In this document: positions 1 to 64,000 of the stretch, in pieces | How positions within the stretch are numbered: position 1 is the stretch's first letter | Layout: every line of letters begins with the position of its first letter | Origin: Octopus sinensis | Lineage: Eukaryota | DNA length: 64,000 nucleotides | Assembly: GCF_006345805.1 (NCBI RefSeq) | Contig: NC_043008.1 | Location: 70,060,001 to 70,124,000, forward strand | Reading direction: 5' to 3' | Made by a program: the position numbers and the translations under genes | The notes under the pieces: model-generated | Seen by the model: the letters and a program-made list of their open reading frames with translations, nothing else | What the model was told of the DNA's origin: nothing | Database searches by the model: none

Positions 1-166
1 AACTGACGTTGGCATATCTACATTCCTGTAACTTAGCTGTTCGGCAAAAGAGACCAATAGAATAAGTACTAGGCTTACAAAGAATAAGTCCTCGGGTCGA
101 TTTGTTCGACTAAAAGTGGTGTTCCAGCATGGCCACAGTCAAATGAATGAAACAAATAAAAGAATA
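1..166 (+). mobile_element. SINE family A, 3' part
   Basis: Matches the 3' half of the full copies at 43526 and 51775 (cctgtaacttagc..ttcggcaaaagagacc..ccagcatggccacagtcaaatga..tgaaacaa). Confidence 0.85.
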
Positions 167-401
167 AAAGAATATGTATACATATGTGTGTGTATATATA
201 TATTTTGATGATGATGGTTATATATATATATTCAGTAGAATGAGTTGCCACATCAAAGTGGCAGTTGAATGTTACTACTAGTTTAACCCTAGGCAGATTC
301 TCCACCAGGTAGTTTTCAATGCAGCATTCTGCATCCTTTCTATGCAATATATCACTAGCAGAAAGAGCGAACCCCTACTAACCTTTATCAGCTTACATGA
401 T

Positions 402-448
402 CGTGGGACTGACCCAGTTTCGAGCTAGTTGGCTCTTCATCAGCCGCA
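402..448 (-). ncRNA. Type I hammerhead ribozyme motif, intact core
   Basis: Minus strand reads ugcgg CUGAUGA a gagc-caacua-gcuc GAA acug-ggu-cagu C ccacg. Core is canonical, stem II 4 bp, stem III 4 bp, triplet GUC, stem I 5 bp with one mismatch. Confidence 0.75.
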
Positions 449-809
449 CACACCTGCACAATGGAGTGAAAGCTAGGATCCGCTTCTGCCAGTGATATAT
501 TGTAAATAAAGTGACCATCATGTTAGATGACTATTTTACTATCAAGGCGTTGTTTTACAGCTGATGCCCTTTCTGTCATTAACATTTATTTGTTCTCTGA
601 GTTCTTTTATTTCACATGTCTTTGAAAGTGCAAAGTGAGTAAATGATTTGTTGACAGATGTTTTTTGGCTTTAAAGATGCATAAATGACATAGGGGCTGA
701 GATTTTCATGAATGGAATTTATGAAACCTTGATAGGTGTAATGCAGGAAGCTGTTGACCTTTGAATCGATTTACTACCAAATTATTTGTGTGTGGGTGTA
801 TGTGAATAC

Positions 810-810
<1 letters not shown>

Positions 811-842
<32 letters not shown>

Positions 843-980
843 TAGTTAAGGTCCACGTTTCCATGTTTGAATTGGCCAGGTACAATTTGTTGAGGCATGT
901 TTTCAACAGCTGGATGCCTTTCCTGTTATTAGCCTTCGCCTGTTTCCAAGTATGAAACATGTTTTCATAGAAGACTGGAA
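811..980 (-). mobile_element. SINE/RTE-tail family C remnant
   Basis: (CAT)n tail plus cagctggatgccttt, the reverse complement of the family motif aagggcatccagctg. Confidence 0.55.
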
Positions 981-1034
981 ATGATCAACAAACAAACAAA
1001 CACATGCAAGCACACACACACACACACACTCACA

Positions 1035-1100
<66 letters not shown>

Positions 1101-1454
1101 CATGAACAGCCTTTCTAGTGACGTGTTTTGAATTGTATTAGATCATGGTGAGTTCTAATTATATCATTACATTATCTGTTAGTCACTTTTATAACCATTA
1201 TCATTTTAGCATCTATTTTTCCATGCTTGGACAGTTTGGACAAAATTTGCTGAAGAAGATTTTCCGCAGTCAAATAACCTTACTGTCACCAGCTCTATTT
1301 GTTTCCAAATAAGGTCATATTTCCTCGGTACCAGTTATGTTTTCATAGAAGAGTGGCAACAAAGTACATTGCTGCTTACATGACAGTGACATTCATTTAC
1401 ATATATCACACAATGTCAAGACAGGGAGACATAATCCATCCCCTACACACACAT

Positions 1455-1503
<49 letters not shown>

Positions 1504-2010
1504 CATGCACACACACAGACACACTCACACACATATATCCATGTGTGTGTGTGTATGCGTGCAATGGTCTTTTTTAAGTTTCCAATGACCAAATCATCTC
1601 AACAAGGCTTTGGTTGACTTGAGTCTGTAGTAGTAAACTTGCCCAAGATACCACACAGAGGAATTGAACCTGAAACCATATAAGCAAACTTCTTAATTGC
1701 AAGCCATACCTATATGTAGATTACAACAGCGACAGTCGTTTCTATAATATTCAACAAAACTGAACCAAGACAAATAATTCATAACCAATAACATGGGTTA
1801 GCATAAATCAGGCAACATTCCCTATGCAACATTGGTTCTTTTTTATTTCTGATGTGCATATCTTCCATACTTACCAATTCTGCTCACTCGAGTATTTCAC
1901 TGCTGTCAGCCGTGTCTCACCAGGAGGTTTTCATAGCTGAGTACATATGTCTCATTATGGAGGCCTAGTGTTTCTTCGCTTAACTCCTGTACAATATCCA
2001 GGTTTTGATA

Positions 2011-2346
2011 CTCTTACTCTTTACTTGTTTCAGTCATTTGACTGTGGCCATGCTGGAGCACCACCTTTAGTTGAGCAAATCGACTCCAGGATTTATTCTT
2101 TGTAAGCCTAGTATTTATTCTATTGGTCTCTTTTACCAAACCGCTAAGTTAAGGCGACATAAACACACCAGCATCGGTTGCCAAGCGATGTTGGGGGGAC
2201 AAACACAGACACACAAACATACACACACACATACATACATATAGATATATATACATATATATGACAGGGTTCTTTCAGTTTCCATCTACCAAATCCACTC
2301 ACAAGGCTTTGGTCGGCCCGAGGCTATAGTAGAAGACACTTGCCCA
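2011..2346 (-). mobile_element. SINE family A, 5'-truncated
   Basis: Reverse complement of the body of the 43526 and 51775 copies, including the internal (CA/TA)n tract. Confidence 0.9.
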
Positions 2347-3089
2347 GGAGTAGATAGGATGATTATTCTGTAGATCTTGTGCTTGATACCTGTGGAAATA
2401 TTTCATTATAACCAATATGAATAAATTACCTTACTTTATATCATGGTGAATGTTACAAAATATATGAAGATAAAGCCTTAATATTTGCAGACAAATTATT
2501 TTGTAATTAAAGGCAAGATGCTTCAATAGGTATGGTATTGAACCAACAGTTTACTGGACATCTGTGACATAAGTTCAAATATGCATCTGGTAACTAACCT
2601 CTTTAGTGGGTTAGCCACTTTGTGTTTTATTTTCTGTTTCCTCTGTTCATGTAGTTGCCTGATATAGGTATCAGATCATCTGGCAATGTTAAAAGTGGCT
2701 GATCCACCTAGCTGCCAGATAATGGTACCATAAAAATATCAGAATGTTATCTGTTGTTTACTCACCTAGCTTAAAGATGTCTGAGATCATCAGACATAAA
2801 TTATAAATGCTTCTATTCATTCACCAATGTAGTTACATGTATTTGTTTTTATCATGCAGCCTTGCTACTGATATTGTTGTTGTTGCCAGCCCTGATTAGC
2901 AGACCTATGAGCAAAACCATTCCAACTTTGACCCTCCCATTTATTTTCAGACATCACATATTTAAAACTGTACTATCCAAATTATGTATTTCTAAAGATA
3001 GCTTGGTGAAGTTTGGGAGATTTGGTTGCATTTGCATTTGTAACAGGTTGAGTGTTCATGAAGGGTATACTTTGTTAGCTCTTATTACA

Positions 3090-4085
3090 TAAGTGGTGTG
3101 GCTACAATATCGAACTACCAAATGGCTACAGTATTGAACAACTAAATTCAGTGGCTACACTATTGAAAAATTAATATATCCACCCATAAAGGTGCCAGCG
3201 TGGCTGTGTTGTAAGAAGTTTGCTTCCCCACCACATGTTTCTGGGTTCTGTCCCACTGCATGGCACCTTGGGCAAGTGTCTTCTACTATGGCCTCAGGTG
3301 GACTAGAGCCTTATGAGTTGATTTGGTGGACGAAAACTAAAAAAGCCTCCGTATGTATGTATGTATGTATGTATGTATGTATGTATATATAATGTGTGTG
3401 TGTGTCTGTGTTTATCTCTCCCCCATCACCACTTGACAACCAGTGTTGGTATGTTTACATCCCTGTAACTTAACAGTTTGGCAAAAAAGACTGATAGAAT
3501 AAGTACCAGGCTTGAAAATATAAGTACTGGAGTTGATTCATGTGACTAAGAATTCAAAGCAGTACCCCAGAATGGCTGTAGTCTAATGACTGAAACAAGT
3601 AAAAGATAAGATACATTCAGAGGTTATAATGTTGAACTACACATTCAGTGGCTACATTATTGAAAAATTAATATATCCGCCCATTCATTCACTGGTTACA
3701 GTATTGAACAACAAGCCTATCCTCTCATACTTTCTGTAGCTATATTATTGAACTATCTACCCACCTACATTTTGAGTGGTTAAAATATTCAGTGGCTACA
3801 GTATTGAACAACTATATTCAGTGGATACGCTGTTGAACTACCAACCTATACATTTAGCAGCTACATTATTCAGCTATCAACCTACAACCTATCTACTCAT
3901 ACATTCAATGGCTACAGTAATGAACTACCAAGCTACCCATCCATAGACTGATTGGCTGCAATATTGAACTATCAGCCTCTCCACTCATACATTCAGTGGC
4001 TACAATACTGAATGACCAACCCGCTTATCATTAAATTTAGTAGCTATTGTGTTGAACTATCACATTCAGTGGCTACATTACTGAA
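3090..4085. repeat. Degenerate minisatellite (core cattcagtggctacagtattgaactac), interrupted by a SINE
   Basis: More than 15 diverged copies of the ~30-45 bp unit on both sides of the SINE at 3191-3612. Confidence 0.8.
3191..3612 (+). mobile_element. SINE family A, full length, diverged
   Basis: tRNA-like head (tggctgtgttgtaag...gggttctgtccc), gcaccttgggcaagtgtcttc body, internal microsatellite, tgactgaaacaagtaaaaga tail. Confidence 0.9.
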
Positions 4086-4159
4086 AAAGCTCCCATGAAA
4101 TCCTAGATGTTCTGTTAAAATTCATTCCTGCTGATGTCATCATCAACATCATCTTCATA

Positions 4160-4650
4160 ATCATCATCATTTTATGTCCGCTTTCCATGCTGGCATGGGT
4201 TGGACAATTTGACTGAAGACTGGTGAGCCAGAGTCTGCACCAGGCTCAATCTGATCTGGCAAAGTTTCTACAGCTGAATGCCCTTCCTAATGCCAACCAC
4301 TCCAAGAGTGTAGTGGGTGCTTTTACATGCCTCCGGCATGAGGGCCAGTCAGATGGTTCTGGCAACGACCACGCTTAAAAGGTGTTTTTACGTGCTACCT
4401 GCACAGGAGCCAGTCCAGTGGCTCTGGCAACGACCACGCTCAATGTTGTTTTTCATGTGCTGGTATAGTGATGCTGGTAATGATTACGCTCAAATGGTGC
4501 TTTTCACATGTCACTGGCACAGGAGCCAATCCGTGGCCCTGGCAACAATCACACTCAGATGTGCTTTAATGTTCCACTGGCATGAGTGCCAATCAGGCGG
4601 TATTATCATCGGCCACATCAGCGATTTTGATTTGTTTACACTTGCCTCAA
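4160..4650 (-). mobile_element. SINE/RTE-tail family C with internal ~60-70 bp tandem subrepeats
   Basis: (CAT)n tail, ccgctttccatgctggcatgggttggac, tgcccttcctaatgccaaccactcc, then repeated ggtgctttt..ctggcaacgaccacgct units. Confidence 0.8.
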
Positions 4651-4892
4651 TTTCATGTATTTATGAAGTAAACTTAAATTGATATTGTCCCCCAACCCCT
4701 TTTCATCACTTGTGCACCTCCAGATCATTTGTAAATGTTATCTCCAATAAGAGACTATCTTCCTATCCCATAGAAGATTTATCTATCATCTGCTTCATGA
4801 ATTCAAACAAAAAAAAAAAAGAAAAAAAACCAGAGCCAATCACTGCAGCTGTTACCTGAGAGTACTTTGATAATGTTCAAAAGAAACTTACT

Positions 4893-4917
4893 GAGCTGCT
4901 GCTGCTGCTATTATTAT

Positions 4918-4964
<47 letters not shown>

Positions 4965-5010
4965 TAGCTGCTGCTACTACTATTACTATCATCTCTAATA
5001 CTGCTACTGC
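4893..5010. repeat. Compound trinucleotide microsatellite (GCT)n(TAT)n(TAC)n
   Basis: Read directly from the sequence. Confidence 0.95.
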
Positions 5011-6012
5011 ATTTTGGGAGGAATCAGAGAAAGTGCCAAAATCAAACTTCACATCAAGATAGCAACAATAAAAGAAAAAAATCTTTAAAAAGGTGAAACA
5101 AAAACAAGGAAAGTACAAAAATACAAAATAGCAACACAAAAAGAAAAGAGAAGAAAAATGGGGAGATGTTTACACATCCTCTTATTATTATTAGTGAAAT
5201 AATTCTCTCTTGAGATGTAATGAATATTCAAAATGAAAGCTGTCGTGCAGAATTTCTCTATGCCTGAATCTCATTAACAAATAGCTGAGACTTTTACTTC
5301 TCCAATGGTCAGAACAAAAATAAAAATTAGAAAATAGAAAAAGAAGAAAAAAATGACAATGATACTAACAACCCTCTAGCTTCTGTTTGATTGATATCTG
5401 TTTAAAAATACAATAAAACAGAATAAAAATGAATGAGATAGAACTAAAATGGACAGAGGGGACAGTTTCAAGCAAAATTCCAGTTGCTGCATATTGTATG
5501 TAGTTAATATTCATGAACCAAGTATATAGTCTCTAACCCTTTGTTGAATTTGCTAATCTCCGAACCCTTCTTCCACTACTTCATCATGTTGTTATTTTCG
5601 TATTTCGTTTTTTTTTCTGTTTTTGTTTTTGTTTTTGTTTGTCTTGTTTATCCATATTCTTCACTGTAATCCGTAATCCGTATTGGCTGCAAATAAAATG
5701 AGCAGTATCTTATCAATCAAATAGTTTGACAACATGGTATTGTATTTAACACTAAATGACCATAGGAGATATATCAACTTACTGGAATATTGAGAATGGT
5801 TAGTGCAGTTGGAACGATGGACTAGACTGGACTGAACAAACATGGTAAAACTGAATGCAATTGAAAATACACCACACACAAAAAAGAATGCATGCACATA
5901 TACATACACAAACAAATTACATTACATGTATCTTTTCTGTGTGTATACTTATATACACACACACACATAACATAAATACACAACTAAACTTATATAAATA
6001 AATACATTTATG

Positions 6013-6043
<31 letters not shown>

Positions 6044-6195
6044 GTATATATATATGTGTGTGTATGCAGGTATATATTTGTATATATAATGTGTGTTTAT
6101 AAATATTTCTCTTAGTACTGAGTTTTTGTACTTTGTTCATAGTTTTATGATGTGCTTAGTACATGATTCTACTGACAAGCATATCATCGACTGTA

Positions 6196-6227
<32 letters not shown>

Positions 6228-7758
6228 TGCATACAGTTATGTATGCACCTCCAAAACATTCTGTGTAATATGAGTATTTGTGTATATCATCAACATATAT
6301 ATGTGTGTGTGTGTTTCCTTCCTCTCTCTCTGTATATATATACATATATATGTGCTAGCATGGAAAGCGGACGCTAAACGATGATGATGATGATATATAT
6401 ATATATACACACATACATACACATATATATACATGTGATATATATGTGTATATAATGATATATAATGATGTATACAATGACTAGTATATTTGACATAATG
6501 TTGCAGATACTGGATACTGACCAATCTAGATTACACTAAAGTAAAAAGTTATTGTCTGATTGACCAATAAAGAGTCTCATTGATGTACACTAGGTGAATG
6601 ATGATGTTAATATCCACATGGCTAAGCTACTGCATAATGATCCATGAGGTCAGAGGTCGGTAGTGTAAGGCCTGTCTCTAGAACAGCATCGTGTTCTATG
6701 TGATTATCAGAATTAGCACACTGAAATCATAGGATGTAAATATAATTACTACAGATAATGTAGAAACAAATCATTGTTGAGCGGAATCGTGATGTATGGT
6801 GAAGAAATTGTCTTTACAACCATGTAGTTCCTAGTTTGATCTCTGCTTGACCAGTACCATATGAGTGGAATTTGGTAGAAAACTAAGTGAAACAATGGTA
6901 TGAGCCAACTAAATCTCCTGATAATGAGTGATTTTGAAACTATTTGTTACATGAACTGACTGGTTTCTATAATTTAAATACGTGTGCCTATGTATATCTG
7001 CGTATACATATATAAACACTCATATAGGCATATTTATACCAGAGGTGAAGGGTGCAAGTATGGCACTCATGCACTGCTTTCCTTACTTTCCTTTGCCGGG
7101 ATAAATAATTTTTGAGTTATATAAAATTAATTATTGATAATTTTTACTATCCTCATTGTACACATGGTACTTTTTTGGTATTTCCCACTCCTTCATTTCT
7201 TAGTATAAATTGTAAACAATTGATATTATTTAAAAAGTGTATGCAAAAAAAGATCCTGTTTGCTAAGTGAGAAAAGAAGTGAAAGCAATGAATTAATTGC
7301 TTTCCTTTTCCCTTTGAGTAGGAAGCCTGAAAGGAAAAAAACACAACAAAGGTGTGGGAAGTCACTGAGAGAAAGGCAGATGAAAGCACAATTTTGTCTG
7401 CTTTCAGTATAAGTAAGAAAAAGCAGTACTGTTAATTCTTTTGTATTTCGTTATTCTCTTCGAGAAGGGAGCATGAAAAAGGGAGACAAAAGAGGAAAAG
7501 GCAGAAATTTTATTGCTTGCCTTTCAGCCATGTTAAGCCAGCAGACACACTGTCAAAATATTTTATCCTGAAGTGCAGTTGTTTTTACCATCCTGTGCAG
7601 CAAAGATCAAAGAATTGCCCCTTCAAAAGACTTACAGCTTTTCTCATAGCCAGACATATTTAGACAAGAAATGCATGTTTAATCAATTTGCATGTTTGTT
7701 ATATAACTGATTCTGGTTTATTTCATATGATTATTCAGTACAGAAGAGTGTATATTTT

Positions 7759-8100
7759 ACTCTTTTACATGTTTCAGTCATTAGACTATGACCATGATAG
7801 GGCTCAGCCTTCAAGAATATTTAGTTGAATGAATCAACCCCAGTACTTTTGTTAAGTTTCATACATATTTTATCATCCTGCATTTGCCAAACCACTAAGT
7901 TACATAAACACACTAACAATGATTGTCAAGTGGTTGTGTTGGACACACACACACACAAGGCTTCTTTCCATTTTTGTCTACCAAATCCACTCACAAGGCT
8001 TTGGCCAGCCTGAAGCTGTAGAAGAGGACACCTGGCTCATGATGCCACACAGTTGAACTGAACTCAGAGACATATGGTACTTCTTACGACACAGCTATGC
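7759..8100 (-). mobile_element. SINE family A, diverged
   Basis: tgtttcagtcattagact..ctaccaaatccactcacaaggctttgg..gatgccacacag. Confidence 0.8.
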
Positions 8101-8479
8101 TTGCTTTTTAAAAAGATTTTACCCATATTCTTGATCCCTTCTTAAAACCTAAATCCAGTCATGCGACCACTACCCAGAATTTTCTTCTTCACTAGTTCAC
8201 ACTTGAGGTGAAAAGAAGCAACTAGCAAAGTTAATTTTTTTGTGATTAAAAAGTAAAGTTTTCATCCATTTGTCCATACCAATACTTCTAAAATTGAATT
8301 TTAAATATTCAAAATTATTTAAAAAGGTTAGATAAAAAAGAAAACTAGCCCTTAAATTGTTTGTCTGAATAAAGCTTCAATCCATTTAAAAATATTATAA
8401 CCCAGTAAAATATTTCAGACTTTCACTCAACCCCAGGATGGTAGTTTCCTTTCTGCTTAACTGACATTTTACAAGAAGC

Positions 8480-10410
8480 AACTTTGACGGGATGTCCCAT
8501 TCTGAACAAATTGTTCTGTTTCCCATGTCTGTTATTTTGTCAGGATAAGAACACATGGACTACTACTGGCTATTGCAATTTGCACAATTTGATTACAGCT
8601 TTGACAAAACACAAAAATCTCAGAACCATCTGAATTCTGTAATTGCTCTGAAAATCTTTGGCTGACAATGGATTGATACAGTAATCAATCACTGGAAAGC
8701 AGCTTTGAGTCAGTTCCATAATAGATCAGTGGAGGAAAATCATGATATATTGAAAAGGTTAATTCATAGTATTGAAATTTTGGCTTGTCAAGAATTACCA
8801 TTTGGCGGACACGATGAAACAGAAGAACCAAACAATAAGGGTAATTTTCTTACTATATGCGAAGCAGTAGCGGAATACAATGATTGTTTAAGATTGCATT
8901 TAGATTTTGTGAAGAAAAATGTCAACTGCACATTTTCTGAACTTTCAAAGTGATATTCAAAATGAGATCATTAATTGTATAGCAGCTATAATTGAAGGTA
9001 AAATTAAGGCAATGATTGAAAAACCAAAACATTTTTTGTTGCTGTTGTTTGATGAGACTACATATCTTCAAACGAAATTTCACTTGTTACACATTGTGCA
9101 ATTTGTTAATGAGAAGGAAAATCGCTAGAAAGAGTTTGGGGATATGTCAATGGCAACTGAAAATTTGTTAATGAATTCAACTGTGGTCAAAAATTCATTG
9201 CATAAACCGTTTGATGGAGTGAGCATGATGACTGGGCATTTGAATGGATACAAGCAAGAATAAAGATTTTTTTTGGTATGACTGTCATATTTGTACATTG
9301 TTATGCATACTCAATTAACTTGGTACTTTCTTAATTGACTTTAAATATTTCTGAAGGTCAAATTTTCTTCCAAACTTTAAAAGAAGTTTCAACTTTTTTC
9401 TCTAAGTTGAGAGCTCAAGTAGCCCTACAAGATGAAATTGTTGGATGGCACTTTCCAAAATTATCAGAGAAACATTTGACTTATTCATTGGGGCAAGTAT
9501 TCATTTTGTCCAACAAAATTACTGAATTTTCTGAGCTATTTTCAATTATATTAGAAAATCCAGAGGATTGGAGAGCTTCAGAATTAGCTCAAGTAAGGGG
9601 ATTCATTGCAATCCTAGAAGATTACCAGTTTAAAGTTTAATTAGTGGTTTCTGAAACCATATTGAGTGACTCAGAGATTCTGTTTTCAAGTTTTCAAAAT
9701 TTCAAATAACAATTGATTGATATTGTTGTGATAGGTGTAATTGCTGTATTAGTCATGGTGTGAGATTAGGCTGGCTGCATATATTACGAACAAGCAAAAC
9801 TTGCAAACATTTAACATCAGATTTATTTAAAGGAAGGCTGAATATGAATATATGCATAAATTATCAAATCCTCATGGTAGAGAGACTAGGTTATAGGGAT
9901 TGACTTAACTGTGGTTGCTCAGGCATTAGTTATGTTAAAGATGTGAGACTGCTGAATCTTCTTGAAGCTTTGTCCTTGATTTGCTTGGTAAGAGCTGAGT
10001 GGTGTTCTCTTCAAATGTCATGAGAGCTCTGGTTGGTTTATTGCTAAATTTCTTAACTGTAGAAAAGGGCATGAATCTCAAGGACATGTGAGATGATGTT
10101 CTAACTGGTAATCTGATCTCCTGCAGACTGATAGGTTGATAGACAGTGTTGACATTAAGATTGTATGCCCTAACTGTGGCTCACTCATGACAGTGAACTG
10201 ATAATTTTGTGAAAGCTGTTCAAATCGTAGGTTCTCACTGCAAATATCAAGAAAAACAGGTTTTGAAGAATTTTACTGCCAAGTTCTGGATGGTGTCACT
10301 GAACCATCAGAGAAGCATGGTTGATATCAAGAACCAGTAGTTATTGTAAGAACTTTGGATAACAACATTTTGCATGAAGTTATTGCTCATGTTGAGCAAA
10401 GATTTAAAAC
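8480..10410 (+). pseudogene. Degenerate hAT transposase (ZMYM1-like/DUF4371 type)
   Basis: Motifs occur in the expected order across frameshifts and stops: GCPILNKLFCFPCLLF (TTF-type Zn finger), LACQELPFGGHDE..NKGNFL, SDIQNEII, FDETT, FDGVSMMTGHLNG, IFVHCYAYSINLVL. Confidence 0.85.
9724..10192. mobile_element. ~470 bp insertion in the hAT relic, possible solo LTR
   Basis: Interrupts the transposase homology and has TG...CA termini (tgttgtga / tcatgaca). No clear target-site duplication. Confidence 0.3.
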
Positions 10411-10744
10411 ATCAATTTTTCCCTTTAAATATATTTATTTATATTATGGCATTACTATACATAAATGCCTCTTGCTAGGAGGGACCCTTAAAGTCAAAAA
10501 CTACCATAACAAACACATTGTACCGAATGCATGGGAATGCAACTCTCGAAGTGAGCCTTTTAAAAACAGCTTGAGCTGCAGATCATAGGATTTCATAATT
10601 AGTGCGCATAATGCACTTTTTAATCTTCATTGCAAGCATAATCAAGACACATAAAAATGAACAAAAGCAACATACCAGACGAACACCAATGTATCCAGCA
10701 TAGTACATAGAATTGTTCACACTTATATATCTATGTAAGATGCG

Positions 10745-11087
10745 GGCTTCTATCGGATTCTTTTGCCAAACTGCTAGGTTATGGGGATGTAAACACGCCA
10801 GCATCGGTTGTCAAGCGATATTGTGTGAACAAGGCGGTGCACTGGCAAAAACGTTAGCACACCGGGCGAAATGCTTAACAGTATTTTGTCTGCCGCTACA
10901 TTCTGAGTTCAAATTCCACCAAGGTCGACTTTGCCTTTCATCCTTTCGGGGTCGATAAAATTAGTAACAGTTACGCGCTGGGGTCGATATAATCGACTTA
11001 ATCCGTTTGTCCTTGTTTGTCCTCTCTGTGTTTAGCCCCTTGTGGGTAGTAAAGAAATAGATATTGTGGGGACAAGCACAGACACAC

Positions 11088-11154
<67 letters not shown>

Positions 11155-11250
11155 CATACACACACACACATGACAGGTTATAGTGGAAGATACTTGCCCA
11201 AGGCAAGAAGGACTGAACCCGGAACCATGTGATTGGCAAGCAAGCTACTA
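10745..11250 (-). mobile_element. SINE family A split by a family B insertion
   Basis: Family A reverse-complement segments at 10745-10830 and 11061-11250. Confidence 0.75.
10831..11060 (+). mobile_element. SINE family B (tRNA-derived head), full length
   Basis: aaggcgg..tggcaaaaacgttagc..gagttcaaattcc B box, central gcctttcatcctttcggggtcgataaa. Imperfect TSD gatattgtg(t/g)g(a/g)ac. Confidence 0.9.
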
Positions 11251-11359
11251 CCAAATAGCCACTCTTGTATCTATATATATATATATATATATATATACGT
11301 ATATATTGTGCATATATGTGTATGTATATAAACATATGTGTGTGTAATGTATATATACA

Positions 11360-11392
<33 letters not shown>

Positions 11393-11968
11393 CTATATAT
11401 ACGTATATATTGTGCATATATGTGTATGTATATAAACATATGTGTGTGTAATGTATATTTACATGTGTGTGTGTATATATATATATATATTGTGTGTATG
11501 TACATGTGTGTGTGTATTTATTCATATACAAATATACGTATGCACATGCATTTACATGCATGTATATATGTATACATATAATGAGAGCGTGTGACATTTG
11601 CTGAATGATTTGTGTTTGTTTTAACTGTTGATTACATGTGTAAATTCTGAGATAAATTACTGGAATAATAATTAAAATTTCTTGAGTATTTGCTTCCTTT
11701 TGGGTATTAAAAGATAACTATATTACTTAATTTTTGATCAACCCAGTCATAAATTCTCTTTTGCTGCTCTGTTCCTCAATACACATTGACAACTTTTATA
11801 TGAGTAGTTATCTGTCTGCTGTGCGTCTATTTGATAAGGATCTGCCTCAGGCTAAACAGTAACAACAGCAACAAATAATATTGAAACAACAACAAAAGCA
11901 ATTGTAAATGGTAATATCGACAAAAAGCATTGACAACTACAACAATAAATACTTCTCTGTTCACCTGC

Positions 11969-12183
11969 TTAATCCTTTCATTACCATATTTCTAATGAAA
12001 TTCACGGTCTTTATTTCAATTAATTTTTAGAATAATGAAGAATTTAATGAAATAACTTAAGCTGATGTTTAGAACATAAATTAACATGAAACTTCATTGG
12101 ATATTTTAATTTAAATCATTTTAAAGAAAGGATTTTATATCATAGGACTAGGGGCAGTTCCAGGCATGTACCAAAAAGCTTAA
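11969..12183. mobile_element. piggyBac-type MITE
   Basis: ttaa-tcctttcattaccatatttc ... taccaaaaagc-ttaa. Left end resembles the 56156 piggyBac end. Related copy at about 24255-24486. Confidence 0.7.
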
Positions 12184-12438
12184 CTCCACAGCAGTTTTGA
12201 TACTCTTACCTTCCCACTTCCCAAAATAGCTGCTTCTAAGGTGTTTGGGTTAAATTTGACAATTTGCTTAAAAGGAAAGAAAACAAAATATTCCATCCAA
12301 AAATAAAAGTATTTTAAAGAATTAAAAAATATTGACTAGGTTCACTGTGCAACAAAATTTTGATATTTTTTTTGTCTTTGGTTAGTAAATGTTATTTACA
12401 ATTTGCTTCTATCTAGTAATCAAAGGAAATAACAACTG

Positions 12439-12745
12439 TTCCTTTCAAACTTCACTTTTGTCCCCTGGACATCAATGTTTTGAAACTGACCTATTTTCCA
12501 TTACATTTCAGACAGATTCAGCACTGAGTTGCTGAAGCAGAAATATCCTTATAACAAATATTTTGCTCAGTACCACAGATTTGCTTGTTAGTTGCTTGAC
12601 CATAACCACTTGGGCATGTTCCTTGGTGGCTGATAATATGTGCATCTCTGACCATGATCAGGAGTAGTGGGAGTGCATTGTAGCATGTGTTGAGAAGGAT
12701 TCTTTGGGGTTTGAATTAATGTAACAAAAGCAAAGTTTGAAGGAA
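12439..12745. mobile_element. Inverted-repeat-bounded element containing a fragment of the 60895-61437 repeat
   Basis: ttcctttcaaacttcacttttgt / acaaaagcaaagtttgaaggaa. Interior 12548-12715 is the reverse complement of about 61185-61335. Confidence 0.55.
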
Positions 12746-12849
12746 ATATTAGCCATTTTTCATACTTTGTTGGGGATAAGAAAATAGGAAATAACAGTTC
12801 CTTCCCAAAGACAAAAATTGGGTTACACAGTGTTATGGCAGTGAGATAA

Positions 12850-13600
12850 CAGTTTATTCAAAGTACCCCCCACCTCCATCAGCTGCCACCATAGCCTCAA
12901 GATGGCTTTAGAACCTGGTGCAGGCATTCCTCACTGTGTCGTTGGGAAAATCTTTGAACACTTCCTTGATCTTGGCCAGCATCTCAGCATTGGTCTTACA
13001 GGCAGGGTGGCTGGTGTCCTTCATAACCACAGTAAACTATGGGATTCCAATTGGGGGAGTTCAGATGCCAGAAATTGATGCTGGTAAAGTGGTGGAAACT
13101 CTCCAACAACCACTTCTCTTTCTGGAGGTATGGCAAGGAGCTTAATTCTGCTGCCACACATATAGCTTTCCAGCAGCAACTCTATTCTGCCAAGGTTTGA
13201 CAACAATCTTCAGCAGCTTCACACTGCCATTCAAACTGAGTCATCAGTTGTTGGATGAATTCCAGCAATCAGAACACCTACTCTGTCCCTTCACGATGGC
13301 CATGGCTTTATAGTCTCCATTGCAGCTGCCCTTGTTACATCTTACAACCTTTACAGTGTTCACAGGGTATTGGACAGCATTCATGATGTCAACATTTTGA
13401 CACCCAGCACAAATCATCATCATACAGGTTACTCTTTTCCAATATTCAGATGGCTTCCAGTCCTCCATGTAAAATAACCTTTTCTCTACTACTACTTTAA
13501 TCTTTATGCTCTCCAGCCCTGTTGACTGTTCCCTAATACATCAAGTTGTTCCTGTAAAAAGGGGGCATAAAAGTCGTCAAATTTAGCACAAACACCCTAC
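12850..13600 (-). pseudogene. Tc1/mariner superfamily (maT/DD37D-like) transposase relic, internally deleted
   Basis: Minus strand WHLNSPNWNPI (compare WPxNSPDLNP) and C-terminal NACTRF*SHLEAMVAADG..YFE*. N-terminal HTH-like ORF at 13244-13468. Possible TIR remnant caccctac at about 13593-13600. Confidence 0.65.
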
Positions 13601-14157
13601 TTACCTACCTACCCACCCATCTATGGGAGCTCAGCATTTTCTGGCACATGTCACTATCTTCTCAAATCTTGCTACAGAAATTTTTAGTTTTCCAAAGTCA
13701 TTTTGATATTTAAGTCAAAAGACCTTGGTCTGGAAAATTCATGCATACCAAAAAATACATTACCTGTTTTTGGACCAGCACTGTAAGACAAATGTCTCGT
13801 CTAATATGTTCTGACACTATAAGCAGCATTCCAGTAAATGCAGAGTTTGGGGATGTAAGGTGTCACCTTTGTGGTCACTGAGATCCCACCTTGTCATCAG
13901 CTCATATACATTGGACTCTGTATTGAGTTTAGTACATATTTGATGATTTTAAGATGAGGGATTATGCAAGAAATAATTAGTGAGAGCAATTAACCTTGTC
14001 ATGTGTTTTTATTATAATTATATTTAATTACCCAGTGTTCCAATTGTTCAATTCTACAAATGTGGCATGTTGCTGTTGTGTCTTTATTTAGTTTTTAATC
14101 TCCAAGAATATATAATTAAGGTTGCACTGTAAGATGATCAGAAATTCTTGTATTACC

Positions 14158-14192
<35 letters not shown>

Positions 14193-15589
14193 TAATAAGA
14201 TACATTTATACATATGTATATAAATATATATGTACATACATACATATGTACATACATATATGTATATATGTATACACACACACAAGAAACTAAAAAAAAA
14301 AAGAGATAAAATAAAGCAGAAACCATTGAGTAATTAAATACAATAATAATAAAATATTTGATGAGGTTAATAATGTGACTAATTATGCTTTGCGAGTGGA
14401 ATGAATATTCACCAAAGCTTTACTACAATGGACATAGCATGTGACTGTATGACAGGTTGCCATGTACAGTTATGTAAAATATCTTAAGAATGTTTCCTTG
14501 GAGTCAAGTTTGCAGAGATCCTCATATTTCTGCAGCTTCACCTTTTCCTTGATCTTATTTCGAATGAAATATGTGAAGTTTCAATTAAGTTTTAAAATAA
14601 CCAAGAATTTGAAGGGATTCAGGAAAATAACTTTTATTTTTAAACTGTTGTATGGAACTTAACAAAAGATTCTTCCATGAAATTGTTGTGGAAAATTTTA
14701 ATTAAATACAGCCTCTTTAAAATGGGATGTTTTGTATCATTGAAGCAAAGAGGCTAGTGAAAGGTGGAGTATTAGAAATAGTTAAACCATACTAATTCCT
14801 CCTCCTCTTTCTTCATTACTCATATGGCCTATTCAGCTATGTTTATTTAATTCATGTCCATTCACAACGCATGACAGTGTGGTTAAGAAAGGAAAGTTTC
14901 CTTCCACAACCACATGATTTTGGTTTCAATACCAGTGTGTCCATCTCAGTCAAGTGTCTTCTACGATAGCTCTGGACTGGTCAATGCTTTGTGGCTGAAT
15001 TTAATGGTTTATTGGGTCACCCTGTGTTTCTTGATCATAAGGCGTTTAAACCCCATAGACTGGCCTACCCCAGTATGATATTAACTGCTCTACATCTAAA
15101 AGTGTAATTCTCCTCCGGATTTATGTATTTCTACAAACGATCATATATATTTATATATATGTGTGTGCGTGAGTGTGTATGTATGTATTTCACAAAATAT
15201 TTATGATCACCAATATGCATTGCAAATTACGTTCATTCATGATCAGCACTTGTTCACTTTACTTACACTTCTCTTTGTTAATGTTCACGTAGTTCCTATT
15301 TTTTTTTATCCATGTTTATTTCCCATGTATTCCACAACAATTGTGTACAAAACTTCAAAAAGTATATTTCCTGATGTTCATTTCTTTATGTTAACTCAGG
15401 ATCACTTCTTTTGTTTACTTGTAGTCACTTCAGTTAACCTGAAGTGAATGAGTTAACATCATGCTCACTCAATTTGTGTTTGCTTCCTCTATATTCACTC
15501 ACTGTTTGTTTACTTATATAGTCATTTATATTTTACTTACATGTATTTGCATTCTTTAGTCCCAGGTTAGCTCTAACATTCCAGTTCTA

Positions 15590-15845
15590 TATATTTAAGA
15601 GATGAGGAATTATGTACATTATTTACATTTGACAGATATTTGTCCTCGTCTTTGTTGTTAACACGTTTCGGCTGATATACCCTCCAGCCTTCACAAGGTG
15701 TCTTGGGGAAATTTCGAATATGGGTTCTCATTCCTAAGGTATTTTTTGATGATATTATTATTATTATTATTATTATTATTAAGGTCCCTGCCTAGAATCG
15801 AACCCAGAATCTTGGGGTTAGTAGTCCACACTCTTAACCAATACA
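15590..15845 (-). mobile_element. tRNA-headed short element carrying a decayed hammerhead motif
   Basis: Minus strand: tggttaagagtgtggactactaaccccaagattctgGGTTCGATTCT (B box), then (AAT)n, then gacac cttgtga a ggctg-loop-cagcc gaaac gtgtt at 15660-15702. Confidence 0.6.
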
Positions 15846-16905
15846 TTCTCCACTATGTCTTTGGGAGGGTGTGATTTAATGTAAATTTGGCTGGTATTTC
15901 CAGCAGCTTGATTGACTGATCATTTATCATGGCATCTACATAAAATGCTCCTTCCCTGGATTTGGCAGTTTTTCATTTTGATAACAGCAGGGTATTTTTT
16001 GGTAAGATATTTCCTTACTACTTCAAACAGATCAACTGGCTACACTGGGACAATTACAAAGACTCGTGTAATCCCTATTTTAATGACCACAGGGAGTTAG
16101 TTGATGGGGAATTAACTTTTAAATAACAGCTTCATTGAGTGACAAGAAAATCTCTCACTCGTTCATTCTGATCTCCTTTTAATGACAATAAGGGAGTTTG
16201 TTAAGGGTTATTTCACTGCTATATTTTGCAGATCAAGTTTACTTCATAAAAACACTCCAGGATACACAACAGTAAAGTATACCACACTGTGTGTCTGTGT
16301 AACTACTACTACTATTTACTCCCTCTTTTCTGATATCAAATGGACCCCGTTTTGAATATAGTGAAGGTTTTTCCTTCAGGTTGAGTTTGTTAGATAAATT
16401 AGCCACAGAGCCCTCTTCTTCTCTCTTGCTCTTCCTCTTTTCACTCCTCCTCCTCTCTTCCCTTCACTCTCCTCCTCTCCAAATCCGCCTCCTCTTCTCT
16501 TTCACCCTTCTCTTTTCTTCCTCTCTCGTTTCTCTCTTACTGTCTTGTGTGCACCTGTATGAAGAAATAACAAAGCACACCCTCATATACACACACATAC
16601 ATACACATTCACAGACACATATACCCACGCATGTATCTACACACTGACTTAACCATACATGTCACACATCTACTAAACAGCTACATACATATATGCACAC
16701 AACTTCACACGTACATACACACTTACACACGCTTTTACATACACACATATTACTACTATGGTGGCATACAGTCTTGAAATTTAGAACTCGAAACATGTGG
16801 CCCTCATTAGAAAGACAATACCACACACTCACACACATGTGCACTCACACAGACATACACACACATGCAAGCACTCACACAAATATACACTCATGCACAC
16901 GGACA

Positions 16906-16937
<32 letters not shown>

Positions 16938-17589
16938 GGCAAACGCTTGCACAGTCAGATATGTGCCACACAGAAGCCTCACATATTTTCTCAAAGATAG
17001 GAATGAAAGATAGTAGATGAGAAAGGAGAGGGTATGACAACAGACAGAGAGAGTGGTACGAAAGTCTTTATGTATGGATGAATGGGATGTAAATGGATGT
17101 GTGTGTGTGTGTGTATTTAAAAAAGGAATAGAAATGGCCTAAACATCCAATAATTGAAGTGGAAAAATTATCAGTAAAGCTATTTCTATTAATTTTTTTC
17201 AAATATATAATACTGTACCAAGGACTTTCTATTTCCTTTTCTGCTATATATATATGTATATATATATATATATATACACACACACTAGCTGTGGACTCAG
17301 CATTGCTTGTGTTTTCCATGTTGAAGTTATGCCCACTTCTGACCTTGTATTAAAATCTTTTCCATTCCCCGTGCCAGCTATTAAACATTAAGATGTTATA
17401 TCTAGTTCGGCAGGGATTTTACTTGGTTAACACTTTCAACATACTCCTACAATCACAGTCAAACTTTTGGGTATACCTCTACCCATTGAGAGTGATGTTT
17501 GTTTATTTCACTCCTCTCAATGCCACCCTCTCTACAAAATTGACCAGCATGTCCAATCTCAACAAAATCCCCCAAAAGTGTTAAGGTTA

Positions 17590-18025
17590 TGTCATAAAAT
17601 AGAATCCATGTGACCATTTACATGAAGATATAAAAGTTACTGCCAAAAATAAAATCCCTGTGGGTATTTGTATGCAAAAAGCCTATTGATTTTATAAAAC
17701 AATATACTGACATCAACTCACTGCCATGAGCCTTGCTCACTCATGGATTTTCATCAAAATTGGATGAAAAATGCGAAAGCTGCAGGAAAAATAACATCAT
17801 TATGGGAATTTCCATTCAAACGCTTTATTGAGCTCACAAAAATCGATGCCAACTGAGCATTATTAAGTTTTCAAAAAAATTTCAGCCTTATTTGAACTTC
17901 AGGGCATGTGATGTACCTATGTGCCAAAAATCACTAAAATCAGTTGCATGGTGTGTGAGGAGTTAGAGTAACCCCAAACACACAGACAGACAGACACCAT
18001 TACACATTTATGTGTATATATATAT
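17590..18025 (+). mobile_element. Helitron/Helentron-like non-autonomous element (Lep1/DINE-like), diverged
   Basis: Repeated tttcatcaaaattgg / tgtgccaaaaatcactaaaatcagttgc motifs, followed by (CAGA)n and catttatgtgtatatat. Confidence 0.45.
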
Positions 18026-18424
18026 TTATGGGATGGACCAAAAGTTATGCACAAAATGAGTCCAATATGCTCTGGAATTGTTAAAAACATGTTTCAATTT
18101 TTCTGAAATTGAATAAAATAAATAAAATAATGATAAATGCCGAGGTACATGATGAACAGAATGAATAATAATAATCCTTTCTGAGCAAAGCACTTTATTT
18201 CATGTTGCTCCAAGCTTGCCAAGCTTCATCAATTTTTCTCTCCCTGCATCCATGTGGCAACATTTGAAGGCTAAAATAATACATTGTGCATTGTGACCTT
18301 GTACAACATCTGATAGTTTGGTCGGTCAAGTGATACATATATATATATATATATATTGAGAGAAATAGGAAGACAACAAAAGAGTGAAGGAGACCTCAAT
18401 ATTATGTAAATAGAGGAATCTATC

Positions 18425-18532
18425 TGTAAATATAATATGTGACAATTATTCAGTAGCCACGATACCACCCTGACATCCGAAACTTGAAGTTTTATCATGG
18501 CTACCGAATAATTGTCACATATTATATTTACA
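18425..18532. repeat. 40 bp inverted repeat, 28 bp spacer
   Basis: tgtaaatataatatgtgacaattattcagtagccacgata versus its complement at 18493-18532 (2 mismatches). Same family as 23045-23190. Confidence 0.9.
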
Positions 18533-18549
18533 TATGTGTATATATATAT

Positions 18550-18581
<32 letters not shown>

Positions 18582-18879
18582 CACACACACACACACACAC
18601 ACATGTATACATATATCCCTTTTTATGTATGCGTGTATATTTATATGCATATGTGAATATATGCATCCCTGTTGCTCTCTCCTCGGGCTGGGTAACCATG
18701 TGTCTCCTTTATAGCAGCACGTTTGCTTCTGTCCTTATTCTCAGTCACTCTCTCTCTCTCTCTGGTCAGGTAACCATGTACCTCCTCTACACCTGTTTTT
18801 GTCTGTCTATCACACTCTAACCTTTCATCATCTGATACAAGATCTTCTCCTCCAAGGCCCTCGTTCCTCTCAAAGGATC

Positions 18880-19200
18880 TTTGCCTTGAAAGTTACTTGG
18901 TGACCCTGCCAGTGCTGGTGCCATATAAAAAGCATCCAATCCACACTGTTAAGTGATTGATATTTGGAAGGGTATCCAGCTGTAAAACCCCTATCAAAAC
19001 TGACCCTGCCTGTGCTGGTGCCACATACAAAGCACTCAGTCGACTCTGCTGGATGGTTGGTTCTAGAAAGGGCATCCAGCTGTAAAACCATACCAAAACA
19101 AGCAGAGAAGTTTGGTGCAGCTTTCTGCCTGGCCAGCTCCTGTCAAAATATCCTAACCATGCTAGCATGGAAGGCGGACGTTAAACAATGATGATGATGA
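18880..19200 (+). mobile_element. SINE/RTE-tail family C with internal duplication
   Basis: Two copies of tgaccctgcc..gtgctggtgcca..aagggcatccagctgtaaaacc, then catgctagcatggaaggcggacgttaaacaatgatgatga. Confidence 0.8.
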
Positions 19201-20633
19201 TACACACATACACACACACATCCATATATATATATATATACATACATACATACACATGTATTTACATATATGTATAAAATAGCAAACATTTCATAAATGC
19301 TGATAACAATGAAATTGAAATATTCTATCCTTAGATTACAACCACCACTACTATCACCATTTCCACTACTATGGTTATGCCACTGTGACAACCACTGCTT
19401 CCTCCACCACTACCACTCCTAACCTCGTTATCGCCACCATAGTGATGCCAACCACCATCACTCCAAGTAGCACTCCCATATCCAACAATACAAATGATGC
19501 AACCAGTAACCCTTATTTGATCTTTATCTTTGCTCCACCCCCATCTTCCCACCCCTCCATCTTGAAGTCCTTTATTCTCCCCTCTTGTGAAGCAAATGTA
19601 TCAGACCCCATTGCTGTTGGTCCCTAAACTAAATGAACGTTCATGATATGGTCTTATCTAGCATAGCAAACCCCTGCCACTCTGGAATGTTGTCTTCACA
19701 TGAGGGGCAACAGAAGGTATCGTTAGGCTTCATTAAAAGTAACAAGATCTCTTGATTAATTTAATGGATGACTGATGAGGGTCTTGGAGAAAGATAAAAA
19801 CGAAAGTGGAGCAAAGGAGACTGATACAGAGGGCAATAGAGAGATAGGTTGGATAAAGAAGTAGTGGTATACAAATAGAAAGCAGAAAAGAGAGTTGTGT
19901 GAGAAGTAGTACGTGTGAGAAAGAGGAGGTGATAGAGAAGGTAAGAATGAAATAACATCTCTGTTTCTCTCTGTTCTCTGTCTGTCTCTATCACTCACTG
20001 TTTCTATCTCTATCTCTCTCTCTGCACACACTCACACACACATACATATATCTATCTTGGTTTCCTCTGAATCCCTTTTTCGTTTTAAGATGGAAAAAAA
20101 GTGAAAGATGCAAAATAGGGAGTGTGTCTATGTGAAAGACAGAATGAGATAGTAGAGAGACAAATAGTTTGTGTGTGTGAGGGAGAGAGAAAGAGAGAGA
20201 GAGAGAGTAAATGGGTGAGCATGTAAGGTACCAACTAGAAAACAGCTGTGACTGAAGAATGTAGGAATGGTTTTATATATCTGGGCAAGATAATATCTTA
20301 AAACCCGCCAAAAATGTCAAAGTTTTCAGACAAAAATGATTGAAATCCTCAAGGGTTTTACGAAGATATTTTATGTCCTGATTAATTGAAGTTGATAGTT
20401 TTATCTTGAAAATAAGGAATTTAAGGAACAGAGTTTCTGATAAACCACAGGAGTTTACAGAGGTATATATAGAAGAAATAGTATTTAATGAAATTTCATT
20501 GTTTGGATTTCAGACTGGTAATTATATAGAAAAAAAGAGATTGAAGTAAACTCCAGAGGCTTCTAAAGATATATAATAATGGTGTTTAATCGAAGCTTTC
20601 AGTATTATCAGGCTGGTGGCTGGAAGTATTACT

Positions 20634-20718
20634 ATGAAGACAAACAAAGTAGCTTGTAATACATCTCTTTTATTTACATTTCTTTTATGGTCCTCTGTAG
20701 AAGTCCTGCTGGAATTAG
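20634..20718 (+). CDS. Speculative first coding exon (signal-peptide-like) for the Ig gene
   Basis: MKTNKVACNTSLLFTFLLWSSVEVLLEL in unique sequence. A phase-1 donor G|gttttg (weak) is compatible with the exon at 62492. Confidence 0.2.
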
Positions 20719-20992
20719 GTTTTGTCTTACAGTCTTCTGGGGTTGACAAAACTAAAATCTATTGTAACATCACCTCTAACATTACAGAATGGCCTGCAGT
20801 TCAAATTCTGTTGGGGTTTACTTTATCTCAGATTCTTTTGGGGTTGGCAATAGAAAAATGTATTCCAGCACTATCACTAAAATTGTATAAGTGATAGAAA
20901 TTCTTAATCAAAATGGTAAGAGTGATGGCTGGCAGAATCGATAAAAGTATTAGAAAACCACCCAGAGGGCAGCAATTTTGCTTGTTGTAATA

Positions 20993-21812
20993 AGCCTTTC
21001 AGGCACAAGACCTGAAATTTTGTTGGAAGAGGCTAGCCAATTACATTGACCTCACTGGTATTTATTTTATCTACCCCAAAAGGATGAAAGGTAAAGTTAA
21101 CCTTGGCAGAATTTGAACTCAGAATATGAAGTAGGAAGGAATGCCATGAAGTATTTTCTCTGGTTGGCTAATGACTCTGCCAACTCAATGCCTTAATAGT
21201 GATAATAATAATGATAATGGTTTCAAAGTTTTCCACAAGGGTAGCAGTTTTGGGGGAGGGGATGAGTCAATTTCATTGACCCCGATGTTTCACTGGTACT
21301 TAATTTATTGATCCCATTCAGGATCGATAAGCATTTTGCCTGGCATGCTGACGATTCTACCAACTCACTGCCTTGATATAATAATAATAGTAGTAGTAAT
21401 AATAATAATAATAATAATAATCCTTTCTACAATAGGCACAATGCCTGAATTAGTACTTATTTTATTGACCTTAAAAAGATGAAAGGTAAAAATCAACTCA
21501 GAATATTATGACAGATGAAATGCCACTAAGCATTTTGTCTGTCATGCTAACGATTCTACCAGCTTGCCACCTTATTATTTAGAATAATAATAATAATCCT
21601 TTCTACTAGAGGTGCAAGGCCTGACATTTGGGGGAAGGGGACTAGTCAATTACATCAACCCCAGTGTGTATCTGATACTGATTTCATTGACCCCAAAAGG
21701 ATGAAAAGCAATGTCAACCTCAGCAGAGTTTAAATTCACAACATAAGGACAGACGAAATGCCACTATGCATTGTACCTGGTGTGCTAATGATTCTGGCAG
21801 CTCACTACCTAA
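20993..21812 (-). mobile_element. Cluster of four SINE family B-related copies separated by (AAT)n
   Basis: Four repeats of ..ggcacaag(g)cctga..ccccaaaaggatgaaagg..gcattttg..ctaatgattctgccagctcac.gcctt. Confidence 0.85.
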
Positions 21813-22249
21813 ATAAGAATAATAATAATAATAATAATGATTATTATTATTATTATTATTGCTATTATTATTGTTATTATTATTAATAGGTTGGTGACAG
21901 AGAGGACATCAAGCCAAAGACAATCTGCTTCAGTAAGCTACGCCTTACTTATGTAAGCTTGGAGAACTGGATATTAAAATGATGATCATCACGACATATA
22001 GTAAACAAAAAGAATGAAAATCATGGCATTGCATATCTTTATTAAACGTTTACTCCTTTCAATAGTTAGTGGGACCATTTCATCTATTTTCATAGTTTTT
22101 CCATATACAAGATTATGTGCATCCATATAGTAGTCAAGGAATGTATCTCCAACCATCTCTTGGGTTCAATTAAAGTAGTAATGCTGACATGGAAGATTGT
22201 CTGAAATATTTATCACGACTTCCGAAATCTTTATTCTTTCTCTCCATCT

Positions 22250-22319
22250 TTGTGTGTGTGTGTATATATATATATATATGTGTATGTATATATATATATG
22301 TATGTATATATGTGTATGT

Positions 22320-22360
<41 letters not shown>

Positions 22361-22522
22361 TATGTATGTATATATATATATGTATGTATATATGTATGTA
22401 TATATATATATATGTATGTATATATGTATGTATATATATATGTATGTATATGTATATATATATGTATGTATATATATGTATACATGTATATATATGTATA
22501 TATATATATATATAATGTATAA

Positions 22523-22561
<39 letters not shown>

Positions 22562-22660
22562 TGTATATGTATGTATATATATATATATATGTATATGTAT
22601 GTAATATATATATATAATATGTATATTATGTATATATGTATATATATTATATATATATAT
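22250..22660. repeat. (TA)n/(TATG)n microsatellite block
   Basis: Read directly from the sequence. Confidence 0.95.
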
Positions 22661-22759
22661 AACGGGAAGCTTTATGAAAATAGACAAAAGACGAAGGCAG
22701 GTGGAAAACAAACAAACAATTGTATTAGTATGGCGCTCAGGAAATATAAATAAAACAAG

Positions 22760-22797
22760 TCTTTAACGTTTCGAGCCTACGCTCTTCAACAGAAAGA
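22760..22797 (-). ncRNA. Minimal type I hammerhead motif (A6U variant, loopless palindromic stem III)
   Basis: Minus strand reads ucuuu CUGUUGA a gagc-guag-gcuc GAAAC GUU aaaga. Stem I is 5 bp perfect and stem II is 4 bp perfect. Confidence 0.6.
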
Positions 22798-22958
22798 TAC
22801 ACAGAGAAAAAAAACACAGAAAGAAGGAGAGAAAAAAAATGCGTGCAGTAACTAACAAATCAACATGGCGATCTGATTTCGGCCATCAAACATGAGATGC
22901 GAGAGCGAAATTAGGGGAGATAATAGGGTTGAATGACCTATATATATGTATATGTATG

Positions 22959-22991
<33 letters not shown>

Positions 22992-23008
22992 GTATATATG
23001 TATATATG

Positions 23009-23050
<42 letters not shown>

Positions 23051-23195
23051 ATGTGACAATTATTCGGTTGCCATAATAAGACTCACTCCGAGTTTCGGAT
23101 GTTGGGGCGGAAACCTGCTCTGGCAGATAAATTCCTCTATTTACATAATATCAAAGTCTCTTTCATTCTTTTTTTGTCTTACCATTACTATTAAT

Positions 23196-23235
<40 letters not shown>

Positions 23236-23237
<2 letters not shown>

Positions 23238-23757
23238 CAATAATAATTCTCTAAATGAGATATAGACAGTGACTGCTCCATAATATATGGCGTCAGCCTA
23301 TCTGGTGACGTTGATGTTCGCCTGGGGCTAAATGCAACAGTGACATCCCCACCACCCTGTCCTGTCCCTAGCCATATTCAGTTGGCTAATGTCCCTTATA
23401 TTATGGAGCAGTCACTGTCTATATCTCATTTAGAGAATTATTATTGCTGTCGAACAGATTTTCGAAATCAGTAAATGTATTTACTTGAAAATCTTTATAT
23501 ATATCTTGCACGGTGAGTTGTTCGTCGAGAGGCGGTGCCTACCACACGTTGATAATAGGCAATACACCTTGAAACCTAGGTCCATGTGTGGCATCCGCTT
23601 CTTGGGGAATGATCTCCCTTTGCAAGATAGAGGACGCCGTGATGGCGTCGGCCTATCTGGTGACGTTGATGTTCGCCTGGGGCTAAATGCAACAGTGACA
23701 CCCCCACCACCTGCCCTGTCCCTAGTCATATTCAGTTGGCTAATGTCCCTTATATTA
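23236..23757 (+). mobile_element. Penelope-like terminal repeat structure (inverted plus direct repeats)
   Basis: Perfect 52 bp inverted repeat 23236-23287 / 23397-23448. ~115 bp direct repeat 23287-23403 / 23642-23757. A hammerhead lies between, and (TA)n flanks both sides. Confidence 0.75.
23542..23591 (+). ncRNA. Type I hammerhead motif with U3-A8 core covariation
   Basis: ccacacg UUGAUAA u agg-caauaca-ccu u GAA ACCUAGGU C caugugugg. Palindromic stem III, triplet GUC. Confidence 0.65.
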
Positions 23758-23780
23758 TATATATATATATATATATATAG

Positions 23781-23818
<38 letters not shown>

Positions 23819-23835
23819 GTGTATCTATGTGTATG

Positions 23836-23880
<45 letters not shown>

Positions 23881-23983
23881 GTGTATCTATGTGTATGTAT
23901 GTGTATATATATATATATATGTATGTATGTGTGTATCTATGTGTATGTATGTGTATATATATATATATATATGTGTATTTATG

Positions 23984-24016
<33 letters not shown>

Positions 24017-24254
24017 AAGTATGTGTGTATATATAAATATGTATGTATGTATCTACCGATCTAGAGCAGGTAAGATTCCCGAGATCCATGGACAAGTTCT
24101 CTCCAGTAGTCCCCGTCCCTCATCATTGGCGCCATATATAGGCATGTATTATGTTAAGACGTTTGGAACATAATAAAGGGGAGATATACAGTGAAATATT
24201 GAGAATGTTGTTGGGAACAGAACTTCGCATAAGATAAATGTCTATTGGGATATT

Positions 24255-24486
24255 GGCTCATTCATCACCATATTTCTCTTGAAATACATTGCCTTTGTTT
24301 CAGTTTTGCAAATAATGAAGAATTCTGTAAAATAACTTTGTCTTTTGTCATTATTAGAATGGTGATTGGAACATAAATTAGCATGAAATTTTAATAGAAA
24401 GTTTTAATTTAGATCTCTTTAAGACAGGAAGCTTCTATCATAGATGGATAGCAGTCTTGCATGGGTTGTTATATTAAAAAGGTTAA
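24255..24486. mobile_element. piggyBac-type MITE
   Basis: Same family as 11969-12183. Ends attaaaaagg-ttaa. Confidence 0.65.
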
Positions 24487-24987
24487 GATAGTGTTTGGAA
24501 TGTAAAAGACATACATACATACATACATACATACATACATACATGCATATATTGGTATTTTAAAATAGTATTTGGAATAGAGAGTATATGAATTTATGAT
24601 ATAAGGTTTTAATTAAATATAATTAAAAGTTTTGATTAAATATAATTAAATGTTTTAATTAAATATGAGCACTTTAAATTGAGAGGTTTTAAAGTATCTT
24701 GTATCACAGAACCAGAAAATTTCTCAGCAGGCTAAGCACAAAAGTGCTAAGAGAGTGTGGACTTAATGGATAAAATTGTTCTAGATATACTGATTAGGTT
24801 TGGAAAATACATTGCATAGTCAGAACTGGAAGTTCTTTTGACTATAATTCTATTCAAATGGAACTCAACTGGGGTTAAACATCCACTTTCTATGCTTGCT
24901 TGTGTTGGGGAATTTGTTGAGGTGGATTTTCTAAAACCAGACGTCATTACTATTGCCAACCCTCACTTCTTTTCAAGTTATTCTTCT

Positions 24988-25215
24988 ATATTTTACTTGT
25001 TTCAGTCATATGACTGCAGCCATGCAGCCATACTGGGGTATTGCCTTGAAGAATTTTCACTCGAATGAATCAAGTCCAATACTTTTTTTTTTTTCGTAAA
25101 ACCTGGTAAATAGTCTGTCAGTCCTTTTTGCCAATTCGCTAAGTTACAGGGATGTGAACACCAACACCATTGTCAAGCAGTGGTGGGTGACAAACACAGA
25201 AACAAAGACACACGC
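24988..25215 (-). mobile_element. SINE family A, 3' part
   Basis: ttttacttgtttcagtcat..gctaagttacagggatgtgaacacc..ttgtcaagcagtgg. Confidence 0.75.
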
Positions 25216-25338
25216 ACACACGCACTTTTATCAAAGCTGCAAAATTACCACAATTGCAACTTTAATAAAAGCAACTTACTCTACCTTTGGTATTCGAGCA
25301 CTATTTTTGCCACCTTATTTTGCACTTATGTCCTCACC

Positions 25339-25384
<46 letters not shown>

Positions 25385-26904
25385 CATATATATATATATC
25401 TGGCTTCTTTTAGTTTCTGTATTCTGTATACTAAATCAAGCCACATTAGGTAATATTTCCCCATGACTACATATGGTTTATTTTTATGGAAGATGGAAAA
25501 TGGACACATCTTGTATGACAATGACACATGTGGCTGTAACACACACACACACACATACATATACACACATATGCACATATCTACAATGGGTTTCTTTCAG
25601 TTTCTTTCTTCCAAATCCACATAAAAAGCACTGAATCCACTCTGCAGAATGGAAGGGCATCCCGCCATAAAAACCCTACCAAAACAGACACAATAACCGG
25701 GCATTGTTTTTCTACCTGTCCGGCTCCTTTCAATTGTTCTACCCATGCCTACATAGAAGATGGATATCAAATAATGATGATATGCTATACATAGTTTACA
25801 TGGGAAAGACTGAAACCAAGTGCTGGATTGACGTTACTACTTGCCATTTCTTTATACTTAAAAGGGTTAGCATCTGGAATTAACACAATCCAGTTGTAAA
25901 TGTGAAGAAAAGATAATATTTTAAATTCCACCCCTTCATCATTTATTTACCCCATCTTACCTTAAAAAATCAACAGCAGTAGCAGCAGAAGACTAGGACC
26001 TGTTTAAAAAACAATTTATATGCAAATGTTTGACTTTGCAGAACAATGTAACAGATAAATGTGAAATAAATATAATGAAAGAAAATGCAAAATCCTCTTT
26101 TAGCATAAGAAAATCACAAAAGAAAGTTATGATATTGTAATATATTCAATTTCATTTGTAAGTAATTACATAAAAATATATTTATACACATTGAATACAA
26201 ACATTGGTGAGGTTGTTTTTGTTGTTGCTTCATACACACACATATGGGACAGACACAGCATTGCTAGTCTAGTTCTTATCAATTTATTTAATAAAGCACA
26301 TTTACATATGGTTTGTAGAAATTCATTAATTTAATAAATGTGACTAGAACTTATAAAACGTAAAACCTAATAAAAATGCAAATGTGGTTGTTGTTTTGTT
26401 GTCTAGTTCCCAGATCAAGCTTGATCAAGCAGACTTTATTAGTAAAACCATTCCAGTTGTGACCATCTCAACTATGAGAGAGTATCTTGGACGGCATTAA
26501 ATGTGTACTTCCTTCTTTTAAAATGCTGAGGGTGTGATTCAAAGGAAATCTGTTTAGTTTCCCTCAAATCACAACCCCACATGGTTGCTTGATCACTTAG
26601 ATGTGCCTTTGTTGAGGAAGTGTATTAATGGGTTAGTGAGAAGTGGGGCATGAAAATTTAAAAATCCCACATGACAAATGTATCTAGATATGAGTGAGAT
26701 TTGAACTCAACACTAGGCTGAGAGAATACTTGTTTAGTTTCTTTCTTTCATCTGTATTGCCACTGTTGATGGTGGTAAGACACCCCACTTATTTTAAATA
26801 ACATAGGGGTATTAAGGTGTTATAAATTTGACACTGTAAATGTTGAACAAGCATGGAAAAGGAATACATCCCTGTATTCTTTTTTCCATTACTCTCTTCC
26901 TGTT

Positions 26905-27250
26905 TATGTGTGAGAACTATTCGTTCCAATTTTAGTATATGTACCGTCGTAGCTAATTATTGAACCATCACTCTGATACCACATACAAGGAAAGTACTTT
27001 TGATCATCATCCTAGAATGTTTCAAACCATTCCTTGAACAAGAAATAGCTAAAGAATAGGCTAACTTTAGAAGTGGATGTGGTACACGTGATCATCTGCA
27101 CAATCCCTTCACAATTCTAAAGAAAAAACAAGAGCACACAACCTTGCAACTTTCGTTTGCTATGTTGACTACAGAAACATGTGGTACATCATGTCTGATT
27201 ATGATATTCCAAAACATCTCATTAGGCTCACAAGCAGTTTTACATTCACC
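26905..27250 (+). pseudogene. RTE-clade LINE reverse transcriptase fragment
   Basis: TITLIPHTRKVLLIIILECFKPFLEQEIAKE*ANFRSGCGTRDH...FVCYVDY, the N-terminal RT motifs. Confidence 0.75.
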
Positions 27251-28341
27251 AAGAATCCTTCACTTGAGTAAATAATGAAAACACATATAAGTTCAAAATT
27301 AGGAAATGAGTACATCAGGGAAGTATTCTTTCTGCATACTTGTTCAGCATCTACATTGAGTGGATTTTGCAAAAAGCAATACAGGTTCACCTCTTGTTGT
27401 TCACCTCTTCAACTATCATTCTTAACAACTATTATTCTTAACAGTCTCTCTACTTCCATCGATGCCTCACTCCCCATCTTTGACACTACACTCACTATAG
27501 TCACCCTAATGTACTTCTGATCGCCATCTCCATCACTGTTCATCATCTTTTCCTCCCCTTTTAACTCTCACTTTTTGATCTATCTACAGATTTAGGATAC
27601 TGTTGCTCTCTACACCTTGCTGCTGCTTGTCTCCTCCTCATTCCTGAGCCATTTACATTTCTCTCACCTTCACCCAACATTCTGATATTTACCGTCAACC
27701 ACGCAGCTATTCTTGTTCATCACTCACTACATCTACCTAAAGCCATCTGTCACTCTCCTCTTGTGCTCTTATGAAATTATACTCTTTTTTCCTTCCATCT
27801 GTTCCACAGTCTCTATTCTCCTTCATATTTATCTACCTTGAAAATATACTCTGGCATCCTGTCACCACCATTTTATCTCCATCCCAGCTATTCTCATCCA
27901 CCCCTTCACAGTGCAAGGTATCCATATATCTCCTTTGTAAAAAAACAGCTGTGCTGGTCCTACCATGCTTTAGTTTTCAACACCTGGCATAAAGCCACTT
28001 TCCCCTTTATCAAATACACTCCTATTCATTTGAAAGTTTGTTTTTTTTCTTTTCCTTTTCTTGATTTTCTTTTCTATATCTTGCAAGTTACTTGGCAATG
28101 CCACTAGTGCTGGTATTATGAAAAGAAAAAAGCTGCCAGTATACACTGTAAAGTGGTTGGTGTTGGGAAGGGCATCTAGCCACCGAAACCATGCCAAAGC
28201 TAACATTAGGGCCGGATGTGGCTCTGCAGCTCATTGGATCTGGCCAACCCATGCCAGCATGGGAAATGGATATTAAATGTTGATGAAGACACTACATAGA
28301 TGGTATAGTGTGTGTATGTGTGTGTGTGTGTGTGTGTGCAT

Positions 28342-28384
<43 letters not shown>

Positions 28385-28698
28385 TGCATACATACACACA
28401 CACTCTCCACTGCATTGACATTATACCCATACATAATATATATATATATATATATATAGTGTACTGTTCTGTGATGATAAGAACAACAAAATGTGTACTC
28501 CGTCTGGTGAGAGATAAGTATTATTTAATAAACACAGTATATGTTTTTATGCTCTACTATTAGTTTCATGTGCTGAGAACATGCCAAACATCATTTTATA
28601 ACATGTCTGGTGTTCTAGCACAAACATCAGTTACTGTCCACACGGCTTAACAAAGCACATAAAACATGTTGTGTTTAATAAACAATACATATATATAC

Positions 28699-28738
<40 letters not shown>

Positions 28739-28740
<2 letters not shown>

Positions 28741-30196
28741 AAGGCAGACAAATCAGAAGTCCCTTCAGGTAGATGGCCCTTCTCAATTTGAAGAAAAGGT
28801 GTACGTAGTAGCTCTGTAAGATGCACGTGGAGTAAGCTTTAGACACATAAAAGGTGTAGCAATACCAGAGGAAGGTTAACAAAGAAAATAGCTTTTGTGT
28901 GTGGTAGATGCTTAGGTACAATGAACACTGAAAATGTACAGAAAATAGACTCCATCAACTGCCATTGGGGTAAGCTAGAAGTAGTAGGTAGCTTCCATTA
29001 TCTAGGTGATCAAGTTAGTAGCAGAGATGGATGCTCCAAGAGCATAGCTGTCAGAATAAGATTAGGCTGGGCAAAGTTTAGAGAGCTCCTGCCTGTGCTG
29101 GCAACAAAGGGCCTCTCTCTCAGAGTGGAAGACAGATTGTATGATGCTTGTGTGCAAACAGCTATGCTACAAGGCAGTGAAACATGGGCTGTGATAACTA
29201 AGGATATGTGTAGGCTTGAAAGAAATGAAACCAGTATGCTTTGCTGGATGTGCAATGTCAGTGTGCATGTTTGACAAAGTGTAAGCATCTTGAAAGGCAT
29301 TGAGGTGTCAGATGTGGTGTGCAAGGGAGACGAATGTACTGGTATGGTCATGTGATGCATATGGATGAGGATAGCCGTGTAAAAGAATGTGCTGATCCCT
29401 AACTGTAGGGGGAAACTGTGGTAGAGGTAGTCCCAGGAAAACATGGGGTGAGGTGGTGAAGCATGATCTCCAAACTTTGGGCCTCACAGAGGTAATGACT
29501 AGTGACTGAAACCTTTGGCGATGTGCTGTGCTTGAGAGGACCTGTAAAGCCAAGTGAAATTGCAGTCATAGCTGATGCTGGTGTCATGTAACTGGCACCT
29601 GTGCAGGTGACATGTAAAAAGCACCTTTTGAGCATTGAGCTTCATGAAGGCAAAGTGGTTGAGTTCCTTTCAAATGTTGGACTTCACAGAGACGATGACT
29701 GAGACCTTTGGCGTTATGTTGTGCTTGTGAAGAAGACCCATCAAGCCAAGCAAAATTGCAGTCATGGCAGATACCATTGTCATGCAAATTGCTCCTGTGC
29801 TGGTGACAGACAAAAGCACCGTTTGAACATTGGGCCTCGTGGAGGCAAGGACTGAGACCATTTGGCATTATGCCAGGTTTCAAGTGTTGGGCCTCACTGA
29901 GACAATGACTGAGTCCATTTGTCACTATGCTGTGCTTGAGAAGAAGAGCCACCAAGCCAAGTAAAACCACAGTCATGGCAGATACTGGTGTCACACAAAT
30001 GGCACCCGTGCCAGTGGCACATAAAAGCACTCATTATACTCTCAGGGTAGTTGGTAATAGAAAGGGCATCCAGCTGTAGAAACCATGCCAAAACAAACTG
30101 GTATCTAGTGCAGCCTTCCATCTTTCCAGCTCTGGTCAAGCCATCCAACCCATGCCAACATGGACAACAGACGTTAAGTGGTGATGATGATGATGA
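28739..30196 (+). mobile_element. RTE-clade LINE 3' fragment with tandemly repeated 3' region (copy 1)
   Basis: ORF 28897-29274: LEVVGSFHYLGD...RIRLGWAKFRELLPVL...LYDACVQTAMLQGSETW, followed by RWYGHV-like and RGSPRKTW motifs. Ends in the family C tail and (GAT)n. Confidence 0.9.
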
Positions 30197-30826
30197 CACC
30201 AACTCTGCTATTACAGATTAAGAGATTTGGAACACTTTTCTCAAGTAGATGGCGATGTTTCATCCTAGTTTATATACATAAATACATATATGTTTACCTG
30301 ACAGAAAAAAAAATAAACATAATATAAAAATAAAACATACTGTTTTATTATAAGCAAAGATATAAATGACATGATTAATGGCTCAAACAATTCATTAATC
30401 ATTGGTAATAATCAGTCACCCTAAAATATTTAACTGATTAAAATATTGCGTTACCTTAATGAAGTATATAACTTGTACATTTGATATCAGTTCCAGCTTC
30501 AATATCGAATATTATTTCTAGGCTTGCTCTAATATAATTTCACAATTAGAATCTCTAGAGAATCCATACAAGTCCAATAACTGAGGATATATTCTAGATC
30601 AAGGCTAGAAATAATTTATTACAGAAAGTTAATTAATTAATTAATTAATATGATCGATGGTGTGTTACATAATTTTCCTCATACACTAATTGTCAAATAT
30701 ACATCACCAGATAAATTATTCTCATTATTCATAGTTTCCTTCTCTCTTTCTCCTCTCTTACTTTCTGCCCTTCACTCTCTCTTTCTTTTCCTATGCACAC
30801 ACACACACACATGCACATGCATTGCA

Positions 30827-30875
<49 letters not shown>

Positions 30876-32332
30876 GGAAGGCAGACAAATCAGAAGTCCT
30901 TCAGGTAGATGGCCCTTCTCAATTTGAAGAAAAGGTGTACGTAGTAGCTCTGTAAGATGCACGTGGAGTAAGCTTTAGACACATAAAAGGTGTAGCAATA
31001 CCAGAGGAAGGTTAACAAAGAAAATAGCTTTTGTGTGTGGTAGATGCTTAGGTACAATGAACACTGAAAATGTACAGAAAATAGACTCCATCAACTGCCA
31101 TTGGGGTAAGCTAGAAGTAGTAGGTAGCTTCCATTATCTAGGTGATCAAGTTAGTAGCAGAGATGGATGCTCCAAGAGCATAGCTGTCAGAATAAGATTA
31201 GGCTGGGCAAAGTTTAGAGAGCTCCTGCCTGTGCTGGCAACAAAGGGCCTCTCTCTCAGAGTGGAAGACAGATTGTATGATGCTTGTGTGCAAACAGCTA
31301 TGCTACAAGGCAGTGAAACATGGGCTGTGATAACTAAGGATATGTGTAGGCTTGAAAGAAATGAAACCAGTATGCTTTGCTGGATGTGCAATGTCAGTGT
31401 GCATGTTTGACAAAGTGTAAGCATCTTGAAAGGCATTGAGGTGTCAGATGTGGTGTGCAAGGGAGACGAATGTACTGGTATGGTCATGTGATGCATATGG
31501 ATGAGGATAGCCGTGTAAAAGAATGTGCTGATCCCTAACTGTAGGGGGAAACTGTGGTAGAGGTAGTCCCAGGAAAACATGGGGTGAGGTGGTGAAGCAT
31601 GATCTCCAAACTTTGGGCCTCACAGAGGTAATGACTAGTGACTGAAACCTTTGGCGATGTGCTGTGCTTGAGAGGACCTGTAAAGCCAAGTGAAATTGCA
31701 GTCATAGCTGATGCTGGTGTCATGTAACTGGCACCTGTGCAGGTGACATGTAAAAAGCACCTTTTGAGCATTGAGCTTCATGAAGGCAAAGTGGTTGAGT
31801 TCCTTTCAAATGTTGGACTTCACAGAGACGATGACTGAGACCTTTGGCGTTATGTTGTGCTTGTGAAGAAGACCCATCAAGCCAAGCAAAATTGCAGTCA
31901 TGGCAGATACCATTGTCATGCAAATTGCTCCTGTGCTGGTGACAGACAAAATCACCGTTTGAACATTGGGCCTCATGGAGGCAAGGACTGAGACCATTTG
32001 GCATTATGCCAGGTTTCAAGTGTTGGGCCTCACTGAGACAATGACTGAGTCCATTTGTCACTATGCTGTGCTTGAGAAGAAGAGCCACCAAGCCAAGTAA
32101 AACCACAGTTATGGCAGATACTGGTGTCACACAAATGGCACCCGTGCCAGTGGCACATAAAAGCACTCATTATACTCTCAGGGTGGTTGGTAATAGAAAG
32201 GGCATCCAGCTGTAGAATCCATGCCAAAACAAACTGGTATCTAGTGCAGCCTTCCATCTTTCCAGCTCTGGTCAAGCCATCCAACCCATGCCAACATGGA
32301 CAACAGACGTTAAGTGGTGATGATGATGATGA
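30876..32332 (+). mobile_element. RTE-clade LINE 3' fragment (copy 2)
   Basis: ORF 31033-31410 gives the same protein as copy 1. Confidence 0.9.
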
Positions 32333-32960
32333 CACCAACTCTGCTATTACAGATTAAGAGATTTGGAACACTTTTCTCAAGTAGATGGCGATGTTTCATC
32401 CTAGTTTATATACATAAATACATATATGTTTACCTGACAGAAAAAAAAATAAACATAATATAAAAATAAAACATACTGTTTTATTATAAGCAAAGATATA
32501 AATGACATGATTAATGGCTCAAACAATTCATTAATCATTGGTAATAATCAGTCACCCTAAAATATTTAACTGATTAAAATATTGCGTTACCTTAATGAAG
32601 TATATAACTTGTACATTTGATATCAGTTCCAGCTTCAATATCGAATATTATTTCTAGGCTTGCTCTAATATAATTTCACAATTAGAATCTCTAGAGAATC
32701 CATACAAGTCCAATAACTGAGGATATATTCTAGATCAAGGCTAGAAATAATTTATTACAGAAAGTTAATTAATTAATTAATTAATATGATCGATGGTGTG
32801 TTACATAATTTTCCTCATACACTAATTGTCAAATATACATCACCAGATAAATTATTCTCATTATTCATAGTTTCCTTCTCTCTTTCTCCTCTCTTACTTT
32901 CTGCCCTTCACTCTCTCTTTCTTTTCCTATGCACACACACACACACATGCACATGCATTG

Positions 32961-33011
<51 letters not shown>

Positions 33012-33114
33012 CATACATACATAGCAAAACTACATTCACCTGTTGTACTCAGAATGATTGTTAAACTATTCTAATTACTAATTGTGTGTGTACACACACA
33101 CACATGTATGTATC

Positions 33115-33600
33115 TAGTCAATGCCATCCATACACAATATTGACAAACAAGAAATGCAGACTGTGCAAAATTAAAAATGTAGGCATCAATCACATCATTG
33201 CTAACTGTCTTCTAGGCATTCCCTACCCCTCAGACAGGATGTGGTGGCCAGAACTGTCTGAAACAGAATAAGAAGAATGAAAATTCCAGCAGAGTATATT
33301 GAAGTCAATGCTGATGGGTCAATAATAGTTGAACTTAAAAATTAAACACAACCACTCAGATATTGTTATTTGGGACCAAATGTATAAGACATACTCTGTT
33401 GTGGAAATCAGCTACCCTCTGGACAGAAATATGGTTAGAAGCGTACAAGAGGACTTCTGTAGACCATTGATAAGGAGCTGTAAATTCATTAATAAAGAGT
33501 TGTAAATTCACCCATGCTATACTTGAAATTTCATTCCAATTTTGTACCAACAGAATATGTACCAACCCACTTGGAGCAAAGTGTGTCTGACCTGAAGTTC
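33115..33600 (+). pseudogene. RLE-type non-LTR retrotransposon C-terminal fragment (R4/NeSL-like)
   Basis: CRLCKIKNVGINHIIANC (CCHC finger), RQDVVA (compare RHD), SDIVIW (compare the PD motif of the restriction-like endonuclease). Confidence 0.6.
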
Positions 33601-35099
33601 TTGGGGAAGGAATGCAACTTGTTAATTTTTATGCTATAATAATTATTATATCTGAGGAAATAGTAATCTGCAAGACCTTCCTAAGACTTAAAGGATGATG
33701 AATTAAGCAAGGTGTTGTCTTTCATGGCCTTGCTAGCAAGTAGATGGCCAGTCAAAATTAACTCAGAATTAAAAAAAAATAAAATAAGTATAAACACACA
33801 CACACATACGCATGCATATGTATGCAAGCTTACACACATTTTCTGTGAAAGAAATTTCATTCACAACACATCAGTCAATCTGACACTATAGTGCTAAGGT
33901 GCCATGCAGTAGGACTGAACTAGGAACCACATCTTTGCAAAGTGAACTTTATAACTATACAGCCACACCTGTATTAAAATAAGGAAATATATTATATTTT
34001 ATTTATATTTATAAAGGTTAGTTGTAGGGAAGGAAGCGAACCTTTCTAAAGAAGAATTATGATAAATATGGAAAGAAGATGGTTGATTGTGGTGACAGTA
34101 GAAGCAGGAGGAAGTGGAATTGGGGGAGTCAAATGAAGATGACACTGAGATAATAAAATGCAGTTGATGTCAGGTGTGCATGTGTGTACGTGTGTGCGTG
34201 TGATTATTAGTGATAAGAGGGCTTGTTAATATGAGTTATTTTAACAATTAAAATCAATGAGAAAATTCAAATCCTTGCTAGTTTATAATTAATAAAATGA
34301 CTTCGCTGATAAGTACCTTATAATTATGTGTACATCTAAGGGGAATATTGATTTTTTTGTGATTATAAAGTCTTTTTACTGACACCCAATAAGGTAAGGT
34401 TTATAGTTTTTATATTTATTATTTTATAAGGCAAATATTGAATTTTATGATTATTAAAATTATTTTACTGACACCTTAATAGTTAAGGCTTATATTTTAA
34501 AGTTATTTTTATAAAAGAGAAAAAATTAGAAGTTAATTCCATGTATGAACCATAAGAATATGTGAATGAGTTTTAAAATCTTAGAAATTCCTATTAATGG
34601 CATTATAAAAGGGCTATTATTATACTATAATTTGTTTTAATATCCTTTAAAAATACATTATATTAAGAAGCTTGTTATGTGGTGGTAGAGTGAACATGTT
34701 AGTTCTTAGGATTATTTTTTTAGTTACTGATAGAATATTTACAAATAACTAAGGTTTAAAGAAAAAAAATCTTATGTATTATTTATAGAAAGTAAGAAAA
34801 ATTTTACCACAAAATCTGTGAGATGTACTGTAAACATGCAATAAAAGCTGAGGTGAAAGAGGTGGTTGAGAGAGACAGTAATCTTGCAAAACAAACATTA
34901 AGATTCCAAACTGTGTCAAAAGAACTTTGAACAACTAATTGAATAACCAACAGAATAATCGATTATCTGATGGATTGGTAACAAAATGAAGTGCATATGT
35001 TTTTATTGGCTGTATGGCCCTCCCAAAATACAACAATATTAATTTCAATACAGTTTTCTATCAAGAATTTTGCAGAATAAATGCAAAAGTTTACAGAAT

Positions 35100-35720
35100 C
35101 ATGAAAATCACCGAGACTTGAAATAATCTTGATTTGTGAGACAGCAAGGCAGCTAATCTTATTGAAGTTAAATGTGCCCTGGGAAGAGAGCATGGAGAGA
35201 GCTGAAGAGAGCTAAGTACCCAAAGTTGGGTTTTGTGGAAGACTGTTGCAAGAATGGGTGAAAAATAAGGAAGGGTTTGCCTGTGGAAGTTAACAGTTTA
35301 GGGCAGTGCTCTGCAACCTTTTTTCACTTGTGGTATACTTATATGCTTTTCAAAATTTGGTGGCACACCTGAACTAAAAACATAACTAAAAGTATAGGGA
35401 TAAAATTATATTCAGGTTACACTGTGGCACATCTAGCATTGTTTCGTAGCACAACAGCATGCCATGGCATACCAATTGCAGAGCACTGATCAATGGTTTG
35501 CAAGTCTTAGTCTGAGTAAGGCCTATAGAACCCTGGGAAAGCATCGAGATAGCTCTGGTTGCAAAAGGTGATTCGTGGAAGGTTAGTAGACTGTTGCTTG
35601 GACACAGACTTGGGGCTTGATCAACCTAAGTCAGTTGCTTGGATAAACATGACTGTTGTAAGAGCCAAAACACCCAGTAATCCCAGGATACAACATTGAT
35701 GATGGCCCAAGTATTGCATC
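35100..35720 (+). pseudogene. RLE-type non-LTR retrotransposon 3' end (HERO/NeSL-like)
   Basis: RLEIILI..RQLILLKLNVPWEESMERAEE..KY..C..NG*..PVEV, then WFASLSLSKAYRTLG after the MITE. Confidence 0.65.
35304..35488. mobile_element. hAT-type MITE
   Basis: Perfect 13 bp TIR CAGTGCTCTGCAA / TTGCAGAGCACTG, subterminal gtggcaca motifs, interrupts the RLE homology. TSD decayed. Confidence 0.8.
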
Positions 35721-36430
35721 TGTAGATGAATGTTGAACTGTAAATCTACAGTGGTGTTTTAGGTATACCGAATATTATGGAATATTGAGCAAACTGACAT
35801 AGCTATACATTTTCTAGCGAGGTGTAAGTGATACTAGGTTATTGTAATCCTCTTAAAGATGAAACAAAGACTAAATTGCTATATTAGCGAGTGAACAGTA
35901 TGATAATGATGTCAAAAATGTAATAGTTTTGGTGAACTAAGATGTCTATATATATATATCTGTGTCAATGGTGAAATTTCTCCCTGAAAGGACCTATGTA
36001 TATACATATAATGTTTTTTTTTTAATCTTATAAGGGGACTGATTATGGATAATATGAGACAAATCACATATATTTCGCTAGCAATGTATGTGAATTAGTA
36101 TAAAATAGAATATATTTTGTCTATCATATTGTAATTCATTTATACATGAATTGTCAATGATTTTCTACTGTTTAGATGGATTATAGTCATAAAATCTGAA
36201 ATACTGCGGTCAGTATATATTATACATATTATCTACCTGTCTGTCTATTAGTGAGTGTATATGTAGTGTATATAAAGATATATATATGTAATGCATATAA
36301 ATCTATGCATATATTGTGGGTACAAATATATGCCTATATATATATGTGTATGTGTTTATATATATATATGTTTTTACATGTATATATATATAAATATATA
36401 TGCATAATTATATGTATGTGTATATATATA

Positions 36431-36661
36431 TTTCTTTACTACCCACAAAGGGCTAAACACAGAGGGGTTAAACAAGGACAGACAAATGGATTGAGTCGAT
36501 TACATTGACTCCAGTGCGTAACTGGTACTTAATTTATCGACCCAGAAAGGATGAAAGGCAAAATCGATCTCGGCGGAATTTGAACACAGAACATAACGGC
36601 AGACGAAATACGGCTACGCATTTCGCCCGGCGTGCTAACATTTCTGCCAGCTCGCCGCCTT
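36431..36661 (-). mobile_element. SINE family B, full length
   Basis: Reverse complement of the 10831-11060 copy, with many CpGs retained. Confidence 0.9.
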
Positions 36662-36747
36662 AAATATAAATATATATGCATATGTATATATATGCATATG
36701 TATATATATGCATATGTATATATATATATGCATATGTATATATATGC

Positions 36748-36781
<34 letters not shown>

Positions 36782-37296
36782 GCAATATATATATGTATAT
36801 ATATATATGTGGATATATATGTATGTATATATATGTATATATAATATATATATATATGAATATATATATATATGTATATATATATGAATGTATATATCTA
36901 TATATATGCATGTATATCTATATGTATGTGTATATATATATATGTGCATATATATATATGTGTATATATATGCATGTATATCTATATGTATGTATATATA
37001 TATATATATATGCATTATATATGTGTGTATATATATATATGCATATATATATGTGTGTATATATATATGCATGTATATCTATATGTATATATATATATAT
37101 ATGCATATATATTTATATGTTTATATACATGCATATATATCTATATGTATGTATATATATATGCATATATATATATATGTATATATATATATGTGTTTAT
37201 ATATATGCATATATATATGTGTGTGTGTATGTTTGTATATATATATATGCATATATATCTATGTATGTGTGTGTGTGTATATATATTATATATATA
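36662..37296. repeat. (TA)n/TATGCA low-complexity block
   Basis: Read directly from the sequence. Confidence 0.95.
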
Positions 37297-37383
37297 AATA
37301 AGGATAATATAGATATTTAAATATCAATATTATCAAGTGGCCAGCATGGGAATAAATACCATACAAAGGTAATAATTTTTTAC

Positions 37384-37458
37384 AACTATAAATAAGGGTA
37401 TCTGAGAGACATGCTATTTCGGCATGGTGGTGTCTCTCAGATATCCTTATTTATAGTT
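37384..37458. repeat. 28 bp inverted repeat, 19 bp spacer
   Basis: aactataaataagggtatctgagagaca / tgtctctcagatatccttatttatagtt (1 mismatch). Confidence 0.9.
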
Positions 37459-38305
37459 ATATGTCTATTTATATATATATATTTATGAATATATAATGAT
37501 AATAATAATAATAATATATATACATATATACATGCATATTTTTGTTGAAGAATTCTGTGTGGTAAGAAGTTATTTATGGTAAGAAAGAATATACACTGAG
37601 ATGCTACTTAAGGAATATTTTGAAGTAACAAGGTGTGTAGTATAAGATATATAGATAAGTAGTGAATTAGTAAAAAAAAATATAATAGATAAACCGTATA
37701 TCATGAGAAATTATATACAATGAGAATAATTCAAAATAACACTTGAAGAATTTTAAGGAATTTTAACGAATTTTGTTGTGTTGGCAACAACCTAGAATCA
37801 AGTGAAAAATAACTGAAGAGATGATGGATGAATTTATATTTGATGAATATTGGTAATCATAAAAGGAAGGCTATTTAAAGATCATTAATTAATATATCTA
37901 CAGGTGTGGGTAAATTTATTCCAAAGCTTAGTACAAAGCCAATAATTTTAGTAGTGGGTGTTTACTTGATTGCATGAATTCTAGAACTTGACTGGCATTT
38001 TCTTATTGACTCGGAAACAATGAATGCAAAATTGACTTTGGCAGTATTTAGATTGAGAATGTAAAGAATTAGAAGAAATGCTGCTAAGCATTTTGTCCAA
38101 CATAGTAACAATTCTGCCAGTTTGCCATCTTTATAGGTAGATTTAGTAAAAAGTTATAGTAGTTGTACTGCACTGCAAAGATTGTATGAACTGTAATCCC
38201 TGATATAGTCTAGTTATGAATATGGGATACATGCTAATTAAATCATGTGATCTTTGACTAATTATATTTGGTAGGTAGGAATAGTTTACAGTCATTTCCA
38301 ATATA

Positions 38306-39585
38306 CTGGGTCATCCTGTAAATAACAAACTTTTTTTATACGTCTTTTATTTTTCAAAATTCAGATAAACAAATTTCTTTTCTTAATCTAATATATTATC
38401 TCTTTTATTTTCTACAATGCTCTTCCATCTAACTGGTAGACTTGCAAGGCCCCTCTTCCAAAATTCACTTGTCCATACTGTTCACTTGTCCAATACTGTT
38501 CTGACCTCATCTACAGAATTCATTTTTACCCATCCAAATGATTTTGAAGACTGCGGAATAAATGATAATCAGATGGGGCAATGTCCGGTGAATATGGTGG
38601 GTGGGGCATCGTTTCCCATTCAAACTGCTCCAGCCTTTGGAATGTCATCCTCGCTCTTTGTGGCTGAGCATTATCATGATGGAAGAACACCTTTCATCTT
38701 GAAACCATAGATAGTCGTTTTACTTCTAGTGCTGACTTATGCCGCTCAAGCTGCTTGCAGTAGATCTCCTTTGTTATCATTAGGTTTGGGTTTAAAAGTT
38801 CAAAGTGGACTAAACCTTTCATATCCCACCAAGCAGGTAACAACACCTTACATGGGTGAAGAACTTCTTTATCCTGAGATGCCAGTGTTTCTCCTTTCCC
38901 TACCCACTGTCTCCAGTGCTTGACATTTTTAGAGAGAACCCATTTCTCATCACCAGTCACTATTTGGTTTGAAAAGGGCTCATTCATTCTATGCTGTCAC
39001 ATGAGATGTGACAGCATAGAAGAGTGCATATTCACTCTCTGCACGTGATTAGACTGGGAAAGTTTGTGAGGAACCAATTGATACAATTTGCAGACGACTT
39101 TTCTCATAACACATAGTTGTTGATGAATAGTTGAATGACCAAATCCAAGCTTCTCTGCTAGTTCCTCATCAGTTACAATGTGATTTTGTTCCATCAGGGT
39201 TTGCAGGACATCCTCGTTGAGCTCTACAGATCTTCCAGGACAAGGCATGTCTTTTAGACTAGTTTCTGACTTGGAATTTCTGGAACCACCATTGACACTG
39301 GCTTACGCTTATTTTCTGATCCCCATACACTGCATTAATATTCCTCGCACTTTCTGTTGCATTGTTGCCTTTATTGAACTCATAAAGCGAAATATGCCGA
39401 ATATGCTCCTTTGTCACTTCCATTATAGCTTTGAAAAAATAACTGTTAAAATTGAACTGCACTCTTCAAAACTCACACTAAGTACAAGGTAAAATTACTA
39501 CCTACTTTTATAGCAAGTTTATGCGGGCCCTCCAACTTTTAGTTCATCCAATTGAAAAACCCACATTATTTATGGAATGACTCAA
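38306..39585 (-). mobile_element. Full-length decayed mariner (DD34D) element, 1280 bp
   Basis: TA-flanked TIRs ctgggtcatcctgtaaataa / ttatttatggaatgactcaa. Transposase pieces MEVTKEHIRH..YEF, LVPHKL (WVPHEL), IVTGDEKWV, HHDNA, HPPYSPDIAPSDYHLF, broken by frameshifts. Confidence 0.95.
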
Positions 39586-40419
39586 TACTATTTGCTTTGT
39601 GAATTTAGTGTTTAGAAATAAAACTTTGTTTGAATTCAAACTCAAGAGTCATCCTTGTAAGGTTTTAATTAAATTGATTAGTAGGTGATTTAGTCAGACT
39701 ATAAGTGAGGAAATAAATTAGGGAGTGCTGGAAAATTTATGGAATGGGTGACAGCCTGCAGAAAGAATAAATCGAAGTAGTAGTAGATAAAATGTCCCCA
39801 TTAAAGGCCAGTTCTCATGACACTTATATAAATGTGAGTAAACACAATAAGCTATTACAGAATTAGTATATTGTAGTGGTAATGTATTGATGAGGGGATA
39901 GTGTAATTTACAAATGTGTAATTAATTATAAGGAGTCACTACTTTCCCTATCTGAATAGTTCAAAGGCGAGAATATATGTTGTTTAACTGTGTGCTAAGA
40001 TTAAATGAGAAAGGTATATAGAGGTAGTTTACTGTCATCTTCTATTTGATGTGGAAATAATAAATTACCTATTTGGAAATGAAGTTGGTTTAAATATTTA
40101 AGGCCTGTAAATATCTTGTGTTGACAAGCAGAAATTAATTCAGAATGTCTATTGAGCAAATTTAGGTTGGCAGAAAGGATTTCATAAGATTCAAATATAC
40201 AATGATGACAAGGTTTCTTTTGTTGCTTGAATAAGGTTTAGCAATGGAAAGTATTACACATATGTGTGGGTGTGGGTGTATGTATGTGTGAATTCTTAAT
40301 TTGAAGAAGTTTTATCATGTAGGTAAAATGTCATAGAGCATGAGTGCCATCACATCATCTCCATTAAGATAAGTTACAAAAACAATTTAATATCAGATAT
40401 GAAAGAAAAGTAATTTGTA

Positions 40420-41260
40420 TTATCGATATATTAACATTTTCAATATCATGATTGTCTTCATCATCATCGATGCTGGCGTCATTATTTTCAGCACTGATAT
40501 CACTACCATCATCTCAATGACATCAACATCACCATCACCATCATCACCATCATCGTCATTTCTATCACTGCCATCATTACATCATCATCATTGTTATCAC
40601 CATAACCACCAATATTATGACTGCTATTATCACAACAGTCAGCATCTTCAGCATCATTATCACCAGCATTAAACATCATTCCCATCATCATAATCACCAC
40701 CATTAATTAGCATCATCCCCATCATTGTTCTTGCTGCTCTTATTGTCCTATATAGCTTTTAATGTGATGATGATTATCATTATCAAAATTCTCATTATCA
40801 TCATCACTAACATAAATTTCAATATCATCATCATTGTTGTTGTCAAAATTATCATCATCATCCTCATCATCCATCACCAGCACCACCATTTTTATTGCTG
40901 TTGTCATCACCATCATCATCACTAGCATCATCATCGTCAGTACCAGTACCACCCCATCAACATCAGTGCAACCACTACCCTCACCATCACCACCACCATC
41001 ACCATTATCATCATCATCATCTGTTACCAACACGACCATTTTTGTTGCTGTTATCATTATTGTTGTTGTTGTCATGATCGTCATCATCACCAGCATCATC
41101 ATTGTCACCACCACCTTCACCATCACTACCAGTTCCACCACCACCACCACCACCACCTTCACCATCACTACCAGTTCCACCACCACCACCACCACCACCG
41201 CCACCATCATCTTCATCGCAGTGATGTCCCTAGCCAATGTAATCATTGCTGTTGTTTGTT
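40420..41260. repeat. Degenerate (CAT)n/(CAC)n trinucleotide region
   Basis: Read directly from the sequence. Includes a ~39 bp internal tandem duplication at 41107-41200. Confidence 0.9.
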
Positions 41261-41512
41261 ATTAAAGACACAGCTGCCTGTTCCATCATTTGTTCTGTGA
41301 GTGGAATATAGATGTAAGTATGTTAAACAAAGCAAACTGGAACATGAAGAATTTCACTTTTACTTTGTGATGCCTGATTTGTTTCAAGAGAATAGAGAAG
41401 AATATGTCTTAATAAATATACACCTCATTTCAATTTTATTCACCAATAATTCAACACACACACACACACACACATGTATAAGTTCTCATTCTCTGTTGCT
41501 CTCTCTCTCTTA

Positions 41513-41549
<37 letters not shown>

Positions 41550-42189
41550 GATATGAACACACGTATACATGTATATGTATATATATTTATATTCATATAT
41601 GAAAGATATGTACGTGTGTGTGTGTGTGTATGAGCATGTGTATGTGTTTGTGTTTAACTTAGTATAATGGTTGGATATGAAGCAATAAAATACAAAACAA
41701 ATACCAATATTCTTCAATTTCGCAATTGCTTGATTTCACCATTCTTTCTGATTAGAATCATTGATGGAAATCAAAATAAATTGAGTCAAGCTATGCATAT
41801 GTGTGTGTATGTATATACATACACACACACACATACATATATATATGTGTGTGTGTGTGTGTATAGTTACACTACAGATGTATTTATTTACATATGAATT
41901 TATGCACATATATACAAATGTGTATGTATCTATGCATGTATCTATGTATATGTACATGTGAATGTATGAATAGAGTGTGAAGTCATGTAGAGGTGATAAA
42001 ATGTGTCATTTAACAAAAAAAATGGGAAAATATCTTAACAAATAGGAAAATTGAATAATATATGTATACATATGAACACCCATATGTACATGCATATTTA
42101 TATATATAAATATATATTGATACTTATATATACATATTGATATATATAAATACTTATATATAGTCAATAAAACATATATCAAAAGCACA

Positions 42190-42224
<35 letters not shown>

Positions 42225-42319
42225 GTATGCATATATGTGTATATATATATGCATGCATATATATATATATACATACATACATACATACATACATATACAT
42301 ATATACATATATATATAAA

Positions 42320-43146
42320 ATCCTTAAATCCTTAAAAATGTTTTAGCCCGAAGGCCGCGGCCATGCTGGGGCACCACCGCTGAATGAGCTACACTAGTTT
42401 GTGAATCCACCTCTGATACGTGGCACTTGATCAACAAGGGAGTTCGATGCTGCTGCCCGCATCCGTGTCTCCTGTCGTGAGGTAGGTTCATCTGTGACTC
42501 CCAACAAGAAGAGATCCAGTTTAATTTTAAAGAAACCACATCCACACCATGTAAGTCTCTCAGGCATTTAGGGAGGATGTTAAAGAGCTGTGGTCCTCTG
42601 AAACCCAAGCTGTTGCAGTATCTGGACCTGTATTTTGATGGTGATGTTGGAATCCTTGGCACCACGCAGCGGCGCCCCGTTCTGCGGTTGGAGTAACTTT
42701 GAATGCCAAAGTTTGGGACAAGACCCTCCAGGATTTTCCAGATGTATATCACTGCATATCTCTCCCGCCTCCGCTCCAGGGAGAAGAGGTTTAATACCTT
42801 CAGTCTTTCCCAGTAGCTGACATTTTGCATTGAGACGATTTTCTTTGTGTAGCTTCTCTGAGTTGCTTCGAGTTCTGCTGTTTGTTTTATATTGTGTGGT
42901 GACCAAAGTTGGGAGCAGTAGTCCAAGCGGCTGAGGACAAATGTTTTCCATAGGACCATCAGTGTCTCCTTCTCTCTTGTTCTGAAAGTTTGGAGAATCC
43001 ATCCAGCTAACCGTCTGCATTTTATCACCAGATTAGCAATATGCATTTGGAAAGATGCATCATTGCTCATGTCAATGCCCAGGTCACGCACTGATTTTGA
43101 CTCAGGGATTGCAATTCTTCCTGGGCCAGTGTATCCAGTCTTCACG

Positions 43147-43147
<1 letters not shown>
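42320..43147 (-). mobile_element. CR1-group LINE, 5'-truncated 3' fragment, relatively young
   Basis: VRDLGIDMSNDASFQMHI..WKTFVLSRLDYCSQLWSPH..LEATQRSYTKKI..SYWERLKVLNLFSLERRRER, open for more than 200 codons, flanked by (TA)n. Confidence 0.92.
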
Positions 43148-43177
<30 letters not shown>

Positions 43178-43178
<1 letters not shown>

Positions 43179-43510
43179 TGCCAGTGACGTTAAAAGCACC
43201 ATTTGAGCATTGGGCCTCATGGTGGCAGTGACAGGTAACCAAGACCCTTGGTGATATACAGTGCTTGTGTTGTCCTGTAAAACCAAATGAGACCATACTC
43301 ATGACCGATGTGGGTGTCAGGTCAATAGCTCCCATGCCAGCGGTACGTAAAATGTACCCACTACACTCTCAGAGCGGATGGCATTAGGAAGGGCATCCAG
43401 CTGTAGAAACCTTGGCAAATCAGATTGGAACCTGGTGCAGCCCAGTGGCTCACCAGTTTTCGGTCAAACTCATGCTGGCATGGAAAGCAGACATTAAATG
43501 ATGATGATGA
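43178..43510 (+). mobile_element. SINE/RTE-tail family C
   Basis: gagcattgggcctcatgg..ttaggaagggcatccagctgtagaaacc..catgctggcatggaaagcagacattaaatgatgatga. Confidence 0.85.
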
Positions 43511-43525
43511 TACATACATACACAT

Positions 43526-43938
43526 AGGCACAGGAGTGGCTGTGTGGTAAGTAGCTTGCTAACCAGCCTCATGGTTCCGGGTTCAGTCCCACTGCGTGGC
43601 ATCTTGGGCAAGTGTCTTCTGCTATAGCCCCGGGCTGACCAATACCTTGTGAGTGGATTTGGTAGACGGAAACTGAAAGAAGCCTGTTGTATATATGTAT
43701 ATATATATATATGTATGTGTGTGTGTTTGTGTGTCTGTGTTTGTTCCCCTAGCATTGCTTGACAACCGATGCTGGTATGTTTATGTCTCCGTTACTTAGC
43801 GGTTCGGCAAAAAGAGACCGATAGAATAAGTACTGGGCTTACAAAAAGAATAAGTCCCGGGGTCGAGTTGCTCGACTAAAGGCGGTGCTCCAGCATGGCC
43901 GCAGTCAAATGACTGAAACAAGTAAAAGAGTAAAGAGT
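43526..43938 (+). mobile_element. SINE family A, full length (tRNA-derived)
   Basis: A box tggctgtgtggtaag, B box gggttcagtccc, body, internal microsatellite, tail tgaaacaagtaaaagagtaaagag. Confidence 0.93.
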
Positions 43939-44023
43939 ATATGTATATATATATATATATATATTTTCATACATATGTGTATATATATATATACATACAT
44001 CTATATATATATGTATAAATGTG

Positions 44024-44065
<42 letters not shown>

Positions 44066-44145
44066 TACATGCACGTATATTTGTATATATATATGTGTAT
44101 GTATATATAATCAAATTAAAATAAGCAACAGGATAACAAGAGGTG

Positions 44146-44233
44146 ATGCAGTACGACTGTTTCAAGTGGCTCCATTTAATTGAACAATGCAATCATTACA
44201 TCAGTTTAAATGCAGGGCTATCCTCAGCTGCAT
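44146..44233 (-). ncRNA. Type I hammerhead motif with long stem II, intact core
   Basis: augcag CUGAGGA uag...cauuuaa...uuaaaug...cuu GAAAC-aguc-GUA cugcau. Stem I is 6 bp perfect. Confidence 0.65.
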
Positions 44234-45201
44234 AGATAAATAAATAGAATTTTTATTTTCAGTTGCAGGCATTAATATAATTTTACTCAAATTCTCTAAT
44301 AGAGTAAGAAGGAGAAAGTCCATGTTGCTACTAATGTGACTCAGAACATGCTACACTTCTAAGAACTGTATGAAGTTTGTTAGGGTCATAGCTTGTAAAT
44401 GATTGTGGGTCACTTTTAATTTATTAATCTTTTTTTTTTATCAACTACCAAATCTAAGACTAGAGGACAGTGTATGGATAGAGTTGACAGTTTGTAGCTG
44501 GGTATGGTCATAGATATTGTCAGGATTTAGAAACTGTATAAGTAAATGTCTATAAAGGAGGCTGGGGAGAAGACCCTAAATCAAGGTGTTAATTACCAGT
44601 TAAAGGAGCAAGACGCTGATAAAACTTATGATAATACAGAGGAAATTATCATGAGGTACAATGGATGATTATATATAAACAATATTGTTATGTTGTATGA
44701 AGATAAAATATAAGATTACTAAAAATATTATAACCAGGGTAGATAACTGTGTATGTATACAAATTTTCAACATTAGAAAGGGAAGATTACATAGAATTAG
44801 ATTAATCTTCATACCTGTACTTAATCATTTACTTATAAGGTGGTTTCTATAAAGCTTGCTTTACATTTATACATTTACTTATACATTTTCTAAATCCTGA
44901 TAATATTCACAATCATACCCAGCTATAAACTGTCAACTCACTCTGCCTATCTTCTCTAAACAGACACTGTCCTCTAGTCTTAGATTTGGTAGTTGATAAA
45001 AAAAGACTAATAGATTAAAAGTGAACCACAATCATTTACAAGCTATGACCTAACAAACTTCATACAGTTCTTAGAGGTGTAGCATGTTCTGAGTCACATT
45101 AGTAGCAACTTGGACTTTCCCCCTCTTCTTGCTCTATTAGAAAATTTGAGTAAAATCATAGTAATGTGTGCAACTGATTAAAATATTCTATTTATTTATT
45201 T

Positions 45202-45289
45202 ATGCAGCTGAGGATAGACCTGCATTTAAACTGATGTAATGATTGCATTGTTCAATTAAATGGAGCCACTTGAAACAGTCATACTGCAT
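45202..45289 (+). ncRNA. Second copy of the long-stem-II hammerhead (GUA changed to AUA)
   Basis: atgcag ctgagga ... gaaacagtcata ctgcat. The G16.2-to-A change breaks the C15.2-G16.2 pair. Confidence 0.55.
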
Positions 45290-45416
45290 CACCTCTTGAT
45301 ACCCTGTTGCTTATTTTAATTTGATTTTATTCACCTTACTTTGAGTTGTACAGATAATACCACACTAACTTGGTGCTTCAACTTAAGTACCTAACTCAAT
45401 TGAATCGCAATTATTT

Positions 45417-45458
<42 letters not shown>

Positions 45459-45587
45459 ATATATATATATGCATGTATATATAAGTGTGTATATATATAT
45501 ATATATATGCATGTATATATAAGTGTGTATATATATATATATATGCATGTATATATAAGTGTGTATATATATATATATGTATGTATA

Positions 45588-45632
<45 letters not shown>

Positions 45633-45651
45633 ATAAATATATATATATATC

Positions 45652-45732
45652 CCTGGAGGGATTGCAATCACAAAACACAGTCAGTACGTGACTTGGGTAT
45701 TTACATGAGTAATGATGCAGCCTTCCATGTGC
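45652..45732 (+). mobile_element. Short CR1 LINE fragment
   Basis: [11 protein letters not shown], then a frameshift to [17 protein letters not shown], homologous to the 5' end of the 42320-43147 fragment. Confidence 0.6.
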
Positions 45733-45739
45733 AGTATAA

Positions 45740-46250
45740 TGTTTGTTGACACCACACCTAAGAACGAATTAAGTAAGGCATTTAAGAAAATCCTGCGCAC
45801 AGCTGGCCTTAAAATCTAAGTTGTAGAAAAGACTGGTAGGACTATCAAATCTGTTTTATGTAGATCATATCCATTTGATGGAATCACGTGCCAAAATAAT
45901 TGTGCAGTATGTTCTACAAACCCACATGTGAACTGCAAAACCAAGAGCACTGTATACCAAATTAAGTGCCAAGAAGGAGCTTGCATGACTAACCCAGAGT
46001 CATACATAGGTGAGACTTCTAGGAGTATCAATGATAGGTTCAAAGAACACCTGGACAACTACATTGAAAAGAAAGCAAACCCCATCTTCTATCAGCATGC
46101 TGTAGACTGCCACAAGGGCTCCTTAGGGAGACTTAAGTTAAACATCCTATCCACACATCCCACTGATGCAATGCTGAGACAAGTCACTGAAACTGTCTGT
46201 ATACAAGACTACAATCCCACTCACAACCATAAATCCGAATGGGGTAACAT
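45740..46250 (+). pseudogene. Penelope-like element C-terminal GIY-YIG endonuclease fragment
   Basis: C..NCAVC..NCKTKSTVYQIKC...SYIGETSRSINDRFKEH...H...H...RQVTETVCIQDYNPTHNHKSEWG, with an upstream in-frame stop. Confidence 0.9.
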
Positions 46251-46584
46251 CCAGATTTCACTTGGGAGTACCATTCTAAAGCCACCCCTTTCTCTCGTTT
46301 ACATGTGGTAATCTATACATACATGTTGAAATGCATGATACTAAAATACATATATGCAGTTATATATAACCATATGAGCGTACATAGTTTGGTACATATG
46401 TACGTATGTGTAGAAGTATATGTGTGTGTATGTGTTGTGTGTTGTGTATAAGTATGTACATGCATGCACATATGAGTATGTGTAGATATATGTATGTATT
46501 GTATATGTATGCATGTAAAAAAAGAATAAATAGAATAAAATAAAGCAAATTTGAATTTTAACTATTGTCCTTGAAAAGACTGTC

Positions 46585-46617
<33 letters not shown>

Positions 46618-47366
46618 TGGATATGTGTATATGTGTGTATACTTTAAGATTATATGTATATTTGTGAGTGTGTGTAAGTGTCTATATGAATGTGTGTACA
46701 TGTATATATGTATAAGGTTATATGTGCATATATGTATCTAAGACGTATCCATTCACCGTTAGACGGTGGTGAGAGGGACAAACGCACACACACACACATA
46801 TATATATGTGTGTGTGTCTATATACATGTATATGTGTGTGTATACAATCTTCAACAAAGTAACAGTCATATATGCAACTTGAACTGACGCATATCAGTAC
46901 ATAAACATACGTTCACATGTACATACACACAGACACATCTACACACTCCTAAATACTCACATACATACGTAAGTACATACTTACATACATACATACGTAT
47001 TGGCATGCACACATGCATTCGCACGTACATGTACACACATACATGCATATGCACATATATACATACATACATGCATGCATACATACATGCATACATGCAT
47101 ACATGCATACATGCATACATACATACATACATACATACATACATACATACACACATACATACGTACATATATATCATGAACTAACTGTTACTTTCTCAGA
47201 TGCAGCACGGAATTTTGTCAGTGAACAGGTTGTGGTCTCAAAGAGATGAAAATATTTTGACAAATTAAATTTAAATGTTGAAGTGAATCTAATGGTTTTT
47301 GTATGTTTCTTAAATGGCTTATAAACACCTTCCACGCTGCAATTGTTTATATATATATATATACAA

Positions 47367-47523
47367 TAGGCTTCTTTCAGTTTCTATCTACCAAATACAC
47401 CCACAAGGCTTTGGTCAGCCTGAGACTATAGTAAAAGACAATTGCCCAATGTGTCACATATTGGACTGAACCTGGAACCATGTGTTGGTAAGCAAGCTAC
47501 TTACCACACAGCCTCGCCTGCAC
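47367..47523 (-). mobile_element. SINE family A, 5' part
   Basis: ggcttctttcagtttct..ggactgaacctggaaccatgtg..agctacttaccacacagcc. Confidence 0.85.
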
Positions 47524-47669
47524 CAATTTTTATAAATTTAATTAGAGGATGTGTAAACCTTGTTAAGGGATGGTTTCAGCCAAGGAAATACTGGTTCAAT
47601 ACCTAGTATTTTAGGGCAATGAATTTCCTTAAAATGATAGGTATATCGAAAAACATATAGTTTATATTC

Positions 47670-48012
47670 ATTTAAAAGAAGAAAAGTAAATGGAGATTAG
47701 GAAGTTAATAATTGTTTATTAGTAACAGCAAACTGGTCATCTTCTGTTACAGCCGTTTCAGTTAATGCTCAATAAACATTATGTCTGCTTATGAATTCAT
47801 TTTAGTCTGCTAAAATTAAATCATAAACACACATATAACATCCAAATGTACATTTCTTTTTCTCTGATGGTGTTGTGCACATGTTACATAAATGTAAATT
47901 TAATGTTTATTGAGTATTAATTGAAACGGCTGTAAGTGAAGATGGCTAATTTCCCGTTAATAATAAACAATTATTAACTTTCTGATCTCCACTTTCTTTC
48001 CTTCTTTTAAAT
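47670..48012. repeat. ~110 bp inverted repeat with a decayed hammerhead-like motif
   Basis: 47670-47781 versus 47901-48012. Plus strand has ctgatgg (47864) ... gaaacggctgta (47923). Confidence 0.8.
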
Positions 48013-48029
48013 ATACATAATTGGCATGT

Positions 48030-48194
48030 AAAACCATGCCGGTGACACGTAAAAAGCATCCACTACACTCACGGAGTGGTTGGCATTAGGAAGGGCATCC
48101 AGCTGTAGAAACACTGCCAGATCAGACTGAACCGTCCAACCCATGCTAGCATGGAAAGCGGACGCTAAACGATGATGATGATGACATATATATA

Positions 48195-48229
<35 letters not shown>

Positions 48230-48835
48230 TTGTGGTACAGTCAGGTGATGCATATGAATGAGGACAGCTGTGTAAGGAAGTACCAATTTCTAACTGTGGA
48301 GGGGGCAGATCCAGGAAGACATGGGACAAGTTGGTGAAGTATAATCTCTGAATGTTGGGCCTCATGGAGGCAGTGACCAATGACCTTGGCTGTATGCTGT
48401 GCTTGAGAAGACCTGTCAAGCCAAGTGAAATCATTGTTGTGGCTAATGCTAGTGTCACAGAATTGGTACTCATGTTGGTGGCATTTAAAAAGTGCCTTTC
48501 AGGTGTTGGGTGTTGTGGAGGTAATGTGGCCTGTGACAGTGTCACATAATTAGCACCTGTTCCCAAGGCCTGTAAAAAGCACCTATTGAGTGTTGGGCCT
48601 CATGGGGGCAATGACAAATGACTGAGACCTTTGGCAATATGTTGTGCTTGAGTAGATCTAGCAAGTCAAGGGAAATTATAGTCATGGCAGGTACTGATAT
48701 CACGCAGCTGGCACCCATGCTGGGACCATGTAGAAGTACTCACTTATACTTTCGGAGTGGGTGGCATTAGGAAGGGTATCTAGCCATAGAAACCATGCTG
48801 AATCAGTCTGGAGCCTGCAGCAGTCCCTCAGTTTA

Positions 48836-48838
<3 letters not shown>
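48030..48838 (+). mobile_element. Family C SINE followed by an RTE 3' remnant with tandem units
   Basis: Homologous to the 29340-30190 region (WYSQV..GRSRKTW, repeated tgggcctcatgg..gacctttggc..tgtgcttgag). Confidence 0.8.
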
Positions 48839-48880
<42 letters not shown>

Positions 48881-49492
48881 TATATGCATATATTTTTGTA
48901 TGTATGTATATATATATATGTGTGTGTGTGTATACATATATATGAATATAGGTGTATATATGCACACCTACACACATACCTACTTCCTCAACTACTAACG
49001 ATAAGAATAATAACAACAATACTGACAATAATAAATTTAATTTTGATATTTCTGTCCAAATTTCCAATAAGAGTAGTTTCTGGATGCAGTTCAGTTGATT
49101 TAAGATTCATTATTGTAATATATCAATTTCATAAAATTCCTGGTAAATTCCAAATTCTTGCAAATATATTGTGAATTCTAACTTATTATTTATGTCAGCT
49201 GTAGTTTGAGATTCGATGTTGAAATTTGGAATTGCAGAAACACAGTCTTTCCATATCATTCTTCAAGTTGACACTTCCACTATTCATTTTCACTTGTTTC
49301 TTTTCCTTTTCTTTCTGTGGTTTGTTTCTTTTTCTTCTTTGTTTATATTTGTCAAAGAGAATCGAAACTGACAAGAGTAACTAAAAGAGTCTTCTGAAAT
49401 TAAAGTGCAATAAATAAATGTCTATGTGAGTGTGTATGTATGTATGTATGTGTGTGTGTGTTTTGTGTGTTGTGAGTATGTATACATATGTG

Positions 49493-49862
49493 TGTGTTTC
49501 CTAACCACATGGTTTTGCGTTCAGTCTCACTGCATGGCGCCTTGGGCAAGTGTTTTCTACTACAGCCTTGGGCTGACAGAACCCTTGAGAAATGGAAACT
49601 GAAAGAAGCTTGTTGCATATATATATATATGTGTGTGTGTGTATGTCTTTGTGTCTGTGTTTGTCCTCAACTACTGTTTGACAATTGGTGTTGGTGTGTT
49701 GATGTCCTCATAACTTGGCAGGTTGGCAAAAGATACTGATGGAATAAATACCAAGCTTAAAAGATAAAATGAGAAGTACTGCGGTTGATTCATTTGACTA
49801 AAAATTCATCAAGGTGGCTCTCCAGCATGGCCACAGTCAAACGACTGAAACAAATGAAAGAT
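49493..49862 (+). mobile_element. SINE family A, diverged
   Basis: aaccacatggttttgcgttcagtc..cttgggcaagtg..ccagcatggccacagtcaaacgactgaaacaa. Confidence 0.85.
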
Positions 49863-50175
49863 AAATGAAGGCATGAAGATGTGTATTGAAGTATCCTGAT
49901 CATCATCATTTTATGTTTACTTTTGGTGCAGGTATGTGTTGGGCGTGTCACCACAGTTAGAGCTAGCACATTCAGAGCTACTTCTCATCTAAGCATGTGT
50001 CACTTTTGGGTTGGTTTCTATGACAGGATGCCCTTCTGAACATCAACCACTTTACTAAGTGTATTGGGAGCAAGTTTTCATGGTATTACAAAGAACTGTT
50101 GACTGAAGAGAATTCTTTACTTTACATCTTCACATTCACAAGAGGCATGAAAAACATGATAGAGGGATATGTGCA

Positions 50176-50208
<33 letters not shown>

Positions 50209-51774
50209 AAGCAGGCATAAGTCTATTTTAGAATTCCAATTCAAACCATGTGGTTTTAGGTTAAGCTTCACTCCATGCTATGTTTGACAAGTGTTTCCTA
50301 CTATTCCTCTTGGCTGACATATGCCTAGTAAGTGAAACTGGTTGGTTTTCATAAATAAATCCTGCTTAACCATTGACTTACTTTTGGAACTCCTTGTAGA
50401 ATCCAAGAATGAAAACTGTTTAAAATTAGTCCTAAAGTGTGAATTGGTTGTGTCCTGAGCAAAATTATGTCAATGGAAACCTTAAAGTTATGTACGTGTA
50501 AATAGTTGGTATGCATGTTCTGTTTACTGTATAGTTTCTGTAAGTAATAGTAACAACTGCCAACTGAACAAGCATAGTTAGCAGTTTAAAAAAAATAAAA
50601 ACTCTAGTGGGTTACATTGAATGTGTGTTTTAATGTTAGATTTGAATATGCCTTTCATTTTGATCATGATTTTACTCAGCTATTACTCTGAGTTTTGTCA
50701 CCACATTTAGCTGCTGTGATAAATGCGAATCAAACAAAATGAAGTCAACATAGTAATATAATACAAAATAACACTAAACTAGAATATATATATATTTCAT
50801 AGATGGATTGTCTTTCAGTTACAACCAAACAAAAGTTCTACCATTTCCTGGTCTTCAGGTACTGGATTAATATATCAAAGACACATATTCATGCTAAATG
50901 CTAAAATCAAAAGAAAAAGACTGAAAAAGAAAAAAAGCTCACAATTATCAGTTTGAGCATATAAAATTATATTGGTATTTTTCTTTTCCTGCAGGCATAT
51001 ATTGCTTACTATCTCTCAATATTTGAATTTTCTCATTTTCCATTTACATTGTAAAATATGTATATGATGGCGTCAATGCCTAGCCATTTTTATTTCACCA
51101 GTTTGATGCAACTATCATTGTATCTTTTACTTATTTATTTATTTATTTATGTATTTATTTATTTATTCTTTATCAAGTTTACCTGGACAACAAAAAATTC
51201 CATTGAAAAATGTTTGCAAGTGAAGGGATGCCTCTCTAACACAGCTATCTTTTGATGCTGTATGAATTCTATGGTTGTGTGGTTATATACAAAGATATTC
51301 AATTTTAGTATGGGCACTATGTGTGACACTAAATATATAAATACACCATGGCAATTACTATATTGTCAATGTCATTATACCTTTAACTACATTTATTTGA
51401 ATAATCCGAGGCAACACCCAATGATACCAATCTTCCTTTTGGGTACCAATTTTCTGTTTGCAATGACGTTTAACAAATCAAAAGTATTTTCACTTTATTT
51501 TATAATAATTTTCAATCCATTTAATTATAATAAATATATCTAATGCCATTATTAATACACTAATTAAAAGCATGTTCCACAGTACAAATAAATACTTGAA
51601 AATTAAAATTTAGAGAAAATGATATATAAAAAATCATCCTAATATAATTTTCCATATAGCAGCTGATAATTGTGAAGTCTGATAGTCAATTCAAAGAGTG
51701 TGTTCATCACTGAATAGACCAATTATTAGATTAAAGCGCTGTTTGAATGAGCCATGTGTTCTTTTGATTCACAT

Positions 51775-51948
51775 AGGCGTAGGAGTGGTTGTGTGGTAAG
51801 TAGCTTGCTTACCGACTACATGGTTCTGCGTTCAGTCCCACTGCGTGGCACCTTGAGCAAGTTTCTTCTATTATAATCTTGGGCCGACCAAAGCCTTGTG
51901 AGTGGATTTGGTAGATGGAAACTGAAAGAAGCCCGTCATATATGTATG

Positions 51949-51985
<37 letters not shown>

Positions 51986-52180
51986 CTGTGTTTGTCCCCC
52001 TAACATCACTTGACAACTGATGTTGGTGTGTTAATGTCCCTGTAACTTAGCAGTTCGGCAAAAGAGACTGATAGAATAATTACTAGGTCTACAAAGTATA
52101 AGTCCTGGGGTCAATTTGCTTGACTAAAGGCAGTGCTCCAGCATGGCCACAGTCAAATGACTGAAACAAGTAAAAGAGTA
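51775..52180 (+). mobile_element. SINE family A, full length
   Basis: Colinear with 43526-43938. Confidence 0.93.
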
Positions 52181-52306
52181 AGTCTCTTTGAGATGTTTTT
52201 CTGTGACAAAATATTACAGATAGTGCCATTCCATGTTTGTATATACATTATGAATGTTATACATACCTGTATTTTAATCTGATGTTGTTTCATATGCATA
52301 CATCAA

Positions 52307-52526
52307 CCCTTTAGCATTTAAACCAGCCACATCTGGCTCAAATATTCTACCTGTTTATGACCAAACTGGTGAGATCTGGACTCTCATACCCACCCTAAAA
52401 TGCCATTCTAAAACATAGACAATCACATCATTGAAATCTCAAAGCTAAGAGATGATGCATGATTAATTCAAAACAATGTAGATAAATAATCTCTATATTT
52501 GACAGAGTAATCTGAATATTAAAAGG
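52307..52526. mobile_element. piggyBac-type MITE, second family
   Basis: tcaa-ccctttagcattta ... tgaatattaaaagg-ttag (decayed TTAA and TIRs). Confidence 0.6.
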
Positions 52527-52899
52527 TTAGTATTACAGCTGGTGCTGTTCTACATTATATTATATACATTAGATATATCAGTATTTTAATCTAATGCTGT
52601 TTCAAGTGTGCATATTAAAGAAAATGGATTTATCTTCATTTTGAATTCAGCACTTATCATGGAAAGTTAGTTTTGATTCATTACCTATAAATCTAGAAAT
52701 GGTGAAACTTTTAGCTGTAATGCATCTGAAGGACAATCAAGCTATTGAAATTATGTATTATGCTCTGTATCATTGTATAGAGTTTGTGAGGATTCATTTA
52801 TTTTTATCATTTTGAAGCTCCTCTTTGAATTGAACTCTCTTTGTATTTTAAGCATAGCTACTGATTGAGAATAACTATGCAGTAGATTTTACCATCAAA

Positions 52900-54830
52900 A
52901 CTATATGGTAACACACTAACAAGCAGTTTGTTAAAAGTCTAAAGCAATGTAGAGAAAATTTAAATAAGTGAATGTCTTAAAAGGCATTGTTTTTTTTTTT
53001 ATGTTTTTTTTTTTTTTTTACAAAAATGAGGAATCAAACGATTTGAATTATGGCTTCAGCACCAAAAGATGTCTACCTAGAAATGTATTATTTGAACTTT
53101 TTGAGAAAGACAGTTCAAAATGAAGAAGAATGTGAAGTTCAAGAATATATGTAACACCTTACAGCATAAATTGTTATAGAACATAAAGAAAATTTATCAC
53201 AAAAACAGACAGATCTAGAAATACATTTAAATGGGACTTCAACACTTAGAATGATCTTTTGAAAAATAGCAGGTGCAACATCTACAAAAAAGACACCTTT
53301 GATACTTTATATTCTGCTAATAAGGAGACGGAACTTATTGCATCGTCTTAACATAAAGTGAACTTGCTTGAACAAAAGAGACCTTATATAACTGACAAGA
53401 ACTATGGACTAAATTGTTCAAATCATTTCTCCATTATACTCATTAAGCCAAACTAAGGAAAATTAGCAAATTGATGTTATGCAAAAGAAATGACGTTCAT
53501 AAAACTCCAGAAAATACTTTGGAATAATGGAGCATCCATTGTTAGTTTAAATCCATTATTTTTAAACTATTAGTATGCATATCCACACAGTTTGACATAG
53601 TTGGTCATTATTCTTTGGTTACAAAAACATCTACTAAAAGCTCTTTTTTAAAAATAAAACTTCATACTACCACAACAGATTAGAACAGATATAATTATTT
53701 TTGTCAGAAAATGTAATCTTTTTCTGAAAGTGTTCAGTTGATGAAACAAAATCTTGAAGTTCTCTTTGATGTAAGTACAAGTGCCAAGGATTCTGCAGAA
53801 ATTACAGATTTAATGGAATTATATTTTAAACCTTGTTTCATAAGAGGTTTCATACCATAATTGGAGGGTTTTGTAGAAATGATGGTTTCTCAATAGCCCA
53901 AAAATATAAGCAGAGTTGTTAGTATTTAATGATTTATTTGTTGACATGAACTTTATAATCACAATATTAGTCAACTATCAAGATATCTGGATAATATGCT
54001 GTACCAATCTAATGATTCATCATCATATATAGACCAACTTATACTTTTAGTAATATAGCTAAACTCCTGAGCAAGTGAATATCAGCATTTCATGTGAAGT
54101 AGCTTTTAATAGAACAATGAATGTGTATAAAAATGCCCTGGTATCTTGTGTTTTCAAGGAAGCCATTAAATATAGTAGACAGACAGAAAATAATGAGAAG
54201 AAACAGAATAGAGAGACTACCAAATAATCCCCAATTTTTCATGATTGTAAGTACGAAAATAAGCAAAACATTCCATTAATTTATCAGAAGGCATTTTCCC
54301 CTGAGCATAAATATAATAAAATTTGCTAATTGCGTTAACGAACTTTGCTAATTCTGTCATAGCCATTAACAATGGGAAGATTATGAAGAAATTAAATAAT
54401 CAGAATATTATTGGAAATAAAGCAAGAGAATATAATTGTCTTTTTACAAGTGTATGCCCAGTTAATGGACATTGCCTCAAGGAATATGTAATATATGCAT
54501 CACTTTAATGTCCAGTATTGACCTTAAATGTCATTAATTGTACAGCTATAACCAGGAGTCAATTTAAGGGTTGACTGCAGTAGCATAGCTATGCATTTTA
54601 TACACTACAAAGGCGAGCAGACATAAATTTGGCATTGAATGTGTTGTTATTGAGAAATAGTTATGTACCTTATGTCATAAAATGGGGACTTGTAGACAAA
54701 ATAGTTTCCTGTATATAATCAAACGTTTTTATATAGTATTTGTACATTGGAAAAGTTATTTATTTTGAAACATAAAACTAAAATGTTAGACATTTAGAAT
54801 TAATATGTTTTTTCTCCTATATGCTCAAGT
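52900..54830 (+). pseudogene. Degenerate Penelope-like RT + GIY-YIG ORF
   Basis: FDIVGHYS (53591), FDVSTSAKDSAEITDL (compare FDVTMGSxDGAEVCEL, 53765), GGFCRNDG (compare GLYRDDG, 53863), CPVNGHCLKEYVIYA (54455). Confidence 0.8.
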
Positions 54831-55748
54831 GTCTATTTAAAATCTTAATGGTATGCCATATAGCCTGAGGCCCTATTTTAAATTGTATCTTCTTGATATT
54901 TTCATCTTTCATATGTATGGATATGTATGTGTGGTTGAGTGAATAGACTTGTATGTGGCTACATATATATGTGTGCATGTAAGCAGACTTTCATACACAT
55001 GCATGCACTCACAAATGTGAAATAGATTTTTCAAATATATGGAAGGCTTGCTAGTAGTAGTATTTGATTTTTTTTACCCAGGTAACCCACTTAACAGTTG
55101 AAGTAGGTGTTTTGGAAACATAGCTAAATTAAGACCAGAGTCAAAAAAGTGCAAGGGGCTGTTGTCTCTGATAACACAAAGGGTTTTATTCTCAGAGTGA
55201 AAGGAAAATTATTTGATGCTTGTGTATGAAGTGTGATCCTGCATAACATCTTTCATCTATCACATTTTAGTATATAGCTATCACACAAGAGAGTTGATTA
55301 ATGTATATCATTCTTGGTCATCTGACATGAAAATTCTCATGGCTCAAGATCCACAAATGGAGCTCACTCACTAATTCATCTTTGCTTCAGTAGTAGTGAC
55401 CAACATATCTTGTCCTCCACTCTCAAATGATTGATGGTATGTCGGGGGATATTTCATAAAGTTCTGGATGCTGTTTCCATGATTTGGTGAGAACAGAATG
55501 TGACATACGTAAGTTCCATCAAGCTCACTTTATATCTCTGAACAGCAAAAAATAACTGATTCTACTACGGTTCTGAGGAATTCTGTTTTCTTCTGACCAG
55601 GCAGTATAGATTTCCAAATTATTCCTAACTTGTCCAGTGCACTCCATGTTTTTGCTATGTGATTTGATACAACTTTTTTGATGGATTGCATATCACAGAA
55701 GTGATAAGTGAAACATTTAGCTTTCTTCAGAGATGCCCCACTCAACAA

Positions 55749-56121
55749 TCATCATCATCATTGTTCGACCGTGGTCGAGAAAATGGAATTTACCATGCTA
55801 CGCCAAACTTCACGGTCCATCATGGCATTATGGAGGTCCTGTTACTGGATGCCTGTATCCCTGGACATTCCATCAGGGTAGGAGAGTGGGTGTTTGTTTG
55901 GTGTTGTTTGGTTGGGAGCTGACTCTTCTCCATGTACAATGCTTTCCAATGTGCGTAGTAGTGGCGCGCGCGCACATTATTAGCCATTTGAAAAGACTAT
56001 GGAGTTTACAATTAACTGCACCAGGGTTCCTCTTCCCCAGGGAACCATACCTAATGGTATACCTGAGGATGTAGGTCCAGCCCCTGCTTTGCCGGGTCCT
56101 GTTTCTGATCACGTTACACCT
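55749..56121 (-). mobile_element. 373 bp non-LTR retroposed insert with (TGA)n tail
   Basis: Perfect 11 bp TSD ccactcaacaa (55738-55748, 56122-56132). The LINE frame reads across the empty site. Confidence 0.85.
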
Positions 56122-56155
56122 CCACTCAACAAACTGATCTGTCCCTTCTGGTTAA

Positions 56156-57242
56156 CCCTTTTGTTACTATATTTCTGACCAAAATACACCCCTTATGTGT
56201 TTCAATTAATTTCTAACGTAATCATAAATTTAGTCTGGTTTCATTAAACAACTATAACTTTTTTATTTATCAATATATTAACATGAATTTTGGAAGATAA
56301 TTTAATGAAATGTTCTCAACCAATTCTATACTATAATTTTTGTCACAAAGTGACTCTAATTGCAGGTAGATACAGGTAAATTCAACAATATATAAAATTA
56401 TTAAAATTTTGTTCAAACATCGCTATAGAAAATGGGTTATTAGCTAATATTCAATTGGGTATACAACAAAATTTTACGATAGAATTTGTTATTCTGGGTA
56501 AATTTCTGATACCCATAATAATATTTATGGCAAAATAGGCTTTAATTTCATTTAAGGTTGTGGGAAATAACAAACTATCCTTTCTTTCGCTTTGTTTACG
56601 TTTAGCGTAACGGTTTGTTTCTGCCGTAATGATTTCAAATAGGCTCATTCGAAAAAGTAAAAAGAAATAGTTTAAGGCTTTACTCTTCTGGGAAAGTCTG
56701 TGGCTTGGTCCAGTTTCTTCAGAAAAATCACCGAAAGAAACAGTTTTTAAATTTTCACTCCATTCAGGTGCCAATTCATTTTCTTTATCGCTGTTGGAGC
56801 TCTCAGATTCACTGTTTTCACTTTCGGAAAATGAAACATCAGATTCATTATCAAATACCACATACTTTTTTTTTTCAGTCATAGAGTTAGATTTATGAAG
56901 GTCTTCAGTAGAAAATCCTTCGAATTCTGACTCGCTGCTTGATATAATGAAATTTGTATCCATTTTTTGTCAGAATTACAAATTTTGAAAACACAATAGG
57001 AACAAATTTCGGGAAAAAATCTCCCATAATTCACGGAATTAAAATTACACTTCGATTTTTGTACAAAACTGTAGTTGAACTGTTTATGAAGTATAATACG
57101 TGTTTTCACGAATGTACTAAAGAGATTTACTCTGATATTCTCATTTAAATATGAACAGGTAAATTCGGGCGGTTTGGGGCGGCTTGGTCACATTAACCCA
57201 AATTTTTTTCGGGCGGTTTCGGGTGGTTTGGTAACAAAAGGG
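56156..57242 (-). mobile_element. piggyBac element, internal-deletion derivative, 1087 bp
   Basis: TTAA TSDs (56152-56155, 57243-57246), perfect 12 bp TIR CCCTTTTGTTAC, subterminal ttcgggcggttt repeats. Confidence 0.95.
56451..56963 (-). CDS. Truncated piggyBac (PGBD4-like) transposase N-terminus
   Basis: Acidic N-terminus SSSESEFEGF, then YFFLLF..FEIITAETNRYA..PTTLNEIKAYFAINIIMGI.NLP. No DDD catalytic domain. Confidence 0.8.
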   Translation of the reverse strand: MDTNFIISSSESEFEGFSTEDLHKSNSMTEKKKYVVFDNESDVSFSESENSESESSNSDKENELAPEWSENLKTVSFGDFSEETGPSHRLSQKSKALNYFFLLFRMSLFEIITAETNRYAKRKQSERKDSLLFPTTLNEIKAYFAINIIMGIRNLPRITNSIVKFCCIPN

Positions 57243-58199
57243 TTAAAGCATATGTATTCAGTTTTCCCAACATTCACATAAAGTTTGATCCTGGAAGCTG
57301 CCTTTTCTAATGCAGGCAGTGGTTTTTCAGCATTTTTTACCTTGTCATCAAATAGTGCAAGGTCATCTGCATAAACAGCCATATTCCTAGCTGGATATCA
57401 CCTACTTCTAGTTTTCTGTTGAGTAAAACCAATGTTACAAGTTCAGTGTTATAATGAACAAGAAGGATGTTAGTATTTTCTCCTTTAGTACTGCCATCTG
57501 AATATTAAATATGGCTTTATCACCTTTGGGGGATCACACCACCAATTTTGTATTCTTATACAGCATCATGATTGCATCCATTTTTTCTTGTAGTATTCTG
57601 TAGGGCCTCATTTTGTCAGCCATCTTTGCTCAGAGTGCTGAATCAAAGGCCTTCGAGAAGTACACACAGAGTAACACTGCCTCTAAGTTCCTTGTTCTTG
57701 CTTCTTCGATGGTTTTTCTCATAGTCAATGTCCAAGTGTTGATCTGTTCTGTCTGAATCCATTCTGAGATGGACAAAGAATTTTCTTGATTTCAGACTGG
57801 ATTTTATTATGCATCATCGTAGTGGAGATTTTAGCTGTAATAGCCTTGTGATACTTTTGTAGTTGGTGGTCAGTAATAGGTCCAGACCCAGATTGCATCA
57901 TTGCAGGATTGCTGGGGAATATCATTAAATCTTCTCATCTTTCATACGTCAGACGATACTTAATCTTAACCAATGGCTTTCTTGTTCTTCAATCTCTTCA
58001 AAAGTGCTTCCAACTCATTTTCAATAAATGGGCCTTTCTTGATAGTGAGTTCATTTTTTTATTATTCTCTGAACTGAGACCATTGGTGACAGGATGTCTC
58101 TCCACTAGATTTCCAAAACGATCTTTCCATTTCTGTAACCTTATGACTGGAAGCAACTATCCAATGGTGTAAATATCAGAGATCACTTTACTATAATTC

Positions 58200-58565
58200 T
58201 TTGAAATCATTTCAAGCTGCTTCAAGACAAAGACAGTCTGTCCAACTCAGCTCATATTCATACTTTGTAAAAATACACAAGAAAGCTGCTGTTAAGTATC
58301 ATGGGAGAATGAAGCAGTGGTTCAAAAAGGAGCAAGTGTGAAGAGTATGGTAAAACTGAAAAGTCAGTTCCCTACTTAAGTGAACATTAGCAAATACATA
58401 AATGCAAGGAGAATCTAGAAACATACAAGCGAGAATAGCAGAAGTATATTCAACAACAGGAAAATATCATTTGTGTTGCTGTAAACAACCAGCAAGCTTC
58501 AGTCACCTGGCAGACAGTAAATGATTTTAGTGGAAGGAAGTGATCAGCTCATGGCAAACTGAAAA
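58200..58565 (+). pseudogene. Inverted 5' segment of the RTE-group LINE
   Basis: KYIQQQENIICVAVNNQQASVTWQTVNDFSGRK*SAHGKLK, the linker expected just upstream of RLQKWK. Confidence 0.65.
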
Positions 58566-60048
58566 CACCTATATACATATATATTATATATATACACCTG
58601 TGTCTCATTGAGAATATCGTTAGTATGTGTATTGTAAAAAGAATTACAGATATGATCCTCTGCAATTTTTTACAGTAATGAAATTAAAGTAAAAGCTTTA
58701 GAGTTGTCCTTTCACATTGAAAATAAAACTTGAATAACAATAGTTTGTAGTATTAGTAAACACAGACACATGTAAGCACCTATGTATGTGTATATATCAG
58801 TGATAATGTAAATATCTGGATACTAGCATATGAATGCAAACTTCCTTATAGAAAACAGTTTTGGTTGTGTATATACTTTAGATAAAACATTAATATACTA
58901 TGTGAGGTTGTCGTGTTGGAGTGACATCCCTTTGTTTGCAAACATATTTTCAATGGATTAGATTTCTTTTTGTTGTCCAGGTAAACTTGATGAAGAATAA
59001 ATAAATAATAAGTGAAAGATACAACGATATTTACTTTAACCTAGTGAAATGAATATAGTTAGGTATTGACGCCATCATATACATACTTTACAATGCAAAT
59101 CAAAAACATGAAAATTCAAATATAGATAAATAGTAAGCAACATTTGCATGCACGAAAAAATATCCCATGATGATTTTATATATATATATATATATACTAT
59201 CTGATAATGTGATCATGCAGTAGTTACTTCAAATAAAGAAAAAAGACAAAAAAAAAGATAGTTTTTTTTATTTTGATTTTAGCATTTAACATGAATAGGT
59301 TGGTTTGATTCATTACCTGAAAATCTGGAAAGTGAATTTTATATTTGTAATGTAACTGATGTCTTAGGCAAACATTCGAATTTAAGAGTATAGGAGTACT
59401 GGAGAGTATGGCATTACACTTTTGTCATTACTACTGCTGGTAATCTCAGTCTAGGTTGGTAGTGCCTGGAAAAAGCTCCAGTTCTTAGTCAAATAGCAGA
59501 AGCTGGTGAGGTAGCTAAGGCATACAAGGCACAGAAGAGCACTGGCTCCTAGAACTTGTGTCACAAAAGCTCACTAGTATATGAACATGCTTTAGTGTCA
59601 CATGACTAGTGTTTTTTCTTAATTAAAAAGGCCCTGGGCCTCAAATATAAGAATGGGAGAATAGGAGACTTGCAAAATAAACAATAGATATATAGGCTAA
59701 TAGCAATAGGAAACTACTGCTGTATTTTTCCCTCAAGAAAAGTCATGAAAGCTCGGGCCTTGGCATTGAGATCCATAACTGCTAACCGCTGTAAGCACAT
59801 GAAGGGAATACAGCTACTAAGTTCTAAGCAACATGTATCTCACATGGATGTGTATCATACTCTTGTGTGTTGTAAGAAGCAGCTTCATGAGTTTCTATAA
59901 TGAACGTCATTTGCTCATAAAAATTACCTCAACAACTCCTGTCTAAGTCATGCTTGCACAGAGAAACCATAAAATCAATGATGGTGTTTGTGATGATGAT
60001 GATTTCATTATATGCCAGCATAGAAAGCAGCTGTAAAATAAAAATGAA

Positions 60049-60420
60049 GAGGCACAAGGTGTGACTGTGTACTAAGAAGCTTGTTTTCCAACCTCATGGT
60101 TCTGCCACAGCATGGCACCTTGGGCAAATGTCTTCTGCTATATCCTTGGGCTGACCAAAGCTGTGTATATGGACTTGGTAGATGGAAACTGAAAGAAGCC
60201 CATCGTATATACACATGTGTGTGTGTTTGTGTCTGTGTTTGTCCACCACCAGCACCATCACTTGACAACCAGTGTTGGTGTGTTTACACCCACCAAAATG
60301 ATTACTAAGCTTAAAAAGAAAAACATCATGGGGTTGATTTGTCTGACTAAAACCCTTTCAAGATGGTGCCCCAACATGGTCACAATCAAATGACTGAAAC
60401 AAGTAAAAAGATGAAAAAAA
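60049..60420 (+). mobile_element. SINE family A, diverged
   Basis: ggcacaaggtgtgactgtg..ggcaccttgggcaaatgtcttc..aaatgactgaaacaagtaaaaaga. Confidence 0.85.
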
Positions 60421-60894
60421 AGGTAAAACTAGTAAAACTACACACATACATACATACACATGAATCAAGGACAAAGAGGAATACATCTACAATTCATTAT
60501 CTTCCTCCGCTTAGAAGTTGCTCTATGAAATACACCAATCATGCCAGTGATAAGCACTAGGGGTTCCTGCACCAATGTACTTGTTTAAATTTGAGTAACA
60601 ATCTTAGTGTAAGTAGCTAAGAGTTTGTGTTGAGTACTGAATAAGGAATACAGCTGGACTCTTTTATGCTTGTTGTTGCTGTTGTCATTAGGAGAGACTA
60701 CTGGCAAAATAATGTCTCTAACCAAACTCATTGTTTTTAGTCCCACTACATAATGCAGCTGTTGACTGTGGACAGACATATGGTGCACTAGCTCTACTTG
60801 GTTTCTTACCTCAGCTTCAGTTTTAAGGACCAGGGTTATACTTTTCTTTCTTTGCTGTACCTATAGTAGAAAGTATTTTATTATTACTATAACT

Positions 60895-61437
60895 ATTGAG
60901 TGAGAGAGCAGTGCATGCCATCAAAGTGACACTGGGGTATGATATACAAAGCCCAGTATACTTATCATAACTGCCCATCTGACAGGGATACACCAGGCCC
61001 ATGCATCACAACCATATGTGTGCAACATTGTGATTTCATATCAAAATAAACAGTGCAGGTCCTTGCTGGTGGGGTCCAGTTAGAATTTTGTTCAGGTTGA
61101 GTAGTCCATCCCATTCAAAAGCCCGCTGAATAAGAGTTGTTTAAGGATGTTGAATGAAAAACCCATGTTTACAGAGGTAAATTATTCGAACCCCAAGGAA
61201 TTCTTTTCACACATGGCCATGATGCTCCCCCACTACTTCTGCTTGTGATCAAAGATGCACATATCAGCCACCAAGAGACATGCTCAACTGGTTAGGGTCA
61301 AGCAAGTCTGTGGTATTGAGCAGAATATTTGCTGTAGCCTAGCTTTTACACCAAGGCAAAACATGTACATGTTAACACTTCCAATTAGTTAAGATCAGAA
61401 TCCATGAGAGACAGTAGCTGGTGCTGCATGAGGGCAT
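60895..61437. mobile_element. Unclassified ~540 bp interspersed repeat inserted in (TAT)n
   Basis: Partial inverted copy at 12548-12715. tattat tracts on both sides. Confidence 0.6.
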
Positions 61438-61447
61438 TATTATTATT

Positions 61448-61813
61448 ATTACCTTTGCCTTGGTGGAGGCAGTAGTATTGTTTTCAGTCACGTTTGTTTG
61501 TTTGTTTGTCCATGGACAAAATATCTCAAGAACCGGTAGATGAATTCAGGTGAAACTTTCAGGGATGTTTAGTCTCATGACTGGCATGAACTGATTCGAT
61601 TTTGGGATCAATCCAGTACTGGACAACGATTCTGGATTTCTTTTTTTTTACACAATTTTTGAGAGCATTCGGGTTCATTTTTAGTATTCTCGTTTGTGAG
61701 AGTAGTCAAGTTTATTTTAGATATTCTCATTTTAAAAAATCATCTCTGGCTAATCGTTGAGAGGACATTGGTGTTGACTTGGCAGAGGTTTGTGCTCTCT
61801 GAGTGCTTTTGTT
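61448..61813 (+). mobile_element. Helentron-associated non-autonomous element (HINE/DINE-1-like)
   Basis: Subterminal IR acctttgcc (61451) / ggcagaggt (61781), 5' partial IR ggaggcag, (GTTT)n microsatellite, 3' hairpin gctctctgagt, T-rich insertion site. Confidence 0.8.
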
Positions 61814-61857
61814 ATTAATATTCTCATCCTGATCATCATCATCATTATTATTTTTAT

Positions 61858-62068
61858 TTAGGTAGTGAGCCAACTGAAGCATTAAAATGCTGGATAAAAT
61901 GCTGCTAAGCATTTTGTCTGTTTTTATGATCTGAGTTCATATTCTACCATGCTTGACTTTACCTTTCATATTTTTGGAGTTGATAAAATAAATACCTGTC
62001 AAGCACTGTGGGCAGTGTAATCAACTAATTCCCTCCTACAAAATTTCAAGCCTTGTGCCTATAGTAAA
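61858..62068 (+). mobile_element. SINE family B-related, diverged
   Basis: taagcattttgtctg..ctgagttcatattct..ttttacctttcat..gttgataaaataaatacc..gccttgtgcctatagta. Confidence 0.7.
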
Positions 62069-62204
62069 AAGGCTCCACTCTCTCTCTCTCTCTTGTGGTA
62101 ACCCATGTATCCTCCGTTACTGCAAAACATCTATTTCTGTCCTTCTACTTATGCACTAATCTCTCATCTCGCACAGAGCCACTTTCCTCAATACTACTCA
62201 GCCT

Positions 62205-62422
62205 CAGTTTAGGTGACCTTGTCTTGTAAATTATTTGGTGAACTCACTGTTGTTGGGGTCATGTCAAAAGCATCCAGTACACTCTGTAAAGTGTTGGCAT
62301 CAGAAAGGGCATCCAGCTGTAGAAATCATGTCCAAGCAGACAGTGGAGCTTGGTGCATTTTTCCGTATTGCCAGTACCTATCAAACTGTCAAACCCATGC
62401 CAGCATTGAAAACAGGTGTTAA
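62205..62422 (+). mobile_element. SINE/RTE-tail family C
   Basis: aaagggcatccagctgtagaaatcatg..aacccatgccagcattgaaaacaggtgttaaa. Confidence 0.75.
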
Positions 62423-62491
62423 ATTATTATTATTGTTATTATTATTATTATTATTATTATTAATATATTGTTTTTTGTTCCTTTATTTTAG

Positions 62492-62616
62492 CCTTTGCTC
62501 AATATGAAGACAATGCACCTATTCCACGGTTTAACCCGTCTCCTACCAATGTGACATTTCGAAGAGGAGAAACTGCAATCCTTCACTGTTCAATAGAGAA
62601 CTTGGGCACCAAAACA
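62492..62616 (+). CDS. Internal exon of a Dpr/zig-8/lachesin-like Ig superfamily protein (first half of Ig domain 1)
   Basis: Polypyrimidine tract and AG at 62490-62491, donor GTGAGT at 62617, phase 1/0. Encodes xFAQYEDNAPIPRFNPSPTNVTFRRGETAILHCSIENLGTKT, with an NVT sequon and first Ig Cys. Confidence 0.9.
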
Positions 62617-64000
62617 GTGAGTATTTTGTTTGCATTCTAAGTTTTCCTTCTTTTAAACAATCAACATCTCTTTCTCTTTTACAATGAATAGTTGAAATGT
62701 TATATTTCTTTCTTTCTCTTTTTTCCTTTCTGTCTGTCTTTCTTTCTTTCTTTCTTTCTTCTTCTTCTTTTTCTCATTTTTCTTCTTCTTCTTCTTCTTC
62801 TAAACATTTTCATACATATAAACACACACACACACACTCTCTCTCCTTACTTTCCCTCTTGCTCTACCTTCCCTGCACACTCTGTCTCAAGTGTTCTCTC
62901 TCTCAAACACACACTCACTCACTCACTCTATCTTGTGCATATGCATACACACTCACTCTCTACATACACACACACTTGCTTGTACACATGCAATTCTCAA
63001 AGAATGGTAAAAATTCTTCCTTTCCTGCTGCTCCATTAGTAGATTATTTAAAGGGAAGTTATCTTTTATCATTTTCCCTTACCAACTCCACACCTGAACA
63101 CTCATACACATGCACAAACATACCTACAATTACAGGCAAACACACACATGAAATCAATGCCGTTTATTTTAACCAGAACCACACAAAAATCTTAAATCTA
63201 TGATTCCAAAAACAAAACCATATTCAACGTAAGACAAGGAATTTTTACATTTTCGTAAATGAATTTCGAATTCCATTTGAAGGGGCATTTTAATAAAATT
63301 AGAATTTTCTGGTATTTTTGCTTTAGAAATTTCAATTAGAGAAATAGAAATTATGTTATAGAAGAATGTTCCGGAGTAATATGAAGAATGGTTCACTCAT
63401 TTTAGAGGGGGGCGGTGGTTGATGATGATAACCTGCAATTAATTAGAAAGTGGGCTCTTCCTATATTTTTGGAGATTCCGGTTCCATTTTGATGTTTATT
63501 TTTGATAATCACAGGAGATTGTTATACCTTCAAATAGTATGTGTAGCTGTGTGTATGTGTGTGGGTGCGTGCGTGGGTGCGTGCGTGGGTGCGTGCACCC
63601 GACTGTCTGTTTCATTCTTTCAGTCTCTCTCTCTCTGTATGTGTGTGTCTGATGATTGTAGCAGTCCACAAATAAGAAAAAAATTCTATGTTAAAAACAG
63701 GGTAACAAATAATTAGATTTATTCATATTTTACAAAATAGCCACACTGTTTCAGCAAAGCAAATATTCCCAAGCTTTATCAGAAAATATATATAGTCTAA
63801 ACCATGGCAGCATGGAAAACAGACGTTAAATAATGATATATATATATATATATATACAAAATGGATTCTCCTGTTGGAGACGATGTATAAGTGTTCAGCT
63901 TTTACCAAACGACCTACACAAATGATTTTGTTTTTGATGATCAAATGTATGTGTGGTATATTATCTCACATGCTCCATCAAATCTCTGTTGCCTAAACAG

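Follow-up and report, generated by a model that had tools for sequence, protein, structure and literature searches.

Does the hammerhead motif on the minus strand of this Octopus sinensis locus mark a ribozyme that still cleaves, or the remains of an element that spread through the genome? The question arises in a 64,000-nucleotide stretch (hereafter, the window), in which a first-pass annotation had noted a hammerhead enclosed by a short inverted repeat. The reading that we favor, with reasonable confidence, is that the minus-strand segment 234-519 is an old, solitary monomer from a probable family of octopod non-LTR retrozymes, predicted to be inactive and likely copied by Penelope-like elements (PLEs). 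The features on which this reading is built are collected in Table 1.

Table 1. Features of the element and its surroundings, in window positions
Feature	Position	Strand	Evidence
Solo monomer, unit ~272-285 bp, left end between 234 and 247	234..519	-	contig coverage, joints
Hammerhead domain including helix I upper stem, type I	395..457	-	sequence, descriptor, folding, Rfam HH9 alignment
Core C3-A9, CUGAUGA	437..443	-	sequence
Extra A between A9 and G10.1	436..436	-	sequence, Rfam HH9 alignment
Helix II, 4 bp (G10.1-C11.1), GAGC/GCUC 435-432/425-422, loop CAACUA	422..435	-	pair probability 0.96-0.99
GAAA (421-418) and helix III (417-415/411-409)	408..421	-	sequence, descriptor
Predicted cleavage site, after GUC (409-407)	406..407	-	sequence and hammerhead consensus
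Stem I mismatch	404..404	-	family contigs read C on plus strand
5' arm of long rod stem (right arm on plus strand)	484..511	-	repeat comparison, folding
3' arm of long rod stem	336..363	-	repeat comparison, folding, family letters
3' segment of unit	243..308	-	summed depth up to 25-40x ribozyme region, all four runs
(TA)n run adjoining the element's 3' end (minus sense)	219..231	.	sequence
GIY-YIG fragment, 3' part of Penelope-like element	45820-46311	+	Pfam PF01541, E 3e-5

Read from the sequence, the motif is a type I hammerhead at 443-407 of the minus strand, and its predicted cut, 407^406, follows from the position of the GUC, in agreement with the first-pass annotation. All invariant core letters (CUGANGA, GAAA and NUH) are intact in the window copy. 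The core had been described as canonical, which holds for CUGAUGA, GAAA and GUC, but the extra A436 makes it not strictly so. Similarly, helices II and III had both been given as 4-bp stems; this is true of helix II, but helix III consists of only three Watson-Crick pairs plus A15.1-U16.1, with a 3-nt loop, and its hairpin is worth only -0.5 kcal/mol. Stem I is formed by the pairs 444-406, 445-405 and 447-403 and the G.U pair 448-402, interrupted by the mismatch C446xA404, so that helix I of the window copy has 4 of 5 pairs, and a further defect lies at 398 in its upper stem. The hexaloop of helix II and the internal loop of helix I are placed as for a loop 1-loop 2 contact, and 4 of the 6 letters of loop II are those of the Rfam family HH9.

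A descriptor requiring the core, at least 4 bp in stem II, at least 3 bp in stem III and 3 of 4 pairs in stem I, applied to both strands, found a single site in the real window and two matches in 150 block-wise dinucleotide shuffles; when the stem I condition was dropped, 10 sites appeared in the 150 shuffled windows. A further descriptor site, weak and devoid of stems I and III, lies at 63649. At the gathering level, Rfam yielded no match anywhere in the 64-kb window. The HH9 model (RF02275) reached 22.3 bits (E 0.0025 on 296 bases), its cut-off being 52, with the same topology over the full model (1-77/77) and CAACUA in loop II in place of CAAAAA; because the score is far below the cut-off, the window motif is not a member of HH9. 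HH9 itself is a conserved intronic motif of amniotes. We also take loop II to resemble the corresponding loop of the type I hammerhead of Schistosoma Sm-alpha. The (+) hammerhead of CChMVd likewise has an extra A (A10) between A9 and G10.1, which, according to PMC1636495, it tolerates with a moderate loss of rate; the CChMVd hammerhead is a viroid ribozyme, however, whereas the window motif is a genomic repeat. Neither the descriptor nor Rfam detected a second ribozyme in 243-330 or in the rest of the window.

The inverted repeat around the motif was confirmed as initially described, with arms at 343-363 and 484-504 and two differences, located exactly at 344 and 357, the latter being a G.U pair on the minus strand. 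It extends further outward, to 28 nt at 86% (336-363/484-511), and continues inward via G.U pairs. In the predicted fold, a rod of about 30 pairs rises from the repeat as its base and bears the ribozyme at the tip. This fold is strand-biased: for 242-519, the minus strand reaches -98.4 kcal/mol (z -4.45, with 0 of 200 shuffles as good) and the plus strand -77.6 kcal/mol (z -2.79, 1 of 200). In the pairing that continues from the arms, G.U pairs make up 13 of 67 pairs on the minus strand versus 7 of 59 on the plus strand (-71.0 versus -55.2 kcal/mol). The family boundary defined below is some 100 bases beyond the left arm; the inverted repeat is thus internal to the element, and the 21-bp arms do not delimit it. 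A 28-bp inverted repeat at 86% identity could potentially also belong to a MITE or another inverted-repeat DNA element carrying the hammerhead as a passenger or a chance match, and the sub-threshold HH9 score is compatible with such an origin. Against this speak the non-terminal left arm, the pairing that continues through G.U pairs on one strand, the rarity of the descriptor in shuffled sequence and the repair of the ribozyme helices by family letters. With the left arm away from the terminus and no target-site duplication of at least 7 bases found at the element, we rejected the MITE reading, to which we assign hardly any credence.

The limits of the retrozyme-like unit emerge from its relatives. 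A search for other copies had been suggested as the way to set the ends of the element, and it revealed a multi-copy family that places them at about 234/242-519. The stretch, or part of it, is contained in 20 of 24 sequencing runs, which carry six organism labels; no RNA run is listed among those that contain it, which has no bearing on expression. Family contigs were drawn from runs X3, X8, X14 and X18 (related organisms C, D, E and F, respectively) and placed on 233-780 at 80% likeness, a sample that leaves out the window's own species, the best-matching organisms A and B and the runs guessed to be RNA; they number 577, 441, 653 and 333, and most are less than 90% alike. Summed depth drops from 89-2177 to 5-96 at 518, and the edge at 519 is sharp; the whole of 234-519 is covered by one contig. 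Among 15 of the 52 joints, four run head to tail, 513->242, 518->244, 519->242 and 519->235 (272, 275, 278 and 285 bp, respectively), each in one contig, three of them in X14 and one in X3; the remaining 11 either skip ahead, change strand or, in one case, step back a short way. Joints seen in single contigs could be assembly loops of collapsed repeats. At the level of contig sequence, the four end-to-start joints suggest that the family may form arrays, none of which was seen intact; the copy described here is solo, and no second copy of the element was found in the 64-kb window. Together with a GC content of 44% and the strand-biased rod, the multi-copy unit and its head-to-tail joints support the original proposal of a hammerhead in a compact, retrozyme-like RNA. 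No stop-free frame of at least 110 aa overlaps the element. An apparent terminal direct repeat, 225-250 versus 495-517, was unsupported, given that 18% of 5060 null windows scored equally, and two short patterns taken from the element had no match in metagenome or viral contigs.

Depth is unevenly distributed along the unit, and its 3' segment, where depth is in excess, probably also belongs to a diverged subfamily of greater abundance. By eye, among 24 of the 596 loose ends of contigs, those before 242-249 are similar to window positions 493-519 as well as 233-246, and those behind 308 to positions 309-338, apart from a short gap. This likeness suggests that the abundant diverged subfamily might itself be arranged head to tail. 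Relative to single contigs, depth over the ribozyme is roughly some tens, whereas over 271-289 it ranges from several hundred to about a thousand, summed depth not being equivalent to copy number. On the other side of the unit, the right junction is crossed by near-identical contigs of C (408-639, with 2 differences) and of D (342-589, with 10), which means that the insertion predates these two lineages. Short multi-copy repeats also occur to the right of the element, at 594-669 and 546-575, with a depth peak at 613-650; the 546-575 repeat recurs at 19065, 30059, 32195 and 62301.

Comparison with the family letters indicates which features of the window copy are decay. We examined 40 of 262 difference rows, 34 of them inside the element, with percentages expressed as shares of summed depth. 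None of these 40 rows affects an invariant core position and two affect free ones, namely, position 439 (core position 7), which is C in 30-73% of the family depth, and the extra nucleotide at 436, A in the window copy and U in 16-45% of the family depth. Position 404 is C in 44, 72, 69 and 56% of the depth (17, 12, 19 and 10 contigs), which restores helix I and supports CpG decay of stem I, as the first-pass annotation had surmised; its assumption that this was the sole defect, however, does not hold, considering the second one at 398. There, the family letter (80-89%) restores the upper stem, and at 448 it turns the G.U pair into G-C, such that helix I with family letters has 5 of 5 pairs and a 5-bp upper stem. 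In the rod, pairs at 340 and 344 are repaired by the family letters, and at 412 the family letter (41-76%) renders helix III, loop included, nearly a palindrome; family letters at 362-364, in contrast, would disrupt or displace pairs of the rod, barring partner changes in the remaining rows. The majority letters may mix subfamilies.

Could the window copy nevertheless function as a monomeric ribozyme, possibly retained by the host at this site? Every invariant core letter is intact, the insertion is common to organisms C and D, and the folding model disregards tertiary contacts and co-transcriptional folding. However, helix I is broken at both 404 and 398, the letter at 412 extends a competing helix, and 8 of the 34 differences inside the element are CpG-decay-like, as in neutral aging. 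The competitor is the ggcuga/ucaguc helix, which the first-pass annotation had named as the fold whose dominance would count against the ribozyme, and in silico it does dominate, with pair probabilities of 0.84-0.98. The hammerhead-constrained ensemble of the window copy lies 10.1 kcal/mol above the free ensemble, a gap that becomes 4.8 kcal/mol with the family letter at 404, 2.9 kcal/mol with those at 404 and 412, and 6.9 kcal/mol with all 23 majority letters. With the hammerhead fold 10-14 kcal/mol above the alternative, a working ribozyme at this locus is very unlikely. The earlier suggestion of activity as a monomer is accordingly not sustained by the modeling: because the competing helix dominates and the hammerhead fold is about 10 kcal/mol higher, such activity of the window copy is unlikely.

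Measured from the best fold, the hammerhead of the 393-459 domain lies 14.5 kcal/mol higher as a monomer and 10.4 kcal/mol per unit higher as a double hammerhead in the window copy, compared with 3.8-7.4 and 1.0-2.4 kcal/mol, respectively, in five sets of family letters. Helix III formed as a two-copy duplex would yield -11.4 kcal/mol in the window copy and -16.6 kcal/mol with the family letter at 412, which is weak support for dimers because any hairpin gains in this manner. The window copy is thus modeled as decayed and inactive, and the family-letter models favor a dimeric hammerhead over a monomer; as the energies omit tertiary contacts, Mg and co-transcriptional folding and were computed without a known-active control, the death of the window copy and the dimer preference of the family are predictions. 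Dimeric type I motifs have been reviewed (PMC6155905). Axolotl motifs are reported to cut far better as dimers (PMC7229834), and one of nine Xenopus genomic dimers cleaved, as described by Li, Clavereau and Pollet (2026; 10.64898/2026.07.22.740005).

The favored assignment to a retrozyme family rests on comparison with the metazoan non-LTR retrozymes described by Cervera and de la Pena (2020; PMC7229834), which are 150-450 bp long with less than 50% GC, with units of 220-245 nt in coral, 350-390 nt in mussel and 330/350 nt in axolotl. The probable octopod family shares with these elements, as presented there, a type I hammerhead, a non-coding unit of a few hundred bases, a GC content below 50%, a highly self-paired fold, many copies, head-to-tail joints and the presence of PLE sequence in the same genome; it differs in the extra nucleotide after A9 and in that the window copy is solo. 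The species tested in that work include a mussel, which is a mollusc, and its main text names neither octopus nor cephalopods, although its supplement may include the family. With respect to the solo state, Li, Clavereau and Pollet (2026) report that full-length dispersed retrozyme monomers are common and that two or more hammerhead units are required for an 'active' element, in a sample that comprises 31 vertebrates, 3 insects and 1 coral, and no mollusc. The solo copies in that study derive from PLE pseudo-LTRs (pLTRs); the octopus-window copy is likewise solo, and any homology of its family to a pLTR would be hypothetical.

The kinship of pLTRs and retrozymes in Xenopus (10.64898/2026.07.22.740005) raises the alternative that 234-519 is a solo pLTR of an autonomous PLE, in which case the hammerhead would be owned by the PLE and the tandem joints would be those of partial-tandem pLTRs. 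An extra 9/10.1 nucleotide and a palindromic helix III are traits of PLE hammerheads (PMC4209133; Cervera and de la Pena 2014), depth peaks at the 3' end in the minus sense, as expected of 5' truncation, a (TA)n run adjoins the element, and a PLE fragment is present in the same window. The minimal PLE hammerhead, however, is described as having a helix II of 7-8 bp, little or no helix III and a poorly defined loop 1, although variants of other shapes exist (PMC4209133). Unlike it, the window motif has a canonical 4-bp helix II with a hexaloop, a 3-pair helix III, and a helix I with an internal loop and an upper stem. Moreover, among 24 of the 596 loose ends, none falls at 519, where the ORF would join, and no copy of the element lies beside the PLE fragment. 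At this one locus, no ORF with reverse transcriptase and GIY-YIG domains flanks the element. We consider the pLTR origin rather unlikely, if the most serious of the competing explanations.

The PLE fragment shares 43% identity with an ORF of 799 aa that carries a YVDD motif and, at its C terminus, a GIY-YIG domain, presumably a PLE. No sequence link between the element and this fragment was found within the window. The fragment sits among microsatellites, with no hammerhead adjoining, and the window as a whole is AT-rich and full of microsatellites. EN+ PLEs have been reported to show a microsatellite insertion bias (10.1101/2021.04.23.441226), and the (TA)n run next to the element is a possible insertion target.

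By analogy with the known retrozyme cycle, the putative octopod retrozyme family may have propagated as follows. Tandem source arrays would be transcribed, and neighboring hammerheads would cut after GUC, releasing unit-length RNA. Adjacent hammerheads would probably form a double hammerhead, with the near-palindromic helix III providing the pairing. The rod could then bring the RNA ends together for ligation to a circle, with the ribozyme folded off, and the Penelope reverse transcriptase and GIY-YIG endonuclease might insert copies, here beside the (TA)n run. Because one hammerhead cannot free a unit-length RNA, the window copy would be a dead end even if it cut.

If correct, the favored assignment adds a probable octopod family to the non-LTR retrozymes, and a ribozyme that combines canonical and Penelope-type traits would agree with the proposal that animal retrozymes originated from Penelope elements. 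Hammerheads in cephalopods as such are already known, from 235 Rfam hammerhead-1 loci in the giant squid (PMC6962438). In the open literature, to which the search was confined (subscription papers, Repbase and Dfam lying outside it), we found no description of an octopod or cephalopod family of this kind. For experiments, the window copy is ill suited, and intact tandem members would be the better choice. It is conceivable, if unlikely, that the octopod family is large and still active, with a hammerhead intermediate between the canonical and Penelope types that cuts as a dimer and gives rise to abundant circular RNAs of about 280 bases. A-to-I editing is very high in octopods. Should such an active, circle-making family exist, its 30-pair rods would be natural substrates for this editing, and the editing of a retroelement circle and its write-back into the genome would be directly testable.

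Other repeats were noted in the window. From about 28762 to 32200, a near-exact direct duplication with a period of 2136 bp carries identical frames of 143 aa and 157 aa and represents either a recent event or an assembly artifact; no tRNA gene was found in the window. On the minus strand, a LINE-type fragment at 42324-43298 has relatives carrying PF00078, the top named one, from Argonauta hians (63% identity), ranking second among the 120 listed, and a transposase fragment with a DDE_Tnp_1_7 domain (PF13843, E 9e-8), which we take to be piggyBac-like, lies at 56451-56969. Dispersed repeats at 1-170, 1968-2215, 3182-3413, 43518-43749 and 51767-51998 are SINE-like and presumably resemble octopus SINEs.

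Follow-up and report, generated by a model that had tools for sequence, protein, structure and literature searches.

The window analysed here, a 64,000-nt stretch of the Octopus sinensis genome (contig NC_043008.1, positions 70,060,001 to 70,124,000), raises the question of whether the hammerhead motifs scattered through its repeats are genuine, which elements carry them, and whether they might cleave themselves. The motifs are real and are members of multi-copy repeat families. A type I descriptor matches the 64-kb window twice (23549, plus strand, and 44227, minus strand), against 0.17 ± 0.38 matches in 200 block dinucleotide shuffles, of which 1/200 reaches two; with U permitted at position 6, there are three matches against 0.20 ± 0.46 in the shuffles (1/200). 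The observations comprise the motifs and their families, the pattern in which copies are inserted, and the frames found upstream in families B and H. The best explanation, and one that we regard as quite probable, is that type I hammerhead folds stand at the 3' ends of seven families that are Penelope-like elements (PLEs) or are copied by PLEs, with cleavage predicted mostly as dimers. Copying by PLE enzymes is likely for the five non-coding families (A, C, D, E, and F). A hammerhead at the end of a PLE or of a non-coding passenger is an arrangement already known, and the tie to PLEs and retrozymes drawn in an earlier note on this DNA is supported.

Table 1. Repeat families and hammerhead motifs located in the window.
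Feature	Positions	Strand	Remarks
Family A, old non-coding repeat, partial copy	201..519	-	retrozyme-like, tandem period ~360 bp
Family A type I hammerhead	402..448	-	predicted cut after 407
Family E element, ~260 nt	15582..15844	-	tRNA-like head 15776-15844, (AAT)n, minimal hammerhead, core 15697 decayed
Family B, 5'-truncated 3' end of young PLE	22650..22940	-	inserted in (TA)n
Family B minimal hammerhead	22760..22797	-	U6 and an added A; minimal helix III is palindromic
Family C, inverted 5'-truncated piece	23237..23290	-	carries 44-nt tail
Family C, 1.3 units of 354-355-bp tandem non-coding repeat	23287..23758	+	between (TA)n tracts
Family C hammerhead	23542..23591	+	predicted cut after 23582
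Family D, first insertion half	44094..44860	-	hammerhead 44146-44233
Family D, second insertion half	44872..45390	+	hammerhead 45202-45289; end read from sequence and family copies
Family H, 5'-truncated PLE relic	45739..47363	+	GIY-YIG frame 45820-46311, microsatellite-rich 3' UTR, (TA)n end
Family H hammerhead	47214..47264	+	G3-C8 and an added G; helix III is palindromic, stem II decayed here
Family F	47656..48010	+	inverted piece 47656-47781, direct copy 47817-48010, decayed hammerhead core 47864

The earlier note listed five well-formed and three decayed motifs, and all of these sequences are present at the positions it gave. The description as well-formed holds for 44146 but not for 45202 (closing pair of helix III broken), 22760 (U6), or 402, where the core is intact and stem I, paired in other copies of the family, has decayed; 23542 has a U3-A8 core, and one of its stem I pairs is lost through a change at 23584 that is private to this copy. 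The motifs at 44146 and 45202, counted separately, are the two halves of one head-to-head inverted insertion. Among the decayed motifs, 15660 and 47864 have family members with intact cores, but the site at about 52725 is unsupported: it has only four genome matches, and the two relatives spanning it read ACAGAAGGA for the core. The motif of family H (core at 47221) had been overlooked. Both junctions described as non-canonical are already published, the extra base after A9 as a hallmark of PLE minimal hammerheads (PMC4209133) and the U.U apposition, U10.1-U11.1, as a natural variant (PMC3088659).

The core boxes (positions 3-9, GAAA, and UH) and three helices with stem I open occur in families A, C, D, E, and F, and in H with a G3-C8 pair. 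The 3-8 pair is Watson-Crick in each family (C-G in A, B, D, E, and F; U-A in C; G-C in H). Among motif clusters, helix III is self-complementary in 15/26 of those whose positions 3 and 8 form a Watson-Crick pair and in 0/16 of the others (Fisher p 1.3e-4), these 26 + 16 clusters coming from genome DNA enriched by our own searches and not being independent; the palindrome is not part of the descriptor, and shuffles yield 0-1. Motif diversity exceeds what had been claimed, with 12 additional clusters carrying a palindromic helix III in the DNA retrieved from the genome. An Rfam scan of the window gave no hammerhead among the best 150 of 357 matches, and the proposed check with Hammerhead_1 (RF00163) returned 0 matches at the gathering score (34 bits) in eight loci of these families; its seven genome matches, from 74 candidates scored, are all sequences outside these families.

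Two families are PLEs in their own right. In family H, a 1042-residue open frame encodes an RT with DKG and YxDD motifs plus, at its C terminus, a GIY-YIG domain; the GIY-YIG copy in the window matches Pfam (E 3.2e-5), while the whole protein gave no match in Pfam or among solved structures. The 3' ends of H insertions are of two kinds, and some copies are inverted. The G3-C8 core is present in 68/71 copies, and nine occurrences of the G3-C8 motif are listed for the first 6.4 Mb, corresponding, if that portion is typical, to roughly a few thousand copies; a looser G3-C8 pattern search was dominated by noise (47,903 matches vs. 29,468 in the control). The newest point is a natural G3-C8 core in an abundant PLE family, for which cleavage is predicted. 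In the papers covered, G3-C8 was found only as an engineered rescue. Sixteen H copies are altered at both positions 3 and 8, with mixed states that include five A-U pairs (a double transition), and the only C-G case among them is a non-homologue; there is therefore no C3-G8 subfamily of H. The same motif layout lies 3' of the frame in eight of the 12 related PLEs in which the frame end is covered (the protein tree is a quick-search version); in these eight the stems differ and the 3-8 pair is C3-G8 or U3-A8. In the young H motif, stems I and II form the minimum-energy fold (z -3.4), and the G3-C8 pair is found alongside a UUU cut triplet and a helix III duplex that is very weak (-0.2 kcal/mol). 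The earlier note also saw a Penelope relic in the window; the GIY-YIG relic of H is indeed there, but it is not the parent of family D, as D-like motifs near H copies fall beyond the 3' end of H.

Family B, for which pieces of RT and C-terminal GIY-YIG were read directly (their Pfam scores lie below the cut-off), is inserted in (TA)n with a fixed 3' end and a variable 5' extent. Its core is CUGUUGA in 33/34 copies, so that in B, and only in B, position 6 is not A; a related copy likewise has U6. The stems at 22760 are intact. Family B probably cleaves weakly or not at all. It is young and has spread without the canonical core, which counts against the best explanation.

Families C and A are retrozyme-like. 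The family C hammerhead combines U3-A8, U10.1-U11.1, an extended stem I with an internal loop, and a palindromic helix III, and one stem I pair appears across loci as C-G (23), U-G (2), and U-A (5). Its 5' ends are scattered, whereas 35/46 segments stop precisely +177 or +221 from the cut site, so that there is a pair of fixed 3' ends separated by 44 nt (the PLE "tail"). Copies stand head-to-head in 16/25 loci, 15/16 of these pairing one long with one short end, (TA)n flanks 24/25 loci, and one locus (L017) has three motifs spaced 354-355 bp. Family A shows direct offsets of 356-370 bp and an inverted upstream piece in 12/30 loci; its hammerhead has C3-G8, an extra A or U after A9, a 6-nt loop II, and a helix III capable of forming a hairpin, and the core boxes are intact in 7/32 copies.

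The remaining non-coding families share several of these features. The family D hammerhead at 44146-44233 has C3-G8, U-U, a long helix II, and a wobble palindrome in helix III, and its copies share 1.1-1.2 kb of non-coding upstream DNA in which no frame was found. Family F, in its family form, also has C3-G8, U-U, and a long helix II, with an inverted piece in 16/25 loci. Family E has two fixed 3' ends about 30 nt apart, a PLE-type double end, together with inverted copies (inverted upstream piece in 17/25 loci), and lacks the A-rich tail of the LINE type. A-box- and B-box-like elements and an anticodon arm are visible in 22 extracted E heads; ARAGORN recognized 1/22 heads in relaxed mode (as tRNA-Ser) and 0/25 loci by default, and there was no Rfam tRNA match. 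Ohshima and Okada are said to have described, in 1994, three families of tRNA-derived retroposons in octopus. Within families, the core is barely more conserved than other columns (0.955 vs. 0.952 in E; 0.976 vs. 0.954 in D). All five non-coding families exhibit 5'-truncated inverted copies. Searches with two PLE proteins gave no match to family A and, in the DNA preceding these five families, no frame in register; no autonomous partner was found for any of them, which counts against the best explanation.

We nevertheless prefer PLE-copied type I folds because the descriptor is enriched over shuffles, helix III self-complementarity tracks the Watson-Crick 3-8 pair, the B and H motifs sit behind RT and GIY-YIG frames, related PLEs share this layout, the young H motif folds as its minimum-energy state, a stem I pair of C varies among C-G, U-G, and U-A, and the double 3' end of C matches a tail that has been traced to two RT start sites (PMC11167929). 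Two motifs on a tandem or read-through transcript may come together by way of helix III, which is self-complementary, and the RNA would then be trimmed by slow cleavage. The PLE protein would nick AT-rich DNA and prime reverse transcription from two internal positions lying 3' of the motif, the template often being uncut or circular RNA, since the inserted copies extend across the cut site. In source copies, selection likely preserves the fold while the 3-8 pair shifts (C-G, U-A, G-C), and dispersed copies would decay neutrally. We count against this explanation the combination of G3-C8, the UUU triplet, and a weak helix III in H, the barely elevated core conservation in E and D, the poor cleavage of minimal PLE hammerheads (PMC4209133), and the cleavage in vitro of only 1/9 predicted dimers of Xenopus retrozymes.

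The folds might instead persist as signals for protein binding or for folding, or simply be carried along as passengers, with cleavage dispensable for most families. This is unlikely, but mutating the core of a lizard PLE left its insertion in vitro unaffected and none of the reads terminated at the cut site (PMC11167929), Naiad PLEs thrive without canonical motifs, U6 is fixed in B, and inserted copies span the cut site. However, the 3-8 tertiary pair alters on both sides together inside one PLE lineage, and the catalytic boxes and the palindromic helix III recur across unrelated families, as predicted by selection for an active core. That AT-rich repeats merely resemble hammerheads by chance is highly improbable: this reading stands for the site at 52725, and several window copies have a fold energy no better than shuffles, but it is refuted for the seven families by the enrichment, the palindrome for which we did not search, and the equal position behind related frames.

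A further possibility concerns the template, and we give it slightly less than an even chance: families C and A may replicate via 355-360-nt circular RNAs, rolling-circle reverse transcription producing insertions longer than one unit. Insertions of C extend up to 1006 bp, nearly three units, from the fixed 3' end, and units within an insertion diverge by 1.1% (71/6552) in tandem and 0.8% (62/7434) when inverted, as against 2.4% between insertions. Folded as a circle, the 354-nt monomer reaches -118 kcal/mol (vs. -90 ± 5 kcal/mol for base shuffles), and circles have been demonstrated for coral, mussel, and axolotl retrozymes. However, linear RNA read from a homogeneous tandem source produces the same pattern, and just 4/53 locus-private variants are common to tandem units. 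Family C is covered by contigs of four runs that may be of RNA, and two of these bridge the head-to-tail joint; since this joint exists in the genomic DNA too, the contigs favour neither reading.

The joint reading, in which an abundant and recently active animal PLE has a working G3-C8 hammerhead and PLE enzymes mobilise C, as a circular-RNA retrozyme, as well as E, as a SINE with a tRNA-like head, is tentative and somewhat doubtful. If true, it would mean that a G3-C8 hammerhead escapes CUGANGA/UUGANAA searches, that insertion sites directly prove the movement of C and E by PLE enzymes, and that E is a class of SINE partnered by Penelope, not by a LINE. G3-C8 would broaden the search patterns, as current ones miss the H motif. 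The role of hammerheads in PLE mobilisation is a question for which young families in one genome offer a natural test set: the motif of C is close to canonical, the core of H has a swap that is compensated, and the core of B has a change that is not. The fixed 3' ends of C provide exact predicted RT start sites for probing a PLE origin of retrozymes.

Several of these features have counterparts in known systems. The core variants that Perreault et al. (2011; PMC3088659) describe from nature likewise include U3-A8, U10.1-U11.1, and a position-6 change, A6C, with kobs <0.1 per min; G3-C8 and A6U, as in H and B, are not named in the part of that paper available. The minimal hammerheads of PLEs (Cervera and de la Pena, 2014; PMC4209133) are also of type I, with an extra base between 9 and 10.1 and a palindromic helix III, and these PLEs likewise have the motif placed after the RT-EN frame, pairs on opposite strands, numerous families in a single genome, and a U3-A8 variant. 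Unlike H and B, none of the 56 representatives in Fig. S3 of that paper has a G3-C8 or U6 core, its available part lists no cephalopod, and in families D and F helix II is far longer than in those motifs and begins with U-U. The Anolis Poseidon PLE (Frangieh et al., 2024; PMC11167929) likewise has a tail from two internal RT start sites and AT-rich targets; cleavage is not required for its insertion in vitro, and engineered C3G/G8C partly rescues its cleavage, whereas G3-C8 is natural in H. H and B differ from Poseidon in a CX2-5CxxC linker motif, which is of Neptune/Nematis type according to PMC8557442.

Schistosoma SINE-like elements (PMC6765202) join a polymerase III promoter to a hammerhead, much as E joins a tRNA-like head to one, but E is dispersed rather than tandem and has a minimal PLE-type motif, a PLE tail, and inversions. 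Families C and A, like the non-LTR retrozymes (Cervera and de la Pena, 2020; PMC7229834), consist of ~355-360-bp non-coding tandem units with a type I motif, a unit length inside the 170-400 bp that defines such retrozymes. Such retrozymes have been proposed to derive from PLEs (PMC7229834; Li, Clavereau and Pollet, 2026, bioRxiv 10.64898/2026.07.22.740005), the argument in the available part of the preprint resting on co-occurrence and pLTR similarity in vertebrates. By contrast with those vertebrate retrozymes, family C bears the PLE insertion signature itself, with two fixed 3' ends, an inverted truncated copy, and (TA)n.

All five hammerhead motifs described as well formed in the earlier note are found at their places in the window sequence, which has a GC content of 35% and plentiful (TA)n and belongs to a genome of 2.72 Gb. 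An octopus origin is suggested by the style of the repeats and by 54% identity to a protein named from Octopus vulgaris. A type I descriptor identified 2 window sites vs. 0.17±0.38 in 200 shuffles (at least two in 1/200), and 3 sites vs. 0.20±0.46 when U at core position 6 (U6) was permitted (matched by 1/200). The two family D motifs are both present, but they are parts of one head-to-head insertion rather than separate insertions. One proposed decayed motif was rejected, because it has only four genome matches and no core is seen in the relatives, and the motif list itself was incomplete, as a motif directly before the end of family H had been overlooked.

Repeat families with hammerhead motifs and other features of the window, with two loci outside it. 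Genome totals are first-look candidates, not copy numbers (best 40 scored per query for families A-F, 150 for H); intact-core counts for A-F include some copies repeatedly, and loci overlap.
Position	Feature	Candidates	Core boxes intact
402	Motif, family A	212	7/32
15660	Motif, family E	3572	17/40
22760	Motif, family B	1581	32/34 (any base at 6)
23542	Motif, family C	1242	59/62
28714-32327	2136-bp tandem duplication, near-identical, with LINE-like fragment; either genuine or an assembly repeat		
38694-39302	Mariner-type transposase fragment (Pfam Transposase_1)		
42324-43298	End of LINE-like frame; no match in Pfam search		
44146, 45202	Motifs, family D	2204 (query 45202)	25/37
47214-47264	Motif, family H	6125	
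47864	Motif, family F	1245	14/36
~52725	Proposed decayed motif, rejected		
56451-56969	piggyBac-like transposase fragment (DDE_Tnp_1_7)		
L025 (G000:C14:56146807-56150068)	Entire inverted family C insertion duplicated in tandem, ~930 bp apart		
L257:2490-2537	Hammerhead-like motif behind H-related frame; U3-A8, C at position 9		

The insertion-site evidence for passengers dependent on Penelope-like elements (PLEs) is unusually clear. The non-coding family C is young (97-99% identity among top matches) and has a tandem period of 354-355 bp. In 25 of 30 loci, five overlapping ones having been removed, 5' ends are scattered, and of 46 segments, 35 have their 3' end precisely at +177 or +221 nt from the predicted cut; 24 loci are flanked by (TA)n, and 16 are arranged head-to-head, 15 of which pair a long end with a short one. 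The same tail-and-inversion pattern has been reported for PLEs by Craig et al. (PMC8557442), and Frangieh et al. attribute the PLE tail to two internal RT starts (PMC11167929). Units inside one insertion differ by 1.1% and 0.8%, compared with 2.4% between insertions; either a circle or a tandem source of uniform sequence is consistent with this. Only 4/53 private variants are common to the units. The stem I pair is C-G in 23 loci, U-G in 2, and U-A in 5. Contigs of run X6, which is guessed to be RNA, carries another organism label and comes without matched DNA, differ from window positions 23541-23675 by A>G at 8/11 listed places, two within GAAA; sense-strand A-to-I editing would produce such differences.

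Among the other non-coding families, A is older than C and has a period near 360 bp, D copies have 1.1-1.2 kb of non-coding DNA in common, and inversions are present in 16/25 family F loci. Family E combines a tRNA-like head, (AAT)n and a minimal motif, with two 3' ends ~30 nt apart and an upstream inverted piece in 17/25 loci; ARAGORN lends the tRNA-like head weak support (default 0/25 loci, relaxed 1/22 heads). Neither these four families nor C yielded a partner frame in searches with two PLE proteins.

Inside each family, conservation of the core exceeds that of other non-CpG columns only modestly in A (0.97 vs. 0.88), D (0.98 vs. 0.95), and F (0.95 vs. 0.91), and the two are equal in E; such modest conservation is what neutral decay after insertion is expected to produce. 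Across families, the selection signal is strong. With a descriptor making no demand on positions 3, 8 or helix III, 42 clusters were obtained, from DNA enriched by our own searches, and a self-complementary helix III is found in 15/26 clusters with a Watson-Crick 3-8 pair vs. 0/16 of those lacking such a pair (p = 1.3e-4), with 0-1 in five shuffles. In the flanks of loci L001-L248, twelve motif clusters further to those of the earlier note have a self-complementary helix III, and in several of them helix II carries an insert of 40-75 nt; the eight tested against the window have no copy there. Loci L212-L218 hold seven Rfam Hammerhead_1 matches, five from one family, two of these 431 bp apart on one strand.

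The GIY-YIG relic of the window (Pfam E 3.2e-5) is a member of family H, a PLE whose 3' end lies ~1.1 kb behind its frame; in one copy this frame is open over 1042 residues. The H motif comprises a 7-bp stem I, the core GUGAACA, a 5-bp stem II with G-C as first pair, an extra G, GAAA, a UUU triplet, and a weak, palindromic helix III. Stem II is kept among subfamilies and loop II is variable, and the predicted fold of the young form contains stems I and II (z -3.4). G3-C8 occurs in 68/71 copies compared; both positions are changed in only 16 copies genome-wide, with mixed states, and the swap is therefore fixed in H. Among 26 H-related metagenome loci, 12 include the frame end: eight show an H-like layout behind it, with the extra G and different stems and palindromes, and four show no hammerhead layout there. 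C3-G8 is present in four relatives (descriptor matches) and, with a damaged GAAA, in two near-identical loci; two others, read by eye, have U3-A8, one with C at position 9. In a protein tree (quick method, root unsure), C3-G8 relatives flank H on both sides, so G3-C8 would most simply be a derived double change. Family B, also a PLE, has the core CUGUUGA in 33/34 copies, and U6 recurs in one related copy.

Beyond the observed motifs, families, B and H frames, and insertion anatomy, we infer that dimers may be cleaved via helix III and that PLE-driven reverse transcription may begin at internal sites on uncut template RNA, multimeric or circular. Strong ribozyme function is doubtful, as the available texts report weak activity of minimal PLE motifs (PMC4209133), one active dimer of nine in Xenopus (2026 preprint, bioRxiv 10.64898/2026.07.22.740005), and cleavage unnecessary in an Anolis assay (PMC11167929), and also because of U6 in B and the UUU triplet and weak helix III in H.

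Our literature search found neither an octopus hammerhead survey nor a tRNA SINE mobilised by a PLE. One natural core variant is probably undescribed. Lünse et al. 2017 reportedly concerns small PLE hammerhead variants and may list such cores. The search found G3-C8 only as an engineered variant in the available portions of PMC3884650, PMC8495972, and PMC11167929, and those of PMC11014351, PMC6155905, PMC4758252, and PMC10886601 held nothing further for comparison. The hammerhead phenomenon is real and for the most part known: PMC4209133 already covers U3-A8, the extra base, and the palindromic form of helix III, PMC3088659 covers U10.1-U11.1 and A6C, both PMC7229834 and the 2026 preprint put forward the idea that retrozymes derive from PLEs, and 235 Hammerhead_1 matches are reported in the giant squid genome (PMC6962438).

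Follow-up and report, generated by a model that had tools for sequence, protein, structure and literature searches.

Whether the 522-base non-coding repeat copy that sits within a TA microsatellite at this locus is a mobile unit in its own right, a remnant of a longer element or a satellite-type repeat, and what copied it into place, are the questions addressed here. The window, meaning the whole 64-kb stretch of DNA that was analysed, is AT-rich, microsatellite-rich, animal-type DNA whose short repeats are reminiscent of octopus. Our analysis suggests a non-LTR retrozyme of ~355 bp, present here as a solo, dispersed copy that Penelope-type machinery likely placed in (TA)n from a more-than-unit template; we regard this reading as probable.

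The hammerhead motif and its setting

The original prediction placed a UUGAUAA core, a palindrome and a GUC site cut after 23582 in this copy, and all are present where it placed them. The motif (23529–23601, forward strand) has the layout of a type I hammerhead with an open-ended helix I (6+4+7 bp, interrupted by an internal loop), a helix II and a short helix III, and it combines these three helices with the core, the GAAA element, the GUC triplet and a 3-8 pair. The core reads TTGATAA in DNA (23549–23555), with U3 and A8. It is followed by helix II (23556–23570), which comprises a U.U mismatch, 3 bp and the loop CAAUACA; by GAAA (23571–23574); by the palindrome ACCUAGGU (23574–23581; ACCTAGGT in DNA); and by GUC (23580–23582; GTC in DNA), with cleavage predicted after C17 at 23582 by standard hammerhead numbering. 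The internal loop that follows the first 6 bp of helix I and the CAAUACA loop 2 are candidate elements for a loop 1–loop 2 contact, a layout that we take to resemble the Schistosoma hammerhead motif. Within a monomer, helix III amounts to 2 bp closing CUAG, whereas between two ribozymes the palindrome forms an 8-bp duplex; the computed energies are +2.9 kcal/mol for the monomer hairpin and −11.4 kcal/mol for the duplex.

The original prediction took the core, with its compensatory swap, to be unlikely by chance. A relaxed type I hammerhead descriptor matched this site alone in the 64-kb window; when the 64 kb were shuffled 60 times with dinucleotides preserved, five relaxed hits arose in all (0.08 per window), none of them with a palindromic helix III. 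The segment 23525–23605 folds at −34.3 kcal/mol (z −4.1), which none of 200 shuffles equalled. Rfam returned no match at gathering score across the 64-kb window, and its 16 weak matches to 23200–23800 at E≤10 included no hammerhead. Pattern scans also recovered 61 metagenome and 85 viral loci, which were rejected as chance: none of the 146 matched the unit by blastn (E≤0.01), and none possessed both helix I and helix II. Six short AT-rich blastn matches to phages were dismissed on their query coverage of 9–10%.

The predicted partial tandem of ~355 bp and its perfect 52-bp inverted end were both found. A full non-coding unit of 355 bp occupies 23287–23641 (+), circularly permuted with respect to the predicted cut site. 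Its GC content of 44.8%, its length and its type I hammerhead place it within the range of non-LTR retrozymes (non-coding repeats of 150–450 bp with GC below 50%). Direct repeats at 23287–23404 and 23642–23758 (both +) lie 355 apart and are 95.8% identical over 118 bp, with five differences. The first is pseudo-LTR-like, a putative product of more-than-unit copying; the second stops at what would be the first reverse-transcription start, 175 nt beyond the cut site. On the left, a (TA)16 microsatellite (23205–23236), the putative insertion target, adjoins a 52-bp inverted arm (23236–23287, minus strand) that perfectly matches the reverse complement of 23397–23448. The left end is an outward-facing copy starting 45 nt further 3' than the right end. 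The 45-bp stretch in question (23404–23448, +), present at the inverted left end and absent from the right end, would correspond to the Penelope 'tail' between two reverse-transcription starts. On the right, the target continues as (TA)n/(TATG)n (23756–24005), and because both flanks are (TA)n, any target-site duplication at the element is hidden. No second copy of the unit was found within the 64-kb window. As a circle, the 355-bp monomer is predicted to fold at −115.2 kcal/mol (z −5.6; none of 100 shuffles as good), highly self-paired as in non-LTR retrozymes.

Unit, fragment or satellite

Part of the element was detected in 20 of 24 public sequencing runs, and the contigs of four (X1, X3, X10 and X15) were aligned to 23365–23760 at 80% likeness. 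X1 derives from organism A and the other three from organism B; the run types are guesses made by the tool, DNA for X1 and X3 and RNA for X10 and X15. All four runs contain a family of ~355–360 bp without a branch into a long element. The aligned contigs number 568 in X1 and 733 in X3 and cover 29 of 29 bins, and the share that continues into unlike sequence is 0.01 and 0, respectively; as contigs omit rare variants, these figures could conceal a long element that has the same end but is present in few copies. Summed depth ranges from 7,500 to 1.1 million across the unit, with several single contigs at ~30–40. It is highest at 23659–23714 in all four runs, a segment that may be the most conserved part of the unit and might act as a promoter or be recognised by the helper. 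Loose ends before 23609–23610 and 23655 in X10 and X15 belong to more diverged subfamilies with another 3' strand of helix I.

One contig in X10 (record 9) spans 23365–23735 in 390 nt, with a 13-nt overhang at its start and a period of 360. Its ends overlap by 17 + 13 = 30 nt, as reckoned from lengths with the 13 letters themselves unread, and since 30 is k−1 for a 31-mer assembly, this overlap marks a closed 360-nt cycle. A circle would yield such a contig, but so would a tandem transcript or tandemly arranged DNA. As to the tandem or permuted copies with a ~355-bp period that the original prediction proposed to look for, this contig has a period of 360 and the locus itself extends head to tail for 1.33 units; no long tandem array was seen among the contigs, which are short. 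Two joints in X3 that appear to go back from 23711 to 23365 were dropped as tandem evidence, being an artefact of the 35-bp overlap in the reference 23365–23760.

The best surviving alternative, though an unlikely one, is that a long autonomous Penelope-like element (PLE) inserted here as a partial tandem and lost its 5' part, so that its pseudo-LTR region with the hammerhead is all that is left. Truncation at the 5' end is described for most PLE insertions, along with copies in partial tandem or inverted orientation (PMC8557442), and U3-A8 hammerheads are known from the Cercyon PLEs of Schistosoma, with ~1,300 hits (2014, PMC4209133). Depth also falls to ~7,500–17,500 at 23491–23532, with unlike loose ends, and a stop-free frame crosses 23434–23757. 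This frame, however, lacks a Pfam match, and comparison with 136 longer candidates yielded no homologue at E≤1 (weak evidence); in the sister subfamily described below, several single-base indels cross it. The longest ATG-initiated open reading frame on the closed unit encodes 81 aa, and searches by open reading frame, Pfam and homologue revealed no reverse transcriptase plus GIY-YIG frame within the element. An ATG at 23584 was ruled out as a start codon, as it owes its existence to a base private to this copy. Moreover, the unit closes on itself at the locus and in the X10 contig, and the family spans it whole. The contigs thus do not behave as colinear fragments of a long coding element, the outcome that the original prediction had set against itself, and its non-coding, retrozyme-like monomer of ~355 nt is supported.

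Less probable still is a satellite-type repeat spread by unequal crossover, gene conversion and extrachromosomal circles, in which the hammerhead would be inherited baggage and the inversion noise from microsatellite repair. A published model derives satellite growth from PLE ends (bioRxiv 10.64898/2026.07.22.740005), and two of the five differences between the direct repeats lie where family members themselves vary (G or A at 23650; an indel of one C at 23709–23710), as DNA-level mixing predicts. Yet both ends of the copy run outward into (TA)n, 45 nt apart, and other contigs cease fitting at 23448, 23451 and 23454, which weakly suggests that other copies have the same tail end. The two repeats also share a rare G (23342/23697) at a position where A makes up 95% of X1 depth, which argues for one source, and the compensatory changes of the ribozyme, set out below, imply selection on RNA structure.

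Cores and base pairing across the family

This copy differs from its relatives beside the cut site. At 23584 it carries A, whereas G accounts for 85697 of 85728 depth in X1 and for the entire depth in X3, X10 and X15; G is thus the family state and A is private to this copy. The A breaks pair 2 of helix I, leaving a C.A mismatch that adjoins the cut site. In part because of this mismatch, the fold of this copy favours a slipped register, with a minimum free energy of −28.0 kcal/mol against −17.0 kcal/mol for the active monomer fold. Owing to the private mismatch, its ribozyme is predicted to be impaired, and is probably poor or dead.

A sister subfamily, ~86% identical, was phased on single contigs (X10 record 9, depth 30; X15 record 19, depth 813). 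It carries C at 23549, C at 23550 and G at 23554, giving the core CCGAUGA (C3, C4, G8), and A-T at 23577–23578, giving the sequence ACCAUGGU, which is palindromic still. Of the ten substitutions listed for the sister contig across the ribozyme (23529–23601), nine affect bases that pair, and in each of these the pair is kept or restored; the exception, on an unpaired position, is U4C. The paired changes comprise UA>CG at the 3-8 pair, UA>AU at the palindrome centre, and UA>AU, GC>GU, GU>AU and CA>CG in helix I. Ten random substitutions matched the observed retention in 2 of 200,000 trials, for a pair list that was drawn up after the variants were seen, the middle and outer helix I pairs being already in the earlier fold; 26 rows of differences, and ~5 of the 42 differences of record 9, fall outside the list. 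The swap at the palindrome centre pairs in the dimer only. These compensatory changes indicate selection on RNA structure. In the circular fold beyond the ribozyme, 11 of 23 substituted paired positions break (indels ignored), so covariation backs the ribozyme alone.

The original prediction read U3-A8 as a compensatory swap of the tertiary 3-8 pair. This pair does covary within the family, U-A versus C-G, although U3-A8 was already a published natural hammerhead variant (Perreault 2011, PMC3088659). U3 makes up 98% of X1 depth at 23549 (C, 1161 of 65890) and A8 79% at 23554. U3 being the majority letter, U3-A8 was amplified there rather than produced by the decay of one copy. We estimate ~2,800 copies in X1, and ~2,100 with U3 (85,728 depth divided by 30.8 for the window's A), to be read as an order of magnitude, since depth is not copy number and X1 may be the source of the window. 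C3 contributes 1.8% of depth in X1 and 80–84% in X3, X10 and X15, rough shares in that short divergent contigs align unevenly. G8 occurs on more contigs than C3 (10 versus 3 in X3; 3 versus 1 in X15), and some U3.G8 copies therefore exist. A large U3.G8 class in X1 was dropped, its excess being explicable by contigs clipped between 23549 and 23554. In X3, X10 and X15 the depth of C3 equals that of C4, so that an abundant CUGAUGA class is not seen in these runs. Both abundant subfamilies lack the CUGANGA consensus core and carry different non-consensus ones (U3-A8; C4), with some U3.G8 copies besides. An unconserved core was the other outcome that the original prediction had set against itself, and this check too came out in its favour, although the letters of the core are not uniform across the subfamilies. 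That U3-A8 is no more than two chance mutations in a dead, canonical CUGANGA copy, and functionally meaningless, is the most improbable alternative: C>T and G>A changes are frequent, and a private damaging one is present in this copy at 23584, but the many U3-A8 copies, including contigs in X10 and X15 with 0–2 differences from this one (records 10, 13, 18 and 23), largely refute such an origin.

Insertion model and comparison with known systems

The element was likely moved by a helper PLE, which would have supplied a reverse transcriptase and a GIY-YIG endonuclease; its insertion resembles those that these enzymes make. Within the window, 45733–46275 (+), beside (TA)n, encodes a decayed C-terminal GIY-YIG endonuclease fragment of an RT-EN element (Pfam E 3e-5). 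It is 43% identical to the end of its best homologue, which is 799 aa long and has a YVDD motif further upstream; of the three homologues scanned with Pfam, none was assigned to a family. Judged by its sequence it is a Penelope-like remnant, which shows that this genome has contained such helpers. A comparison within the window found no DNA common to this fragment and the ~355-bp unit; the unit matched none of the window's PLE remnants, and a helper related to it in sequence was not found there. Two further sites in the window bear hammerhead-like cores. Segments 43938–44552 and 44868–45543 form an inverted pair, ~80% identical, between TA runs, each arm with a CTGAGGA...GAAACAGTC core and a very long middle (45208 +, 44227 −); the fold is not significant (z −1.5), and the pair is possibly another Penelope-type inverted insertion. 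On the minus strand, 443–407 carries a canonical CTGATGA core with an extra A, a 4-bp helix II and GAAAC..GTC, and its helix I is unpaired beside the core; it is probably an old PLE-type hammerhead. Other features of the window include a 2.18-kb tandem duplication (28689–30870 and 30827–33005, 99.5% identity), which is a recent event or an assembly artefact; a piggyBac-like transposase fragment at 56451–56969 (−; Pfam DDE_Tnp_1_7, E 9e-8); and an open frame of 324 codons without a Pfam match at 42324–43298 (−), which presumably resembles the end of a LINE ORF.

In the model that we propose, tandem units would be transcribed, and their ribozymes are predicted to cut well as dimers only, via the palindrome, and weakly, because of U3-A8 or C4, the U.U base of helix II and the 2-bp helix III. 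The helper enzyme would nick both (TA)n strands. From one primer, copying would begin at an internal position of the RNA, 175 nt beyond the cut site, and continue for 471 nt (1.33 units) across the intact cut site; from the other, it would begin 45 nt further 3' and continue for 52 nt. Head-to-head joining of the two cDNAs would then yield the inverted arm, and a later G-to-A change would have altered helix I of this copy. In L1 twin priming, the inverted segment adjoins the start of the direct part, which is not so in this copy. The insertion is young.

The original prediction expected a circular or multimeric template. A direct part of 471 nt with its cut site intact does require more template than one cleaved monomer: the RNA was a circle or a multimer left uncut, or the enzyme jumped between templates. 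We lean somewhat towards an uncut multimer over a ligated circle. The direct repeats differ at 5 of 236 positions against 1 of 341 for the rest of the copy (Fisher p 0.044), which has one private change in the 237-bp unique part and none in the inverted pair. As the repeats diverge more than the rest, and as two of their five differences are variable within the family, the comparison leans to a linear multimer of non-identical units; these sequence differences thus suggest, modestly, such a template rather than one circle copied 1.33 times. More speculatively, it is conceivable that selection maintains a deliberately weak, dimer-only hammerhead because a multimer or circle has to stay uncut for a Penelope reverse transcriptase to copy across the cut site, that the two ends are the helper's two internal start sites, that the unit is a minimal natural Penelope substrate, and that surveys for CUGANGA miss such families.

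The footprint at this locus resembles that of endonuclease-bearing PLEs, whose insertions are described as partial tandems that carry a tail on one side and a 5'-truncated copy in inverted orientation, with a bias to AT-rich or microsatellite targets (PMC8557442, PMC11167929). The same combination is found here, unlike those PLEs in a unit of 355 bp without an open reading frame rather than in 3–4 kb, and with a tail of 45 bp against the 30–40 bp described. In vitro, the PAc protein of the anole cleaves AT-rich DNA on both strands and extends each of them, two internal start sites bound the tail, and the RNA is used unprocessed; the 3' end lying downstream of an uncut ribozyme is a further likeness to the present copy (PMC11167929). 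PLEs have been named as candidate movers of retrozymes (PMC7229834), and a recent preprint adds PLE–retrozyme co-occurrence and phylogeny, leaving the mechanism to be worked out (Li et al. 2026, bioRxiv 10.64898/2026.07.22.740005). The tail and inverted-arm footprint does not figure in the descriptions consulted from these two sources.

As a repeat, the element resembles the animal non-LTR retrozymes: a type I hammerhead, a non-coding repeat below 50% GC and many dispersed monomers, within the 150–450 bp reported for them and close in size to those of mussel (350–390 bp) and axolotl (330/350) (Cervera and de la Pena 2020, PMC7229834). The weak palindromic helix III and the U.U base of helix II also occur in axolotl motifs, and the U10.1-U11.1 opening of helix II is on record (PMC3088659; HHR_Amex2 of axolotl, PMC7229834). 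Unlike known non-LTR retrozymes, the abundant subfamilies carry UUGAUAA and CCGAUGA instead of CUGANGA. The 'active' retrozyme of Li et al. is a dimer, whereas this locus has one hammerhead and by their criterion is therefore a solo monomer; in Xenopus, only one of nine predicted retrozyme dimers cleaved in vitro (bioRxiv 10.64898/2026.07.22.740005). The plant LTR retrozyme has a type III hammerhead in each LTR, unlike the single type I motif between repeats seen here.

The cores also have precedents. The Schistosoma Cercyon U3-A8 hammerheads share the compensatory 3-8 swap, active in vitro in their case, and the palindromic helix III, and both dimer and circle models are given for them (PMC4209133). 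Those motifs are minimal, with a long helix II and a short helix I, and lie in the pLTRs of coding elements; here the layout is fuller (6-bp helix I, internal loop, short helix II), the unit is non-coding and the swap occurs between sister subfamilies. The C4 of the sister subfamily is common to a viroid U4C variant that is much less active in vitro yet supports infectivity (PMC3088659). In the viroid it is a variant, whereas in this family an entire genomic subfamily carries it, as do the contigs of greatest depth in the two RNA-guessed runs. A literature search that covered few subscription journals and did not extend to Repbase listed no publication reporting such cores in a retrozyme family, or retrozymes in cephalopods, and the main text of an octopus repeat annotation does not contain the word 'ribozyme' (PMC13282606).

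Each ingredient has thus been published already, and this is not a new kind of system. What is new is the pair of abundant subfamilies with non-consensus cores and a retrozyme bearing a Penelope integration footprint, to which the covariation within the family adds value. The tail and inverted arm give footprint evidence that PLE enzymes move animal retrozymes, and name start sites that can be tested. The family is also a natural instance of covariation, both in the 3-8 tertiary pair and in a helix III that pairs in the dimer only, and suggests that retrozymes are undercounted by searches for the consensus core.
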